A DNA stretch of 63,976 bases, counting the filler, from Chrysochromulina tobinii (Eukaryota), in NCBI GenBank assembly GCA_001275005.1. It is 6 parts of 6 records of this genome, joined end to end, with 100 filler letters (N's around TTAATTAATTAA, not from the genome) between each part and the next. Parts side by side here need not be neighbours in the genome. Positions count along the whole stretch, not along the records: positions 1 to 15,038 come from JWZX01000905.1; positions 15,139 to 32,530 come from JWZX01000909.1; positions 32,631 to 53,744 come from JWZX01000910.1; 3 more parts are not named here. One strand, written 5' to 3'. Of the stretch, positions 1 to 63,976 are shown piece after piece. The stretch's first letter is position 1, and the number at the start of each line of letters is the position of its first letter. Below the pieces are notes generated by a model. The model worked only from the letters and a program-made list of their open reading frames with translations, was not told the DNA's origin and did not search any database. The position numbers were made by a program, and so were the translations under genes.

Positions 1-3000
1 GGGCTGATCGCGCTCTGGCTCATCTGTGAGAACAATGAGAAGATCAAGCAGCTCGACCTGCGCAACAACGGCGTGGGCACCAAGATCGAGGACTCGACTG
101 GCCTGTCGCGCATGCTCTCGACGAGCACGGCGCTCACCGTGCTCGATCTCGGCAACAACTGCCTCGGAGACCTCAAGGGATACTTACGCCCCTTCGGGCG
201 TGGGCTGAGCTCGAATAAGACGCTGATCCAGCTCGACCTTCAGAACAATCGGCTGCTGCCCGACGGCATCAAGATCGTGTGCACCGCGCTGCGCACGTGC
301 ACCGCCTTGAAGATCCTCAACCTGAGCAACAACTCTCCCGGGCGTGAGATGACGCTCTCCCTGCTTCTCCAATTCCACCCGACGCTGCAATCCGTGGGCG
401 TGATTGAGAAGGAGCCCACCACGCGTGCCGAGAGGACCTGGTGGCTCGACACGCGGGCCAAGGAGGCCATCGGGAAGGCGCTGCTCCTGTCCAAGTTCGC
501 CTCGATCCACTACGTGCAATGCGACGTGTTCACGCTCACGGACAAGACGGAGGTTCTCTCGTGGACGTCGCAGGCCAACTGCGATGCGATCGTGCTCGCC
601 GGCGTGCTACGCTCAAACTCGGTGCTCAAGGCGCTCAATATCGGCTCTACGGGCGGCGAGATCGGTGACTACGAGCGCGAGGCCATCGGGCTCTCCTTGA
701 TCGCCAACATCAACGGCAAGCTGGGCTACTCGGACATGTACGGGCTCAAGGAGAGCATGAGCCCGACGCACCGGGTGGATCTGAAGGAGAAGGACCAGAT
801 TCGATCTCGGCGCTCGTTCACGCTGTTCGCGGGGCTGCTACGTGCCAACTCAACGCTCACCACCCTCACGCTCGCGTCCTTGGTGCCCGAGCAGATCGAG
901 GTGCTCGCAGACGCGCTCTCGACCAATACGACGCTCGTCTCGCTCATTCTCGAGCAGCCGAGCAAGACGGGCGACACCGCGTTCGCGTTGCTGCCTATCC
1001 AAGAGCTCAACGGTATGAAGAAGATGGAGTTCATCGACCTGTTTGAGAAGGGCTACGGTGGCCTCTGCGTCAATGACAACCCCGCCGCCGCCGCCGCCGC
1101 GGCGGCCAGCGCGACCGCCGCGGCCCTCGCTGGAGGCCCTACCATCCCGATGCACAGGCTGGCGTGCGCCTTTGTCGGCGCCATCCTGGGCGCCTCGATG
1201 GCGCCCAACCGTACCATCCAGCGTCTCAAGATCAACCCCGGAGGCGGCTCGGAGGGCGGCGCGGTGCTCGACCACCTGCACAAGGCACGCAGGTCGTCGC
1301 TCCTCGTCCTCGACCTGACGGACATCGGCCTCGGTGAGCGCGGCGGCGCCCGGTTCTTCGAGTCGATGCTCGCCGGCAAGTGCCCAATGCTCAAGGCTCT
1401 CCACTTGGGCTCAAACAAGCTCACTGACCTGTCTGTGGGCCAGTTGATCGTCGAGGTGCTCCGCTCGGACACGTGCAACATCTCGACGCTCGACCTGCAC
1501 GACAATCAGCTTGGCGCGCCGGTGATGGTGCAGTCGTTGAAGTACAACCGATCGCTCACCTCGCTCAACATCACCGGGAACCCGATCGACGATGATGGGT
1601 TGTTTACCATCGGCGGTCTGTTGCTCGAGCAGGATTGCAAGTGCGCCATCAACTCCATCTCAGTCGCCCCCTTCGAGATCCCCCACGGCTCTGATAAGAT
1701 CGCCATCCACGAGCAGACCCTTGGCGCCGGTGCAACTCGTCTCATGTTCGGCGTGCTCAAGTACAACACGCTCATCAAGAAGCTCGACCTCAAGAACCGC
1801 GGCATCACGCCCTCCGCCGCCTCCATCCTCGCCGTCGCCGTGACCGCCAACACCGTGCTGCAGTCCATCGACCTTTCGGGCAACCCCATCGTCGAAGTGT
1901 CGCAGTACACGGGCGATAAGCCGCAGAGCGATTCCAAGGGCCTGCTGGCCCTGTCCATGGCTGTGCAGAAGAGTTCGTCGGTCGAAGCAATCACGCTCGA
2001 GGGCGGCACGCTGCCAGTGGACCAGCTCAAGGGCGTAAAGAAGGTACGTATCCTCGATCTGTCGCGCAAGAACTTGTCGCTGATCTCGGCCTACTTCATG
2101 GGCACGCTGCTCTCGGGCAACAACTACATGACCGAGCTCGTGCTCCACACCAATGACCTCACGCCAAACGGAGTCAAGATCGTCGTGAAGCAGATCACGA
2201 CCGCGATGAAGACCATCGACGTCGCGAACGCGGTCAAGCGTGACGAGAAGGCGAACAAGGACAAGGGGACGAAGAGCAAGTGGGGCGGTGCAGTGTCGGC
2301 GGCCAAGGAGATGGACGTGCCAACTCACGAGCTTGAGCAGATGTGGAGTGCGATCTCCGATTTGCCCTGGCTCGACAAGCTCACGCTCGACAAGGACTTG
2401 CTAACGGCCTTGCCGATGGTGGGCAAGATGATTGGCCTGAAGCACCTGAGCGCCGCGAACAACAAGCTCAGCATGCTGCCCTCAGACATCAACCTGATCC
2501 GCGGCATGCGCACGCTGCAGCTGAACGGCAACCATTTATTCGAGCTGACGCACGCAGTAGGCGAGCTCGAGCAGCTGGAGCGGCTGGACGTGCGCGTGAA
2601 CAAGCTGCAGTACCTGCCCACGACCGTCTCAAAGCTGCGCAGCCTCAAGCAGCTCGATGTGTCAGAGAACATGCTGCAGACGCTCGACCCGTCGATCTGC
2701 GACCTGCACGCCATCGAGAAGGCCGAGTTCAAGGACAACCCGCTCGTGCGCCCGCCGATGGCGATAGCTCGCCAGGGCCTCGGCGCAGTGCGCAAGTACT
2801 TCCAAGAGGTGGTCACCGCCGTCGACATCCGCTCCTACTCGGCCCGTTGCGTGATCCTCGGCCATGCTGAATCGGGTAAGACCACCCTCGTACGCGCCCT
2901 GAAGCACAACATCGCCCAACTGCCCTTACCGGCTCCGAGCGTCTACGAGTCGACAAACCACGTGTCCATCGAGACGATCACACTCGGGGAGGGGGCGGAG

Positions 3001-6000
3001 CAGGTGGCGCTGTCAGTATGGGATCTCCAGGGCTCTCTACACGGCGCGTCGACGACGATGCGCTACCTCTCCGAGAACTCGTTGTTCATGCTGACCGTCC
3101 CTGCGCTCAGCGTGGTCCAACTGACGAGGGAAGGGACGGAGTACGTGGAGCGGTGGCTGAGCTACCTGCGCCACTGCGCGCCGACTGTGACGGTCATTCC
3201 CGTGCTGACCAAGTGCGACATCATCAAGGGGCATGAGGTTGGGCAGGGCGGCTCGTCGGTGCCTCTGAGCCAGCAGCTCGAGAACGCTGCGGCGCCGCAG
3301 CTCGCCTGGTTCAACGAGCAGCTCGACAAGTTTTTGAAGCTGCATGCGGGCCCGCCGGGCACGAAGACCATCAAGATCCTGCGCCCAATCCTTTGTGTGC
3401 AGTCCGTCTCGGGCGGAGAATCGTCAATTGCGCCGCTCAGGGAGAAGCTCGAGGGGCTGATGAAGGGGCCCTTGGAGGAGAAGCCGTTGCCACACGTGGG
3501 CCAGATCGTGACGCGCAACGCCTTCCTCACAGCAGTCTTCATTCGGGCCCTGCGCGATGGGCGCGAGTTCATCGACTCGGCGCGGGCGGCCGACATTGGT
3601 TACATCCCCTCCACGATGTCTGCCGAGCAGAAGAACTCGCCGAAGCCATTTTTGAGGTTCGAGGACATGGCGATGACGTACGTCAACGAGTTCGTGCCCG
3701 CACTCAAGCTGACCGGAGCGGACGAGCGCGTGCTCAGAGACCAGCTGAAGCTGCTCCAAGCTCAGGGCGAGATTATATTGGATCCGACTGGAAGGGTCGT
3801 CTTCCTTGACCGAGAGTACCTGATCCGCATGTTCAAGCCGATGTGCGACTCCCGGTTGGGGAACCGCCTCTGGCTGTCGCGCACGATCGCGGCGCAAGAC
3901 GCGCTGCGCGCCCTCTATGGGCGGCCGCTGTGCACCGAGTTTGAGAAGATTGCGCTGGGCAACTCTGCCGAGAACTTCGAGAAGACGGGTGAGATCCACG
4001 AGGAGCTCATCATCAACATGTGGGACGCGCTCGGGTTGCCGGTGCGCCGTGAGGACTATGGGCAGATGATCTCGATGCTGTGCACCTCGGGCCTCATCTA
4101 CCTCGCGGACAAGGACGTGGCCGGTGGGCGGCGGTGGGTCGTCCCGATGCGAGTGCCCCCTCCGAAGGCGGACCTGCTCAAGGAGCAGTGGCTCAGCGCG
4201 ACCGCCGAGGCCTACGAGAACGAGGGCAAGGCGAAGACGGTCGAGGTGCTCACGATCGCGCTCTCCCTCGGTCGGCTGCCGGTGACCGGTCTGTTCGAGT
4301 CGCTCATCTCCTCCTGCGATGGCTTGGGCTCGTGGGTCGAGAGCTGGCGCACCCCTTCGGGCACGGGCGCCACCCTCAATGCTAAGGCGGTCTTGCCGGG
4401 CGTCTCGCATCTGATGATCGAGATGCGACCGAGGACCACGAGCGAGACGAAGGATGGGCTAAAGGAGTGGGAGCTGGCCATCGAGGGCCTCTGCCCAAAG
4501 ACGACGCGGCGTGACGCGTGGGCCTCGGTCATGTTGATCAAGAGCAAGGCGCAGTCGGTCATCGACTCAATCGTGGGCGTCGCCGAGACGTGCCGCGCTT
4601 CGTTTGTCTGCCCTGGGTGCAAGGGCCTCAAGGACCCCGAGCCGTTCTCGTGGGCGCTCGAAGACGTGCTCGCCCGAGCCAAGACCTGCGAAAAGTGCAA
4701 CGAGCAGGTCCAGCTGAACACCGCGTCGCTCAACAGCGGTATCTCATCGCCCAAACTCCTCGTGATGGAGAAGGCACTCAACTCGGCGCCGCGCGAGATC
4801 AAGGTGCGTGACTGCCTTTGAGCGGCTCTCTGATCTCGCCTCTTTGATCTGCTTCTCTGATCGCCTCTCTGATCGCCTCTCTCTGACGGCCTCTCTGATC
4901 GCCTCTCTGATCGCCTCTCTCTAATCGCCTCTCTGAGCGCCGCTGACGCCTACCGCGAGTGCTGCCCTCTGCAGTTCTGCCTCGAGAAGCTGCGCTTCGG
5001 CCGGCCCCTCGAGTCTGTCTTCCCGTTGCATGTGCTCCTCGGCCTGAACTCACAAGAGGAGATCGACAAGGCTCGAGCCAGTGGTATCGACGGCATCATC
5101 GCCGAGATCATCGCTAAGCCCGACCCCGCGCGCTCGGATACTACGGAGACGCGCAACACCTCGGGCTGGTCGAGCCTCGAGTGGCTCAAGTACGTGGATG
5201 ACCCTAGGATGACCCCGCTGATGCCTCTCTGAGTGCTCCTCTGAGTGTTTCTCCCCCTCTACCCCCCTTGTCGGATGGCAGGTACCTTGCGGGCGACGCG
5301 GCAGAGCTCGCGGTCCAGGCCGCCGCCGCCGCCGCCGGCGGCGCCAAGTCGCAAGAGGAAGGCGGCGCGGCCAAGGCGGTGGCGGAGTCGCAAGAGAAGC
5401 TCAAGAAGCAGGCCAAGGAGCATGGTATCGATGCCGGGCGTGACAGCGTCGACCTCGGCGTCTTCGTCAAGATGCCGATCTGCGCAGCGGCGGGCCTCCA
5501 CCGTGGCCACGTGCTCGCTTTGCGCCTGTACTCGAGTCGGATGGCGCACGCGATCAACATGCCGCTGCACGACGTCTGCTCGCTCGAGCGACCGCACCCG
5601 TACCCCACGCTCTGCGTGCTGCTCAACGACGCGCTCTGGAAGCTGCGCGCCGCGCAGATTGAGCATCGGAATATGTTGCTCAAGAAGGCGGTCGTCCTGA
5701 TGGAGGCGCACAAGAAGGCCAAGGAGGAGGGCGACGACGACGTTGCCGTTCTCAAGCTCGCGGAGGCCAAGGAAATCGAAACCGCCGCGAAGTCGCTCGA
5801 AATGTAACGTCCTGCCCTGAGATGCCCTCTAGATTGCCTCCGAAAGTCCCCTCTGGAGATGGCCCCTGATGATGGCCACTGATCCACTCTGATGACCTCC
5901 CTCAACAGGTACTCGTTCTGGACGGGCGTGAACAACATGGGCCACTACGAGTTCAAGCTGCGAGGTGCGACCGAGGTTGGCTTCTTCTCCGTCGCCAAGA

Positions 6001-6515
6001 CGCGCCCTGATGCGCAAGCGGCGTCGCATCAGTCGCAGCTGCTCAAGCAGATCAAGCACCTCGATGACGAGTTCGACGAGGAGCGGATCCACCTTGCGCT
6101 CGCCCCCGACTGGAAGCGAGGCATCGCGGGCGTCTCGGATGAGACCACCAGCGGGGTCACGGTGGCGGTCCAAAAGGGAGGCAGCCAAGTCAGGGAGGTA
6201 CGTCTGCTTGCCACGGATGGCCTCTGATTGCATTTGATGACGCCTAATCGCCTCGCTCATCAGGTACCCGTCCTCATGTTCAATGTGGCTACGTCGAGCG
6301 ACACGGTCAACCCAACGGACATCTCCTTTCTATCGTGCTTCCCACAGGAGGGTGAGTGCGTTTTTGCCCCGGGCACCTTCCTTGAGCAGACGAAGATTGT
6401 CGAGACCACCTCGATGAACTTCGACGGCGAGTACCTGCAGTACCGCACCCTCGAGGTGGCGCCAACGCTCGGGCGCAACCTGAGCGCCAAGGGGCGCGCG
6501 CAGGCGGACCTGTAA
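1..6515 (+). CDS. Roco-family protein: RNI-like and canonical LRRs, ROC GTPase, COR-like region, Zn-ribbon, C-terminal ADP-ribosyltransferase-like domain (5' end outside the window)
   Basis: Frame is open from base 1. Many LxxLxLxxN repeats; P-loop GHAESGKTT (~2860-2886), WDLQG (G3), TKCD (G4); CPGC...CEKC. Four GT-AG introns (4804-4974, 5190-5281, 5804-5908, 6198-6263) join the downstream ORFs in frame to TAA at 6513-6515. The tail has ALRLYS, HPYP, FWTG, GATEVGFFSV and DISFLSCFPQEGECVFAP. Confidence 0.85.
4804..4974 (+). other. Spliceosomal intron with (TCTCTGATCGCC)n-like internal repeats
   Basis: AAG|GTGCGT ... TGCAG|TTC restores the frame (REIK|FCLEKLRFGRP); ~12-nt tandem units at ~4826-4935. 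Confidence 0.85.
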
Positions 6516-6557
6516 TGAGTGGGGCCAATCGAGCGCTGTAATGAGCGTGGTCATCCG

Positions 6558-6625
6558 ACGAGCTACATCCGAGCGCCAATCCGAGCTACATCCGAGCTAC
6601 ATCCGAGCTACATCCGAGCGCCAAT
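6558..6625. repeat. Short tandem repeat, 11-nt unit CGAGCTACATC, downstream of the Roco gene
   Basis: About 5-6 imperfect copies visible directly. Confidence 0.85.
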
Positions 6626-7368
6626 CCTGTGTGCTTGTCCTATGTGCGAATGCGTCTGCTGCAGCTCGGAGCTCGAAGCGGAGCACGAAGCGAAGCTGTA
6701 GCACTCCTCTCGCGCCGTTCGCTGTGCGTGTATGCATGATGCTGTCATCACCGTGATGATGTTCCAGTGATACGGACAGCGAGGCGGACAGCGAGGCCAT
6801 GAGGCAGGAGCTCTTCCATGCAGTGTGTGTGGTGAGAAATGTGTGCGCTGTCGCTGCGCTGTGTGGCGAGGGGTAGCGCCGGCGGCCTGGCGCCTAGCCG
6901 GCGCTGCCCTTGGGGTCCTGGGGGAGGGAGCGGCTCTTGGGGTGGGCCTTCGGCCCCCCCGGCGCCTTGGTGGTAAGGGGTAGCACCGGCGCCGGGCGCC
7001 GCCCTGTGTGGGTGTGCGTTCACGTCGTGTGGGGGGTGCGTTCACGTGGGGGCTGGGGCCCGCCGTATCTCGTGCTTCAGTGTGAATGTCATGTATTTCA
7101 CGTGAACGTGTGGTGTTGTTGTGAATCCATGTCGTGGTCAGAGTTTTATTGCGCAAAATGGCTTTCAACTACCCTGTGCCGATTTCATCGTTGGACATTG
7201 CGTTCAGTTGAACAATGTACAATCCGCGGTTGCGTCGGCGGCTCCAAAGGGACCAAAGTTCATGCTTCGTTTGACGACGGTTTGTGTGAAGGATGAAGAA
7301 TTCTCTCCCGAAAAAAAGACACCGATTCACATTCACACCCGTGTGACCGGGGAACCCCGCGCGAGAAA

Positions 7369-9102
7369 ATGCAGCCGCAGTCCGATACGCCCTCGGCACT
7401 GTACAAGGTGGGCGATAAGCTCGTCCTCGCAGCGCCGGCCCACACGGGACTACCCAATGGCGCGGCTGCCATGGTGATATCGCTCCACCCGTTTGAGAGA
7501 GCGAGCGGTTGGTGCTACGGCGTGACGCTCATGGGATGTGGCGCGGACGGAAGCGGCATCCAGTTTGTCAAGTCGGTGCGTGAGACATGGCTCCGCACCG
7601 AGGGCCGCATTGCCACGGCCAAGTCGTGCGCGGCGATGTCCTTTGGCGCGTTTATGCGCCTGGCCCCGCAGATGGTCGTGCCGCTCTTCCAGAGGAGGTA
7701 CTGCTGGGGAGAGCCGCACTGGAGGCAGCTGTGGCGCGACATCGTCTCGCCTCGGCATCTCGTCTCGGCCAGCAATCCACACGCGATCGGGCGTGTGGTT
7801 ATCGCACGCGAGTTGGGCGGCACCGGAGCGAACAGACGCGAGGCGCTCGTGCTCATCGATGGACAGCAGCGCACGACAACGCTCATGCTGCTACTGTGTG
7901 CCGTGCGCGACGTAGCGCGCAGAGTTGATGCGCAGGCGGCGGCGCCGCTCTTGTCTGCCATCAACCACGTACTGCTGAGCCGCACGCGGACCACCCGCCT
8001 GCAGCACGGCGCTGCCGCCACCGCTCTTGCGACGCCCCTCGGCAGCGGCGGCGGCGGCGCCCAAAACGGCGCCCATAGCGGTGCCGCCGCCGCCAGCCGA
8101 CACGAGCTCATGTCGTCCACCATCGAGCAGGCTAAGATTGGTCTCGAGAGCCTCGCTGGTGCAGAGACGGTGAGACTCATACCCACGCGTGACGACCGTC
8201 TGCCTTTTTGCTCGATAGTGCTCTCCGCGCCGTTTGATCGCGCAGCCTCAGAAGGTGCGCGGAAGATGAGCGCATGCTATGACTACTACACGGCGCAGCT
8301 GCTCGCCTGGATGAGACACGATGGCCTCGGGGCCACTGACGAGGACACCATGAGTCAGACAGCGAGGAGCCATACGCCAGCAGGAGCGGCACAGGGCGCG
8401 GTGCACGGCGAGACGGCCGCGTGTATAGACGGCGGACTACCGCACCCCAAGCTCGCGCACCTCGGCTGCGAGATTCAATCTCCGGCGCACCTCGACTGCG
8501 AGATTCAATCTCCGGCGCACCCCAAGCTCGCGCTGCTCGACCGGCTGCTCGAGTTGAGCCTCCAGAAGCTCAGCTTGGTCGTCTTTGAGTTGCAGGACGG
8601 TGTGGCGCTGCAGAATATGTACGATCTTTTGGCGCAGCGGGAGCTCACCCTGAGTCACTTCTTTGCCGAGACGGGCGGCCAGGCGATGCGCCAGTCCGAC
8701 TTGGTGCGCAACCTGCTCCTCGGCCACATTGCCGACGAGGACGAGCGCTTGCAGGCGTATGATGACTGCTGGCGACCGGTAGAGCAGGCGAATGACGACG
8801 GCGACGCGCATTCCCTCGACGGGTTCCTGACGGCCTTCTTGCAATCAAAGCTGCCGGAGCCCGAAGGGAAGGGCAGTGTGGCAAAGGGCACTACGCCGGC
8901 AGGCGTGTCGACGGCGCTGCTCGAGGGCTTTGGTGCACTCGTGCGTGCGCATGGTGGCACCGCCGGCGCGATCAGACTGCAGGCCGTAGGCACCGTCGCG
9001 GCCAATGCGCCGGTTGTCGACAGTGACGCGGCGAGGTGTGCGGCTCTAGATCTGCTCAATCAGCTTCGAGATGCTGCAACGCGAACCCGTAGTGGCCATT
9101 AA
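7369..9102 (+). CDS. DUF262 (GmrS/ParB-like) domain protein with a small N-terminal SH3-like barrel; no HNH domain evident
   Basis: VVPLFQRRYCW, LVLIDGQQRTTT and M-x-QSDLVRNLLL motifs typical of DUF262; intronless 577-aa ORF; in-frame 30-nt tandem duplication at ~8455-8520. Confidence 0.8.
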   Translation: MQPQSDTPSALYKVGDKLVLAAPAHTGLPNGAAAMVISLHPFERASGWCYGVTLMGCGADGSGIQFVKSVRETWLRTEGRIATAKSCAAMSFGAFMRLAPQMVVPLFQRRYCWGEPHWRQLWRDIVSPRHLVSASNPHAIGRVVIARELGGTGANRREALVLIDGQQRTTTLMLLLCAVRDVARRVDAQAAAPLLSAINHVLLSRTRTTRLQHGAAATALATPLGSGGGGAQNGAHSGAAAASRHELMSSTIEQAKIGLESLAGAETVRLIPTRDDRLPFCSIVLSAPFDRAASEGARKMSACYDYYTAQLLAWMRHDGLGATDEDTMSQTARSHTPAGAAQGAVHGETAACIDGGLPHPKLAHLGCEIQSPAHLDCEIQSPAHPKLALLDRLLELSLQKLSLVVFELQDGVALQNMYDLLAQRELTLSHFFAETGGQAMRQSDLVRNLLLGHIADEDERLQAYDDCWRPVEQANDDGDAHSLDGFLTAFLQSKLPEPEGKGSVAKGTTPAGVSTALLEGFGALVRAHGGTAGAIRLQAVGTVAANAPVVDSDAARCAALDLLNQLRDAATRTRSGH

Positions 9103-9173
9103 AAAAAAAAAAGAGGGCAATTATTGCGTCTGTCGTGTTCACGTTCACACCTCCGGAGCATCTCGGACTGAGG

Positions 9174-9963
9174 ATGGTGATCCCGCTACCCCTGCTCGCT
9201 ATGGGCGCGCTTGTGCTCTCGAGCTCCCGGCCTGTGCTGACACGACCGTCTCGATCTGAGCTTGCATCCGCCGCCATCACCATGCGTACCCATCGCCACC
9301 CGCTTCTGTGTGCGACCAAGGAGGCGGTCGTCTCACCATTCGTAGAGGCCGCGCCGGCAAAGGATGCAGCAGCAGCGCCCGCAGCCCCGAATGGCTCGAA
9401 AACGGGCCCGTTGGAGCTGACCTTGCCCAACGTCGAGCTCGTGCTCGACGAAATGCGGCCGTACCTCATCGCCGACGGCGGCAACGTCGCCGTGCGCTCC
9501 ATCGAGGGCGGTGTCGTGAAGCTGGAGCTGCAGGGCGCGTGCGGGTCGTGCCCGTCGAGCACAATGACCATGAAGATGGGTCTGGAGCGCGGGCTGCTCG
9601 AGCGCTTCCCGACGATCGTCTCGGTCGAGCAGGTCGCGCAGGAGGGGCCGGTGCTCGACGAGGCTGGCATCGAAGCGGTACTGCAGGAGATCCGACCATT
9701 CCTCAAGATGACGGGCGGCACGGTGGAGTTGCGCTCGCTCCAAGGCGATGGGCTGCAGCCGACGGCGCGCCTCTCCATCACCGGCAGTGGCGCGACCATC
9801 AACTCCGTGCGGGTCGAGATCGCGCAGCGGCTCAAGCGCAAGGTGTGCCTCACACCCACGCCCAGACGCGCCCAGTGGCCTGCACGCGCAACTGCTCACG
9901 GAAGCGCGCGTTCGCGAGTCTCGCTTGCAGTTCCCGACGCTCGCAAATGTTGAATGGGAGTGA
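9174..9963 (+). CDS. NFU: Plastid NFU-type Fe-S cluster carrier with two NifU-C domains
   Basis: VELVLDEMRPYLIADGGNV...LQGACGSCPSSTMTMKMGLER; second domain lacks CxxC; hydrophobic N-terminus consistent with bipartite plastid targeting; intron 9843-9930 gives the C-terminus RK|FPTLANVEWE*. Confidence 0.92.
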
Positions 9964-11000
9964 CGTCGGACAGCTCAGGAGATGCCAAGAGCGCACGTGG
10001 CACATACTCCGCTCCTAGCTCTCGGTCGGGGGACTTCTTGTCTCTCGGCGACGGGGGTCGTTGCCCGAGCCGCACGGCTCGCAACACTCCGCGAATCCAC
10101 GTCGCGCAAACATTGTCCCTGCTTCTTTAATATCATTCATGCATCGCACACTCAGCCACCGTACTCACACGACACGCTGACACATATGTTAACGACCCGC
10201 ACCGACCACACGGTACCATTGCACGGTACACGCTCCCCACGCTGATCGCATGGCTGACGTGATCCCGCTGTCCGGTCGCTATCCGGCCCGGCTGGAGTCG
10301 GCTGCGTGGACGCTCAGGCGGGAACGCCGAGCGGGGAATCTGCAATCTCCCCTGGCTCTCTCTGCCCGCTCCGCGCTCGCACCACTGCTTCCCGCCGTGC
10401 GGAGATACTTCGACACTTCGGTGAAACGACATGAACGCGGCGAAATGACGTCGACATCCCGACCCATGTGCAGTACAGCGGAGTCCACATGTGCCCAAAA
10501 CAGCGCTATCACGAGAGTTCCCATTCAAATCCTAAACAGACAGGTGTAGGGTCGGGCCCTCTTTTAAACATGAAAAATAGTAGCCACTCCCCCTTGGGTC
10601 AACTCCGCATTGGAACTAAGCGTTCAACTGGGCATCCAAATGCCGTGCCGCTGGCGCCACCTGCCAAGCACCAACATGCTTGCTCATCCCCTACCGGCCG
10701 TTTCACATGGCCATGGGCTGAGCGTGTGTGGTCTCTCCGTCACTCTCTCCGGGGCTGCCAGCCATTTGCATTTCACATTTTCATTTCCACATGGCCATGG
10801 GCTGCCACTTTCTCACTCATCATGCTTCCTTAGGCCCCGGCAAAGTCGAGGTCGGTCAGTCTGAAGAAAGTCGAGGCCGAAACGGGCGCAATGACTGCTG
10901 CAAGCACACCGGAACCACAGAGTCGATCCATGCCCTTGGTACATCGCGATCCCTACTCCCCCGTGCCCCCTTACTTCCGCCATGCTCCAAACCTTCCGCT

Positions 11001-14000
11001 TCAGCTCTTGATCGACTTGATCACCTCAATCATGATCGTGACCAGCAGGTTGAGCGATTCGACGATGACCTCGCCGCACAGGTTGGCGCAGAACGCGCTC
11101 GCGAATAGCATGGGCAACCCCTTGGATGCGAGGATGATCATCGGCTCGTTCAAAAAGAACCGCAAGCCACAGGAGAAAAGCCACGTCCTGATAAGCTCAA
11201 CCGTATCGCCCGGTACGTGAGTCGAGACCTCGCCCTCCTCGAGAGGCGGCAAATATGGATTCTTGGCCGGATCTTGCGGCTCGAAGAGCGAGCAGCCGAA
11301 AAAGAGGGTCATCAACAGGAAGATCCCAAACATCCCGATGGACAGGCCCCAGCCGAGGAGGATGTGCCTCACCCCAGGCCAGTCCTTGTTCCTCCATGTA
11401 TACGAGAGCGACGCCTTCAGAAGCCCATCGTTGAGGCTCTCGTAAGAGAAGCTCCTCGCTGCCGAGTTGGCGGCCAGCCTGGGCGCCTCGGCCTTGTCGG
11501 CCTCGCCCTTGTCGGCCTGGTCCTTGGGGGCGGTTTTACGCACATTGACGCCGTGTCTACCGACACGCATGTGCGCCTTCGTTTTCTTCGGCACGGGCGC
11601 TGCGGGAGCCTCGTCGGCGGCGCTCAGATCGTGAATGACCTGCGCAAACTCGCTCAGGTCCAGCTTTCCGTTGGGCTTGTCGTCGTACACGCTCATGATG
11701 CGCCCGGCCTCGGCGGTGCTTAAGTTGAGGCCGTGGTGCTCGAGCGCCTTGCGTAGCTCCTGGATTTCGAGGTACCCGCTGTCATTTGCGTCGAAGCGCG
11801 CAAAGGTCTGCTTCACCTTGGGAGCCTCGTCGGCGGCGCTCAGGTCGCGAACGGTCTGCGCAAACTCGCTCAGGTCCAGCTTGCCGTCGGGCTTGTCGTC
11901 GTACACGCTCAAGATGCGCCCGGCCTCGGCGGTGCTTAAGTTGAGGCCGTGGTGCTCGAGCGCCTTGCGTAGCTCCTGGATTTCGAGGTACCCGTTGTGA
12001 TTCACGTCGAAGCGCGCAAAGGTCTTCTTCACCTTGGCCGACACGGGAGGCGATGCGCCGGCGGCGGCCGTCGAAGCTGGATCAGCGTCTGAGTGTTCGG
12101 CGACCTTGGCGCTCCTGCGCTTGCACATGACGCGAAGCCATTTATAGCACTTCTCGAGGCGCTTCCAGACGAGCCAGTATGGCCAGCAAAGGTAGAACCA
12201 CGCCATGTTCTTGCTCACGTTGACGATGATGATCGGATCGAAGAGCCACGTGAGGATCAGACCCATCGGGATGCAGATGGAGGCTGCGACGCCGGCCCCA
12301 AAGATCATGGCGATCGGGTTGATCACGACAGCGGGTCCCTCCGGCTCGATGGGCACTCCGGTGACATTGTCCGTAGGCAGCGGCGGTGGCGGTGGCAACA
12401 AGAGCAGGAGCATGACGAGCTCGAAGGCGAAGCCATTGACTAGGATCATCACCGTCTGGGCGCGTGTGAAGCCCGGGACCCCCCTCGTCGTGATGCCTGC
12501 ACAGAGCGAATGGTTATACATGCATGCGAGGAACAGGCGCTTCCACACCCTGTCGACGTCCTTGTGCCAGCGCTTGGTGAGCAGCGTGGCGTTCGTCTTG
12601 TGCTTAGCTTGCTTCCAACGCTGCAGCCCAGTGGGCTTGGCGCCGCCGCCAAAGGCAGCAAGGACGGAGGCGGTCGCCGCCGAAGGGGCGGCCGCCGGGT
12701 CCGCGGCGGAGGCGGGCGAGGGGTCGCCGATTGCGCCGGCGCCAACTACTGGACCCACAGCCCTCGTTGGTGCAGTGGCGAGGGCAGCCATGGCGCAGGC
12801 TGGTTTCTTCGATGGCGTGGCCACAGGGTCAGAGAGGGATATGGTCTCTGTCGAACCATCTGATTGGGCCGGGGAAGTGGAAAGGAGCTCGGTTATGCGT
12901 GGCATACGCGACGAAATAAACTGGGGAGCGTGCACGGTGGCCGACCTCGACGTTTTGGTCGTCGAGGTCGTCGTCTCCCTGAGCTCTTTGGTGATGGTAG
13001 TGACGATGGTCGTCGTCGTCGTCGTCGAAACGGTCTCCTCCTCAGCAACGTGAGCAACATGTTCGGGTGGCGATGGCGGCGGCGAGGCGGTGGCTGACGC
13101 AGATTGTGGCGCCACCTTGTGCGCACTCATCTGAGACGACAGAGCTCCCATCGATCTGAGAGATTTCAGGCCAGTAGCCTTTGGCATCGTCGTCGTCGCT
13201 ACGATTGCGCCTGGTGCCGCAGTCTGCCGTCGGCGCAAGGTTCTCTTTTCCATGGACGTATTCAGCTTTGCCTGGCGCCTGCGCTGCTCTTCTCTCTTCT
13301 TACCCGAGAGGAGGGCGAGCGTGTCGCGCATCTGGCGACGGTCGTTGCGCACTCCGTGGCCGACCAGCACGATGAGCATGGCTATCAGCAAGAAAATGAG
13401 GTACCAGACGTTGCGCACTGTGTGCCACGAGCGGTAAAACGCGCACTCGATGTCACCCATGTCCAGGCTGTTGAACGCGACCGCTTCCAGCAGGAGTGCA
13501 AGCAATTCTTCGGCCGACGTCGGGAACTCGACGGCGATGAACTCGGTCAGGTGGTTGCACGAGCAGCCTACCGAGCCGTCGGCGCCCATGGTCGTGGCGC
13601 AGCCATCGGTCGACCAGCTGCGGCTGGTCTCGTTCCAGAACTTGCACTGGACGGTCGTGCCGCATGCCCTCGCCACAGCCGAGAACGGGTCGGGTACGCC
13701 CACGCACGGCGCTTGGCCGGCACCCGCGGCCGGCGACTGGTACGCGAGGCTTATGTTGATCGGCGAGGGCGCATCCTTCACGGAGAGCTCCGCGCCCCCT
13801 TGAGAGATCTTGAATGAGACGATCGGACCAGCCGACGACGTGACGTTGCCCCCGTCACGGCGCTCAGCGGCGCTGCTTCCGCCCAGCCCACCGTGCAGGT
13901 TGACCCGCGAGGTGCGGAGGATGGCCGCGACTGGCACCGACGGATCGAGCCCAGGAATGCCGCCGATAAGGTCAGCGGGCACCGCGACGGCAGCCGCGAC

Positions 14001-15038
14001 ACCCGTGCCCGAGTCGCACGAGAATGGCTCCGCGGCGAGCGCGCTGGGGGAGCGCACGTTGATGGTCATGTTGAGGTTGTCCGAGGACAGCACCACGGGC
14101 TCGGCCACGCCGCTGCTGGGAACGGTCGTCGTGGCGAGGGCGGCCGCGGTGGCGGCGCGCGCCATCTGTTCGACGGCGGCGCTGATTTGCTCGCCGGCGC
14201 TTGCCGAGGAGGGGGAGCCGTCGGAGGCAGCCATCAACCCAAAGAGCAAGGAGAGACCGCTCGTGACGGCCTGGGCGGCGACGGTGTCGAGCTCCTGCAC
14301 AGTCGCAAGTACCGCCACCAATTCGGTGGCCGCCGTCGCCGTGGCCGCTGCCAGGTCCTCGGCGGCCTCGTCACCGATATCGTCGCCGCCCAGGGGCAAG
14401 CCGCCGCCAATGCCGACGGTGAGGGAGGTGAGCACCTCCATCAGAGGCCGCAAGGGGGGTGGCGGCAAGGAGGGAGGAGGCGGGGGCGTGACTGGAGGCG
14501 GAGGCGGAGGCGGCGACGAGGGCGGCGGCGGCGGACACTGCGGACCGCCAATCGGTGCTCTGGGAGGCGTCCAGGGCGTTGGCGACGCTGGTGGCGGCGG
14601 CGATGGTGGCGGTGGCGGCGAGGGCGGGGTCGAGGGAGGCGGCGGCAATGGTGGCGAAGGCGAAGGTGGCGGCGGCGATGGAGGCGGGCTGAAGCCCGCT
14701 CGCGGCACGGGCGGCAGGGGCGGGGGGGGCGCCGTTGGTGGCGCGGGCGAGGGCGGCGGTGGAGAGGGCGATGGTGGGCACGGAGGTGGCGGGGGCCGTT
14801 GTGGCCGGTTCGCTGGTATCTTTGGTGGATAACGCGGGGGCGGCGGCGAGGGTGAGGGTGGCGGAGGTGAGGGCGGCGGGGGCGAGGGCGAGGGCGGCGG
14901 CGGCGACGGCGGCGGCGGCGGCAAGGGTAGCGGCGATGATGGAGGTGGTGGCGGCCGTTGTGGCATGTTCGCTGGTATCCTTGGCGGACACGAAGGCGGC
15001 GACGGGCTCGGAGGTGGCGGCGCCGAGGGCGGCGGCAG
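11001..15038 (-). CDS. Polycystin-1-like membrane protein: Pro-rich (SPPP) ectodomain, GAIN/GPS, several TM helices, four cytosolic EF-hands (5' end lost in the gap)
   Basis: CKFWNETSRSWSTDGC...CSCNHLTEF GPS motif; TM after GPS; HSL...FTRAQTVMIL resembles the PKD1-family TM2 region; two 72-aa EF-hand-pair repeats. Confidence 0.8.
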   Translation of the reverse strand: MPPPSAPPPPSPSPPSCPPRIPANMPQRPPPPPSSPLPLPPPPPSPPPPSPSPPPPSPPPPSPSPPPPRYPPKIPANRPQRPPPPPCPPSPSPPPPSPAPPTAPPPPLPPVPRAGFSPPPSPPPPSPSPPLPPPPSTPPSPPPPPSPPPPASPTPWTPPRAPIGGPQCPPPPPSSPPPPPPPVTPPPPPSLPPPPLRPLMEVLTSLTVGIGGGLPLGGDDIGDEAAEDLAAATATAATELVAVLATVQELDTVAAQAVTSGLSLLFGLMAASDGSPSSASAGEQISAAVEQMARAATAAALATTTVPSSGVAEPVVLSSDNLNMTINVRSPSALAAEPFSCDSGTGVAAAVAVPADLIGGIPGLDPSVPVAAILRTSRVNLHGGLGGSSAAERRDGGNVTSSAGPIVSFKISQGGAELSVKDAPSPINISLAYQSPAAGAGQAPCVGVPDPFSAVARACGTTVQCKFWNETSRSWSTDGCATTMGADGSVGCSCNHLTEFIAVEFPTSAEELLALLLEAVAFNSLDMGDIECAFYRSWHTVRNVWYLIFLLIAMLIVLVGHGVRNDRRQMRDTLALLSGKKREEQRRRQAKLNTSMEKRTLRRRQTAAPGAIVATTTMPKATGLKSLRSMGALSSQMSAHKVAPQSASATASPPPSPPEHVAHVAEEETVSTTTTTTIVTTITKELRETTTSTTKTSRSATVHAPQFISSRMPRITELLSTSPAQSDGSTETISLSDPVATPSKKPACAMAALATAPTRAVGPVVGAGAIGDPSPASAADPAAAPSAATASVLAAFGGGAKPTGLQRWKQAKHKTNATLLTKRWHKDVDRVWKRLFLACMYNHSLCAGITTRGVPGFTRAQTVMILVNGFAFELVMLLLLLPPPPPLPTDNVTGVPIEPEGPAVVINPIAMIFGAGVAASICIPMGLILTWLFDPIIIVNVSKNMAWFYLCWPYWLVWKRLEKCYKWLRVMCKRRSAKVAEHSDADPASTAAAGASPPVSAKVKKTFARFDVNHNGYLEIQELRKALEHHGLNLSTAEAGRILSVYDDKPDGKLDLSEFAQTVRDLSAADEAPKVKQTFARFDANDSGYLEIQELRKALEHHGLNLSTAEAGRIMSVYDDKPNGKLDLSEFAQVIHDLSAADEAPAAPVPKKTKAHMRVGRHGVNVRKTAPKDQADKGEADKAEAPRLAANSAARSFSYESLNDGLLKASLSYTWRNKDWPGVRHILLGWGLSIGMFGIFLLMTLFFGCSLFEPQDPAKNPYLPPLEEGEVSTHVPGDTVELIRTWLFSCGLRFFLNEPMIILASKGLPMLFASAFCANLCGEVIVESLNLLVTIMIEVIKSIKS
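11605..12036 (-). repeat. 216-bp tandem duplication encoding an EF-hand pair twice
   Basis: Units begin at 11605 and 11821 on the + strand (GGAGCCTCGTCGGCGGCGCTCAG...) and are near-identical. Confidence 0.9.
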
Positions 15039-15138
15039 NNNNNNNNNNNNNNNNNNNNNNNNNNNNNNNNNNNNNNNNNNNNTTAATTAATTAANNNNNN
15101 NNNNNNNNNNNNNNNNNNNNNNNNNNNNNNNNNNNNNN
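15039..15138. other. Artificial contig spacer (N-TTAATTAATTAA-N)
   Basis: Same 100-nt spacer with six-frame stops recurs five times. Confidence 0.97.
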
Positions 15139-15499
15139 GCCTGCGGCGGGCTAAGGGGCAACTTGAATACCCCTTCCAGAACGCGCCCCCCTGTCGGTCC
15201 TCGACAAGTGGTACCTACCCATTGGCGGCTGGGCACTCGTGACTCGTCGCGGAGACGCGGACATCGGACATCTGTATTCTGTTCGGGTTTCGGCACATCT
15301 CCTTCCACACGCCTGACGTCTGCGCGCGGCTGTGCATGGAGTGTCCCTTAGAAGGCTGTGTCGGCCATGCATCCACACAAGCGTTGTGTTGAACGGCAGC
15401 AGTTTACCACAAACGTTTGCGAGCACGGATTGAGAGGAAAGCGCGCGAGACCTATTGCAGGAGGGCGGCGATCCTTGTGGCTATAGCGCCTTGAACCTT

Positions 15500-17185
15500 A
15501 TGGCACAAGAGGCGGCGCTTATTTTCTCGTTGGCCTTCGAGGTGAGGGAGCTCTACGAACTCAAAGCTCTGAACAAGAGCAAAGTGAAATCTCTCACCGA
15601 TGCGGTGGATCAGATCTGCGAATACTTGCAAACGCACTATTCATTGATAGTGGCAGAGTGTCCCGGCCATCTGATACGTCTGGAGGTTCACGTGCGCGCG
15701 GCGTCTGATTGGTGCAAGAGCTACGTGAAGTCTTCTTCGTTTTCCAAAACCTTCAATTCAAACATCAATGGCAAGAGGTCTGACGAGCTCCGCTCTGCTA
15801 TGATGGGCTGCTTTCAAATTTTGGCCGCGGACGTGGGCCCGAGGGTTACCTCCCTATTGATTGCCTCCAATGCACGACCCGTCCCCGAGGTCCCTTTCGG
15901 CCTCCCCGTTCAAGGCGACGAACCTCCTATGGGCATCCCCGTCGCCAACGCCGAACCTCCTCTCGGCACCCCCGTCGCCAGCATCGGAAGTAGAGCGCCG
16001 AATCATCCTCCTCTCCGCATGCAGCACGAGTTTCTCGACAGCGCGCAGCATGGGGATTGGGATAAGGTGATGAGGATGGCAGAGCGCTCACCGGCGCTGA
16101 TCAATGCCCATCCGACTGGGGACCGGCCCCCGTATACGGTCAGATGGAGCGCTTTACACCACGCAGCAGAACAAGGTTGTCCACCAATGATCGAGTGGCT
16201 GCTCCAGAACGGTGCGTCGACAGCTCTGCAGAACCAAGAGGGTCAGCGGCCGATTGACGTGATCGGTCGCAACGGCACCGAAGCCAATCGCCAAGCATGC
16301 CGGACGTTGCTTTCAACGATCCGGGCGCCCGGTGTTCAAAGTTCCTTCGTCCCGAGGTTCAGCTTCGACCTCGGTGAGCTTGGGATCCATCCAGGCGTGG
16401 ACGTCCACCTGCGCTCCTGCATAACACGTGGCGCGGTTCTCTCTGCCTCTGAAGATCGTTACGAGCTGACTGGACCCACAGCCGTTGTCAACCGACTCAC
16501 CGAGATCCTTGGCCAGTCAGATGTCGGTAACATCGGCTTCCTCGCTCCCAAAGCCCAAGTCAACTTGGACCCCGCCTCGAGGCGTGAAGCGGGCGTGCCT
16601 GAAAACGCCGTCTCCTTTCGATTCGTCTACCCCCCCCGTGGAATGACCGGTACCATCTCGGAGGCTGTGGTCGACGAGATCTGCCGAGATGGCCTCCACG
16701 AGTCGTGGCTTCAATTCATCATCCTCGGTGGGTTTGCATACTATGGAGGCGATGGCTCGCTCATACAGCTCAACGCGCTCACTAAAGGCGACAGTGGCCC
16801 TTACCGGCTCTGCTTTGGCGAGCCGCGCAACGTGCCCGCGTCACTCGTGAGTCAGCTCAAACGCGACGGGCGCATGCAAGCGATCAGCCTGCCGGCGCTC
16901 CTTTGCGAAGGGGCGGCAGGCTACTCGTGGGTGAACCCTGACCCAGAAAGGTACCAGCTTGGGGGCTTCGTATACGAGGCGAATCCCTCTCTTGCCGAGC
17001 ACGGCGGGAGCGGCCCTCCATCGCTCGGCTTTGAAGTGATCCCGTCAACGGATCCTCTCCTGCCCCAGAGGACTCCTTCGGAGGCAAAGGCAGCAGAACT
17101 CGGCATTCCAGTTGAGGAAGTACGGGCGAGCCTCGTCGCGCAACAGGTACTGGAGGACCGCCAATTTGCCATCGCTCTGCGTTGA
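15500..17185 (+). CDS. Protein with N-terminal MLKL-like four-helix bundle, Pro-rich linker, ankyrin repeats and an unknown C-terminal domain
   Basis: First ATG at 15500. Ankyrin motif SALHHAAEQG...IEWLLQNGA...GQRPID. The N-terminal ~110 aa (ALNKSKVKSL...LEVHVRAASDWCKSY...FSKTFNS...DEL) fit the MLKL-NTD/HeLo-like pattern by eye. Confidence 0.65.
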   Translation: MAQEAALIFSLAFEVRELYELKALNKSKVKSLTDAVDQICEYLQTHYSLIVAECPGHLIRLEVHVRAASDWCKSYVKSSSFSKTFNSNINGKRSDELRSAMMGCFQILAADVGPRVTSLLIASNARPVPEVPFGLPVQGDEPPMGIPVANAEPPLGTPVASIGSRAPNHPPLRMQHEFLDSAQHGDWDKVMRMAERSPALINAHPTGDRPPYTVRWSALHHAAEQGCPPMIEWLLQNGASTALQNQEGQRPIDVIGRNGTEANRQACRTLLSTIRAPGVQSSFVPRFSFDLGELGIHPGVDVHLRSCITRGAVLSASEDRYELTGPTAVVNRLTEILGQSDVGNIGFLAPKAQVNLDPASRREAGVPENAVSFRFVYPPRGMTGTISEAVVDEICRDGLHESWLQFIILGGFAYYGGDGSLIQLNALTKGDSGPYRLCFGEPRNVPASLVSQLKRDGRMQAISLPALLCEGAAGYSWVNPDPERYQLGGFVYEANPSLAEHGGSGPPSLGFEVIPSTDPLLPQRTPSEAKAAELGIPVEEVRASLVAQQVLEDRQFAIALR

Positions 17186-17321
17186 AGTGATCCCGTCAAC
17201 GGATCCTCTCCTGCCCCAGCGGCCCCCCTTTGAGGCTATAGCAGCAGATGTCGGCATGCCAGTGGAGCAGGTGCGGGAGGATCTCGTCGCGGATGCTCTG
17301 CGTGTACGCGCTGGTCCGTGA
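17031..17321 (+). repeat. 151-bp tandem duplication of the gene's 3' end
   Basis: TTGAAGTGATCCCGTCAACGGATCCTCTCCTGCCCCAG at both 17031 and 17182; the second copy encodes a similar peptide in another frame. Confidence 0.9.
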
Positions 17322-17789
17322 CACGCATGCATCGGTGTCCCCTCTTCCAGACGCCTCCGCGGCACGCACGAGCCCTTGCATTGCTCTGAAGGGGGGCACC
17401 CCGGTTCTCGCAGGCGAGCCGGCCAACCGGCCCGGCCGAGCAGGCATGCTGTTACGTTCCATGTATCCATATTGGGACGGGCACATTTATCGATATGTGT
17501 ACACGTGTCCCGCTGAGTGGGGTGGCGCACCTCGGCACCCTGGGGTGGAGGACGCGGGAGTGGCGACGACGCTACCCCGCTCCCGCTCACAAACTCGTGT
17601 TGTTGTTGTCGTGACCCACCCTCGCCTCAGGGTAACGGACCCCCCTTCCCCCTGCGCCCTGGGGGCTCCGAGGCGGCGATTAGCCAAATGATTAGGGCAC
17701 TTTTAACGGCGTTTCTACGGGCGTTTCTTATAAGCCACATATATATATATAGGTTGACAGCCGACACGGGCACCACACGGGCGGTAGTT

Positions 17790-18012
17790 TGGGGGTAGTG
17801 TGTGAATCCTGAAAGAATACCTCTTTGGGTCAATCACTGAGTCAAAACGCAGGTCGCAGCAGCTTAATCCCATCAACCTCCCAGGTGGCTGGCTGGTGGG
17901 GGGTACGTGTCACGTGTGTGAATCCAGAAAGAATACCTCTTTGGGTCAATCACTGAGTTCAAAATCAGGTGGTGGGGGTAGTGTGTGAATCCAGAAAGAA
18001 TACCTCTTTGGT
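17790..18012. repeat. Three irregularly spaced direct repeats, core GTGTGTGAATCCwGAAAGAATACCTCTTTGG
   Basis: Copies at ~17798, ~17914 and ~17981 in a lower-GC intergenic region. Confidence 0.85.
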
Positions 18013-18366
18013 TCAAAGCAAGCCGCCATCGCGCCATGTCCAACGCGCCCGCAAAAAATGATACATTTACATATTATTGTCATTTATACAAGATCAAAAC
18101 TCCACAAAAGAGCACCTGTCATCATCGACCAGTGAATGTGGTCGGGTGACTGTACCGTCCGTGTTCAGGGGGCCGCGCCGCGTGAGCGCCGCGCGCGCCG
18201 TAGCAGTCCCATAGGAGACCAGTATGGCACACCTAAATCGCTCTATTCACGCAGACTAATTGAAGGGCTTGATGCATGGTGTCAGAGAAATCCATTCGCA
18301 TTCACACATTGTGGTAAGGGGGTCCAGGGGTCCCCGAGCATTGTATTAAATTGGCTGTGAATAGCG

Positions 18367-20124
18367 GTGAATGAAAACGCGGCGATCCTGGTGTGCTGGG
18401 TCACGATACTTGTAATGTCATGCCGCCCACGCCTGTTCGTGCACACGCTGCCAGAGACCTATCGCGACCCGTCCGACATGATTGGACGTGGCATGGGCAA
18501 CGCCGTGAATATCAGCCTGCCGGGCTTGCCAATAGGTGTGCGTCTTTGGGACTCACAGCAATACCAGCTAGGGCACCTCTTCTACGAGCGTGCTCTGGGT
18601 TACCGCTGCCGGACGCATCACGCGCCCGCGGCTGATCTCTTCCTGATTCCGGCCTTCAGCGCCCGCCCGTGGCTGAAGCTCAAGGGCGAACCGGGTGGAG
18701 CTGCCGGCGGAAGGGATCGCCTGCTGACGCGGATCCGTTCCGTGCGATCCGTCGACGCATGTACTGGCCAGCCTGCTGATGCGCTCGCCGCTCGCGGCGG
18801 CGCCGACCACTTCATTGTGACCTCCGGCGACGGTCTTGACTGGCAGACTAAACCTCTGGCCGAACTTGATTTACTGGACAGCGCGTTTGGCTCGGCGACG
18901 CTGATCTCTGTAGGCGAGTATCAGAGAGCTTGGAACGGGCTGTCGTGGATGGGCACCGCCAAGGCGCTCGAACGATTCCGCAGCGTGCCCTACCTGTCCA
19001 TGGTCCACATTGACGCCGAGGCCGAGGGCTTACCATGGGCCACGAACTCCGCGCGTCCGCGTGATGAGCCATTGATCGCGGCCTGCTTCCTAACCGATCA
19101 CGGCAGCACGGAGGTGATCCTGTTACGTCGCGCCCTCGTGCGCTCTTGCGAGGCTCACCCACGGCACTGCCGCTACATACCGCCCGAACCGCCCAGGTCC
19201 GGCATCGGCGACCAGTCATGGCACCAGATCGCCGCGCTCTACTGGAACAGCACCTTTTGCGTCATGCCGCCCGGCGACACGATCACGCGCAAGGCCGTCG
19301 TGGACGCTGTGTTGCTCGGATGCATCCCAGTGCTCTTCCATCCCGGCCAGGCGTGGCAATGGCCGTGGCATTGGGGCAGTTGGGTGGCCAACGCGACGGT
19401 TTCACTGGACTGGCGGCGCGTCACCGCGGGCGGCGCGGGCGGCGACGACCTCGTGCGCACCCTGCGTGCCATTCCACGCTCTCGTGTGGAACTGATGCGA
19501 CGCACAATCGCGGACCACGCGCACCAGCTGCAGTGGTCGGCGGTCGACAGCTCGACGCTTCGCGCGCCCGTCTCGGAGGGCGATGCCTTCGACGTGACGC
19601 TGCGGGCTGTGTGGGCTGCGGCTCGCGAGAGGCCGGCCTCGATCGCCGAGGGCCAGATGCGGCAGCAGCAGATGGAGCCTCCGCGGCCACTCATGGCCGG
19701 ATACTGTGGCCTGACTGCCATGGGTGAGGGCGCGCGCTGCGACGCCACCGACAGCAAGGGCAGCTGGTCTGTGAGTGGCCTGCTCGACTGCCTAGCCGAC
19801 TGCCGGCGCTGCGAGCGCTGCCACTTCGTATCTTACAGCGACGTCGATCATGACTGCTCGTGGTTCCGCTCGTGCCCGGCGGCACATCCTTCCTCGCCCG
19901 AGTCGCGTGCTCTCAAGACGGGTGCGTCCGCGCAGCCCAGCAACACCGGCCACCACACGTGGCGCGTGCGCTACTCGAATGGCTCGCTGGCCCTGAGCGG
20001 CGCCACCCTGGGGTCGTGCCAGGCCTCTCTCCAGGGCTCCGTGGCATCGTCGGTGACTGGGCGGATTCACCACAGGGGTCGAGGCGCGGTACGTACTGAC
20101 AGATTCCGGCCTGAGCATGCCTGA
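18367..20124 (+). CDS. Exostosin-family (GT47) glycosyltransferase with a C-terminal Cys-rich PAN/apple-like module
   Basis: ADLFLIPAF, GGADHFIV, STFCVMPPGDTITRKAVVDAVLLGCIPVLF; C-terminal GYCG...KGSW...CRRCERCHFVSYS...DCSWFRSC. Start uncertain (GTG 18367 or ATG 18415). Confidence 0.88.
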   Translation: MNENAAILVCWVTILVMSCRPRLFVHTLPETYRDPSDMIGRGMGNAVNISLPGLPIGVRLWDSQQYQLGHLFYERALGYRCRTHHAPAADLFLIPAFSARPWLKLKGEPGGAAGGRDRLLTRIRSVRSVDACTGQPADALAARGGADHFIVTSGDGLDWQTKPLAELDLLDSAFGSATLISVGEYQRAWNGLSWMGTAKALERFRSVPYLSMVHIDAEAEGLPWATNSARPRDEPLIAACFLTDHGSTEVILLRRALVRSCEAHPRHCRYIPPEPPRSGIGDQSWHQIAALYWNSTFCVMPPGDTITRKAVVDAVLLGCIPVLFHPGQAWQWPWHWGSWVANATVSLDWRRVTAGGAGGDDLVRTLRAIPRSRVELMRRTIADHAHQLQWSAVDSSTLRAPVSEGDAFDVTLRAVWAAARERPASIAEGQMRQQQMEPPRPLMAGYCGLTAMGEGARCDATDSKGSWSVSGLLDCLADCRRCERCHFVSYSDVDHDCSWFRSCPAAHPSSPESRALKTGASAQPSNTGHHTWRVRYSNGSLALSGATLGSCQASLQGSVASSVTGRIHHRGRGAVRTDRFRPEHA

Positions 20125-20603
20125 AGCCCGGCCTGAGGTTCGATAGGGATTGTGTAAATTGAATAATTGTGGTTGTGTTTCACAATTTGACAATATAATT
20201 TATCACAAAATTGACGGATTACATCATTAAAAGATTAAACGTGGCCCGAACGTATTACGAACGTATACCTGATTGTCCCGCGCATGTGGCATCGATCATC
20301 ATGTCTGCTCTCACTGCGTGGTTCACATATAGATTCATACATCGTACCGGTACGGGTCAGGTGGATGCTCCTGGGGCGGTGGGGCCTGGGCACCGCTGAG
20401 CCCTATCGCCTGTGTGGTTCATCGTTTATGACATTGGCATCATCCGCCATTTCGGAAATGGCCTTTCTTATCATTCACATGCGTTCACGGATTTCACACC
20501 TGAACTTCAACGGTTGCGCTTTGCTCCCGCATCCCCTTGGGTCGCTCTGGCCTGCTCTGGCTGGGTCTAGGCGGCGCGGCACGGCAGACTCAGCACAGCC
20601 CAC

Positions 20604-21242
20604 ATGTCGGTCCCTCCCGAGATTCGTGCCCCGCTCGAGTGGGTGTTCAACGCGCTGGATTCCGATGGTTCAGGCTACATCGAGCGGCAGGAGGGGCTCA
20701 TTACGGCCAAGTACCTCGGCGCGGCCGACAAGGGCGAATATTGGGACATGATGCTAAAGGAGATGGACAGCGACGGCGATGGGAAAATCAGCAAGGAAGA
20801 ATATGTTCTATGGATGTTCGAAAAGAAAGCGATGCGCAGGGAACTGGCCGAACAGCTGAAGGAAGAAATAGCCCTCAAGCTCAATCAGCACAAGGCGCTC
20901 GCGGCCGCAGCCTCGGCACCTGTTGATGATCTTGACATTGAGGAAATTCCGATGGATGGCAGCGTAGCCGTCGCCGCGCCGGCTGCGCCAGCCGGCAAGG
21001 GCCTCGCCTTACAAGCAAAGTTCAAGGCTCTTGACTTGGATGGCGATGGGTCCATAACAAAGGAGGAGCTCCAGGACTTCCACGCCATGCTCTCGGAAGA
21101 TCAGATTGCAAAGCTCTTTGCAAAGGCAGACAAGGATGGATCAAACTCGATTACTTTTGATGAGTTCTGCGCCGTAGTCGAGGCGTTCGAGGAAGCGGCG
21201 AAAGCCGAAGAGGCGGCCATGGATGGTTTGTTACCAGAGTGA
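20604..21242 (+). CDS. Four-EF-hand calcium-binding protein
   Basis: Loops DSDGSGYIERQE, DSDGDGKISKEE, DLDGDGSITKEE, DKDGSNSITFDE. Confidence 0.92.
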   Translation: MSVPPEIRAPLEWVFNALDSDGSGYIERQEGLITAKYLGAADKGEYWDMMLKEMDSDGDGKISKEEYVLWMFEKKAMRRELAEQLKEEIALKLNQHKALAAAASAPVDDLDIEEIPMDGSVAVAAPAAPAGKGLALQAKFKALDLDGDGSITKEELQDFHAMLSEDQIAKLFAKADKDGSNSITFDEFCAVVEAFEEAAKAEEAAMDGLLPE

Positions 21243-22018
21243 TAGGCTGCCCGCCGTGTATGCGCTATCCGGCGAACCGCCCGGTACCAGATCGGCTGGG
21301 CAGCGGCTGTGCAGCGGCTGGGCATTCCCGGTGATTCCGATACAGCTGTGACCGCACGACACCGCCCGACCGCTTTAAGCGCCGTCTCTCGGTGCCTCAC
21401 ACTCAAAGGAATTCCGAGCTCAGCCTCACGTGGCCAGCTCTCGGGGCTGATTGTTTCTGAACATCCCTAAGAAGTGTGATGCACAGAGAAGACGCACAGC
21501 AGCACAGCAGCACAGCACTGTCGGCGCCGTACCCGCCACGCAGCGGCTCGGGCTGCGCGTGCCAGCGCGGTTTGCCGTTTAGGCGTGGCCGACTGGCGCG
21601 TAGGGCGTGGGCGACTGTCACACGTCGGCTGGCCACTGTCATCCGTATGGGCTCTCGGCCCGCACGGTCAGGTGTCGATCCGATCTGCGTTACAGTACGC
21701 GCGCCGCGTATTGCGTGCACTGACATTGCACAATCTAAGAACTTTAAACGACACTCTCGCGCGGGATTTGAGGTCGAGCGAGAGCAGCGACCGGACCGCG
21801 CGGACCCCCCGGAATAGCAAATTCCGGAGCTTAAAGGTTCTCCGCTCCTCGGCGGGGCCGGCCGTCTGTGTCTTCTGTAAGTGTGACGAGCCTGTGTACC
21901 CGTCCACGAATCCCGGACGCGTCTCAGCCGCGCGGCCTTTTCGCCGCGACCGGATGGCTCGCTGGAGGCCGACCATGCGTCATCGATGGCAGCTCGCCTC
22001 TCATCGACCTTGGCCGTC

Positions 22019-25000
22019 TCAGGGTCGCTCCTCAGGTTCGTCAGGTGGCTCCTTCTTGATCGGCTTACCCGCTGCTCGGTCGGCCCTTTCTTGCTTCTGG
22101 GTCAGCGGACGCTTGCGCCCAAGCCAATCGCGCCTATACGTCTGCTCCTTCTGGAGCGGCACCGCTGCCACGCCGCCCTCCGCAGCTCCGCCGTCGGCAT
22201 CGTCGCCGCGCTCATAAGCCGCCTTGAGCGAACCTCCTTGGGTGAGGCGGGAGCCTGCGATCCGAGCGACGCTTCCGAGGTCGCGTAACGCCCGGAGCGC
22301 ACCCGGTCTCATCGCGCCTGGCTTTGGCTGGTTGTCGTCCGTGGCGGCGGCGATGCGTCGTAGCAGCTGGCGCAGCGTCGCAAGCTGCTGCGGTGCAAGC
22401 ATGCGCGCGGGTCGCATGAGTCGCAGCACTCCGACTGAGCGAAGCACAGCAGGTGGCTTAGCACGTGCGCCAGTGGGTGCACCCATCGGGGGACCCATCG
22501 AGCTTGGGCGCACAAACGAGCGCAGCGGTGGCGCATCGATGCCCACGTGCGAGCCAGCGCCCGCCGAGTGTAGCTGGGCATGGGACAGGGCAGGCTGCGC
22601 GAGCGTCGGCCGTGGAGGCACGAGCACGCCGATCGGGCCGATCGTGGGGGGGCCCATGAAAGGGGGTGGGCGCATCGGCACGATCATGAGTGCGTCGCGC
22701 GTGCGGAGCTCCTCGGTGGCACGTGCCAGCTGCACCAGGAATCGGAGGAGGAGTGGCCGGTGCTCTTCGCGCACGAGGGGAGCGTAACGCAATCCCACAA
22801 GCCGCGGGTGGCCCGACTCGAGCACGGATCGATCCGGATTCTCCGCGGCTGCCACGTACTGGGCGCACGCGGCGCGCAGGGCGCGACCGAGGCGCAGCCG
22901 CATCGTGTCGTCGGCCAGGACCACGAGATCGATGAGGGAGGGTGCTGCATGTGCAAGCTCATGCCAAAACGTCGACTCAGCGAGAGCTCGGAGCTCGGAC
23001 GTGCGCCGGCGCGCGTCTGCGACGCTGCTCTGACGTCGTCGGCGGCCATCGCCCAGGTCGTCGAGGCCGTCCATTTGGATAGAGCGCAACGCACGCGCCG
23101 CTACCTGCGCCGCCCGCGTGCGGTCGAGCTCCGCCAACGCGGCAGGCAGCACGGCGCGAAGCAGCCCTCCTTCATCCTCGTCCGCCTCGTCCTCGGGCGC
23201 CGTCATGGACGCTCCACCAAGAGTGACTCGTTCTTGTACGCGCTGCGCCCACGTCTTGGCAGCCGCCGGCGTGAGAAACGGTCTGAGCATCGCCGTCATC
23301 GTCGCCCTCCGCTGGTCCGCATAGGCTGCAGCGAGTTGAGCCGCTGTCCTTGGGGCGGCGAAAGCATCGGCGGCTCGGGCGGCGCCCCGGACGGCGCCCC
23401 CTGCAGCACCGCCGCCCGCCCTGCCGCCTTGGGCGCCGCCGTGGGCGCGCTTGCCGCCGCGATCACTCCTCATCGACATCAAGCCCTCTCCCGCCTTAGC
23501 AAGCCACGAGGAAACCTTGGGGGCCACGTACCCTTGCCTAGCCTTGGCCGTCCTGGCCGCCCTGGCCGCCTTTTCCTGACGGGCCCAACGCGCCTCCTCG
23601 GCTTGGCATGCACGCGCAGGTCGGCACACAATCTCGCCTCGAGCTCGTACATCGAGCTCACCTTGTGCGAAGTGCCACGCGCCAACGCACGCGCGCCACC
23701 CGCCGGCACAACGCCCGCCCTGCCGCCTCTGGTGTGCTTGCCACCTCTGCGGTCGCTCGAGGGGATGAGATCTCGCAGCGACGTGCGCCACTTCGCACGC
23801 GTCAGTCGCTGCCGGCTCTGCGCCTCCTCCAGAGACTGAGTGAGCAGAGCGTGCAGCTGACGCACCTGCCGCCGGTGAGCAAGGCGCAGGCACGCCATCG
23901 CGGGCAAAAGCGTCAACAGGAAGAAGGCCACCACAGGCATCAACGTGAGGAGCAGCCGTAAGACCCAAATCTGTGCACGAGGATCTTGACAGAAGGGTGC
24001 TACGGCGGAGTAGCCCGGGACGGCGCCGCCGAGGCAGTCGGGGTAGCCCTCGCTCAGCAGTGCGAGATCAGCGACCGAGGGGCAGCTCGCGCCGCGCCCT
24101 GGGGCAGGCGGGTCCATGGCGTTCGCCGTGCTCGAGTTTCGTGCAGTCCAGAGGGCGGGCGTGGCGTTGATAGAGCCCGTCGCGGCCTGCGCGACCAACG
24201 CACACGAGAGCGGCGACGCACGGGGCGGCGGTGGCGGCGCGAGCGCGCCTGGCACAAAGGGCGGCAGGCCGAGGGCACGCCCCGCCGCATGCGTCGCGAC
24301 AGCGTGAAAGGCAAAGCACGAGTGGCACGGCCCAAGCACGCGCCAGTCGACCAGTGGTGGGATCGCCACCAGGAGCACAATGAGGCGCCATCGGTGAGAA
24401 AGCGACGCGGCCACATAGAGCATACGCTCGCAGCCCGTTTGGTGCGAGCGGAGCCCGAGGAGCCAGACGCAGTACAGCAGGTAAAGCGCCCCGAGAATCG
24501 CGGGCACGTAGATGCCGACCCGCATCGCAAGCTGCCAGACCGGCAACCCATACACGATGACCTCATCAAGCCCAAGGTAGAAGTCGCACACGGTGCTGTC
24601 CATGTAGTAACATGTGGCTGGTGAGGTATCGAATTGCAGCCGCACCGCCTCTATCCATGCCGGTCCGTTCGCAATCTCAACGGAGAGCGGACGAGTGCTC
24701 GGCGCAAGCGAGGCGGCCTCGACAGTCACCTCGGCCACGGTGCAGTTGACGCCGGCCACGAGGCCCGGCGCGCACGCGTCGCCAATCAAAAAGAAGTCGA
24801 CACGCTCGTGGTTGGCGGACCACGTCGCAAAGGCTCGCAGCATCGCGTCCGTGAGCTCCTCGCATGAGACGAATGACAACAGAGTAAACCCAAAGTAAGC
24901 ATACGACTCGACGTCAAAGCGTGGCAGGATCGCGTCGCAAAATCTCGCATCGATCGACCACGAGAGACTGCTACCCAGCCCGGTGGTGTTGGTCGTGCTG

Positions 25001-25032
25001 GTTGGCGAGCGCCACATCTGGAAGCCGCTCAT
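22019..25032 (-). CDS. Membrane protein with a degenerate matrixin (M10)-like domain and a long cytosolic tail
   Basis: Two track ORFs are joined in phase 0 by a GT-AG intron at 23661-23576 (SHK|EKAAR). RAFATWSANH, CYYMDSTVC and HAAGRALGL sit where HExGHxLGL is expected; three hydrophobic segments. Start uncertain. Confidence 0.6.
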
Positions 25033-25116
25033 GGTGGATGACGCCCATACCGGTAGGTTGCATGGCTGATGCAGGGGAACCCTTCGTGTCTGTGAAGATG
25101 TATGCCGGGTAAAAAG

Positions 25117-25140
25117 ACACCGGGGGGAGCCGGGACACAC
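25117..25140 (-). promoter_or_regulatory. 24-bp motif GTGTGTCCCGGCTCCCCCCGGTGT, copy 1 (promoter element or small-repeat remnant)
   Basis: Identical to 30957-30980; both lie about 85-95 bp upstream of minus-strand ATGs. Confidence 0.4.
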
Positions 25141-25310
25141 ACGAGACACACGGAACACGCGGACGCACAAAGGCACACAGACCACACAGACGAACCTCAC
25201 AACCATCGAAACCCACCAACAACACACACCTCGCACGTCAGCGCGACGACCGAAGCCGCATGTATTCCGGGTAGAGACGTCACATTGGATTGTCGCTCGG
25301 ACCGACGCGG

Positions 25311-26360
25311 ATGGGCATGCACGTCGCGGGGTTTTTCCAAGACTTCGCTGCGGAATCCGATACTGTAGGAATGCCGAGCTGGATGCTCACGAGCCTGACT
25401 GCCGCTCTCTCTCTTCCTGCCAATCCATCCATCCATGCACTGGCCGCAGCCAAGGCTACAGGTTCGCTGTCGCTCTGGGACAGCGTGCGGCCACGCTCGC
25501 GGCAAGTGGCAGCGTGGGAACTCAAGCTCTTCTTTCCCCAGCGCTCGGACGGTGACATGCAGCGGCAGTTGGGTTTGCGCTCGCAGGCCGATCAGGATAA
25601 AACACTTCGGGCGGTGTCAGCTGTTTCCGTTGCAGGCATCTGTGGCGCTACTCTGATCGAGGGGTCTGCGCTCCCCGTTTCCATCCGCACTGGGCTGACC
25701 AGCGTCGCTGCGCTGGCACCATTCGCGACTCTCATTGCGGGCGTTGCGCTGCCAGATGTACTGCAGCGTGCGCTCATGGCCGTCTGGCGGCTGGATCCCA
25801 AGTACCGGCGCCGACAAGCTTACCACGAAGCAGGCCACCTGCTGATTGGGATGCTTCTCGGACTGCAGATCGTGAGCTATAACGCGGCGAGTCCAGACGG
25901 CAACGGGGCGGCGGTGCGCCTGAGCCCGCCAGACGCACGCTCGTGGGACGCGAGCCGCGGCCTCGTGAGCGATTCCGATGAAGCGGCGGCGGGAGCCGCA
26001 TGCGAAGACGCGCTGCTTGACGCGCTGCTTGTGCTCTCGATGGGAGGGGTGGCAGCCGAGGTACTTGCCTGTGGCGATGCTGAGGGTGGCGTATCCGACG
26101 TTGCACAAGCTCGCTGCTTCCTCGAGAGGAAGTGGTCGACCGGTGTGCAGTCGGCACCAACGCGCAGGACCGCACGCGCCAAGCAGGATGATCGGATCCG
26201 TTGGGCGACGCTCTTCGCTCTCACGCTGCTGCAGAGGCATCGGGCATCACTCGATGCGGTCGTCGAGGCCTTTGACGAGGGCGCGGACGTCGGTGCTTGC
26301 CTCTGCGCGGCACAGAATGCAGCCGCTCTCGACGATATGAGGCTAAGCGGCGCCTCGTGA
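25311..26360 (+). CDS. FtsH/M41-like zinc metallopeptidase without AAA domain (VIR3-like, probably plastid)
   Basis: RRRQAYHEAGHLLIGMLLG (HExxH); MGGVAAEVLACGDAEGGVSD; two TM segments upstream. Confidence 0.8.
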   Translation: MGMHVAGFFQDFAAESDTVGMPSWMLTSLTAALSLPANPSIHALAAAKATGSLSLWDSVRPRSRQVAAWELKLFFPQRSDGDMQRQLGLRSQADQDKTLRAVSAVSVAGICGATLIEGSALPVSIRTGLTSVAALAPFATLIAGVALPDVLQRALMAVWRLDPKYRRRQAYHEAGHLLIGMLLGLQIVSYNAASPDGNGAAVRLSPPDARSWDASRGLVSDSDEAAAGAACEDALLDALLVLSMGGVAAEVLACGDAEGGVSDVAQARCFLERKWSTGVQSAPTRRTARAKQDDRIRWATLFALTLLQRHRASLDAVVEAFDEGADVGACLCAAQNAAALDDMRLSGAS

Positions 26361-27227
26361 CGAGGGAGGCAAGATGTGCGCCGCGGGGAATTATTTGATC
26401 GACCGCTGCGGCGCAGACCCCGCAACGCGGGCCCGTGCGGCATGCCCGCGACCGCGACGCGCCTGGCCCTGCGCGCGGCGCCGGCGGCGCACATGACCCG
26501 CAAAAGCCCCATGCGTCAAGTTTTCTTCTTTAGTGTTTTAGAGGGCAAGCGGCAGGATCATCCGTGTGTAGCTCGCGGAAGCGGTACTCGGTACACTGCC
26601 GGTTTTAGCTTTTAGGTGACAACGAGCCTCAAGAGATGCGGGGTTTGACGCGAACTTGAAGCGGGCGGGTTGCCACGAGGGGTGCCTCGTGCGCTTGAGG
26701 TGGCGTGCCTGCGCGCCGCGTCGCGCCATCGCGTGGTGGCTGGTGCGACGTGCGCGGGCGTGCACGGTCGCCGCGTGTGGCGCGAGCAACAGTCTCGACA
26801 CTTGAGCTCGCTCCGAAAAAGCACTTAGAGCCCTGCTCGGTCGCGCTCCGATTAGCGATTTGCTTCGTCCCGAGTCGTGCATACGTGCGACAGCCTTCAA
26901 AACACGGCTCGTGGTCAGCCTCAGGGCCTCCTCCATCCGATCTCAAAAGGACAGCCTGGCGTCCTTCGCATTCTCAAACTCGTGGAGGCCGTCCATCTCG
27001 CGCGCAGTATGGACAACACGCCATCGCGCCAGTTCGTCGATCGCGTGCAAGTCATCTGTTGTATGCACTGCGTCGACAGCACGGCTTCGACCATCGTGCC
27101 CATCAGCCCACATGCATAGTATGCCATGGGCAGAACTTGCAGACTCACTCACGTCTGCATGCTGTGGCAAGATGGTGGCGAAGTTGGACTGCATCTGGCC
27201 GTACAGACCTACCGGAGCTCAATCATA

Positions 27228-30200
27228 CTAGTCCTCTCGCTGTTTAGTGGGCCTGACGCGCACATGCCTCGACCCGCATGGAATGACGTCGAACGCGGCT
27301 GTCACATCAGTCGACGAAGTCTCGTTCTCTCGCCCGAGAAGGAGCACCCATCCATCGTCCTCGCTATTGGGGACGTGGTGACCATCAAACAATGGCCGCG
27401 TGCTGTCCTTTGTGCGTGCGGCGCTCGATGTCAGGGGCGACCCGACGCACCTGTTCACGTAATCGTCGAGGAGGCGGCGCAGGTAATGGCCGTGCCAGTC
27501 GTTCTGAGGGGTCTGGCCTGGGAAGGGGTTGATCTCCATGAGCAGGGGCGACCCGTTCGCTTCGACGATGAGATCGAACGCGAGCAATGTGCGAAAAATG
27601 GCTTTCGGAGCACCGGCAGCCGCGAGCGTGTCCATCAGCTGCGCCCTTGCAGCGAGCACCGCGTCGGCCATCAGCCCGTGCATGGCGGGCACGATGCGTG
27701 CAAGGAACCCGACGGACGAGCCGAGCGCGCGCTCAATGTCGGGGAAGGAGATGGAGTTGCCAGCCTCGTGGAGGCCAAACGTAGCCTCTGCGCTCTTTTG
27801 GACTGCAAAGTTGGTCAGGTGCATCGTGGGGTGAAGCTCGTCGAGCGTGAATATCTCACTCGAGGTGCGACCGTAGCCCTCGCGGTACGCGAGCAGTGCG
27901 AATCCGAGCTCCGTCTGTGGCGACGACTCGAGCAGAGCAAAGATGCGAACGTCAAACTTGCGACCCTGGAACAGCAGAGGCGCTTCGAGGTACTTTTGCG
28001 CAATCCACGCTTGGCTGGCTGAGGCCGCCTGCAAGCCCTCCATCGCGCGGCACGAGTCATAGTGTGACTGCAGCTCCTCCAGCGAGTCCCCCAGACCGAT
28101 GCCGCGGCCCGAGCATCCTCCGGTGGGCTTGAGAAGCCAAAGGTTGCGCGTGCGCTGTACGAGTGGCACGCGAGCGTCTGTGCCATCCGCCACGGCCTCA
28201 AAGAGAGTCCGAAACTCTCCCCACGCCGCACTACTGGCGCCCGCCCCCTGCGGCAGTACTAGGGTGAGTGGATGATGCCTCCATGGATCGAGACCCTGGG
28301 CCTCGTAGTACTGCACAAGGGTGCTGACCAGCTCGGCCTTGTGCCAGAGCACGCGCAAGTCCGCCCCGGAGCCCGAAGGCTTTGGCGGCCAGCGATTGAT
28401 GACCGCGCTCGTGCCGGCGGGCAGGTCGCACAGGACCTTGCAGTTATGGTCGCCACGCAGCCAAACAAAGCCGAGCCCATTGCTCAGGCAATTGCGAAGG
28501 TTCTGCAGGTCAGCACAGCCGGGGATCTCGTTCCAGCCGCGACGGTTGAGTGCGGCCCGTAGACGATCCTGGCCGTGTCCGTTACCCGACTGCATCATGA
28601 AGCAGCGCGCTAAGTCCAAGGGCACCGTCGGAGGGCCCATGCCCACCATCGCCTCGGACGCAGCCTCTCGCGCAGACGTTGGGAGAGCTGTTGGGAGGCT
28701 GGCCCGGAGCTGCGCGTTGGCGTTCCGGACGGCTGTGAGGGCGCCGGCGTACATGGTCACAGTGTGGGCGGCGTGCGCCGCGGCGTGGGCCTCGTGGGGA
28801 GTGCGGGCAGAGGAGTTGGCGGCGGCAGCGGTGCGAGGAAGGCTCGTGGCGGAGGCTGGGCGTGTGAGTCGTGATCGACGGTCCATCGCCCTCGAGCCAT
28901 GAGCTGGTCCGTGAGTTGGTCCCCGGAGCTCTCGAGCGCTGCGAGCTCCCGAGTCGGGAACCATCACAATGCCCTTCGGCCGCCCCGGCGGTCGAAGTAT
29001 CTTGTCTGTCGTGCCGTCGGTGGCGGCTGCCGCCGCAGTGCTGCCACCGAGCGACGGCACTGAAGGAAAGCGCCGTGTTGAGCGCGAGGAGTCGAGGGAG
29101 GAGGGCGATGTGGAGGGCCTTCCGCTCTTGGCTCGCTCGTATGGACCGCCCTGGCGTGCAGCGTCGGCGATCGCCCTTTGCAGCTGAGCATCCGAGAGCC
29201 AGTTGGTGGCGCGGAGGGACGGTGGGTGCAGTGCAGACGGACTCGAGGCACGAGAAGACACTGGAAGACCGCGTGGCGCTACCCTTGGCGCCTCTAGCAC
29301 CTTGGTCGGAACGGCCTCGATCGCAGCCACTTTGGCGGCGGCGGCGGCGGCCTCGGCAACTTCCGCCGCCGTCGTTGCAGCCGCCGCTGCCGCGGCCAGC
29401 TTGAGCGTCTTGTCCACGGTTGCATGTGGTGTGACCTGTGGTCCCGTGGCCCTCCGCATGATCGCACCCATGTACGAGGTCATCAACAGCAGGCTCTGCC
29501 CCTCTTCATGCCCAATCCGCTGGATCAACCTTTCGCGTACCAGCCTCTGCTTGGTGGCCACGGCTGCCCCGACCGAACCCGAGCGCTCTCGCAACCCTTC
29601 TAGCTTTCGCGCCAACACCCGAGCAACCCGAGCCTGATATTCGAAGTCACGCGCCACCGACCGAGCTGCAGCCACCTCCCGCACGCAGCGGCTCTTGGCC
29701 TCGCGTTCGTGGCGCTTCTGCCGCTCCGTCTCTGTGCGCCGCACTCGCTCCTCTACCTCTCTCTTCGCACGAGCCTCGACGAGTTGTCGCGCAGTCTGCG
29801 CTTGCTGCCGTGTCACCTCCTCGGCCTCGGCCTTCCTCTGATCTTCGACGGCTCTTTGCATCGCCTGTGCGTCGAGCTCCGCGCTCCGCCGCGCAGCCTC
29901 GCGATTGGCGTCCTCGACCATCCTCAATGTGAGCTCCGCTGCCACCCTCCTTGATTCTGCCTGATGCATCCGTCGCCTCTCGACGGCTGCGCAGCGATCT
30001 GCATCCGCCGCTGCCGCCACGGCCGTTTCGACCACGGCCGCCATCATCGTAGCGGCCAGACACCGAATTTCAGCCTCCACACCCTCCTTGGCCGCTCTTC
30101 TGGCCGCTTCCTCGAGCTCTCGCCGCCTGGATTCCTCTGTAGCTCGCTGAGCCACATACGCTGCCTCGCGCTCCTCGACGAGCGGCTGCAGCTCGGCCAC

Positions 30201-30863
30201 ACTGACAGCTAGCCGAGCCACGGCCTGCTGCTGCTGCTGCTGCTGCTGCTCGTCGCATGCTTCTTGGTCGCCGACAGCGCCTTGGTTTTGCTCGCGCAGC
30301 GACTGCATGAGCATTCGAAGCGCTCGCGGACTTGCTGCGAGCGCCTCCGCAAGCTGCGCGTCGACTGAAATCATATTCTCTCTTAGGTCAACAACCTCAA
30401 GGCTTGGACATGTCTTTTCTGACGCGGCTACGGCGGTCAGCAGCGCGCCAAAGCCCGTATGGCCGATCCGATTGGCTGCAAGCGAAAGCTCCTCTAGCCT
30501 TGGCCGCAGAGTTGCGAGCAACAACGCGGTTGCAAGCGCCGCCGCACCAGCGTTTCCGATGGCATTGGAAGAGAGATCGAGCCGCACGAGACTCACGAGA
30601 TTGGCACTGCGCATAGCTTCTGCCAAAGCCAGGGTTCCGCAATCGCCGATCGCGTTCTCGTGCAAGCACAGCCGCGTAAGCACGTGGGCGCCACCTCGCA
30701 GCGAGAGCAGCACCAGCCCGGCAGCAATGTACTCAGCCCCAGCGCATCGCAACGAGTTTGCGTGCAGATACACCTGACGTGTCGGCGTCGTCGCTAACGT
30801 GGCAGCCACCTCTTTGCAGTCCTCGTCTTTCAAGGAATGCGACGCTCTGTCCAGGATCAGCAT
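27228..30863 (-). CDS. LRR + coiled-coil + tubulin-tyrosine-ligase-like (TTLL) protein
   Basis: N-terminal RNI-type LRRs; C-terminal WLLKPTGGCSGRGI, QKYLEAPLL, RKFDVR, HLTNFAVQK, LMEINPFP. Confidence 0.9.
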   Translation of the reverse strand: MLILDRASHSLKDEDCKEVAATLATTPTRQVYLHANSLRCAGAEYIAAGLVLLSLRGGAHVLTRLCLHENAIGDCGTLALAEAMRSANLVSLVRLDLSSNAIGNAGAAALATALLLATLRPRLEELSLAANRIGHTGFGALLTAVAASEKTCPSLEVVDLRENMISVDAQLAEALAASPRALRMLMQSLREQNQGAVGDQEACDEQQQQQQQQAVARLAVSVAELQPLVEEREAAYVAQRATEESRRRELEEAARRAAKEGVEAEIRCLAATMMAAVVETAVAAAADADRCAAVERRRMHQAESRRVAAELTLRMVEDANREAARRSAELDAQAMQRAVEDQRKAEAEEVTRQQAQTARQLVEARAKREVEERVRRTETERQKRHEREAKSRCVREVAAARSVARDFEYQARVARVLARKLEGLRERSGSVGAAVATKQRLVRERLIQRIGHEEGQSLLLMTSYMGAIMRRATGPQVTPHATVDKTLKLAAAAAAATTAAEVAEAAAAAAKVAAIEAVPTKVLEAPRVAPRGLPVSSRASSPSALHPPSLRATNWLSDAQLQRAIADAARQGGPYERAKSGRPSTSPSSLDSSRSTRRFPSVPSLGGSTAAAAATDGTTDKILRPPGRPKGIVMVPDSGARSARELRGPTHGPAHGSRAMDRRSRLTRPASATSLPRTAAAANSSARTPHEAHAAAHAAHTVTMYAGALTAVRNANAQLRASLPTALPTSAREAASEAMVGMGPPTVPLDLARCFMMQSGNGHGQDRLRAALNRRGWNEIPGCADLQNLRNCLSNGLGFVWLRGDHNCKVLCDLPAGTSAVINRWPPKPSGSGADLRVLWHKAELVSTLVQYYEAQGLDPWRHHPLTLVLPQGAGASSAAWGEFRTLFEAVADGTDARVPLVQRTRNLWLLKPTGGCSGRGIGLGDSLEELQSHYDSCRAMEGLQAASASQAWIAQKYLEAPLLFQGRKFDVRIFALLESSPQTELGFALLAYREGYGRTSSEIFTLDELHPTMHLTNFAVQKSAEATFGLHEAGNSISFPDIERALGSSVGFLARIVPAMHGLMADAVLAARAQLMDTLAAAGAPKAIFRTLLAFDLIVEANGSPLLMEINPFPGQTPQNDWHGHYLRRLLDDYVNRCVGSPLTSSAARTKDSTRPLFDGHHVPNSEDDGWVLLLGRENETSSTDVTAAFDVIPCGSRHVRVRPTKQRED

Positions 30864-30956
30864 TGACTCAAATTACTCGAATTGGAAACGATCCTGCTAA
30901 TTTCCAAATGCGGCAAGTATGTACGCCGTGCTTTTTCCGCAGCGATCGGTTCAAAA

Positions 30957-30980
30957 ACACCGGGGGGAGCCGGGACACAC
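30957..30980 (-). promoter_or_regulatory. 24-bp motif, copy 2
   Basis: Identical to 25117-25140. Confidence 0.4.
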
Positions 30981-31313
30981 GAGCGGTACTATGTTGTTAA
31001 AGATGCGTTTGATGCAAGTAAAGTTCGCAAAAAGCTGAAACAGTTTTTATTAACGTAATAGTAATAGTAAGAGCTCTAGAGACCGGACTCTGCGACTGCG
31101 CTCTCACACGACTCGTGCTTGGTGATACTAATACGTACTACTACGCAGCTCGCAGGATGAATTTGACTAGTGTCTTTGACTACGACTTAATATTTTCATA
31201 CTACTACGCAGGATGCATTTGACTTTGTCTTTGACTACGACTTACGACTTTTTGCTGGTGTTCACTCCACGCGTCCACGGAGCTCCCCACGAGCGACGAG
31301 CCACGTCCCCGGC

Positions 31314-32321
31314 TCATGTCGGATTGCCCTCGCGATATCCTTTCTGCCACGCCTGCATCTTGAGCGCCCACGCATTCGCCTCGTCGCGGCTCATGGCGGG
31401 CCGGATCTTCTTGGCGCGGCTGGGCGCGCCCGTCATCGTCCCTCCAACCGGCGTCGTGGAGCGCCACATCGGTCGGCGTGCGATGCGGCGCGCGGCGACG
31501 AATTCCTTGTTTTGCTGAGCGCGCCGAACCGACTCGGCTTGCTTGGCGGCGAGCGCACGACGCATGGCCTCCTCGTAGGCCTGCTGCTCGTGCACGACGT
31601 CCGCGATCGTCACGCCGAGCCGCATCGCACGCCCCAAGATGGACCGTTGCACGTGATCGATCTCGACCTCAAGGGGGTCGAACGTGATCGTCGAGCAATA
31701 TCGTGAAAGACGCGCTTTTGCCGAGCCACTGGCCTCTGTGGGCGGCACGTGTATACTCGGCGCGCCCTTGCCCTTGGCTGCGGACGCGGGGCTACCGCTG
31801 CTGCTTGCGGCTGCCGCTACAGGGGCGCCACCATCGTCGCCACTAAGCATCATGGCGCTCGCACTCTGCGGCCGCTTTGGAGCCCACGACAGTTGCGGCG
31901 CGGACGAAGAATTCTGCAGGCGAGGAGCCGAAGATTTCTGCAATCGTGCTGTGCGCAGCTTGGAGCAGAGATGTCGGAACTGGCCGAAGGTCACAGCCAC
32001 GCAGCCGCTGCGGTTGAACTCGGAGTTGAACTGGCTCAGCTCAGCACGCGCTGCCTGGGTGAACGGCGTCAGCTGCAACATCCTCAGCGCCACTGGGACC
32101 CACTCTATTCCTCTGATGGCGCCGTCGTCTCCGTCGACGGTGACGAAGGAATCGAAGACGCGCCTCAAGGCGTCTGCTTCGTCGCCGCGCGAGCTCACAG
32201 CGACGAGGTGTGAGGTGAGAATACCTAGGTTTTGGAATGCTAGGCGGCGCTCGGCGAGGTCGATGCGCCTCTGTTCGGAGGCATCCGAGGCCGTATACAC
32301 AGAGCCTGCCCTCGATTGCAT
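31314..32321 (-). CDS. Hypothetical protein (possible degenerate EF-hand N-terminus, coiled-coil C-terminus)
   Basis: Long ORF with host-like codon usage; LRRVFDSF...VTFGQF is weakly EF-like. Confidence 0.6.
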   Translation of the reverse strand: MQSRAGSVYTASDASEQRRIDLAERRLAFQNLGILTSHLVAVSSRGDEADALRRVFDSFVTVDGDDGAIRGIEWVPVALRMLQLTPFTQAARAELSQFNSEFNRSGCVAVTFGQFRHLCSKLRTARLQKSSAPRLQNSSSAPQLSWAPKRPQSASAMMLSGDDGGAPVAAAASSSGSPASAAKGKGAPSIHVPPTEASGSAKARLSRYCSTITFDPLEVEIDHVQRSILGRAMRLGVTIADVVHEQQAYEEAMRRALAAKQAESVRRAQQNKEFVAARRIARRPMWRSTTPVGGTMTGAPSRAKKIRPAMSRDEANAWALKMQAWQKGYREGNPT

Positions 32322-32437
32322 GCACGCGAGCCTGCCCTCGTTCACTCACGGTCGGCGAGCTCGAGCAAAAAGGGGTCTTTTGAAGAGACGAAACGCGCCG
32401 CGGCGCAGTGACGGTTAACGGTGTTTTCCACCAAGTG

Positions 32438-32530
32438 AGCAACTGTGAATTTTTTTATCACAGCTCCTCAAGTTCGAGCAGCTGTGAGTTTCATTCTCAC
32501 AGCTCCTCGCAACTTGTAGCACCTGTGACT
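32438..32530. repeat. ~40-bp hairpin-type tandem repeat at the contig end
   Basis: Unit GAGCA(A/G)CTGTGA-loop-TCACAGCTCCTC occurs about 2.5 times before the gap. Confidence 0.75.
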
Positions 32531-32630
32531 NNNNNNNNNNNNNNNNNNNNNNNNNNNNNNNNNNNNNNNNNNNNTTAATTAATTAANNNNNNNNNNNNNN
32601 NNNNNNNNNNNNNNNNNNNNNNNNNNNNNN
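32531..32630. other. Artificial contig spacer
   Basis: N-TTAATTAATTAA-N. Confidence 0.97.
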
Positions 32631-33026
32631 GGAGACCGCGATCTGCGAGGGTGCGGAGGGTGCGACGCCGTCGCAGTACCTGCAGCGGGTGAGCAGTGCG
32701 GCGACGCTCACGCCGCCGTGCGCATCGCTCCGGAAGGAAGCGTCGCCGAGGGTGACGGTGCTGCCGGCCTCGATGGCATCGCGCGAAGAGCACATGGAAG
32801 AGCAGTGGCCGCCGGCGCCACCTCCGCCGCCCGGGCCTTTCGAGCGTGCCGCCTCGATGCCGAGGGGCGCCATGGCGAGCACGCCCCCGAACAACTGGTG
32901 GCCGACGGCACCGCCGAATGACTCGATGAAACGACCGTTGAGCGCGCGCCGCGGATCGGACACGCTCGAGAGCGCGGCCTGCAAGAGTAGTACCATCGCC
33001 ACGAGATGTCGCAGCCCAAGGCCCAC
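32631..33026 (-). CDS. Secreted or membrane protein, N-terminal fragment truncated by the gap
   Basis: Signal-peptide-like LVAMVLLLQAALSS; frame stays open into the gap. Confidence 0.5.
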
Positions 33027-33175
33027 GTGGTGCTTTCAGCCGTGAGAATGCTGTTTGTCCCAAACGAGTATTAACAGCCAATTCACACACGCCAATTCAC
33101 ACCACTTGCGCGCATCAGCTCATCCATCGGCAACGCTGGCCATCGCGCACAACCAGAGAAATTCTGACGCATAAT

Positions 33176-33937
33176 ATGTACTCCTTCGACTGGGCCAAGG
33201 GCTACGTTTCGCCTTTTCGCGACCGCGACGGGGAAAGTGTATACACCACGCCACTTCCTGTAGTTGATGCGCTCATCGATTGCATTCTCGCCTCTCCCCG
33301 CTGGTGTACGGGATCGCCTCGGCTTCTCGTGGATTTGGGCTCTGGTGATGGACGCATCGTCCTCGCCGCCGCTCGTCGTGGCATCAGCGCCATGGGTGTG
33401 GAGCTCGATCCTGCGTTGGTCGAAGCCGCTCGTATTGCTGCCGCCGCCGAGGGTTTGCACACAGCCACATTCGTGTGTGCTTCGCTGCTGGAGGTCGAGC
33501 TGCCTGCCGAAGCCGACATTGTCGCCTACCTCTTGCCCGAAGGGCTGGCCAAGCTGGCACGGCGACTCGCTGCGCAATCTTTTTCCGGGCAGCTCTTCGC
33601 GCTGCGATGGTCCCTCGAGGGTCAAGCGGACGTGCAGCTCGTGCGGCGCCTCCCACTCACGTCCGCTATGGAGGTCAATGAGCATCGTGACGACTGCACC
33701 AGCACCGGTACCGGTCAGGGCGAGACGGGGCTGGCCGCGCGCTGGGTGGTTCATGAGTACGAGTGCATCGATGCAACGTCTGCGCTGGCGCGTGAGGCGG
33801 CAATCGCGCAGCACGCATGGCGGATGGCCCAGGCCGCGAGACTGAGCGCATCTTCGTCGTCCCCAGCTGTGGCCCATACGATACGATCCTGTAAAATCGA
33901 ACCCAATCTCAAAACCACATGCGACCATAGGAACTAG
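33176..33937 (+). CDS. Class I SAM-dependent methyltransferase (FAM173-like protein methyltransferase)
   Basis: YTTPLPVV, LVDLGSGDGRIVLAAARRG, GVELDPALV, IVAYLLP. Confidence 0.85.
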   Translation: MYSFDWAKGYVSPFRDRDGESVYTTPLPVVDALIDCILASPRWCTGSPRLLVDLGSGDGRIVLAAARRGISAMGVELDPALVEAARIAAAAEGLHTATFVCASLLEVELPAEADIVAYLLPEGLAKLARRLAAQSFSGQLFALRWSLEGQADVQLVRRLPLTSAMEVNEHRDDCTSTGTGQGETGLAARWVVHEYECIDATSALAREAAIAQHAWRMAQAARLSASSSSPAVAHTIRSCKIEPNLKTTCDHRN

Positions 33938-34577
33938 GAGCCAACACCTGTAAGCCTCGCCTGATCATGACGTCTTCCCGCATGAACGAAGCTGTCACAC
34001 AGTAGCGTAGGTCGCCGCAGTTCGCATATTTTCCCATGGCTTATCCATGGGCTTATCCCTACCGCGTTCGTCTCGGCTACATGCATCATGCTCGGCTACG
34101 AGGAGGAGGGTTCGCCAAAAGGAGCTCTAAGACGCGTAACCGATTCCGCTCCGTGTGCATTGTCCGTGCGTTACATGTGAATTGTAAAGGCCCAGCACTT
34201 TGCACTTTGCAAGCCGCACCAGGCAAGCCGATCATGGCCGATCAGATTTTCAATTGCAGATTTCATGAGATAAAAGCCCGGCCGACTTTCAGATGCACTC
34301 TTAATGCACTCGGCGGTCGGGGGCGCCATCGTCGCTCCCGTCGTCGCTCTCGCGCGCGATGGTCGCAGACATTAAGGCCAGGGCGATACCGTGGGGATCC
34401 TTAGGTTCTTAGATCGGGAAGTTGGGAAGATTTGCGTCCCCGAATCTCTTTGACTCTTTCCCACAGTGCGGTTCGACTCGGATCAATTTTCCCACACAAG
34501 AGCGCAAAGTCTCATGCGAAGCCGCATCTAGGTGTCCTATCCCGAGTACGAGCCACTCGCGGTGTGTCGCTGGCGAC

Positions 34578-36656
34578 ATGTCGGACTCCCCTTCGACTGC
34601 AGCGGTGCATGCCTGCGTTCATGGCTACGCCGAGGTACTTGGCGGTCTGGTGAGCTCCCGTGCCATCGATCCAGACGGCGCCGACCCTGCGAGCGGCCAG
34701 CGATACTTGGTTGTGGCGGCGCAGCACGGCCAAACCACGTGTGTCCGTGGCCTGCTCCAGAGCAAGGCAAGCCCTGATACACACGATTCGCAAGGAGATA
34801 CGCCGCTCTGCGTGGCCGCCTACTGGGGCCTTGCGGACGTGCTGGACGTGCTCCTAGAGCATGGTGCCAATCCCAACGTGCGGACCCAGAACGGTGAGGC
34901 TGCTCTGCACCGGGCAGCCTACAGGGGCTCCGCAGCTTGCTGCCGCATGCTGTTGGCAGCTTCGGCGGACATCACCGCGCGCGATGCCGAGGGCACGGCG
35001 CTCGACATGGCCACACGCCACGGGCACGACAGCTGTGCGGCCTTGCTCACCGCAGCCTGGATGCCTGATGCGCCCGTGACGGTCACCTTCGAGAACCGCT
35101 CGCCGTGGCCCTTGGTGCTGTGCTACCTGCTCCCCACCCCTGGGCTACCCGTCGGTCAAGCGTATACCCGCCCCCCCGAGCAGCCGACGGTGAGTCTCCC
35201 CCCCGGCGCCAAAAGGGTCTGCTCGACATTCGCAGGGCACGAGTGGTACCTTCGGTCTGAGAGTGATGGCACGCTGCTCGACACGTACATGGTGCGGAGC
35301 CCCGGCGGCGCGCAGCAACAGCATTGCATCTTCCCAAGCCTCGGGTGGGAATGGGAGGACGGGTCGCCTCAGAGCGGTCAGTGGCGCCAGTACGATCCCG
35401 AGCTGCTCCTGCGCCTCTTGCACGCGCATGCATCGGGCCACTCCATGCTCACTGTGCCTGATCCTCAACGGGGGGTCGACTACGAGATCAATCTGACGGA
35501 TCGCACGCAGCGCAATACGCGCACGGGCTTCGTCCGGCGGCTGCGCGCAGTCCCGCCGCCGCTGCCACCGCCACCATCCGCCGCCGAACTCCTCGCCCCC
35601 GGCGCGCCACTCGCGCAACTCAACGCCTTTCCTGGGGACTTTGATACGCCTCCGCCGTACTGGAGCCAACCCGACAGCCAGGACGGCGCTGGCAGCAGCA
35701 GCAGCAGCTCCCCCCCGGTGGTGCGGCGGCTCCCTTCGGGGGGGCTCAAGCAAGAGCTGCGTCCAGAGTCACCCGTCTTTCAAGAAGTACTCCAGATGCT
35801 TCGCGACTCCGGGACGGATCTGGCCTCGCTTCGCCTCTCGGCTATCTACTGCGTCGAGAACCGGGACTTCTTCCGCGAGTACCAGGCGCGTCGGAAAACG
35901 ATGCTAACCCGCCTCGGCCTTCCGCGACTGAACGAGCGCTGGCTGTGGCACGGCACGGACAGGGACTCAATCGACTCAATCCTTGCCAATGGATTCTTGC
36001 GTGACTATAACAATACCAGCGCGCATGGAAAGGGCGTGTACTTTGCCCGGCAGGCGGCGTACTCACTCTCGCGCAGGTACTCGAAGATCGACCCCAACAC
36101 CGGCGAACACTTCCTCCTCCTGTGCCGCGTGCTCGTGGGCGAGGCATGCGTCGGCAGTTCAGGGATGGAGCGGCCCACACGGAAGCCAAACAGCAACGCG
36201 TTGCACGAGAGTATGGTCGACCAGCTACCTGTAGAGCAGAGCCAGATCGTCGTCCTCTCCGCAGGCAGCGACAAGCAGGCCTACCCCGAGTTCGTCCTCA
36301 AGTTCCAGAGCGGAGATGGAGGCGGTGGTGGCGGCGGCGGTCGCGGCGGCGGTGGTCCCGGCGGCGGATTTGGTGGCGGGTTTGGAGGCAAAGGTGGTGG
36401 AGGCGGTCCTGGCGGCGGTCCCGGCGGCAGCTTCACATTTGGAGGCAACGGTGGTGGAGGCGGTGGCGGCGGTGGCGGTAAAGGCGGCGGTCCCAGCGGC
36501 AGCGGATTTGGTGGCGGCTTTGGAGGCAAAGGTGGTGGAGGCGGTGGTGGCGGCGGCGGTAAAGGCGGCGGTAGAGGCGGCAGCGGATTTGGTGGCGGCT
36601 TTGGAGGCAAAGGTGGTGGAGGCGGTGGTGGCGGCGGCGGTAAAGGCGGCGGTTAA
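34578..36656 (+). CDS. Ankyrin - VHL-beta - WWE - PARP catalytic (H-Y-I, mono-ART type) - Gly/FG-rich tail, copy 1
   Basis: Four to five ankyrin repeats; VTFENRS...STFAGHEWYLR (VHL beta); WEWED..QWRQY...YEINL..TQRNTRTGFVRRLR (WWE); WLWHGT, GKGVYFA, LLCRVLVG, QAYPEFVLKF (PARP). Confidence 0.92.
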   Translation: MSDSPSTAAVHACVHGYAEVLGGLVSSRAIDPDGADPASGQRYLVVAAQHGQTTCVRGLLQSKASPDTHDSQGDTPLCVAAYWGLADVLDVLLEHGANPNVRTQNGEAALHRAAYRGSAACCRMLLAASADITARDAEGTALDMATRHGHDSCAALLTAAWMPDAPVTVTFENRSPWPLVLCYLLPTPGLPVGQAYTRPPEQPTVSLPPGAKRVCSTFAGHEWYLRSESDGTLLDTYMVRSPGGAQQQHCIFPSLGWEWEDGSPQSGQWRQYDPELLLRLLHAHASGHSMLTVPDPQRGVDYEINLTDRTQRNTRTGFVRRLRAVPPPLPPPPSAAELLAPGAPLAQLNAFPGDFDTPPPYWSQPDSQDGAGSSSSSSPPVVRRLPSGGLKQELRPESPVFQEVLQMLRDSGTDLASLRLSAIYCVENRDFFREYQARRKTMLTRLGLPRLNERWLWHGTDRDSIDSILANGFLRDYNNTSAHGKGVYFARQAAYSLSRRYSKIDPNTGEHFLLLCRVLVGEACVGSSGMERPTRKPNSNALHESMVDQLPVEQSQIVVLSAGSDKQAYPEFVLKFQSGDGGGGGGGGRGGGGPGGGFGGGFGGKGGGGGPGGGPGGSFTFGGNGGGGGGGGGGKGGGPSGSGFGGGFGGKGGGGGGGGGGKGGGRGGSGFGGGFGGKGGGGGGGGGGKGGG

Positions 36657-37574
36657 GGCGGCGGTAAAGGCGGCAGCGTATTTGGCACCGGCGGTCTCGC
36701 CCGGCCCGACCTGATCGCTCTCCAGCACGGCAGCCGAGGAGGCGGCGGCAGCCAAGCAGGGTAGGAGGCGGCCGGCGTCGACGCAGGCGGAGCTGATGAT
36801 GGCGGCACCGGCGCCTCGTTCATGGATAGGAGTGCGCTCAATGCTGCATCCGCGTAGTCAAAGGGAAATGATCAATGCAGCTCTCGAGCGGCGTGGCCTC
36901 GGCGGTGGCAGCGGGAGAAGCGACGAGTCACTCTGAGAGTGTGAATGTTGCCTCTTATGCGCTCGTCCGTGACGGAATCTGTATCCGAGTCTGTGTGTAT
37001 CGGATCGCCTCGTGCGCGGCGCCCTCTTGTCGTGTGGCTTCGTTTCGCCGCGTCCAGGCTAGGGCGGAGTCGGGGGGCTGTTTATCTGCTGTCCATGCTG
37101 CTGTCCCACAGACTGTCTCGACAGACTGTCCGTCCACCGCGGTCTTGGGCTCTTGGCTGGTGCTCGTCGGGGGGGCGGTCGCCCAGACGCGAGACGGGCG
37201 ACGGTAGGGACGGCAACGCCGACGGCGGGGCGTCGAGCGATTCGGGATCGGATTAGCCAGGTACGCCAAGAACGGAAACGGTACGGTAGCGGACGGCAAC
37301 AGCACACGATGCCCGCGTTGGCCCGCGTCGTCGAAGTAGAATAGTAGATATGTTTATGGCAAACTCAAGTAAGTCCGACACGAATATCCGACACGAATAC
37401 CTGATGAAGCTCTCTTGAGCAAGGACTTAGGGGTCTTTTTCGGACCAACTGTGGTCTTTTGACTCGTGTGAACCCTTTTTTTCTAACGAAAAGCCAGGAC
37501 GTCGCACACCGTGCCACAAGCGGCGACTTTGGAAAATTTCCGAAAGTCTAGCACGAGTCAACTGTGGTCTTCAC

Positions 37575-39723
37575 GTGAACGTTCGGAATCCGTGCAATTG
37601 CTCGTGGGCGTCGCGGGCGTGCGGCCGCGCGGACGGCTCTGCGTGCTGGCAGAGTTGCTGTGGGCCGAATGGTGAAGTGCGGACCCGTAAGCCACGGCCG
37701 CCGCCCAAGCACTCGGTGTGCTTGTTCGTGCTACGGTGGGGTGATTGGCCGCCGTGGGCGCCGCTGCTGCTGAGAACGATGGAGCTCAACCCTACCATCC
37801 GGTTCTTGCTCATGGGCGACGCCGCTCCGAGTGCGGCCTCGTGGCCGTCCAATTGCGCATTTCATCACGTCTCGTTGCGCATGCTGCTTCAGCGCGCGCG
37901 CTCGGCGCTCGGCGCGGCGCCGTCGAGCCTGCCTGTCGCAGGCTCAGCCTCCAAGGTATCCGATCTGAAGCCGATGCTCGCGCATCTGTATCCTGAGCTG
38001 CTCCAGGGCTGCGACTTTTGGGGGTGGATGCAGGAGGACCAGCTCCTGGGCGACCTGCGCGCCTTCCTCGACGAGCCTCTCCTCACCAATCACGACGTGA
38101 TCTCGCCGCTCCCAGCTCCACTCTGGCACGCGGGACCCTTCATGGTCCTGCGGCACACGAAGCCGATCGACGCGCTGTACCGGCGCTCGACGCAGTGGCG
38201 CACCGTGCTTGCTGCGCCGGCGTACCTGGCCTTTGATGAGTGGTGGGGCGCTTCGCTCAAGGACCACATGCCCAAGGTGATGATCACGATGATCTTGATG
38301 GCCTCTGATGGCGACTGAATGAGCCTTGATGGCCCCTGATGACGGACCACATGCCCAAGGTGATCGAGCGGAGGACCACTGGTGATCTTGATGGCCTCTG
38401 ATGAACTCGAATAGCCTTGCTCGTCAGGTTTTTGAGCGGTGATTGCCTCTTGATGGCCTCTTGATGGCCTCGTGATTGCCCCGTGATGGCCTCTTGATGG
38501 CCTCTTGATGGCCTCTTGATGGCCTCTTGATGGCCATGAACGTCCTCACGCATCGGGTTGTCGAGCGGCAGGCGGCCGCCAGTGCAGGAGGAGCACCTGA
38601 TTGCACCTGATTTCATCTGATTTCACATGATTGCAACTGATTGCACCTGATCGCACCTGATTGCATCCGTCATCAGGTTGTCGAGCGGGAGGCGGCCGCC
38701 GGCCGTCTCCGAGCGTACTCGGCGCAGCCGGAGACAGATGCGAAGGTCTGGCTCGTAGACGATTACATCTACGCGGCTCCGGAATCTACCGGTCCGAATG
38801 CGATGGGCGCCGTGATGGGCGCGTCCTCGAGCGGCGCTGCTGCGGCCAACGGCTATCACGGCGCCCATCACGGCGCTACCGCGGCCAACGGCTATCACGG
38901 CGCCCATCACGGCGCTACCGCGGCCAACGGCTATCACGGCGCCCATCACGGCGCTACCGCGGCCAACGGCTATCACGGCCAGCGACCGACGCCGGCGGTT
39001 CACGGCCGCGGCGCGCGTTGGGTGGGCTCGGCGCTCGATACGGCGCGTGGCGTGGCCAAGGAGGACGACCCCTTTCGAACGCAGCGCTGGTATGACGAAA
39101 CGCTGCTCTTCTCGTGGCGACGTGGCGAGGACGGCGTCGGGCGGCTCTGGGCTGGGCCTGGATCCGACGCGACGCGCACGCTGTGGGATGCGGAGCAGGG
39201 ACAGCGCGCCGTGCTGCATTTGATGGCCTCGAAGCGCCTGCCGGCCTTCAGTGCGCTGCGGAATACCGAGCACCTGCGATCCATGGCGGCGCATGCATTG
39301 GAGTTCCATGTGACGAAACACGGGCTGTGGATCAAGACGAGCCGATTAGGGAAGAGCCACACCTGGTTTGCGGGCGGTATGGGGTCAGCACACCTGCTGC
39401 TTCGGTCCGCCGACGTACGCCGCGCGATGTCTCAGATGATGCTCCTCGGCAAGCCGACGCCCGACACGACGCGTCGGTACGCGCGTCGCATGGAACGTTT
39501 GCTGCCGTGTGCGCATGCGGCGCGACGCGACGATGGCAAGCGCCCGTTGCGCGCGTGTGCCGAGTGCCAGGGCGAGGGTGGAGCATCCTCGGCACGAGCG
39601 CGGCACGCGGCTTTCTCCAGCACCAAGCCGTTGACCAAGCCGTGCGACGTCATCAATGTGAGTGCGGTGCTGCCGCCCTTGTGCCGCCGCACCCTCTGCG
39701 CTGTGAGCGCGGCGCTGCAATAG
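37575..39723 (+). CDS. DUF6625-like putative glycosyltransferase with a small N-terminal Cys-rich module
   Basis: WPPW...NPTIRFLL, KVSDLKP, DFWGWMQEDQLLGDL, GPFMVLR, AFDE; intron 38277-38676 joins DHMPK|VVERE. True start unclear. Confidence 0.7.
38277..38676 (+). other. Repeat-filled intron containing copies of the flanking exon ends
   Basis: GT at 38277, CATCAG at 38676; (GATGGCCTCTT)n blocks; exon copies at 38344, 38421 and 38551. Confidence 0.85.
38842..38979 (+). repeat. 39-bp coding tandem repeat (AANGYHGAHHGAT x3.5)
   Basis: Visible directly; in frame. Confidence 0.92.
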
Positions 39724-40067
39724 AATATAGAATGACAGTTTAGGTTATCATATGCCGTCCCGTTCAAAAAGAGCTATTTCGAGCGGTAGTACGGGCAGCT
39801 GAATCCTGAAACCTGAATCACGATGACGTCCAATCATCGAATGTGCACTCGGTTATAGTACGCGCGCGACGTACAACGCTTCCTAGACGCATACTCCCCT
39901 CGTACTTCGGCGGCGACGGCAAACTAACTCCGATCGGCTGTTCACATACTCGTAGGAACTATCTTCCCTTCCTTGTGGGCACGCTGGTGATAGATGCGCC
40001 CGCAAGTGATGCACACGCAGATGCGCCCGCGCTCTGGACACGATTTTGTAGCCATGTCCAGGGGCTG

Positions 40068-40151
40068 CCGGCAGATCTCCTCCGGCAGATCTCCTCCGGC
40101 AGATCTCCTCCGGCAGATCTCCTCCGGCAGATCTGCAGGCAGATCTCCTCC
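40068..40151. repeat. 14-bp tandem repeat CCGGCAGATCTCCT
   Basis: About 6 copies. Confidence 0.92.
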
Positions 40152-40174
40152 GGGCACTCGGCCGAGTGGTGGTT

Positions 40175-40900
40175 TCAACGTCGAACGTGGCTAACACGAT
40201 AACGACGAGGACCGTGTGCAGTCGCCTGGCCTGTAAGAAGGCGATGGAGAGGGTGCAACGGCCCGAAGCTGCTAGCGGCGGCCGGAGCGGCGCCAAAGGC
40301 CGGGGCGCCCCTAAGCATGCCGCCAGCGGCAGCGGGCGCGGCAGCTGGCACCGGTGTGCCTCCGAAGAGGACGGCAGCTGGCGCCGGCATGTCAGAGGCA
40401 CTTTCGGCAACGATCTTGTCGATGGCACGGGATTCGAGAATATCGATTACATCATCAAACTGCTTGATGATACGTGCGATCGCTGCGTCGTCGGTGGGTG
40501 CTGGCTTTGCGATGAACATTCCTTGCCCCTCAAGCCAGCGCTTACGCTGCACCCTGGCTAGGTGCAACGCGGTGCACCCTTTCCGAGTAGCGCGGTGAAG
40601 ATCTGCGCCCGCGTCTAGGAGCAGCAAGACGCACTCTACGCTTGCATCGCGGGCGGCGATCATGAGAGGGTGTACCCCTTTGGGATTGGCACTATTGACG
40701 TCGGCGCCCGCCTCGATGGCCGATTGTAGCGCCGCCTCGTCCCCAGCTAGTGCAGCGTCGGCGACATCCCGAGCCAGTGCAGCGCCGTCGGCGACAAGCA
40801 ACACGCGGTCTTGAAGACTTTCCGTGCACATTGCACACGACGCACGAGAGCCTTGGACATGCGAGCACAGTGCCCCAGGTGGAGCGCTTGACTTTGGCAA
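40175..40900 (-). CDS. Ankyrin-repeat protein
   Basis: AIEAGADVN, GVHPLMIAA, LLLDAGAD, GCTALHLA; start uncertain. Confidence 0.75.
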   Translation of the reverse strand: MPKSSAPPGALCSHVQGSRASCAMCTESLQDRVLLVADGAALARDVADAALAGDEAALQSAIEAGADVNSANPKGVHPLMIAARDASVECVLLLLDAGADLHRATRKGCTALHLARVQRKRWLEGQGMFIAKPAPTDDAAIARIIKQFDDVIDILESRAIDKIVAESASDMPAPAAVLFGGTPVPAAAPAAAGGMLRGAPAFGAAPAAASSFGPLHPLHRLLTGQATAHGPRRYRVSHVRR

Positions 40901-41581
40901 ATGAGTGAAGCAAAAGAGGACGCCTCGAAATCTATTTGGGGCAACTCCTGGCTCCTCCTTTCAGGTTGGTCACAGCAAAACCCAAACGCAATCATAAGCA
41001 TCGATGACGAAAGAGATAGAGCTCGTTCGACTCCGGCCGACGACTCATACTCAAAAACACCAACCTGTTTTGTTAATTTTGTAAATTCTCAAGAGCAACT
41101 CAAAACCTCAGTTTCGTCGCGGTCCCCCCAGTGAGGTCGGCCTCTCCCAGCACACCCGCGCGCACACAGGGTGACCCCTATGGAGTGTGCCGAGCAAGCA
41201 AGTTGTTTCGACAACTTAGCTTGCTTGCTTGTGCCGAGCAGATGTAATGAGATGACACCCCGGCTTTTCAGGTGCTCTCGGCGCCGTCGCAGACATTAAG
41301 GCCAGGGCGATACCGAGGGGCTCTTGGGATTGGGAGAGCGGGTGGATGTACACGAAGATTTGCTTCCCCGTTTCCATGCGTTTCTCATCATGCTCCAACA
41401 CAAATCCAATGCAAAATCCCACATGATCCCACAGGAGCGGAAGTCGAGCACAAAAAACTCGCGAGGCAAACGTCGCCCCAGCCGCGGTGCGCAAGTCGAG
41501 CGCAAAGACGTAGGCGAAGTCTCAGCCGCATCTATCGCCAGGCCCAAGAGTACGAGCCACTCGCGGTGTGTCGCTGGCGAC

Positions 41582-44500
41582 ATGTCGGACTCCCCTTCGA
41601 CTGCTGCGGTGCTTGCCTGCGTTCATGGCAACGCCGAGGTACTTGGCGGTCTGGTGAGCTCCCGTGCCATCGATCCAGACGGCGCTGACCCTGCGAGCGG
41701 CAAGCGGTACTTGGTTGTGGCGGCGCAGCACGGCCATACCACGTGTGTCCGTGGCCTGCTCCAGAGCAAGGCAAGCCCTGATACACACGATTCGCAAGGA
41801 GATACGCCGCTCTGCGTGGCCGCCTACTGGGGCCACGCAGACGTGCTGGACGTGCTCCTAGAGCATGGTGCCAATCCCAACGTGCGGACCCAGAACGGCG
41901 AGGCTGCTCTGCACCGGGCAGCCTACACGGGCTCCGCAGCTTGCTGCCGCATGCTGTTGGCAGCTTCGGCGGACATCACCGCGCGCGATGCCGAGGGCAC
42001 GGCGCTCGAGATGGCCACACGCCACGGGCACGACAGCTGTGCGGCCTTGCTCACCGCAGCCTGGATGCCTGATGCGCCCGTGACGCTCACCTTCGAGAAC
42101 CGCTCGCCATGGCCCTTGGTGCTGTGCTACCTGCTCCCCACCCCTGGGCTACCCGTCGGTCAAGCGTATACCCGCCCCCCCGAGCAGCGGACGGTGAGGC
42201 TCCCCTCCGGCGCCAAAAGGGTCTGCTCGACATTCGCAGGGCACGAGTGGTACCTTCGGTCTGAGAGTGATGGCACGCTGCTCGACACGCACATGGTGCG
42301 GAGCCCCGGCGGCGCGCATCAACAGCATTGCATCTTCCCAAGCCTCGGGTGGGAATGGGAGGACGGGTCGCCTCAGAGCGGTCAGTGGCGCCAGTACGAT
42401 CCCGAGCTGCTCCTGCGCCTCTTGCACGCGCATGCATCGGGCCACTCCATGCTCACTGTGCACGATCCTCCACGGGGGATCGACTACGAGATCAATCTGA
42501 CGGATCGCACGCAGCGCAATACGCGCACGGGCTTCGTCCGGCGGCTGCGCGAAGTCCCGCCGCCGCCGCCACCGCCACCATCCGCCGCCGTACTCCTCGC
42601 CCCCGGCGCGCCACTCGCGCAACTCCGTGCCTTTCCTGGGGACTTACTTGCGCCTCCGCCGTACTGGAGCCAACCCGACAGCCAGGACGGTGCTGGCAGC
42701 AGCAGCAGCAGCTCCCCCCCCGTGGTGCAGCGGCTCACTTCGTGGGGGCTCCAGCGAGAGCTGCGTCCAGAGTCACCCGTCTTTCAAGAAGTACTCCAGA
42801 TGCTTTGCGACTCCGGGACGGATCTGGCCTCGCTTCGCCTCTCGGCTATCTACTGCGTCGAGAACCGGGACTTCTTCCGCGAGTACCAGGCGCGTCGGAC
42901 GACGATGCTAACCCGCCTCGGCCTTCCGCGACTGAACGAGCGCTGGCTGTGGCACGGCACGGACGAGAAGTCAATCCCGCTCATCCTTGCCAATGGATTC
43001 TTGCGTGACTTCAACACGCGCGGCGCGCATGGAAAGGGCGTGTACTTTGCCCGGCAGGCGGCGTACTCACTCTCGCCCAGCTACTCGAAGATCGACCCCA
43101 ACACCGGCGAACACTGCCTCCTCCTGTGCCGCGTGCTCGTGGGCGAGGCATGCGAAGGCAGGTCAGGGATGGAGCGGCCCACACAGAAGCCAAACAGTAG
43201 CGCGTTGCACGAGAGCATGGTCGACCGGCTACCTGTAGAGCAGAGCCAGATCGTCGTCCTCTCCGCAGGCAGCGACAAGCAGGCCTACCCCGAGTTTGTC
43301 CTCAAGTTCCAGAGCAGAGATGAAGGTGGCGCGTTTGGCGGCCGTCGCGGTGGCGGCCTATTTGGCGGCGGCTCTCCCTTTGGCGGGGTTGGAGGCAACG
43401 GTGGTGGAGGCGGCGGTGGCGGCGGCGGTCCCGGCGGCAGCGTATTTGGCAACGGCGGCCCCGGCTCTGCGTTCGGCTTTACGCCAGCGCCGGCAGCAAC
43501 CGTCGGCGGCTTTACCTTTGGCCCGAGCGCCGTGCAAGCCGCCGGAGCGCACGCAGCTTTACCTTTCGGAGCAGCCTCCCCCCTCGCCACCGCTGCTCCA
43601 GCAGCGCCCGCCTTCGGCGGCTTCGCCGATGCTCCAGCAGCCCTCCTCGCGGAGTGGGAGGGCTCGAAAGGCATTACGCTGCAGGACGAGACGCGCTCGA
43701 AGACGCATGCAAAGCTACAGTCGCAACTGGCCAAGATGCTTGTGAGGCAGGTCGTGTGCGTGCATTTCTTCGTTTGGGAGCGCGCCGAATTGGTGCTTCG
43801 CGAACTGGCCAGTGCATCGCAAACTGGCCCCGAGGGGGAGCGTGCCGTGTGTGCCACCATCGCCACGCAGGTGATCGATACCTGCGCGACGATGGTAGAC
43901 AAGCAGCCGGGGATGGCGTACGCGCTGTCGGGCTTCGTGCTGCACGTGGGCGAGAGGTGCCCGGTGCTTTGGGAGTGCCTTCTCGCGCGCCTGCAGGCCT
44001 CGTGCTGCTACTGCGTCCCATACTACCCGGAAAAAACGACCGGCAACACGGACGAGTTTAAGAAGCGCCTTGGCTACACGCAGGGTGAGACCAAGAAGGA
44101 CTTTTACGCGCGCATGGCGGGGTACGTGACGCTGTACGCCGCGCTGCTTCAGCAGTCGTCGATTGCCCAATTCCCGCCGCAGTCGGCCGGAAACGCGCTT
44201 TTCGATAGGACCAGACCAGACGCAAAGATGCAGACGCGTCCAGTGCAAGGGGGCTTTGCACCCAAGGGGGTTTCGCCCATGGCGCGCGCATGGGCGTGGC
44301 TCGCCCGGCTGCTCAACCATCCGCCGGGGAACATCACCGCGACCATCCTACTTGCGTTCCTCAAGCCGTGCGCGCGCGCGCTTTCACGCGCTTACCCCAC
44401 GCAATTCTCGAAGCTTTTGAGCTTCCTCCAAACGACTTACTTAGCCAAAATCCGCGGCATGGTCGCTGGGCAAGGCAACCCGGCCGAGGAGGAAGCAGCC

Positions 44501-44641
44501 CGCGTGAACCTCGTGTCGTGGCTCACAGACACGAACGCCCTGCTTGCAAAAGGGGGCCGTGTCCCCGAGCCGAAAGAAGCTGATATGCCAGAGTACAAGC
44601 CGCCCGACGACCTGAGCGACACCAAGGGGACTTTTGATTAA
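41582..44641 (+). CDS. Ankyrin - VHL-beta - WWE - PARP - FG repeats - Gle1-like domain, copy 2
   Basis: Same N-terminal domains as copy 1; FG motifs (GAFG, GLFG, SPFG, SVFG, SAFG, FTFG, LPFG, PAFG); C-terminal LLARLQASCCYCVPYY, KRLGY, FYARMAGYVTLYAALLQ, AWAWLARLLN, ATILLAFLK, QFSKLL match Gle1 C-terminal domain motifs. One uninterrupted ORF. Confidence 0.88.
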   Translation: MSDSPSTAAVLACVHGNAEVLGGLVSSRAIDPDGADPASGKRYLVVAAQHGHTTCVRGLLQSKASPDTHDSQGDTPLCVAAYWGHADVLDVLLEHGANPNVRTQNGEAALHRAAYTGSAACCRMLLAASADITARDAEGTALEMATRHGHDSCAALLTAAWMPDAPVTLTFENRSPWPLVLCYLLPTPGLPVGQAYTRPPEQRTVRLPSGAKRVCSTFAGHEWYLRSESDGTLLDTHMVRSPGGAHQQHCIFPSLGWEWEDGSPQSGQWRQYDPELLLRLLHAHASGHSMLTVHDPPRGIDYEINLTDRTQRNTRTGFVRRLREVPPPPPPPPSAAVLLAPGAPLAQLRAFPGDLLAPPPYWSQPDSQDGAGSSSSSSPPVVQRLTSWGLQRELRPESPVFQEVLQMLCDSGTDLASLRLSAIYCVENRDFFREYQARRTTMLTRLGLPRLNERWLWHGTDEKSIPLILANGFLRDFNTRGAHGKGVYFARQAAYSLSPSYSKIDPNTGEHCLLLCRVLVGEACEGRSGMERPTQKPNSSALHESMVDRLPVEQSQIVVLSAGSDKQAYPEFVLKFQSRDEGGAFGGRRGGGLFGGGSPFGGVGGNGGGGGGGGGGPGGSVFGNGGPGSAFGFTPAPAATVGGFTFGPSAVQAAGAHAALPFGAASPLATAAPAAPAFGGFADAPAALLAEWEGSKGITLQDETRSKTHAKLQSQLAKMLVRQVVCVHFFVWERAELVLRELASASQTGPEGERAVCATIATQVIDTCATMVDKQPGMAYALSGFVLHVGERCPVLWECLLARLQASCCYCVPYYPEKTTGNTDEFKKRLGYTQGETKKDFYARMAGYVTLYAALLQQSSIAQFPPQSAGNALFDRTRPDAKMQTRPVQGGFAPKGVSPMARAWAWLARLLNHPPGNITATILLAFLKPCARALSRAYPTQFSKLLSFLQTTYLAKIRGMVAGQGNPAEEEAARVNLVSWLTDTNALLAKGGRVPEPKEADMPEYKPPDDLSDTKGTFD

Positions 44642-44840
44642 CATCCGTGACCTGGTCGCTGGGCTAGAGGTCGCCGGGCAAGGCAACCCGGCCGAGGAGG
44701 AAGCAGCCCGCGTAACCTTCAAGTCGTGGCTCAAAGACATGAACGACCTGCTTGCAAAAGGGGGCTGTGTCCCCGAGCCGAAAGAGGCTGATATGCCAGA
44801 GTACAAGCCGCCCGACGACCTGAGCGACGTCAAGGGGGCG
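44447..44840 (+). repeat. Tandem duplication of the last ~190 bp of the PARP-Gle1 gene
   Basis: GGGCAAGGCAACCCGGCCGAGGAGGAAGCAGCCCGCG ... GACGACCTGAGCGAC occurs twice; the second copy is out of frame. Confidence 0.92.
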
Positions 44841-45295
44841 CGGGGGGGGGCGAGGGGGGCAACTTTTAATAACGGGGGGGGAGTGGTCGAGAGCTTGTGC
44901 ATGAGGTGTAAGGATATGTACATGGAACTGTACAGCGCTGTGCTGTGTAGCCGGTCAGCCCGCGGTCGCGGGTAGGAGCGTCGAGACGCGCCCGTTGCAT
45001 TACCGTTGCATTAAGAAAGTGCATTAAGTAATTGAAACCGCCGCCACCTCCGCACGCCAACGTGGACGGTCGGACGGCGTCGTCCGTCGAGACGCCGCCC
45101 TTGCCACACCGCGCCGATCGACGAACGATAACGGGGGTTGCGGGCCGGGGGCATGCCTCGAGGCAATTCGTCCTCGGCTCTTGATTTTAGATTTACGCAC
45201 TGGCTGACCGCACCACGCTTCCGTTCTCGCTTAGGGTAAAAAGTGAGGGCATTCGTGGCGTAAAACGGTAAAAGTTCATCCGGACACTCCCTACT

Positions 45296-48200
45296 TCAAG
45301 GGCGGCGCCTCTCGCTGGCTGGCGGCTTGCCGCCGCCGAGCACGTACTCCAGACTCTTGGGCCAGAGGACGCTGCTCACCTGCCAATCAGAGGTCATCGG
45401 GAGGACAATCAGAGGTCATCAGAGGACGCTGCTCACCTGCCGGTCCGAAGGGCCATCAGAGGTCATCAGGAGGACAATCATAGGTCATCAGAGGACGCTG
45501 CTCACCTGCCGGTCCGCGCCCGTGCGCGTCACGTTCATGATCTCGCGCGGATGGAGGAAGAAGTAGCGTGCGCCCATCTGAGCCGCAGGCCGATCGGTTG
45601 GCGGCGGCTCTGATCTCAGACCCTCGAGCATCCTCTCCATCACTCGCATCGCGTGTTGATCCTCTGCCATCAAGCTCTCCATTTGCCATCCACGGCCGCT
45701 GCCGCCGTCGCGCCCGCCGCCGCCCACCGCCCGCCCGCCGGCGCCTTCGCGATGGGAACCGCCGGCTGCACCGGCTCGTCCGTCCGTGTCAGAATCCGAG
45801 GCGCTCACCTGTGGGGAAGAGGGGGGGGTGGCGCCGTGGTGAGCACTGGCATGCAAGGTCGGCTCGCCCCGTCCGTGTCGGGATCCGAGCCCGCAGAGCC
45901 TACCGATGAGTCCGAATCAGAGAGATGTCATCAGGGAGGTCATCAGGGGTCATCAGGGGTCATCAGGCAGAGCCTACCGATGAGTCCGAATCGGAGACGG
46001 AGACGTCGTCGGCGGGATTGCGCTCGTCATCAGAGAGATCCTCGCCATTGCGCGCCGCGGCCATCATCCCACTGCCACCGCCGCCGCCACTCGCGCCACT
46101 GCTGCTTCCGCCGGCGCCGCCCGCTCGCTTCTTCTTGCGCGCCTTGCCGCTGCCCGATCGTCCCTTGGTGCTCGCATGGCTGTACTCGAGAGTCACCAGG
46201 GATCATCAGAGGTCATCATGGGCCATCAGGGGTCATCAGGGATCATCAGGGATGTCATCAGGGAGGTCATCATTGGTCATCAGGGGTCATCATCGGCACT
46301 CACCTCCCTTCGGAGAGAGCGGCGGCAAGTCGATGGAGATCGTCGAGCTCAGCGGTGTCGTCGTCGAAGGCGGAGGCAAGGGCAGTGCCTTCGGCCTTGG
46401 ACGCTGCCGCCGCCGTCAGAAGCGCGGCTTTCCAACCGCCGCCGCCGCTCTTGCCTCCGCCTGCCGCGTCCACTGCCGCCTTCCAGCCTTTTACCGGCAC
46501 GCCCCCAGCGGCCTCGGCAGCGGCATCGGCAGCGGTGTCGGCAGTGTTGCCGCTGACCAGCACGAGCTCCGTATGCGCCAGCGCCGTATCGAGCACCTGC
46601 ATGCAATGAGGGAGGCCATCAGTGGCGATCGGAGGCGTGAGCGTGGGCGCCGTATCGAGCACTTGCATGCAATCAGGAAGGCCATCAGAGGTCATCAGAG
46701 GTCATCAGGGGCGTGAGCGTGGGCGCCGTTCCGAGCACCTTGGCTGCCGCCTTGGCCGCCTCGGCCGCGGCCGCAGTACAGCCGAGAGGCGGGCGGATGA
46801 GAGGAGTATGGCGACGGTGCTGACAGCCCCTGGCGCGCTGATCGGCGGGTGCCTCGAAGCGAGTCGCTGGCTGATGGCAGCAGGGAAAGTGACCTCGCGC
46901 CTCCGCCTTTTCGAAGACTGGCTCGAGGGGGTGGAACGAACACCTACGGGAGGGTGGGGGGAGATCAGAGGTCATCAGGAGGGTAATCAGAGGTCATCAG
47001 GAGGGTAATCAGAGGTCATCAGGAGGGCAATCAGAGGTCATCAGGAGGGCAATCAGAGGTGAACAGGAGGGCAATCAGAGGTCATCAGGAGGGCAATCAG
47101 AGGTCATCAGGAGGGCAATCAGAGGTCATCAGGAGGGCAATCAGAGGTCATCAGGAGAGCAATCAGAGGTCATCAGGAGGGCAATCAGAGGTGAACAGGA
47201 GGGCAATCAGAGGTCATCATCCGGGCTCGAGTGGGCGGGGCGCCGTGACCGGCGCGCCGTGGCGGGCGCGCACATGTCGAGCTCGCACACGGGGAAGGCG
47301 CTGTCACACGTCGAACAGGTAAGGAAGTGGGTGAGTCCCCACAGCCGCCAATAGGCTTCGCGACTGCCGCCCTTTGCCCGTCGGACCGTCGCGACCCACC
47401 GATGCACGTCCCATTGGCGGTTGGGCACATGCTCGGCGATCACGTTGCCACGGAAGTCGAGCAGTGGCGGCGCGCGAGGGCATTGCTCCCAGTTGCGCTG
47501 GGCGGGCGTGAAGATCCGACTGCAGAATGCGCACCTGATGAAGGAGGCAATCAGAGATCCTCAGTGGCACTCAGAGGAGGGATGTGAAGATCCGACTGCA
47601 GAAGGCGCACCTGATGAAAAGCGCACTCAGAGGGCACTCAGGGGGCACTCAGAGGCCCATCTGATCGTAATAAGAAGCCACTCAGAAGCACTCAGAGGGC
47701 ACTCAGAGGCATTCATGAGGGCCGATCGGTAGAGGGTGCGGAGCGGGCACCGGTGCAGCGTGTTCGCCTCATCAGCGAGGTGCGCCTCGAGCTTCCGTGT
47801 GTACAACCTCGACGCGATCTTGTCCTTCTTGTCGCGCAGCCTCTCGATCTCGTCCGCCTCGAGATGAAGCGCAAGCTCGCCGAGCAGATTGTCCGAGACG
47901 CAGCTCAGGTCGATCGGGAGGCGAAGCACTTCAGCGAGGGCTCCGCGGAGGAACTCGATGCAGTGCTTCGTCAGCGGCTTCATCTGTAGGAAATCCGCCG
48001 AGATGAGCACCGAGATCACCGAGCCCGCATCGAGGATGGGCGGCTTGGCCGGCTGATGAATGTACTCCATCAACCATTCGAAGATGTGCACGTCGCAGTG
48101 GACGGAGATGTCGATCTCATCGACGCGCCGATCGTCGCCCAAATATGGAGCAAAGTAGGCCATGTGCTGCGGCAGCAGGAGCGAGCTCGTGCGAGCAATC

Positions 48201-48802
48201 AGAGGTCATCAGAGGGCATCCGGTGCCATCAGGTGCCATCAGGAGTCATCAGGAGTCATCAGGTGTCATCAGAGCTCATCACCTGCAGCACTCAGTGGCC
48301 ATCAGGTGCCATCAGGTGTCATCAGAGCTCATCACCTGCAGCACTCAGTGGCCATCAGGTGTCATCAGAGCTCATCACCTGCAGCACTCAGTGGCCATCA
48401 GGTGCCATCAGGTGTCATCAGAGCTCATCACCTGCAGCACTCAGTGGCCATCAGGTGTCATCAGAGCTCATCACCTGCAGCAGGAGCTCGCGCGAGCAAT
48501 AGAAATCTCGATTGATCCTTCGGTTATCGTCGCACACATGGATCACGATCACGTCGTCCTTCCGATGGTCATTCCGATCGGAGGGGGCGCTCAGTCGAGC
48601 GCCGTCGTGGGCGCGCGCGCCGGCAGCGATGGTGGGGCTGCGTGGCTGGGAAGGACCCGAGGCGGCGCCCGAGACGGCGCCCGTGACGGTGCCTGCCGAC
48701 GGCGTCACGCTCGATCGCACGGCGCTGCCACCGCACGCCGTTGCCATGCCACAGCTGCCGACGCCGCCAACGCCCCCAATGCTGCCGCCGCCTCCGCCGC
48801 CT

Positions 48803-48837
<35 letters not shown>

Positions 48838-48932
48838 CGCATCATACTCGATGGCAGCCGCACTGCACTCCGGCACATACGTCCGTGGCGCCGTGCCGGG
48901 CACCGTGCCGTTCGCGTCGTCATCGCCGCCGC

Positions 48933-48963
<31 letters not shown>

Positions 48964-49542
48964 GCCCGCATCATCACCGTCGCGGCTGAGCGTGGCACGG
49001 AGGGTAGGCCTGCTCGTGGGCGCCGCGGCTCCTGGTTGCTGTGCAGAAGGCCCCGGCGCTGTCGCTGGCGGCGCGCTCGCCGCACGTGGAGCGCCCGGGC
49101 CAGCGCCCGGCGCCATCGTGGGCACTGGCGCCACCACGGACGGCGCTGTCGCGGGCGGCGCGCTCGCTCGGGGTGGAGCTTCCGGGGCTCCGATGCTGGC
49201 GGTGTCGCGGGCGCCGCCTTGCCGCCCCGCTGCCGCTGCCGCTGCAAAGCCAGCGAGGATGGCCGCCGGATTCGCGCCGCCGTTTGGGATGCCCATATTT
49301 GGGATGCCGTTCGGCATGCCCATAGTTGGGATGGTCGAGCTTCCGGCATGGGAGCGCGCCTGTCGAGCTTCCGGCATGGTTGACTTGTTGCCTGCGATGT
49401 ACAGTGAGGCGGTGGCGTCAGCGCGCGCAGACGGCGGGCCGGGCTGCGCCGGCGGCGGGCGCGCCGCAGCCGCCGTCCAGGTGGACGGGCCGCCCTCGAC
49501 GCGTCGAGACGGCCCGGCCGAGGACGCTCGCGTCGGGCGCAT
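45296..49542 (-). CDS. SANBR: SANBR/KIAA1841-like (DUF3342) BTB-fold protein, 8 exons
   Basis: IVIHVCDD...RDFYCSRELLL|QHMAYF, IDISVHCDVHIFEWLMEY, ISVLISADFLQM, CSFHP, GHFPCC. Introns at 48474-48167, 47750-47535, 47273-46944, 46738-46597, 46303-46180, 45977-45809 and 45505-45380 are all GT-AG and keep the frame to TGA at 45296. Confidence 0.85.
46964..47220. repeat. Intronic 23-bp minisatellite (ATCAGAGGTCATCAGGAGGGCA-like)
   Basis: About 11 head-to-tail copies with no spacers. Confidence 0.93.
48167..48474 (-). other. Intron built from four donor-containing repeats plus a copy of the upstream exon end
   Basis: CTGCAG|GTGATGAGCTCTGATGACACCTGATGG occurs 4 times; the acceptor region copies the exon 1 end. 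Confidence 0.85.
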
Positions 49543-49746
49543 GGCTCCCGCTGCGCAGGCTTCGGTGTTGTAATGTATGAATACGGGCAGCGCTCACCTT
49601 TCACCAAGTGTGAAGACAAAGAAAAGGATTTCCATGAATTCGTTTCTTGGGAACAGATCATAGCGACTTATCACAATCAAGGTGGCGACCGTAAGACGCT
49701 TCGTCGATTCAAGAAAACTAGGATCCCGACAGGGGAGGATCCCGAT

Positions 49747-50526
49747 ATGCTCGTGCTCGTGTCGCCGCTGTTGCTCGCGCTCCTACGGGAGGCTGCGGGC
49801 GTGCCGTTGCGCGTTCGAGTGCAGTCCCCGACCATGAAGCTTCCGAGCTCAGTCGCTGCAGTCGTGCCCGAGGCCGTGCGTGACCTACCGGTGACTGAGG
49901 CCAATTGGAAGGCGGTTCGCAGCTGCTTTCCCACAGAGGAGGCTGCAGCGAATGCCGTGAAGCTCAACAATGCAATTTTGCTGCCGTACGGCTTCGACGC
50001 ATCCAACCGCGCCGCAAACATAGCGGGCAGCTACAAGGTGCTGCGGGAACTGCTTCAGGACGAGGGCGAGGTCCTCGAGATCATCACGAAGAATCCTGGC
50101 GTGCTCGGGTGCGTGCCTGCGGAGCTGGCCAAATCCGACGCGAACACCATCCGCATGGCAGCGGGCTTCGTCTCGGGCGTCGATTCCGTGCTGGGGCCAG
50201 CAAAGAGCTTCCTGACCGGCCTTGGTTGGTGGGACGAGAAGACCAAGGGCGTGCTCGTCGACGGTCAGCTGCGCGCGGTGGACACGAGCGCGGGAGCCGA
50301 GGAGAGCTCGCTCGCCGAGCTCGAGCTCGAAGAGATCGAGCTCGAAGGAGAGACCTTCCTCTTCGATGCGAATGGCCTGTACAATGGCGAGAAGAACTTG
50401 CTTTTGGCGCAGCGCGGTGAGGAGTGGGACGCAGATCTTGCAAAGGCGCGCCCGGTGTGGGTGCCGTTCGGCACCTGGGATCCCGAGACGCAGTTCTTGG
50501 AAGAGTATGAGGAGGTGGATGAATGA
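49747..50526 (+). CDS. Conserved algal hypothetical protein, probably plastid-targeted
   Basis: Signal peptide MLVLVSPLLLALL followed by a transit-like RVRVQSPTM; KNPGVLGCVP motif; acidic tail. Confidence 0.7.
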   Translation: MLVLVSPLLLALLREAAGVPLRVRVQSPTMKLPSSVAAVVPEAVRDLPVTEANWKAVRSCFPTEEAAANAVKLNNAILLPYGFDASNRAANIAGSYKVLRELLQDEGEVLEIITKNPGVLGCVPAELAKSDANTIRMAAGFVSGVDSVLGPAKSFLTGLGWWDEKTKGVLVDGQLRAVDTSAGAEESSLAELELEEIELEGETFLFDANGLYNGEKNLLLAQRGEEWDADLAKARPVWVPFGTWDPETQFLEEYEEVDE

Positions 50527-50577
50527 AAAAACGTCGTCTATCCTACGCGTCGTCTCGAGCTTTTTGGTACTTTCCGA

Positions 50578-52024
50578 ATGCCGCAGACCTTCTACGTCGC
50601 CGTACTCCTCCTCACCGCCTGCGCTGCTCCAGCAGCTATCCGATCGAAATTTGCTGTCTTCCGACGCCAGCCTGCTTGCAGCGCGAGGACGTCCTATATA
50701 GCGGGCAAGCTCACTTTCGCTGATCGGAAGGCGTTGCTCGAGGAAGAACAGGTGACGCGACTATTTGCGTGGGTGACCTGCGCCTTCCGCGGAGATGAGC
50801 GCTACAATGACTTGAGAGCGGCATTTACCGCGATTTTTAGCGACAATCCTGGGCCGCGTCTCACACAACTCCTGGCCGACGCCATGAAGATGTGCCCTCG
50901 AGAGGATGAGGCAGTCGGAGAGCCCTTCCAGCTCGCCGACCGAGTGCAAGCGTCCTTGGGTGCGATGGGCGCAGCGCAGTGGACTGGCCGATTCAAAACC
51001 CGGCCGCACGCCCTGTTGGATGTACGCGAACTCAACGACGTCGATGAGTGGAGGCAACGGCTATCGCGTGGCGCACGTCGCACGCTTGCCAAGGCCGACG
51101 CGCAGGTTCAGAACTTTGCAGTGACGCTCCGACCCATCCGCGGCGGAGAACCGGCGCCGCACTCGTCGCTTGCGTGCTTTCGTGCGGTGTGCGCGCACGA
51201 GGTTCGGTTGCTTGCTGACGACGCCGACGACGTGCTCGAGGCTCTGTCCGTCGCGATCAGTCGTTACATCGGGACGACTCGCATGGCGGGCGAGGTGAGA
51301 GTATACCGCGACGCGACGACCACTGATGACGTTTGATTGCCATTCATCGCCTCCCTCATCAGGTACGAGAGTACCGCGACGTGCGCACCGGGCGTGTCGT
51401 CGCGATCGCGCACGAGGTAGCGAAGGGAATGCTCGAATGACCTCTGATGACCTCTGATGACTTCTGATGACTTCTGATGACATCTGATGGCCTCTGATGG
51501 CCTCTGATGGCCTCTGATGGCGGTGATGGCCTCTGATGGCGGCCTCTAATTGCCTCCCTCATTAGGTTGTGAAGGGGAGAGTCCTTCGAGGGCAATGGTT
51601 CTATTGCGACGACGATGCGGCGCGCCAGTTTGTGTGGTTCCAGGCCGTCACGGCTCTGGTGGCGCGTGCGATCGAGGACGAGCGGATCGACGTAGTCGAC
51701 CTCGGGCCTAGCGGCTCGGATGCCTTCACGGAACTTAAGGAGCGCTACGGATTCGTCACTGTGACCTCTTGATGAATGCTGATGATGATTGATTGTATCC
51801 CTAAGTAGGAGCGCTACGGATTTGTCACTGTGGAGGACTGGACGAGTGTGGCCTCTTGATGAATGCTGATGATGATTGATTGTATCCCTCATCAGGAGCG
51901 CTACGGATTTGTCACTGTGGAGGACTGGACGAGTGTGGCCAAATATGAGGGTCCGTTCCACTTTTCGCTGGGCGAGAGGCCAAGTGAGCAGCTCACAGGA
52001 TGGCTGGCAGCTCTCGGCAGTTGA
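50578..52024 (+). CDS. GNAT/FemAB (Acetyltransf_6)-like protein, probably organelle-targeted, 4 exons
   Basis: Introns 51295-51362, 51417-51565 and 51740(or 51761)-51895; C-terminal RAIEDERIDVVDLGPSG...ELKERYGF resembles the GNAT_6 motif; stop TGA at 52022-52024. Confidence 0.65.
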
Positions 52025-52672
52025 GCAGCTCTCGGCCTGGCGACTGCAGCAGCTGGCTTCTCGAACCTCTTCGACGTTCGACCCCGGCGACGTTGTCGAG
52101 CATCAGCCGCGCTCGTGCAGCCAGGTTCAGTCGTCAGGCGGGATCACCTTTAGCAAAATTGTGATCGAAGTCGACTATCAGCGCGTAGAAACCCCGCTCT
52201 GTGTCGCCAAGCAGGAGAATCCCACAGGCCGTCTTCGTCGACGCCGACACTGTGTGGATTGAGTGGGACACGAAGGCGTGAACAGCTCCTGGCGTGAACG
52301 CAGCTCCCTGGCATGGTATCACATTATTGAGAGAGAAACTATCGGAGTAGTTACGGAGTAGAGCGAACCCGAACGCTGCCCCGTGCCCGGCAGGTCAGGC
52401 GGATACCGAACCGCGAGCACTGCCCGAGGCCTAGGGCTAGGCGCTAGGCCCAACATGCCATAGCGCATAGGCGGCGCGGCATGCGGCGCGGGCGCTTTTA
52501 ACACGATCATGACGGCTGACCGGACGGGGGACAGACGCCGTCTTCTTACATCTTACTTCTATCCCGACGTATACACCCAGCAACCACCGTGTCGACGGTA
52601 ATCCACCCCTTAAAAAAACCGCCCTATACGTTGTCAATACGGTACGTCGATACCCCGCGCAGCCTCACCGCA

Positions 52673-53596
52673 TCAGGCCCGTGAGCCGCTCAGCTCTCTC
52701 TCTGTGGAGCGGCTCACTACCTTTGCACAGTAGTTGGCCGCACCGCGGCCATCACACGCCTCCGCCACTGCGAGGCTACAAAAGGGATTGCGCTCATAGG
52801 GCGTCTCACAAAGGGCGGCGGCGGCGGGCGCCTCGAGGCTGGATCGGATGAACTCGTCATCACGCGCCGCATCACCCACTGAGAGGGCCGTCATCAACAT
52901 CGGCCGTCGCGCCGCACGGAGCGCGTGGAGTGTAGGCGCCCATGCCTCGCGCCAGCCGGGCTCGCCGGTGCCCGGATTGAAGAGCACGAACGCGTCCGGA
53001 AGCGTCGCCTCCAGACCCGAATCCAGACTCGTGCCGTTGAGGAGTGCCCGGCCCAGCGCTCGGCCCAACTCGCCGCGATGGAAAAGGTCAGCAGTGCCCT
53101 CGGAAGGCACCGAGAGGCGCATGTGTAAGGCGCCGTCGGGCGACCGCCACTCACGCTCCAGCGGCACACCGGGCGGGGCGGCCTTCGGGCCGCAGAAGCT
53201 CACGTGAAGCTCCTTCATGCCCGTCAGACACGCCAGCTCGCTCCAGATCTGGACAGGCAGCGTCGACTCTGCGCGAGAGCCGACGACGCACAGCCGGTAC
53301 GCTGCTTGCTGCGGCGCTAGCGTCGCCAGCTGACGTGCGAGCGTTAGTGGGAAGGTCAGCGATGTCGATAGCAGCTGTATCGCGGCGAGCTGGTCTGCCA
53401 CCTCGGCGGAGGGAAACCGTGGGGAGAGCCACCCTCGCGCGTGAAGGTAGTCACGCCACGCCGTGAGCGGTTCGGTTTCGACTGTTGGCCTCAAGGCTCG
53501 TTGTACGGCGTCGGGCGTGATCCAAGGAGAAGGCTGAGTCAAAATGGCTCGTGCCGCGGCGAGGCGAGGCGTCGCGGTACTCAGACTTGGTCGCAT
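52673..53596 (-). CDS. MSS51-like C-terminal-domain protein, probably mitochondrial
   Basis: SLTFPLTLA, VVGSRAESTLP..IWSEL, FCGP, PDAFVLFNPG, WAPTL, MTALS, NPFCSL; Arg/Ala/Ser-rich N-terminus. Confidence 0.8.
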   Translation of the reverse strand: MRPSLSTATPRLAAARAILTQPSPWITPDAVQRALRPTVETEPLTAWRDYLHARGWLSPRFPSAEVADQLAAIQLLSTSLTFPLTLARQLATLAPQQAAYRLCVVGSRAESTLPVQIWSELACLTGMKELHVSFCGPKAAPPGVPLEREWRSPDGALHMRLSVPSEGTADLFHRGELGRALGRALLNGTSLDSGLEATLPDAFVLFNPGTGEPGWREAWAPTLHALRAARRPMLMTALSVGDAARDDEFIRSSLEAPAAAALCETPYERNPFCSLAVAEACDGRGAANYCAKVVSRSTERELSGSRA

Positions 53597-53652
53597 TTCA
53601 TCGCGCGTTCGTGAACACTCCAAGTCCAGTTCCTCGTGTCGAAAACACTCAC

Positions 53653-53694
53653 AAGTAAGTCAAGTCAAGTCAAGTCAAGTCAAGTCAAGTCAAG
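53653..53694. repeat. (AAGTC)n microsatellite
   Basis: About 8 units. Confidence 0.9.
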
Positions 53695-53744
53695 TGATTC
53701 AAAATGGCGGTCGCCTTTCCGCCGCCTTTGGTGCCCATCGCTGG

Positions 53745-53844
53745 NNNNNNNNNNNNNNNNNNNNNNNNNNNNNNNNNNNNNNNNNNNNTTAATTAATTAA
53801 NNNNNNNNNNNNNNNNNNNNNNNNNNNNNNNNNNNNNNNNNNNN
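53745..53844. other. Artificial contig spacer
   Basis: N-TTAATTAATTAA-N. Confidence 0.97.
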
Positions 53845-54944
53845 GCTGCGATCATTTCGAAGGCGAGCGCGATGCCCATGGACGCATTGTGCGGCAGGTG
53901 GCGCAAGAGCGAAGGCACGGCGCCCGCCTCGAGGAGCAGCCGGTAGCTCGCGCCGCGTGCTTTGGCAATGCCGGCGATGACGAGCCCGAGGTCGTCCGCA
54001 CGGGATGCACCCGCCTTGTCCAGCGCGGCCACCAGGAGCGCAAGAGCGCCGGGCACCTCGTCGAGAAGCGCCACCTGGATGGAGCCGAAGCTTTCGAGGA
54101 TGCGCAACGTCGATGACGGCGTCTCGCGAAACCCCGCCACGCGGGCCAATGTGCGCGCCGCAGCATCGGCGGCAGCTTCATCCTGTAGCAACTTGCACTG
54201 CAGCGCAAGCCTGCGAATAGGGCGAACCGAGAGCGGCACTGTGAGAGTAGGTGGGGTCGCACAGCGGGTGCGGCTGCAGCGCAGCGTGGCGTGCGCTTTT
54301 GGGGGGGGGGCTGCAACGCACGCTTCTCGGAGCGGTTCTAGCTGTGCCGTGCGTAGAAGCCGTCGAGTCGACGCCTGCAGCTCGACGGACGCGTCCGGTT
54401 CCGCCAGGATCGAGAGACAAGCCGAGACTGCCTCGCGCTCCGCCTCCGGATCCAGCTCCTTTAATGGTCCGGACTCACGACAGGCGGCTATGGAACCAAG
54501 CAGCCGCACTCGCGCCTCGGTAGACGTGCTGGCGCTCGACGCCGCTTCGAGCAAGCCTGCGATTGCGCGAGGAGTCGCAAGCAGTGCGGCGATGGCTTGC
54601 TCGGCAAGGTCGCCGTGCAGCAGGCTCTGCAATCTGGCTGCGGTCTCCGCCGTTGCCGCGGTTGCCACGAGCTGCGCGCATGCGTTGGCGGCGGCGAGGG
54701 ACGTGACGTCACCCAATGCAGCTCCCTCGGGCGACCGCTCCTCCGCCTCCTCCTCCTCCTCCTCCTCCTCCTCCTCGGCTGTCCCCGCCAACGGAGAGCT
54801 GGAGGTGATCTTCTTCTTCTTCTTTCCCGTTCTCGATCGTGCGCTGGCCGCCTTGGACGGCGATGATCGCGAAGATGATGGACTGCGAAGCGTCGAAGGC
54901 GTGCCGTCGCCGCGCGCCACCCGCTCGATGGGCATTCGGCGCAT
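53845..54944 (-). CDS. Armadillo/HEAT-repeat-like protein, 3' end lost in the gap
   Basis: PGALALLVAAL, LLEAGAVPSLLRHL; poly-K NLS-like and poly-E tracts; possible in-frame intron at 54321-54211. Confidence 0.65.
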
Positions 54945-55106
54945 GGCTTGGGTGCCCAAAATTCCTTAATTTGGTCTAAAAAGTTCCACACGTAACTTGG
55001 TGGACTTTGATGTTCATGTTCGAACATGTTGTCTCAACATGGACGAACGTCGTGATGGGCTCTTCTCGACGATCGTTCACGACCAGGATTTCGTGATCCA
55101 CGTGAA

Positions 55107-56126
55107 ATGTCCTCATGGAACCGATTGATCGCGGCGACGCTCGTCGTCACGTGCAGCGCGGGCGCGACACGTGATGAGCTCATCATCCGCCCGCTGCCTC
55201 GCGCGCCTGGCCAGGAGGCCTTTGGCGCCGAGGTGCTCAACCTCGCACTCGACGGCGGCATGCCGAGCGCCGAGGTGCTCGCAAGGCTTGAGGAGGCGCT
55301 GTCGACGCACGGGCTGCTCGTGCTGCGCGCCGCCGCCCTCGAGCACGTTCCGCCGCAGAGCTTTGCCGCCTTTGTCCACCACTTCAACCCGGGCACCACG
55401 ACCGTGTGGCGCGATCAGCGCACCAACCCTTGGGAGCGGTACAAGGCGGAGGCGATGGGGCCAGCGGGAACGTTCCAGTTGCCATCGTGCCCCGAGACGC
55501 TCGTCATCGGCAAGGGCGAGCTCGTCGACCACTGGGGTCTCACGTGCACCCTGGGCGGCAAGCGTGCCGCCTACGGCAAGACGAGCGGCAGCCAGGTCAT
55601 CGGCGGCGGCAAGCTGCAGTGGCACATCGACGGTGCGTTTTGGTCTGCGCCTGGGTCAACCGCGACGGGACTGCCGTGCCCGGTAGTCGGGATGCGCTGC
55701 GTCGAGGCGCCCCCCGCGCGCATGGTCAGCATTGCCTACGGCGACGGTGTGAGCCTCGACTGCCCAGCGGGCTCCACCGTCTTCTGCAGCGGCGCTAGGG
55801 CGTACGACCTTCTCTCGGCGACCGAGCAAGAGCGCGCTCGGCGTACTACGGTGGTGTACAGCCCGCACCCGTTCAAGCGCTTTGCAAAGCTCGGCATGAG
55901 CGGCGACGGGCTGCGCTGCGAGGGCGACGCCGCGCTCGAGACGGCGCTCGCGCCTGACGAGCGCAGCGGGCGACTTCGACTGCCCCTCGTGTGGTTTCAT
56001 CCGCGCACGGGGCGGGCGGCGCTCATGCCGCTCACGCGCTGTCTCGAGCGGCTCGAGGTGTGGAGCTCGGCGGAGCAGGCGGCAGCCGCGGCCGAGCGCG
56101 GCACGGCGGCGGACGCCGATGCCGAT

Positions 56127-56175
<49 letters not shown>

Positions 56176-57650
56176 AGGGTGCGGAGGTGGCGGCCAAGGC
56201 GGCGTGCGCTGTGTCGGGCGCTGATAGCGCCGTGTCGGGCGCTGGGAGCGCCGTGTCGGGCGCTGAGGGTGCCGTGTCGGGCGCTGAGCTGATCGAGCTG
56301 CCGGCAGCTCGTACGTACCTGCATACGCTCATGCGGCGCGCGGCGGAGCCGGGCCTCGTCCATGCCGTCGATTGGCGCCCTGGCGACTGCGCCATCTGGG
56401 ACAATCACCTCATGTGGCACTCGGCGACGGGCGGGTTGCCCGACGATGCGCGGCGGGTGATGCACCTCGTCGCGTTCGATGGCACGCGGCCGCCGCTCGC
56501 GCGTCCGCCTGCGGGCGTGGAGCCGCCGCTCCCGCCGCCACCGCCGCCGCCCAATACGGCGCCGCCGCCCAATACGGCGCCGCGGAGGAGCATCGGCATC
56601 GGCGCTCGAGGCAGCGCTCAGGCGAGGCGCCGTGGTGAGCGCCCCTCCTCGGCCTCCGGCTCGCCCCACATGGACACGGAGCGCCGTGGTGAGCGCCCCC
56701 CGCACGTGCTCGGGCTCATCATCGGGCAGACGCCGCGGGACGACCTTGCGCAGCCGTTGCGACGTTCCCTGGATCTCGCGTGCCTCAAGTGTGCCCCTCT
56801 GCGCGCATGGCTGCCCACAGGAGGGCTGGAGTGTAGCGTGCGAGGCGCGATGGATGGAGTGAGCGAGGCCGACCTCGCTCGACTCTACGGCGTCGTGAGG
56901 CGAGCGCCACCAGAGGCGGAAGCGGCGGAGGCGGCGACGGCGGGAGGGGCAGCCTCGGCGGAGAGAGCAGCTATCTCGAATGCGGAGATTGCCGCTATCA
57001 CGGACGCGAAGATAGCAGCGGCCGCTGCACCCGCGTCATCACACGTGAGCTCATCCCCATTCGGCAGCTCGTGCCCTTTGATCACACGCCTCGCCTCAGG
57101 TCAGCCAGTCGCGGCCTCCGAGGATGCCCTCACGCCTCTACTGCAGCGGCAGTTGGACACCGCCGCTGAGGCTGTGTCGGGCGCTGGGCGGCCGGATCAC
57201 GCCTTCCTGCTCTGCGCGGGCCGCTTCGACGGGTTGCATGCGCCAGATGGGATCTCCCTCATTAAGCCCTTTGAGTGCGCGGCGGCGATAGCGCTCGCGC
57301 TTGGGGTGACCGACGCCGTGCTGTGCGTGCCCACCGACGAGCAGGCGCCGCATGCCATCGCTCGCTGGCGCTCCCGCCTCTCGCCCGCCGCCACGCTACG
57401 CACATGCACGCTGCCAGAGGATCCGGAGGAAGGCGCGCTCGCGTGCGTCGTCGACGCGGCCAAGGGCCTCCGCCCCGGCGCTGCTGTCATCCTCGACTTT
57501 GTCGGCCACCCGCCCGAGGTGGCGGCCGCGCTGCGGCAGCGACTCCGGGATAGCAGGCCCGTGGCCGCCGCGACGACCACGGTCATCGACGTGGGCGAGG
57601 CGGGCTTGGCGCAGCTGCGCGCCGCGCTCATGACGCAGGCGGGGGCCTGA
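55107..57650 (+). CDS. TauD/TfdA-family Fe(II)/2-oxoglutarate dioxygenase (XanA-like) fused to an AroM-family domain
   Basis: WHIDG (HxD), GSTVFCSG..AYDLLS, VVYSPHP, LPLVWFHPRTG, DWRPGDCAIWDNHLMWHSA, RRVMH; C-terminal IIGQTPRDD, GAMDG, LITRLASGQPV, PLLQRQL, LLCAGRF, LIKP, VILDFVGH. Confidence 0.8.
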
Positions 57651-58448
57651 GGCTGAGGCGTTAGCCTCCGTTAGGTAGCGCTCGAGGGGTGGTCGAGCGG
57701 TGATCGGTAGTTAGATCGTACAGCATGTTAAATTACGGTTAACCCGACACCGAGAACAATCGCATCCAACTCCTAACCAACGCGCGCGGTCACGCACACG
57801 CGACGCGCCATCCACTCGCTTCAATCATGAGCTCCGCAGCTCCCCGGACTCCGAGATGCAGCAGCACATCCGCTCGAGCTCGCCACATGCACACCGCACA
57901 GGCCACTACGCACTAGGCCAGGTACACAAAGCGCGTCACCCCGGGTCGTGGCCGGTCCACATCTCGCACCTGTCGTGCACACAGCTGTCCAATCACAGCT
58001 CCGCTCGTTTGACGAGCCCAGCCCTCGCAGCCGCCTCACAGCAGTACGAGGGCATCTACTCCAATCTCCAAGCATCGCGCCCGCGTCGGTCCTCCTGTCC
58101 GTCGCACCTCATGTCTCCGCTCTCAGTCCGAATCGCATGCAGTACGCACCCAGCACGCACCGTGCGGGGGCACCAGACCCAGCGCTCCTCAACGTCGCTC
58201 TCCCCGGGCCCCACACCATCTCCGCAGCCTGAGCCGCTGCCACGCCTGCCCATCGCCTCGCGTTCATCCTCGCGCTCCAGCCTCCTGTCCGACACGCCCC
58301 AAGCGAGCGTCCCCCCTAGAATGTTTCCCCTCGCCCCGCCCCGGTTGAGCACGCAGCCGTTTCGCCCCCTCGATGGCGGCGGCTAGGCGGCGGCCGTGTC
58401 GCCCGTTGCCGCTCTCATGCGCGTGCTCTGCGCTGCACCTTAAGGGCC

Positions 58449-60323
58449 CTAGAGGGCAAAGGTCTCTTCGAAGGACGAGAGGACGCGCACATCGTCCTCG
58501 GCAAACATGGACGTGCAGTCCTCGACGCATAGCAGTGAGGCCGTCTCGTCGAGAGACAGCGGTGCGTTCCACGACGTGTTCCACCTGTGCTCGAACGGTG
58601 TGTTCCACGACGTGTTGCGTGCGGTTAGGGAGAGGGGGGGCTCCTCGAGTAGCCCTCTCGGGCTCCATCTCGGGTACTTGGGCTGAAGGCAGCGTGGCAT
58701 GTGGCGTGTGTGGTGCTTCCGGTAGAGCTCGCGCCATTCGGCCCGTGCCTCTTGGAGTGCGTCTCGGAGCGGCTGCAAGAAGGCCGTCTTGAGAGCGCGC
58801 TGCACTGAGCGTGGCGGAGCAACGCGCGTCTTGGCGATGACGTCACGCTTTGGCGAGTGCACGCGCTGGCGCTTGAGCCCGCTCGTACGCTCGCGCGTGT
58901 GCTCGAGCGGCTGCGCGCGCCGCGTCTCAGTCGAGCCGGCGGCCAACTCTGGATGGGGACTCGTAGAGAGCCGCGGGTCCAGCACGAGGAGAGTCGCGGC
59001 GGTGGCTGCGTGGGTGGCGAAGGCAGCGGCGGGGGCAGCGGCGGAGGCGGCGACGGCAGCGGCGGGGGCAGCGGCGGAGGCGGCGTGCGTCAGTGAGCGA
59101 GTTACCCTTCTGCGCTCACCTACGGCGTGAGTGGCGGCCGCGATGCCAGCGACGAACTTGATGCGCCCGCCCAACATCGTCGGGGTGACGGCGCGCTTGA
59201 CCTTGACAGGGCATGCGACCGTACGTGTGCACTCCGTGGCTATGCCGCCCGGGAAGGGCGAGATGCGCATGTACTTCACGGTGTACTCGCGACAGGGATC
59301 GGCCGTAGATGGCTCCGCCTCTGCCTTCGCCTCTGTCTCCGACTCGACCTCCGCCTCGGTCACTTCGTGCGCTGCCGACTCGGCCGCCGCCGCTGCGACG
59401 GTCGTCCCGATGATCTCGAGCGCTCTGGGACGGGGCGAGTGCGAGCGCGGTGCGAAGGGCAGGGCAGCTGAGCCCACTGGCAAGCCTCGTGCGAGCCGGG
59501 GCGAGACCCGGCCCGAGATGAGCATGGGTGAGCGCTTCGACGGCGCGTACACCGCGTGACGGGGCGACGGGGGGCGACGGATGCCCAGAGAATGGCCGCG
59601 CGTCATGGCGGCCACCTCGTCATCCTCCGCGTTCATGCCGTTGGTGGTCGGCGCGCCGTAGGCGTGAGAGGTCGCATGGGCACATGGGCGCACCGGAGCG
59701 CCTACCGCGCACGCGCTCCCGGGCTTCGCAGCGATGGGCGGCGTGACGAGCTGGCCTAGGGGGAGGGCGGCCTTGGCTTCGTTCTCGACGCTCTCGGCTG
59801 GCATGGCAGCGGGGAGAGCCCCGGTGGGGAGCTGCACTGAGACGAACGGCGAGCCAACACAGTGCGCGCGGTGCTTGCCCATCTGCGCCTCCGTCCGCGC
59901 CACCCTCTCGGGCGCTTTTTCGTCCTCGAGCACCACCGAGCCCGCGCCCGCCTCATCGGGTGGCAGGAGGCACGCATAGACGAGCCTGGCTGAGCCGAGC
60001 GATGGTGGCAAGGTCTTGAGGGAGTCGCCCAGGGAGCGCACGAGCCCGTGCGCGAGGGCGGGCGAGCTCATGAGCATGGAAGGCGTCGCGTCCAAGTCGG
60101 GCGAGCCCGCGTTCGAGCCACCGTCGGCGCGGCCCGTGGCCAGGTCCCGGGTCGTCAGCGCGACGAGCTCCATGGGCGAGAGTGGCGGCGCGGGCGCGGG
60201 CGTGGGCATCTCGAGCATCTCGAGAGCGTCCAGCTGTCCGCCCATCTCGGGCAGCTCCTCCGTGTGCTCGAGCATAACCTCGTCCTCGCGCACGCACCGC
60301 CACATGTCGAGCACCTCCTCCAC
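58449..60323 (-). CDS. Low-complexity hypothetical protein
   Basis: 624-aa ORF with host-like codon usage, no recognisable domain; possible in-frame intron at 58677-58585. Confidence 0.55.
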   Translation of the reverse strand: MEEVLDMWRCVREDEVMLEHTEELPEMGGQLDALEMLEMPTPAPAPPLSPMELVALTTRDLATGRADGGSNAGSPDLDATPSMLMSSPALAHGLVRSLGDSLKTLPPSLGSARLVYACLLPPDEAGAGSVVLEDEKAPERVARTEAQMGKHRAHCVGSPFVSVQLPTGALPAAMPAESVENEAKAALPLGQLVTPPIAAKPGSACAVGAPVRPCAHATSHAYGAPTTNGMNAEDDEVAAMTRGHSLGIRRPPSPRHAVYAPSKRSPMLISGRVSPRLARGLPVGSAALPFAPRSHSPRPRALEIIGTTVAAAAAESAAHEVTEAEVESETEAKAEAEPSTADPCREYTVKYMRISPFPGGIATECTRTVACPVKVKRAVTPTMLGGRIKFVAGIAAATHAVGERRRVTRSLTHAASAAAPAAAVAASAAAPAAAFATHAATAATLLVLDPRLSTSPHPELAAGSTETRRAQPLEHTRERTSGLKRQRVHSPKRDVIAKTRVAPPRSVQRALKTAFLQPLRDALQEARAEWRELYRKHHTRHMPRCLQPKYPRWSPRGLLEEPPLSLTARNTSWNTPFEHRWNTSWNAPLSLDETASLLCVEDCTSMFAEDDVRVLSSFEETFAL

Positions 60324-60366
60324 GTCGTAGGGCTCGGGCTCGGCTTGGGGACGCGGGAGCGCGTCG

Positions 60367-60466
60367 NNNNNNNNNNNNNNNNNNNNNNNNNNNNNNNNNN
60401 NNNNNNNNNNTTAATTAATTAANNNNNNNNNNNNNNNNNNNNNNNNNNNNNNNNNNNNNNNNNNNN
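60367..60466. other. Artificial contig spacer
   Basis: N-TTAATTAATTAA-N. Confidence 0.97.
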
Positions 60467-62668
60467 CCGCATGCCCGTTACCTGTTTACCCGGGCGAGGG
60501 GCAATTCTGCGACCTATGCTGGCCGGTCACCTGCGGCTGCACGTGCATGTGTCAGTGCCAGTGCGACTTGGCTGAGCGCGCACCGCGGCAACGTCGCCTC
60601 AACGACATGGCGCACCGCCCGCATCACGTCGACCAAGACCTCGCTGAGCAGGCCATGCGAGTCTTTAAGGAATGGCTCGGGATCAGGCGCGTCGCCTGGC
60701 TCGAATGGCGGGATACGGTCGCGCGGCTGCCACATTTCGACCTCAACGACTCCGACGCGTCGGAAGACGAGGCGCCAATGGGCGGTATGCACTCAACGTC
60801 GAGGGGCGTGCACAATCTCGCCATGACTGGTGACATGCCCATCGCTCAGTATTCGATGGACGAGCTCCTCGACCTCCTCGACCACGCCCTTGACAACGAT
60901 GCGACAGCTGCAGACGCGGCTCGCCTCACCGTCCTGATCGCCCAACGTACGGGCACACGGACCATCAGGCCGTCCGCACTCGCCGCCGTGACGGCGGCGT
61001 GCCGTTACCTCCGCAAACCGCACGTATACGCATCGCCCGCGCACGCCGCCACCGCCTGCGGCTGCAACGTTCGCACCTGCGAACAATGGGTCGATAAGAT
61101 CCAGGCATGCATGCTCGCCGAGGCGAGCTCGGCGGCCGCAGCGGCGGCAGCACCGACGGGCGCATCGGCGTCAGGGAGCTCCACTGACCAGGCGAGTGTC
61201 ACCCCCGCGGCATGTTCGCCTGAGGAAGTGGCCGCCATCGATAGCCTGGTCCTGCTCAGCGACGAGCAGCACGTCACACGCCCACATGGCGACGAACCGC
61301 CGCCGACCCTCCCCCCATCCCCGCCCAGCGCGACAGTCCCGCCGGGCAAGGCGACGCCGCGCACGCCCAAGCGCGCAAGGGGCGCATACGTGGCCTCGAT
61401 CCTCACGACCCGAGGCGGCACTACACACGAGGGAGCAGCCCGACCGGCGACGCCGTCCGCTGCCGACACGGCCATCCTCCAACTGGCACTACAGTCGCTC
61501 AGCGACGAGGATCTTGAGCAGCTGTGTATCGGACCCGAGGGCGATGAGGCGGCACCACAACCCGTCGACAGCCTCTCCCTTGAGGACTTGCGCATGCTAC
61601 CCGGGACGGACACGCCCCGAGGACGGAGCGCGCCCGAACGACGTCGTCCGCACGGCGCGTCTTCCAACGCGCCAGCCTCGCTCGGGGGACTTCATCGCTG
61701 GAACGCCCCGTACGAGCATCCTCGAGAGACGCTGGATGACGTCGCACGGGCCCAGCAGTCCTCCGCATGGCACGAGTTCAGCACCGCCATCGATTCGACC
61801 TGGGAGGAATTTACCGTCGCGCACGCGACAGCAAGGGGCACGCACAATCCTAATATGATTGGCGATATGCCCAACGCACAGGACGCGGCGTCCGCGTCAC
61901 CAACGCCGCTCTACGGCGCGCACCGACCGCCGCCCACGCCCAAGGCGTTGAGCTCACCGAGGTGCGCGGCGTCCTCAAGGGCATCTGCGCGCGATACAAG
62001 GCACGCTGGGGCGACGAGGCCTTCGTGCCTAACCGGAAGCAGCCCTTCTCCAGCAAGCACATGCTCGAGATCGTCGCGCTCCTCACCAACCCCGATACGA
62101 CCCTCACCGCGTGGAGCGACGTACTGCGGATGGCGATCCTCACGGCGCTCTGCTACGCTCTCTCCACCGGCGCACGCAAGGACGAATGGACGGCCTCATT
62201 CGAAGGTGACTCGTTCGTGCGCCGCGCGAGCTTCGCTTGGGTCGACAAGGACGGCAACGACCTACCGAGCTCCCCCGAGGTCATTGCCTCCCGCAAGCCC
62301 GGCGACCTGCTGCGGGGCAAGTCAGCACCCTCCAAGTGCGACCGCCTCAACATCGAGTGGGGCGGGCGGGACATGTGGTTCCGCTTCGACGACAAGAATC
62401 CCCTCAACTTTGCGCGGCGCTGGCAGCAGTGGGAGCTGGCGCACCCGTGCCCGGAGCGCGAGCGCTCAGTGTGGCCCGCCTTCTCGCCCACGGGGGACAA
62501 CAAGCCTTTCACCGGCACGCACGCCAACGCGCTGCTCCACGCGATCCTGCTCAAGGTCATGACGGAGGCGGAGGCGGCGAAGCGGTCCTGGCACAGCTGT
62601 CGCATAACCATCGCCACCCGCCTCTACGCGCGGCGCGGGGCTCGAACCAACGGCATCGCCGTCGATGC
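60467..62668 (+). mobile_element. Fragment of a tyrosine-recombinase element (DIRS/Ngaro-like)
   Basis: Short, intronless contig carrying a long ORF overlapped by a YR frame; no RT motifs seen in this fragment. Confidence 0.65.
61854..62668 (+). CDS. Tyrosine recombinase catalytic domain, partial
   Basis: RKQPFS, ALSTGARKDE (catalytic R), PSKCD (K), RSWHSCRITIATRL (HxxR); catalytic Tyr would lie beyond the gap; the frame opens after TAA 61851 with no nearby ATG. Confidence 0.8.
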
Positions 62669-62768
62669 NNNNNNNNNNNNNNNNNNNNNNNNNNNNNNNN
62701 NNNNNNNNNNNNTTAATTAATTAANNNNNNNNNNNNNNNNNNNNNNNNNNNNNNNNNNNNNNNNNNNN
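62669..62768. other. Artificial contig spacer
   Basis: N-TTAATTAATTAA-N. Confidence 0.97.
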
Positions 62769-63114
62769 GTAGCGCGGGGAGGGGCGCTGGGAGTGGGGTG
62801 TGGGGGACGTCCTGGGCAGGGTTGTATCTGGGTTTGTGTGATGTAGGAATTCCTATTGGCGCAACGCGCGTCGTATCGGTGTGTTTCAAAGGGAGCTGTT
62901 CGAGCTGGTGAAGCGTTCGCATCCATGTCGGGTGTGCGTCCCGCTGCTGTTCTTGCGCGCAGCACTCTCTGTGGCGATGGCGCGCGCACGCGCCTGGGGC
63001 GGGCGTGCACACAGTCACATACGCGCGCTCTCCGTTGCCCCGGCCCCCCCGCGCGTCACCACATCTCGCTCCGCTCACGATACCCTGTGTCCGCGCGCAG
63101 CAGACAACATAGCA

Positions 63115-63976
63115 ATGAAGGAGGAGGCGCAGGAGGAGGAGGGCGAGTCGCGCAAGACGAGAGCTGACGCGGAGACCAGCGTAACTCACCATGCAGAGCG
63201 AGCAATGCAACGCGCAGTCTCTGTGCTGGAAGAGGTCGCAGATCCCGAGCGCAACCCAGCCCCATCTCAACAACCGCATCCTGCCTGGCGACTCGACCTT
63301 CCAGTCGACAGGTCCGACACAGGCCCCCAGCGGTTGAATCGCATCAAGGCGAATGCCTTGCGCTTCTTATCGCAAGGCATCAATGGCGGCACAGATGCTG
63401 AGCTCAAGCTCATTGTCGGGATCCTCTTCACTCCACAGCTGCTCACGATTCAGGCTCCTTTCGACTCCGGCGGTGGATCGTCGTCATCCTTAGTCATCTC
63501 CGGCGGTGGATCGTCATCGTCAGCGCTGCGATCCGGCCCTGCCAGCAATGTGACCGTGTTCGTCATCTTTGATGGTAAAGGACGCCTCAAGAATTCGGTG
63601 AAGCGCTCGCTCAGGAACTTCGACAAAGTCAACGTCGACAAAGTCCAAGTTGACGACCCAGATGCTAAATGGTGGGAGAATTCCTTAACTCTCCTAAAAG
63701 CCGTCCCAATCCGTGACGTCTTGTCCCATGTCCTGCGAAGCCCGGAGAAGAACATGATGCAGGCATGGCAGGGAAACAACTCTTTTGGGGACAGCGTGAT
63801 CACATACCTCCAAAGACGCATCACGTCCACCATGGAGAGTGCAGACGCCGCCACCTCTGCCCAGAGCAAGATCCAGGACATGTGCAGTGGGCTCGACCCG
63901 TTGGGTCCTGGACGCAGCCGAAAGCGAGCGGCAGCGGCGCTCCTCTGCGGCCCTGCTGCTCCTCCCCTGCGACTTA
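63115..63976 (+). CDS. Hypothetical protein running off the window end (absent from the ORF track)
   Basis: Read by hand: MKEEAQEEEGESRK...; no stop from ATG 63115 to the end (>287 codons). Confidence 0.55.
   Translation, partial: MKEEAQEEEGESRKTRADAETSVTHHAERAMQRAVSVLEEVADPERNPAPSQQPHPAWRLDLPVDRSDTGPQRLNRIKANALRFLSQGINGGTDAELKLIVGILFTPQLLTIQAPFDSGGGSSSSLVISGGGSSSSALRSGPASNVTVFVIFDGKGRLKNSVKRSLRNFDKVNVDKVQVDDPDAKWWENSLTLLKAVPIRDVLSHVLRSPEKNMMQAWQGNNSFGDSVITYLQRRITSTMESADAATSAQSKIQDMCSGLDPLGPGRSRKRAAAALLCGPAAPPLRL

Follow-up and report, generated by a model that had tools for sequence, protein, structure and literature searches.

Repeat-filled introns bearing copies of their own exon ends in Chrysochromulina tobinii: a likely route to new introns through duplication of the landing site

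The origin of new spliceosomal introns is still an open question. It is raised here by a stretch of 63,976 nucleotides from the freshwater haptophyte Chrysochromulina tobinii (hereafter the window), where introns of several genes carry copies, or echoes, of the exons that flank them. According to a 2025 paper, no mechanism other than introner transposons can account for bursts of intron gain (PMC12130899), and duplication and break-repair routes are said to have little systematic support (PMC3296678); for these and the other published systems cited, our comparisons refer to the portions of the sources that were accessible. The set comprised 18 introns, namely 15 in the window (Roco1-4, DUF1, SANa-g and GNAT1-3) and three of a held-out bestrophin gene past the contig end, and most boundaries were drawn from reading frame and homology rather than from RNA. 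The first-pass annotation had proposed that introns of four genes share one repeat filler, which was borne out: a CTGAT-rich minisatellite with a 10-11-base repeat is common to all 15 introns and extends to the three bestrophin introns. Its gene labels were matched in Pfam for Roc/LRR, DUF6625 and BTB_SANBR, while the GNAT exons had no Pfam match; one GNAT homologue (P0178) carries the name N-acetyltransferase domain protein. The controls were three introns in all. Two had been described as free of the family traits, and both indeed hold 0 filler motifs; the one at 23576..23661 (− strand) is also without echo, and the one in a NifU gene (9843..9930, + strand) showed a marginal junction match (p = 0.008), which qualifies that description.

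Each intron was compared with its own spliced junction in an unanchored test, the null being 1,000 random coding 60-mers. Similarity beyond chance, set as a test beforehand, was found, the echo exceeding all random coding stretches in 8 of the 18 filler introns. In the window these were DUF1, SANa, SANb, SANd, SANf, SANg and GNAT3, followed by GNAT1 (p = 0.009) and SANc (p = 0.04); one of the three held-out bestrophin introns was above all nulls and a second reached p = 0.005. The earlier count of at least eight echo introns thus holds for the window if GNAT1 is included, and the echo length given as 15-35 nt was too short at its upper limit, the longest being 47 nt. No long echo was detected by this unanchored test in 7 of the 18 introns, all four Roco introns included (in the window Roco1-4, SANe and GNAT2).

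Individual anatomies were diverse. The four Roco introns (+ strand) are backed by the spliced open reading frame and by homologues, which at Roco1 are continuous over the junction. Roco1 (4804..4974) holds filler within ordinary-looking ends (echo p = 0.58) and Roco2 (5190..5281) filler with the exon start repeated over 4 nt; Roco3 (5804..5908) and Roco4 (6198..6263) have filler and the shared 3′ motif described below, with exon-start repeats of 3 nt and, at AG|GT, of 4 nt, respectively. DUF1 (38277..38676, + strand) consists of stacked units, with a junction copy at 38344-38371 and exon-start copies at 38428, at an internal CAG|GT, and at 38557-38581; one RNA piece stops at 38274. In SANBR (− strand), SANa (48167..48474) takes its AG from a duplicate of the upstream exon end with which it closes (48199-48167), and an RNA piece stops at 48166. 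SANb (47535..47750) has a worn exon-start copy at its 5′ end, a near-perfect copy at 47611-47584 behind an internal CAG|GT, and the shared 3′ motif; its echo is identical to the exon allele of L003, a 99%-identical locus. SANc (46944..47273) is an array of 22-nt units within ordinary-looking ends, shorter by about 130 nt in L003, and SANd (46597..46738) a dimer in which each unit starts with a 16-nt exon-start copy (46738-46723, 46662-46647). SANe (46180..46303) is filler without echo (p = 0.96), and an RNA piece stops at 46304. SANf (45809..45977) has a worn exon-start copy and a younger filler insert with a flanking duplication over the donor (45923-45860). SANg (45380..45505), with the same layout in L003, has two units; it opens with a perfect 17-nt exon-start copy and also contains a junction copy of 28 nt (45447-45420), the duplicated stretch holding both splice sites. 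In the GNAT gene (+ strand), GNAT1 (51295..51362) is a single 68-nt unit made of a worn exon-start copy (51295-51313), filler and the shared 3′ motif; GNAT2 (51417..51565) matches the exon start at 8 of 12 positions, followed by a filler array and the shared 3′ motif. GNAT3 (51740..51895) has a putative GA donor that duplicates the first bases of the exon, two exon copies (51740-51763 and 51807-51853, the second 47 nt and perfect) and, in unit 2, a repeat of the filler of unit 1. The length given by its GA-donor model was matched by 95 of 95 homologues covering the region, and RNA pieces begin at 51894 in two runs.

In 14 of 18 introns the exon begins with the same dinucleotide as the donor, a GA and a GC donor among them (permutation p = 0.003), and exact 5′ runs, of 0-17 nt each, sum to 71 against 33 expected (p = 5e-5); exact 3′ runs were without excess (p = 0.43). 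Every one of the 18 introns is preceded by AG or followed by the donor dinucleotide, as against 10% of random coding sites. The exon ends in AG at 12 junctions, the other six being without RG, and AG|GT is found at 6 of 18. The earlier claim that most introns sit at (A)G|GT holds as a bare majority only (8 of 15 window junctions), and ordinary introns favour AG|G too. Internal YAG|G sites at unit junctions in 7 of 18 introns correspond to tandem copies spanning a splice site. Microhomology to filler, summed over 21 echo ends, came to 39, where the null gave 23.7 (at most 40 in 500); it reached 5-6 nt at echo ends of SANa, SANg and GNAT3 and was at chance level at about half of the ends.

That these echoes are artefacts of short-read assembly is extremely improbable. 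One 96-nt unit of the window is missing from another assembly, L001, and the copy number of long units is uncertain; yet the echoes themselves recur in L001, in L002 (100% identical to the window over 15,992 nt) and in L003, DNA contigs of run X1 span several echo junctions without any other letters, and substitutions distinguish the copies from their exons. Between 0.92 and 0.96 of sampled words were recovered in twelve DNA runs, which may share the source culture of the window; runs X19-X21, with shares of 0.00-0.02, carry no weight as evidence. As regards splicing, RNA evidence was read from piece boundaries, the joint table being dominated by repeat fragments; exact removal of SANb, SANc and SANd fits one RNA contig (X16, record 20), normal splicing being kept.

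Most intron positions are empty in relatives at 60-83% protein identity. All seven SANBR sites are intron-less in L004, L006 and L008, SANa-c in L007 and L013, and SANa-e in P0003 (a 79% relative), whose reading frame is lost near where SANf would lie, as though an intron were there. Conserved positions, which would speak against recent gain, are mostly absent, SANf being a possible exception that may be older. GNAT positions are empty in 29 of 37 homologues on contigs of at least 4 kb, the four Roco sites are intron-less in P0277, and some relatives have introns elsewhere. Within the species, no intron-less allele was seen: L003 has all seven SANBR introns, and GNAT1 is read into by 30 of 30 conspecific proteins among the matches listed. 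What varies between alleles is unit number (SANa has five donor-spanning units in the window and two in L003), to which short-read assembly may contribute. Since no presence/absence allele was found, intron birth is read from other species, and the term recent used by the first-pass annotation stands for lineage-specific and fixed, not for ongoing.

The distribution of the filler was strongly biased. Its clusters are intronic and on the sense strand in 18 of 18 cases, with 0 copies outside genes in about 14.5 kb and no antisense copies either. Filler introns are concentrated in 4 of 23 genes, and for 14 of the 15 another filler intron lies no more than 450 exonic nt away (null mean 3.2, maximum 12), DUF1 being the exception. 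Filler is more similar within than between genes (p = 0.0055), which could be later homogenisation; among the 18 introns sampled, the 153 pairs averaged 42% global identity and peaked at 67%, none reaching 80%. A 3′ motif of 16-20 nt is common to five genes on two contigs. The seven 3′ ends named earlier (5908, 6263, 38676, 47535 on the − strand, 51362, 51565 and 51895) all coincide with intron ends, and the many introns said to share the motif amount to about half, 8 of 18 matching the majority end at 12-15 of 16 positions. The longest inverted match at intron ends was 3-6 nt; the idea of a hairpin or terminal inverted repeat, with the 3′ end as reverse complement of a filler unit, was rejected on these matches and because six filler introns showed no excess of folding (z-scores from −1.4 to +1.3). 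No common terminal direct repeat was evident by eye, and filler motif scans of viral contigs and prokaryote genomes gave no matches. An identity as C/D-box snoRNA was likewise discarded, Rfam scores being sub-threshold only and judged to reflect chance, since the filler contains box-like hexamers.

What the data show is how these introns are built, that several are spliced and that most of the relatives examined lack them. As to their origin, the chances seem evenly balanced that they are spliced, repeat-filled introns arisen by template switching, in which synthesis left an exon for filler in an intron already present and then returned. From a mechanistic point of view, DNA repair or replication would switch from the exon to filler of an existing, probably nearby, intron before returning, leaving an insert flanked by a variable exon duplication of a few bases to about 45. 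This duplication would supply one splice site: usually the copied exon start would give the donor and the insert would bring its own 3′ end, while in SANa and bestrophin introns 1-2 the AG would be provided by the copied exon end. Exonic inserts would persist only if spliced out exactly, and the filler may help because every unit holds a branch-point-like CTGAT, a likeness that we presume from the branch-point consensus. Direct repeats would later misalign through slippage and stack more units, presumably tolerated because unit junctions read YAG|GT like a zero-length exon, either path giving the same mRNA. Echo excess, donor repetition, microhomology, within-gene filler likeness, sense intronic clustering, unit variation and empty relatives are all in line with template switching. 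Against it stand the failure to find an intron-less allele, the seven introns without long echo, the 3′ runs without excess and the chance-level microhomology at about half of the echo ends; the 3′ motif found in five genes across two contigs suggests that one donor served them all instead of each copy being made locally, and DUF1 without filler neighbour, SANf as perhaps older and the few control introns are further points against. The hybrid mechanism first proposed, with lineage-specific origin, a target duplication supplying a splice site and later re-duplication, is supported in part, the set not being uniform: Roco1, SANc and SANf, with ordinary-looking ends, may be older introns invaded by filler. 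A bolder form remains tentative and somewhat improbable, namely a transposon-free chain reaction in which each existing intron could seed others in nearby exons of its own gene, through microhomology template switching or pre-mRNA-templated repair, with long target duplications donating splice sites and growth as separately spliceable units joined by zero-length exons, genome-wide.

It is unlikely that the family instead stems from a mobile element, non-autonomous and fixed at one end only (filler together with the shared 3′ motif), inserted in trans with variable target duplications as an unusual introner family, for which a LINE reverse transcriptase acting on intron RNA or a Replitron-like HUH transposase would be candidate enzymes. 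The 3′ end shared by five genes would suit such an element, as would the presence of filler at numerous further loci (DNA run X1 has 5,343 records matching 14.7 kb), the introners with 4-bp duplications of marine Chrysochromulina genomes (PMC9860276) and Replitron-1 of Chlamydomonas, which is orientation-specific and gives duplications of variable length, precise at one end and fuzzy at the other, a Replitron protein having been recovered at one C. tobinii locus (PMC10288648). However, the lack of global identity and of terminal inverted matches beyond 3-6 nt, the absence of copies outside introns and in antisense, the within-gene clustering and the coexistence of donor-carrying and acceptor-carrying forms argue against it. 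Replitron-1 moreover requires an RG target and direct terminal repeats, whereas 6 of 18 sites here are without AG or GG before the intron, and the accessible part of PMC10288648 does not describe intron formation. Quite doubtful, too, is the reading in which the introns are older, of whatever origin, the filler is a lineage-wide intronic minisatellite, and echoes arose only from later slippage over splice sites. Stacked units do vary in length, the SANf position is perhaps common to P0003, Roco1, SANc and SANe are filler with little or no echo, and the repeated filler of GNAT3 looks like slippage; the Emiliania genome is also said to have intronic repeats of 10-11 bp. By contrast, most positions are empty in relatives, including ones with introns at other sites, an exon copy opens the single-unit introns GNAT1 and GNAT2, GA and GC donors each match their own exon start, and each replacement of an old donor would require a precise deletion.

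The stacking of units has a described precedent in the amphioxus mirages, where exon-intron boundaries are repeated in tandem like minisatellites and from which intron gain has been suggested to follow (PMC3087553). Tandem splice-site-spanning copies (7 of 18 introns), allelic copy-number change, AG/GT within units and normal splicing are found in both systems; mirages, as described there, occur at a few loci where the intron position is old, and their genes have no filler or 3′ motif in common, while here unlinked genes share filler and most positions look new. Introners co-opt a splice site from their target-site duplication (Gozashti 2022, PMC9860276; Roy, bioRxiv 10.1101/2020.10.14.339549, Symbiodinium and Polarella, classes 4/5 and 6/8/10). 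The present introns resemble them in lineage-specific positions (SANf possibly excepted), one site carried and the other from duplication, exon-supplied GA and GC donors and genic bias. They differ in end-to-end likeness and in the terminal inverted repeats of MITE-type introners, both of which are wanting here, in a variable minisatellite body with no pair at 80%, introner families being found by similarity, and in duplications of a few to about 45 nt rather than short and class-fixed (3-9 bp; 4 or 8 nt). Other proposed routes are tandem duplication of AG/GT proto-splice segments (the Rogers model) and break repair with filler DNA (PMC3087553, PMC3296678). As in the Rogers model, exon direct repeats flank the intron and donate sites, SANg getting both from the repeat; unlike a wholly duplicated exon with both AGGT sites, every intron here contains non-exon filler. 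In gained Drosophila introns direct repeats were not enriched (19/77 vs 26/100; PMC3296678), whereas here one filler type recurs with direct repeats in five genes.

Literature searches found no description of this family (the term telotron gave unrelated papers only), and an introner screen of 2025 gives zero families for C. tobinii (PMC12130899). Filler motifs were absent from the part of the PMC9860276 supplement that was covered and from 12 of 14 PMC12130899 files, although consensus sequences may sit in other files or repositories. The copied exon ends of this freshwater haptophyte likely mark a route to new introns via duplication of the landing site, one that published searches for intron-making transposons in the species have not reported. 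Many introns of C. tobinii seem to be young and to retain duplication footprints that can still be read, and similarity-based screens would overlook them. Cultures, sequence data and lake metagenomes containing the species are available, so that direct tests can be made of how proto-splice sites are used, how long the duplications are, whether GA donors are tolerated and whether zero-length exons are spliced.

The window holds 15 introns built of a CTGAT-rich filler, four in the Roco gene, one in the DUF6625 gene (DUF1), seven in SANBR (SANa-SANg) and three in a GNAT-like gene, and two filler-free window introns, 9843-9930 (+) in NifU and 23576-23661 (-), served as controls. The window sequence, made up of six contigs with spacers between them, was also present in mixed-culture and freshwater sequencing runs, and one of its proteins clusters at 90% with a protein named Chrysochromulina tobinii. 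A matching locus in another assembly (L002), identical to the window across 15,992 nt, extends 4.4 kb beyond the contig end and supplied a third control intron and a held-out gene, called bestrophin-like from our reading of its translation, with three more filler introns (Best1-3; spliced frame, 397 aa). The spliced Roco, DUF6625, GNAT and SANBR (888 aa) models are open frames, with conserved junctions bridged by homologue alignments and SANe-g lying in weakly conserved sequence. In an RNA contig from run X16, pieces 47747-48220 and 46304-46589 are separated by 469 letters, which correspond, after placing 4 and 7 ambiguous bases, to the two intervening exons (261 + 205), so that SANb, SANc and SANd were removed exactly. 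Further RNA pieces stop at, or within 2 bases of, the SANa acceptor, the SANe, DUF1 and GNAT1 donors and the GNAT3 acceptor. GNAT3, 51740-51895 (+), is likely a GA-AG intron, as judged from RNA pieces starting at 51894 and from homologue lengths, the GA-model length being found in all 95 covering homologues among 120 aligned. GA donors are described in dinoflagellates (bioRxiv 10.1101/2020.10.14.339549); no report of them in haptophytes was met in the literature searched.

Echoes were evaluated by aligning each intron to its own 30+30-nt spliced junction, against 1,000 random coding 60-mers. Of the 18 filler introns, eight (DUF1, SANa, SANb, SANd, SANf, SANg, GNAT3 and Best2) outscored every null, and the 3' end of Best2 is a copy of the entire 45-nt upstream exon. 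Echoes were weaker in Best1 (p=0.005), GNAT1 (p=0.009) and SANc (p=0.04), and none was detected against these 60-mers in Roco1-4, SANe, GNAT2 or Best3. Two of the three controls were null; NifU was marginal (p=0.008), a match reflecting either chance or a very old echo. In an anchored test, the donor dinucleotide equalled the exon start in 14/18 filler introns versus 0/3 controls (permutation p=0.003). The match extends to the two donors that are not GT, namely GA (GNAT3) and GC (Best1). Either a donor-dinucleotide repeat or an upstream AG was present in all 18, in which exact runs at the 3' side showed no excess (p=0.43).

Other assemblies carry the same structures. Locus L001 equals the window minus one 96-nt unit, and L003 (99% protein identity) possesses all seven SANBR introns, echoes included. 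Its exons differ from the window at 13 of 1,970 bases and its introns at 19 of 1,131, and it lacks 284 intron bases of the window. At one site, the exon after SANb departs from the intronic echo in the window but agrees with it in L003, which is what copying of the echo from the exon predicts. The echoes are not assembly artefacts, and an artefactual reading of them appears extremely improbable. The exon-echo family proposed in the first-pass annotation is borne out by these loci, the echo test and the X16 contig, and is spliced where tested. In SANBR exon 1 of L003, near window position 48690 (-), an 11-base telomere-like repeat replaces five bases in frame, adding two codons; this may be a telomerase-type coding insertion, or an assembly slip.

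All 18 filler clusters found lie inside the 15 window introns, on the sense strand, with none in about 14.5 kb outside genes. Four of the 23 genes contain the filler introns (null: mean 10, minimum 5). For 14 of the 15, another filler intron lies no more than 450 exonic bases away (never more than 12 across 20,000 nulls), and filler is more similar within genes (p=0.0055). CTGAT occurs in 17 of the 18 filler introns, and thousands of other DNA-run records carry the filler, a sign of wide spread rather than a copy count. Echo ends share filler words beyond random exon positions (39 vs 23.7).

These introns may have originated by template switching from exon to nearby filler and back, leaving an insert with a variable exon duplication, followed by stacking; we consider this reading evenly balanced. 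It is favoured by variable flanking duplication, microhomology at several ends, local clustering and the lack of a fixed body, no pair of the 18 reaching 80% overall identity. Selection would retain inserts whose duplication provides a usable splice site, and direct repeats could later misalign, stacking units. In SANd, the inner unit joins exon start to intron continuation in one chimera; in GNAT3, the second unit repeats the filler of the first. Internal YAG|G junctions in 7/18 might allow each stacked unit to be spliced out on its own. A one-ended mobile element seems rather unlikely; its strongest evidence is the shared 3' motif, seen in 8/18 introns with 12-15 of 16 bases matching, and terminal inverted repeats were absent from all 18. 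Remodelling of old introns alone is unlikely. The set is probably mixed in origin.

Alignments of L004, L006 and L008 run unbroken across all seven SANBR sites, and those of L007 and L013 across sites a-c; more distant loci break at other places, two of them (L012 and L021) near site b. Contig-called proteins at 77-83% identity cross site a (P0001-P0006, P0010) and sites b-d (P0001-P0005). Some of these may be transcripts; P0003, P0006 and P0010 leave frame elsewhere, like unspliced genomic calls, and the drift of P0003 at about site f suggests that this position may be older. Among 37 of 120 GNAT homologues lying on contigs of at least 4 kb, NCBI-called ones excluded, all cross site 1 and 29 cross all three; three or four appear to be broken at site 2 or close to it. 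The alignment of P0277 spans each of the four Roco sites, and that of P0278, a protein with a near-identical end, goes no further than Roco3. No empty allele was found, all 30 members listed from two clusters (79 members in total) reading into GNAT intron 1. Judged by alignment, most positions appear to be fixed gains of this lineage, with loss in the relatives a possible alternative. The apparently recent gain proposed in the first-pass annotation holds as lineage specificity for most positions, which relatives cross, but is tempered by the possibly older SANf position and the missing empty allele.

Several other features were observed. Relative to homologues, the SANBR protein is longer by about four residues at intron g, window 45505-45520 (-), possibly the leftover of an earlier imprecise event. 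In P0278 and P0279, a stretch that is almost the same as in the Roco C-terminal region follows unrelated N-termini, through chimeric assembly or exon shuffling. Two intron-free paralogues with ankyrin, WWE and PARP domains, 34578-36656 (+) and 41390-44641 (+), share 93% DNA identity, the latter being fused to a GLE1-like domain. Long frames at 60547-62668 (+), without a Pfam match at E 0.1, resemble a tyrosine-recombinase retroelement fragment. A five-base intergenic tandem repeat occurs at 53652-53695 and in the L002 extension, as two copies of opposite orientation about 1 kb apart.

Introners take splice sites from 3-9-bp duplications and such families occur in marine Chrysochromulina genomes, C. 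tobinii being among the genomes studied (PMC9860276); in a subsequent screen, the number of families given for this species is zero (PMC12130899). Dinoflagellate classes show 4- or 8-nt duplications (bioRxiv 10.1101/2020.10.14.339549), Replitron-1 produces variable ones (PMC10288648), and amphioxus mirages resemble the stacking step (PMC3087553). The available text of the C. tobin genome paper mentions introns once without describing the pattern (PMC4580454), haptophytes were not found in that of a review of transposon-derived introns (PMC11282704), and no description of the family was met in the literature searched, which covered few subscription papers. Exon-echo introns combine known parts in a way not found described; they are real, mostly lineage-specific and spliced where tested.

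Follow-up and report, generated by a model that had tools for sequence, protein, structure and literature searches.

Fusion of a PARP14-like ADP-ribosyltransferase to the Gle1 C-terminal domain in Chrysochromulina: a possible DDX19-docking protein

Architecture and transcript support of the fusion gene

The window, the whole stretch of Chrysochromulina tobinii DNA analysed here (63,976 nucleotides including filler), carries an open frame of 1,019 amino acids without interruption, which joins ankyrin repeats, a VHL beta-domain-like region, a WWE domain, and a PARP catalytic domain to a Gly/FG-rich linker and the C-terminal domain (CTD) of Gle1 (Table 1). The open frame and the Pfam scans thus agree with a sequence-only reading of the same DNA, which had described this order of domains in one continuous ORF. 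An alternative in-frame ATG lies upstream at 41390, but the start of the RNA contigs (41465-41472) and of homology with the paralog (41498) favors 41582.

Table 1. Features of the fusion gene and its surroundings (window coordinates)
Feature	Position	Strand	Basis
Fusion ORF, Ank-VHL-WWE-PARP-Gly/FG-Gle1 CTD	41582..44641	+	open frame, Pfam; RNA contigs from 41465-41472
Ankyrin repeats	41612..42016	+	Pfam Ank_2 6.8e-22; Ank_5 up to aa 145
VHL beta-domain-like region (weak)	42074..42286	+	PDB VHL chains, E 0.006; Pfam VHL 0.033 in paralog
WWE domain	42350..42550	+	Pfam 5.7e-9
PARP14/15/10/12-like putative mono-ART catalytic domain, H458-Y488-I557	42761..43312	+	PDB PARP14 2.9e-22
Gly/Ala/Pro-rich linker with 8 FG	43316..43642	+	paralog-tail homology stops at 43458
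Whole Gle1 CTD cassette and C-terminal tail common to closest distant relatives	43643..44638	+	Pfam, fold, nt identity, alignment
Tandem second copy of Gle1 3′ end, then 3′ flank sharing homology with the flank of the coiled-coil Gle1 gene	44669..44919	+	169 nt, 92%
Tandem paralog (692 aa), Ank-VHL-WWE-PARP and Gly tail, without Gle1	34578..36656	+	93% nt over 1970 bases; Pfam

The PARP domain (Pfam 3.8e-16) has an isoleucine (I557) aligned with the third triad position of PARP14, giving H-Y-I; a PARP domain with an H-Y-hydrophobic triad, as judged from sequence, points to a mono-ADP-ribosyltransferase (mono-ART). The top PDB matches of the VHL-like region are VHL chains, with an E value weaker than those of the other domains. 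Neither a macrodomain, an RRM, nor a CCCH finger was found in the fusion protein, and the Pfam scan revealed no NB-LRR scaffold. The N-terminal region and the coiled coil of Gle1 are missing, and the PARP half stands in their place.

The linker indeed contains the eight FG dipeptides that had been called nucleoporin-type, but this term holds for composition only, because FG dipeptides also occur in the Gly tail of the Gle1-less paralog (7 in 114 aa) and in a NACHT-LRR protein of the lineage (22), and outside the Gly-codon tract the linker DNA does not match the locus of the Nup214 fusion. Its first half is homologous to the Gly tail of the paralog; the second part (43459-43642) has no match among the loci compared.

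Contigs from one DNA run and from two RNA runs cross the junction between PARP and Gle1 without a mismatch: an RNA contig (X14/17) spans 41467-43721 and so reaches from the 5′ end of the gene to within the Gle1 region, and a DNA contig (X1/5) and a further RNA contig (X15/30) span 43267-43721, all with zero differences. The full ORF is present in 3 of 21 loci examined, one of which possibly has the same source as the window, and the runs containing the gene may all come from one campaign. Misassembly of the fusion is therefore unlikely. Misassembly at the G-rich tract, separate transcripts, or lack of Gle1 similarity, any of which the sequence-only reading would have taken as fatal, were not encountered, with the restriction that no single contig in the four runs covers the whole ORF and that contigs cannot prove one mRNA through the entire Gle1 part. 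In all three RNA runs, coverage is absent at 41200-41461 and 44868-45100 while DNA coverage continues, a weak hint of transcript ends. The X1 contigs have a depth of 55 where PARP and Gle1 meet, 120 over the PARP half, and 194 over the Gle1 core, which fits several copies but is not a copy number. One record (L016) skips the PARP domain by joining 42549 to 43418 out of frame at a 10-base GGC microhomology and is likely a product of template switching or assembly.

The Gle1 cassette and its predicted docking onto DDX19

The Gle1 part matches Pfam GLE1 (PF07817) with 7.2e-35. Its predicted structure (pLDDT 83) has only Gle1 chains among its ten best PDB matches (TMq 0.59 to 0.72), and the cassette begins at 43643, some 80 nt before the position (~43720) at which a Gle1-like domain had been suspected. 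Nucleotide identity to other Gle1 copies is 87 to 95%, and in all close copies the cassette starts where the fold of the Gle1 CTD starts. The fused domain keeps 59 of the 60 columns that are invariant across five distant and five coiled-coil Gle1 proteins; by its sequence, it is not a decayed decoy. Variation is concentrated in the N- and C-terminal helices and the core is nearly identical across copies, so that gene conversion, with the canonical gene as donor, could account for some of the conservation.

The fungal-type IP6 pocket is incomplete: the position of yeast R374 is kept (R117), and that of K333 is occupied by T. In the fusion, AS replaces the KK preceding a conserved Cys, which presumably has a role with IP6; several distant relatives likewise have AA or AS there. 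Kept, too, is the Q-x-x-K motif, presumably acting at the Nup42 side of Gle1. The basic IP6 pocket is dispensable in human Gle1, and the human residues contacting DDX19 are K479, Q487, E491, and H495 (PMC5998080). These four positions are T, T, M, and Q in the fusion and identical in the canonical copies. Hence, the IP6 and Dbp5/DDX19 contact sites are both altered, and the changes are common to canonical Chrysochromulina Gle1; loss of the IP6 lysines was rejected as a decoy signature because it is lineage-wide.

Complex prediction of the fused Gle1 domain with Chrysochromulina DDX19 gave a score of 0.80, compared to 0.00 for the best of three controls, with an agreement between runs of at least 76% of contacts and a partner pLDDT of at least 85. 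In a microbial benchmark, 51 of 78 solved pairs and 2 of 108 mismatched ones attained the score mark used; in a eukaryotic benchmark, 39 of 65 solved pairs and 2 of 126 mismatched ones did so. Gle1-DDX19 is a textbook pair, of which a like complex has already been solved, and the predicted binding may therefore reflect memorization by the predictor. DDX19 is predicted to dock onto the second and fourth helices of the Gle1 model, and 32 to 34 of the 39 predicted contacts are identical in the canonical coiled-coil copies.

The predicted DDX19 face is not enriched for variation (16 of 39 versus 119 of 294 positions, p 1.0), and diversifying selection was not found there. Among Gle1 copies, dN/dS is 0.5 to 1.3 (0.59 to 1.05 for the window cassette versus five close copies), and it is 0.31 for the window cassette versus a distant Gle1; for the PARP half versus the paralog it is 1.06 (CI 0.69 to 1.85). 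Relaxed selection fits these values as well as an arms race does.

Sibling fusions and origin

A second clade (P0002, P0216, and P0217) has the same fusion and linker, and alleles with 95% identity were found as well. P0002 is 86% identical to the window fusion, with 138 amino acid differences and 13 gap blocks, and its frame is open, for which the probability under neutrality is ~0.003. A single origin of the fusion is not rejected (AU p 0.51); the Gle1 tree leaves the branching order of the fusions unresolved.

Beyond what the sequence-only reading had noted, the Gle1 cassette is also found on a Nup214 propeller and on a NACHT-LRR-DDX19 protein, and a Gle1-less PARP paralog sits 7 kb upstream of the fusion. 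The NACHT-LRR-DDX19-Gle1 protein has 2372 aa and intact Walker motifs; both of its junctions are bridged in a DNA run (X1) and an RNA run (X15), and sequences of its NACHT-LRR portion recur many times in the DNA run. The Nup214 propeller is linked to Gle1 via FG repeats. One DDX19-Gle1 record (L017) ends out of frame. Unfused DDX19, Nup214, and coiled-coil Gle1 are present in the same lineage; the separate canonical Gle1, whose presence had been considered informative, was found with N-terminal region and coiled coil (P0232, P0005). Elsewhere in the lineage, PARP tails are swapped for a UBA module or a module labeled SH3-like from its sequence, and further cassette variants exist (P0204, P0206, P0304, and P0307).

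The 3′ flank of the fusion resembles that of the coiled-coil Gle1 gene and not those of the other fusions. An Ank-VHL-WWE-PARP gene may have acquired the 3′ end of a canonical Gle1 gene, with the joint probably within or just past the Gly-rich tail. None of five distant Ank-WWE-PARP relatives has Gle1, and of 52 long Gle1 representatives 49 have the GLE1 domain only and none has PARP. The literature search, with thin coverage of subscription journals, found no precedent for a PARP-Gle1 fusion, in line with the earlier statement that none was known; we saw it in this lineage only.

Possible roles and comparison with known systems

Our tentatively preferred reading is a chimeric Chrysochromulina gene for a DDX19-docking mono-ART in antiviral defense. 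The Gle1 CTD would be the address module, predicted to dock onto the export helicase DDX19; Ank, VHL-beta, and WWE may supply further contacts, and the ART would write mono-ADP-ribose, likely on the mRNA export machinery or on viral factors co-opting it. Defense is the presumed role because in the sibling fusion DDX19 and Gle1 are attached to a protein of the NACHT-LRR receptor type. Also in its favor, interferon induces the mono-ART genes of animals, several of which are under positive selection (PMC9087173), a C. parva virus has no RNA polymerase and likely transcribes in the nucleus (PMC12085832), and a NACHT gene is raised in virus-recovered G. huxleyi (PMC12489294). Counted against this reading were the free shuffling of domains in the lineage, the dN/dS values, the lack of enriched variation at the predicted DDX19 face, possible gene conversion, the out-of-frame records L016 and L017, the changed DDX19-contact residues, and the possible origin of the runs in a single campaign. 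The sequence-only reading had offered an export checkpoint or an integrated-decoy immune protein; the immune setting gains indirectly from NACHT-LRR-DDX19-Gle1, whereas a pure decoy is weakened by the conserved domain and the kept DDX19 face.

A wider version, which we regard as doubtful, sees the duplicated parts of the export platform (Gle1 CTD, DDX19, and the Nup214 propeller) as a defense kit: the NLR with DDX19-Gle1 would act as sensor, and the mono-ART would reach DDX19 via the Gle1 CTD to stop or control export once a giant virus that depends on the nucleus exploits it.

It is unlikely, though not by far, that the gene is a near-neutral chimera, expressed and tolerated without a selected joint function, the cassette having been spread in a lineage where Gly/FG-rich tracts duplicate and recombine very actively. 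The dN/dS near 1 among copies, the many tail swaps and cassette variants, the tandemly repeated 3′ end, the out-of-frame DDX19-Gle1 record, and the highly repeated NACHT-LRR parts all fit, but the frame stayed open despite the divergence between the clades, the cassette begins at the fold start in all close copies, and two of the three foreign fusions add a partner of Gle1 itself (DDX19 or the Nup214 propeller), an outcome that random shuffling would not favor.

Rather improbable is an integrated decoy, in which the Gle1 domain would bait a viral factor targeting mRNA export and its binding or modification would activate either the ART or a paired NLR. The retained canonical Gle1, the sibling NACHT-LRR with DDX19 and Gle1 as extra domains and intact Walker motifs, and the variation mostly in the terminal helices speak for it; the domain, however, is not degenerate, its predicted DDX19 face is retained and shows no diversification, and a viral effector is neither known nor found. 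Among viral contigs, single-sequence patterns, which detect close relatives only, gave no relative of the Gle1 cassette, DDX19, or the PARP domain.

Still less probable is a housekeeping role in regulating mRNA export, in which the protein would be the counterpart of PARP11 in function, tethered via Gle1 and FG repeats. PARP11 (H-Y-I) is reported mainly at nuclear pores (PMC8795897), DDX19 binding is predicted by the model, and the Q-x-x-K motif facing Nup42 is present, but the fusion was seen in this lineage only, with Gle1 absent from the distant Ank-WWE-PARP relatives and PARP absent from the 52 Gle1 proteins, and a dN/dS well below 1 would be expected of a housekeeping gene. An assembly error, or a false join of two distinct genes in the G-rich tract, is hardly credible: the low-complexity junction, the multicopy cassette, the tandem paralog, and the lack of a contig over the whole ORF would suit it, but the junction is bridged without differences in DNA and RNA, and the same fusion recurs in the 95% alleles and the 86% clade.

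With copies of the Gle1 CTD attached to an NLR-type protein, to a mono-ART, and to the propeller of Nup214, these fusions are testable candidates for how microalgae sense or resist giant viruses and for control of DDX19-driven mRNA export by ADP-ribosylation, and the naturally occurring fusions of Gle1 with DDX19 and with Nup214 offer ready tools for export mechanics. If true, the defense kit would be an algal immune system guarding the exit step of the nuclear pore; if the chimera is neutral, the rapid shuffling of an essential gene would still be unusual.

Compared to human GLE1 and yeast Gle1 (PF07817; PDB 6b4f, 6b4i, and 3rrn), the fold is the same across the whole CTD, but the fusion has neither the N-terminal region nor the coiled coil, is joined to PARP, belongs to a multicopy cassette, and has several IP6-pocket and DDX19-contact residues altered lineage-wide. 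With the mono-ARTs PARP10, -11, -12, -14, and -15 it shares a PARP14-like catalytic domain, the H-Y-I triad, and a WWE domain ahead of it, but it adds Ank and VHL-beta on the N-terminal side and Gle1 on the C-terminal side; unlike PARP11, it is not built of WWE and PARP only, and among solved structures PARP14 and PARP15 match it best. To our knowledge, interferon signaling is absent from the alga. Plant NLRs with integrated domains likewise have a duplicated host domain on a signaling-type protein with the parent gene kept, as found for the fused Gle1, and the sibling NACHT-LRR-DDX19-Gle1 has their layout; in contrast to plant NLR decoys, the fusion has no NB-LRR, its bait is not degenerate, and the integrated domains are mRNA export factors. 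Finally, the sibling fusions link the Gle1 CTD to its own partners in the Gle1-Nup42-Nup214-DDX19 export platform, whose components are normally separate proteins, whereas here duplicated pieces are covalently joined alongside intact parents.

The PARP-Gle1 reading frame and its support

The sequence-only reading of one uninterrupted frame joining a PARP to a Gle1-like C-terminal domain (CTD) holds: Pfam places ankyrin repeats, WWE, PARP, and GLE1 (7.2e-35) in the open frame, its C-terminal 333 aa have a confident predicted fold (pLDDT 83), and the ten top PDB structural matches of that model are all Gle1 CTDs (10/10). Between the ankyrin repeats and WWE, VHL chains are the best, weak match among solved chains (E 0.006). 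The PARP domain has PARP14 as its nearest solved chain (2.9e-22), and its triad, H458-Y488-I557, is of the mono-ART type according to the classes in the available part of PMC8795897. The Gly/Ala/Pro-rich linker does contain the eight FG dipeptides previously taken for nucleoporin-type motifs; however, this tract is not diagnostic, since the tail of the Gle1-less paralog has 7 FG and the unique half of the linker had no match anywhere in the fetched loci.

Features of the window and of three fetched loci
Feature	Position	Strand	Description
PARP-Gle1 fusion	41582-44641	+	uninterrupted ORF, 1019 aa
Tandem paralog	34578-36656		Gly tail, no Gle1; 93% DNA identity across PARP half
Crowded paralog differences	42960-43200 vs 35960-36200		aa 462-500, surrounding the HGT motif and donor loop
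Duplicated Gle1 3′ end	44461-44837		last 169 nt of cassette, in tandem
Ankyrin gene	40175-40831	-	218 aa, Ala/Pro/FG tail; divergent, between both PARP paralogs
LRR-Roc (ROCO) gene	112-4821	+	1569 aa
GmrSD ORF	7369-9102	+	N-terminal domain (E 3e-17); bacterial-type restriction module, eukaryotic context
TauD dioxygenase-AroM fusion	55107-57650	+	domain fusion
N run	32532-32631		six-frame stop spacer; join of separate contigs, upstream of both PARP genes
NACHT-LRR protein	L010:1803-8918		2372 aa, FG-rich; tail of complete DDX19 helicase and Gle1 CTD
Nup214 fusion	L008:2363-5299 and L015		979 aa, beta-propeller-FG-Gle1 CTD; 11 contigs

Misassembly at the G-rich tract is very unlikely: DNA run X1 and RNA-library runs X14 and X15, which are possibly from one campaign (X1 perhaps being the source of the window), all read across the junction with no mismatch. 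A single X14 contig covers 41467-43721 with zero differences (5′ end, PARP, linker, and 79 bases of the Gle1 cassette), and X1 and X15 contigs span 43267-43721 without difference. Past 43721 the contigs are interrupted, and therefore no single contig holds the whole mRNA; such breaks are expected of a multi-copy cassette. Among the cluster members listed, 13 of 15 span 1075-1098 aa, and all four inspected (4/4) carry the fusion, which has also persisted with the same linker in a second clade (P0002, P0216, P0217). P0002, 86% identical to the window fusion, differs from it at 138 amino acids and in 13 gap blocks and has zero stops; such an absence of stops has a probability of ~0.003 under neutral change, in a sample consisting only of proteins that gene callers returned whole.

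PARP occurred in 0/52 Gle1 representatives of at least 600 aa (among 150 listed of 725, E<=0.001); GLE1 stood alone in 49/52 and with an extra domain in 3/52. The unrelated representatives P0076, P0100, and P0118 contain RIP plus ricin-B lectin, mTERF, and P4Ha_N (weak), respectively, possibly as merged gene models. Our literature search found no precedent for a Gle1-PARP fusion.

Sibling fusions and origin

The cassette recurs in other genes with a start equivalent to 43643-43650. The 21 fetched loci comprised whole (3) and partial (3) PARP fusions, coiled-coil Gle1 (8, one a fragment), a distant Gle1, a short form, Nup214 propeller-FG-Gle1 fusions (2), and DDX19-Gle1 fusions (3). One DDX19-Gle1 record finishes out of frame, and another out-of-frame record omits the PARP domain. 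The helicase best matches Dbp5/DDX19 (1.2e-86), and the propeller matches the human Nup214 NTD (2.9e-8). The L010 protein is NLR-type and has two mRNA-export domains built into it; in X1 and X15, contigs cross both its LRR-DDX19 junction and its DDX19-Gle1 junction with zero differences, and X1 contains the PARP fusion as well. The annotated C. tobinii Gle1 KOO35157 belongs to the Nup214-propeller-Gle1 cluster, L001 (PARP fusion) and L015 share an assembly prefix, and sister clusters contain both C. tobinii and C. parva proteins, which makes Chrysochromulina the host. Further variants (P0307, P0304, P0300) pair Gle1 with a DDX19 C-terminal end, the Gle1 then carrying a new C-terminal extension, or with a Gly-rich leader.

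Unfused parents exist: DDX19 (468 aa; 91-96% identical to the NLR-borne copy, 7/7 motifs checked present in both), Nup214 (P0272, with coiled coil and FG tail), coexisting with its Gle1 fusion, and the separate canonical GLE1 for which the sequence-only reading proposed a search, namely a coiled-coil Gle1 that can be aligned in its N-terminal part to a distant Gle1. In two Nup214 proteins the central region holds an ankyrin insert (P0272 aa 659-730, P0274 aa 634-688), which the window's ankyrin protein weakly resembles (31%, E 2e-7).

Because the 3′ flank of the window fusion shares homology with the coiled-coil Gle1 gene's own 3′ flank (80%, up to 44919) and is distinct from the flank common to the other Gle1 fusions, the canonical gene is, judging by sequence, the likely donor. 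The P0002 clade falls outside the clade of both window paralogs, so the fusion is probably older than the local PARP duplication; a single origin was not rejected by the AU test (p 0.51). Close relatives finish in an SH3-like tail (our label) or UBA, and Gle1 is found in 0/5 distant Ank-WWE-PARP relatives (N-half 36-48% identical). The second copy of the duplicated Gle1 3′ end resembles, at its end, the P0002-clade C-terminus. The dense paralog differences at the HGT motif and donor loop may reflect different target specificity.

The DDX19 face and selection

Fused Gle1 keeps 59/60 columns invariant among five distant and five coiled-coil Gle1 proteins. At the IP6/Dbp5-contact sites, the equivalents of the human DDX19 contacts K479, Q487, E491, and H495 (available part of PMC5998080) are T, T, M, and Q, and little remains of the fungal-type IP6 pocket. 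These changes are common to canonical Chrysochromulina copies; the same excerpt describes IP6 as dispensable for human Gle1 function. A complex model with algal DDX19 scored 0.80 versus 0.00 for the best of three controls, with runs agreeing in at least 76% of contacts and a partner pLDDT of at least 85. This mark was reached by 51/78 solved versus 2/108 mismatched microbial pairs and by 39/65 versus 2/126 eukaryotic pairs. Since the Gle1-DDX19 complex is already solved, the score shows likeness to it rather than proof that this copy binds; binding is a prediction. Of the predicted contacts, 32-34/39 are identical to canonical copies, and these positions vary no more than the rest (16/39 vs 119/294, p 1.0).

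dN/dS was 0.59-1.05 for the fused cassette against five close copies, 0.53-1.34 over all close pairs, ~0.3 against a distant Gle1, and 1.06 (CI 0.69-1.85) for the PARP half against its paralog. The cassette and PARP values count against an antiviral, DDX19-docking role, as do the non-diagnostic FG tract and the two out-of-frame records; the cassette copies have near-identical cores and divergent ends, and the figures are therefore blurred by gene conversion or by collapse of copies in assembly.

A candidate DDX19-docking mono-ART

We tentatively favor, as a possible reading, a mono-ART that docks on DDX19 and likely serves in antiviral defense. The gene's architecture, its persistence, its cover in RNA libraries, and the sibling fusions are established. 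The Gle1 CTD would dock the mono-ART onto DDX19; its catalysis, targets, and defense role are what we infer, the last because of the NLR-type sibling and the literature, in the parts available: animal mono-ARTs are interferon-induced and several are positively selected (PMC9087173), a C. parva virus is without RNA polymerase, making nuclear transcription likely (PMC12085832), a NACHT gene is raised in virus-recovered G. huxleyi (PMC12489294), and influenza polymerase is reported to recruit DDX19 (PMC5037575). Scans of viral contigs with single-sequence patterns, suited to close relatives, found none for the Gle1 cassette, DDX19, or the PARP domain, which also counts against the favored reading.

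A near-neutral chimera, which dN/dS values around 1 favor and the zero stops of P0002 speak against, is an unlikely but serious alternative. The integrated decoy, proposed earlier alongside an export checkpoint, has the NLR-type sibling in its favor and the well-kept Gle1 domain against it; we consider it rather unlikely. A housekeeping PARP11-like regulator is distinctly improbable, and an assembly artefact is, given the bridged junction, so very unlikely as to be negligible.

Set against known systems, the DDX19-docking candidate is neither a canonical Gle1 nor PARP11, nor is it itself an NLR-ID; it would act in the manner of a targeted mono-ART and is a member of an integrated-domain-like set.
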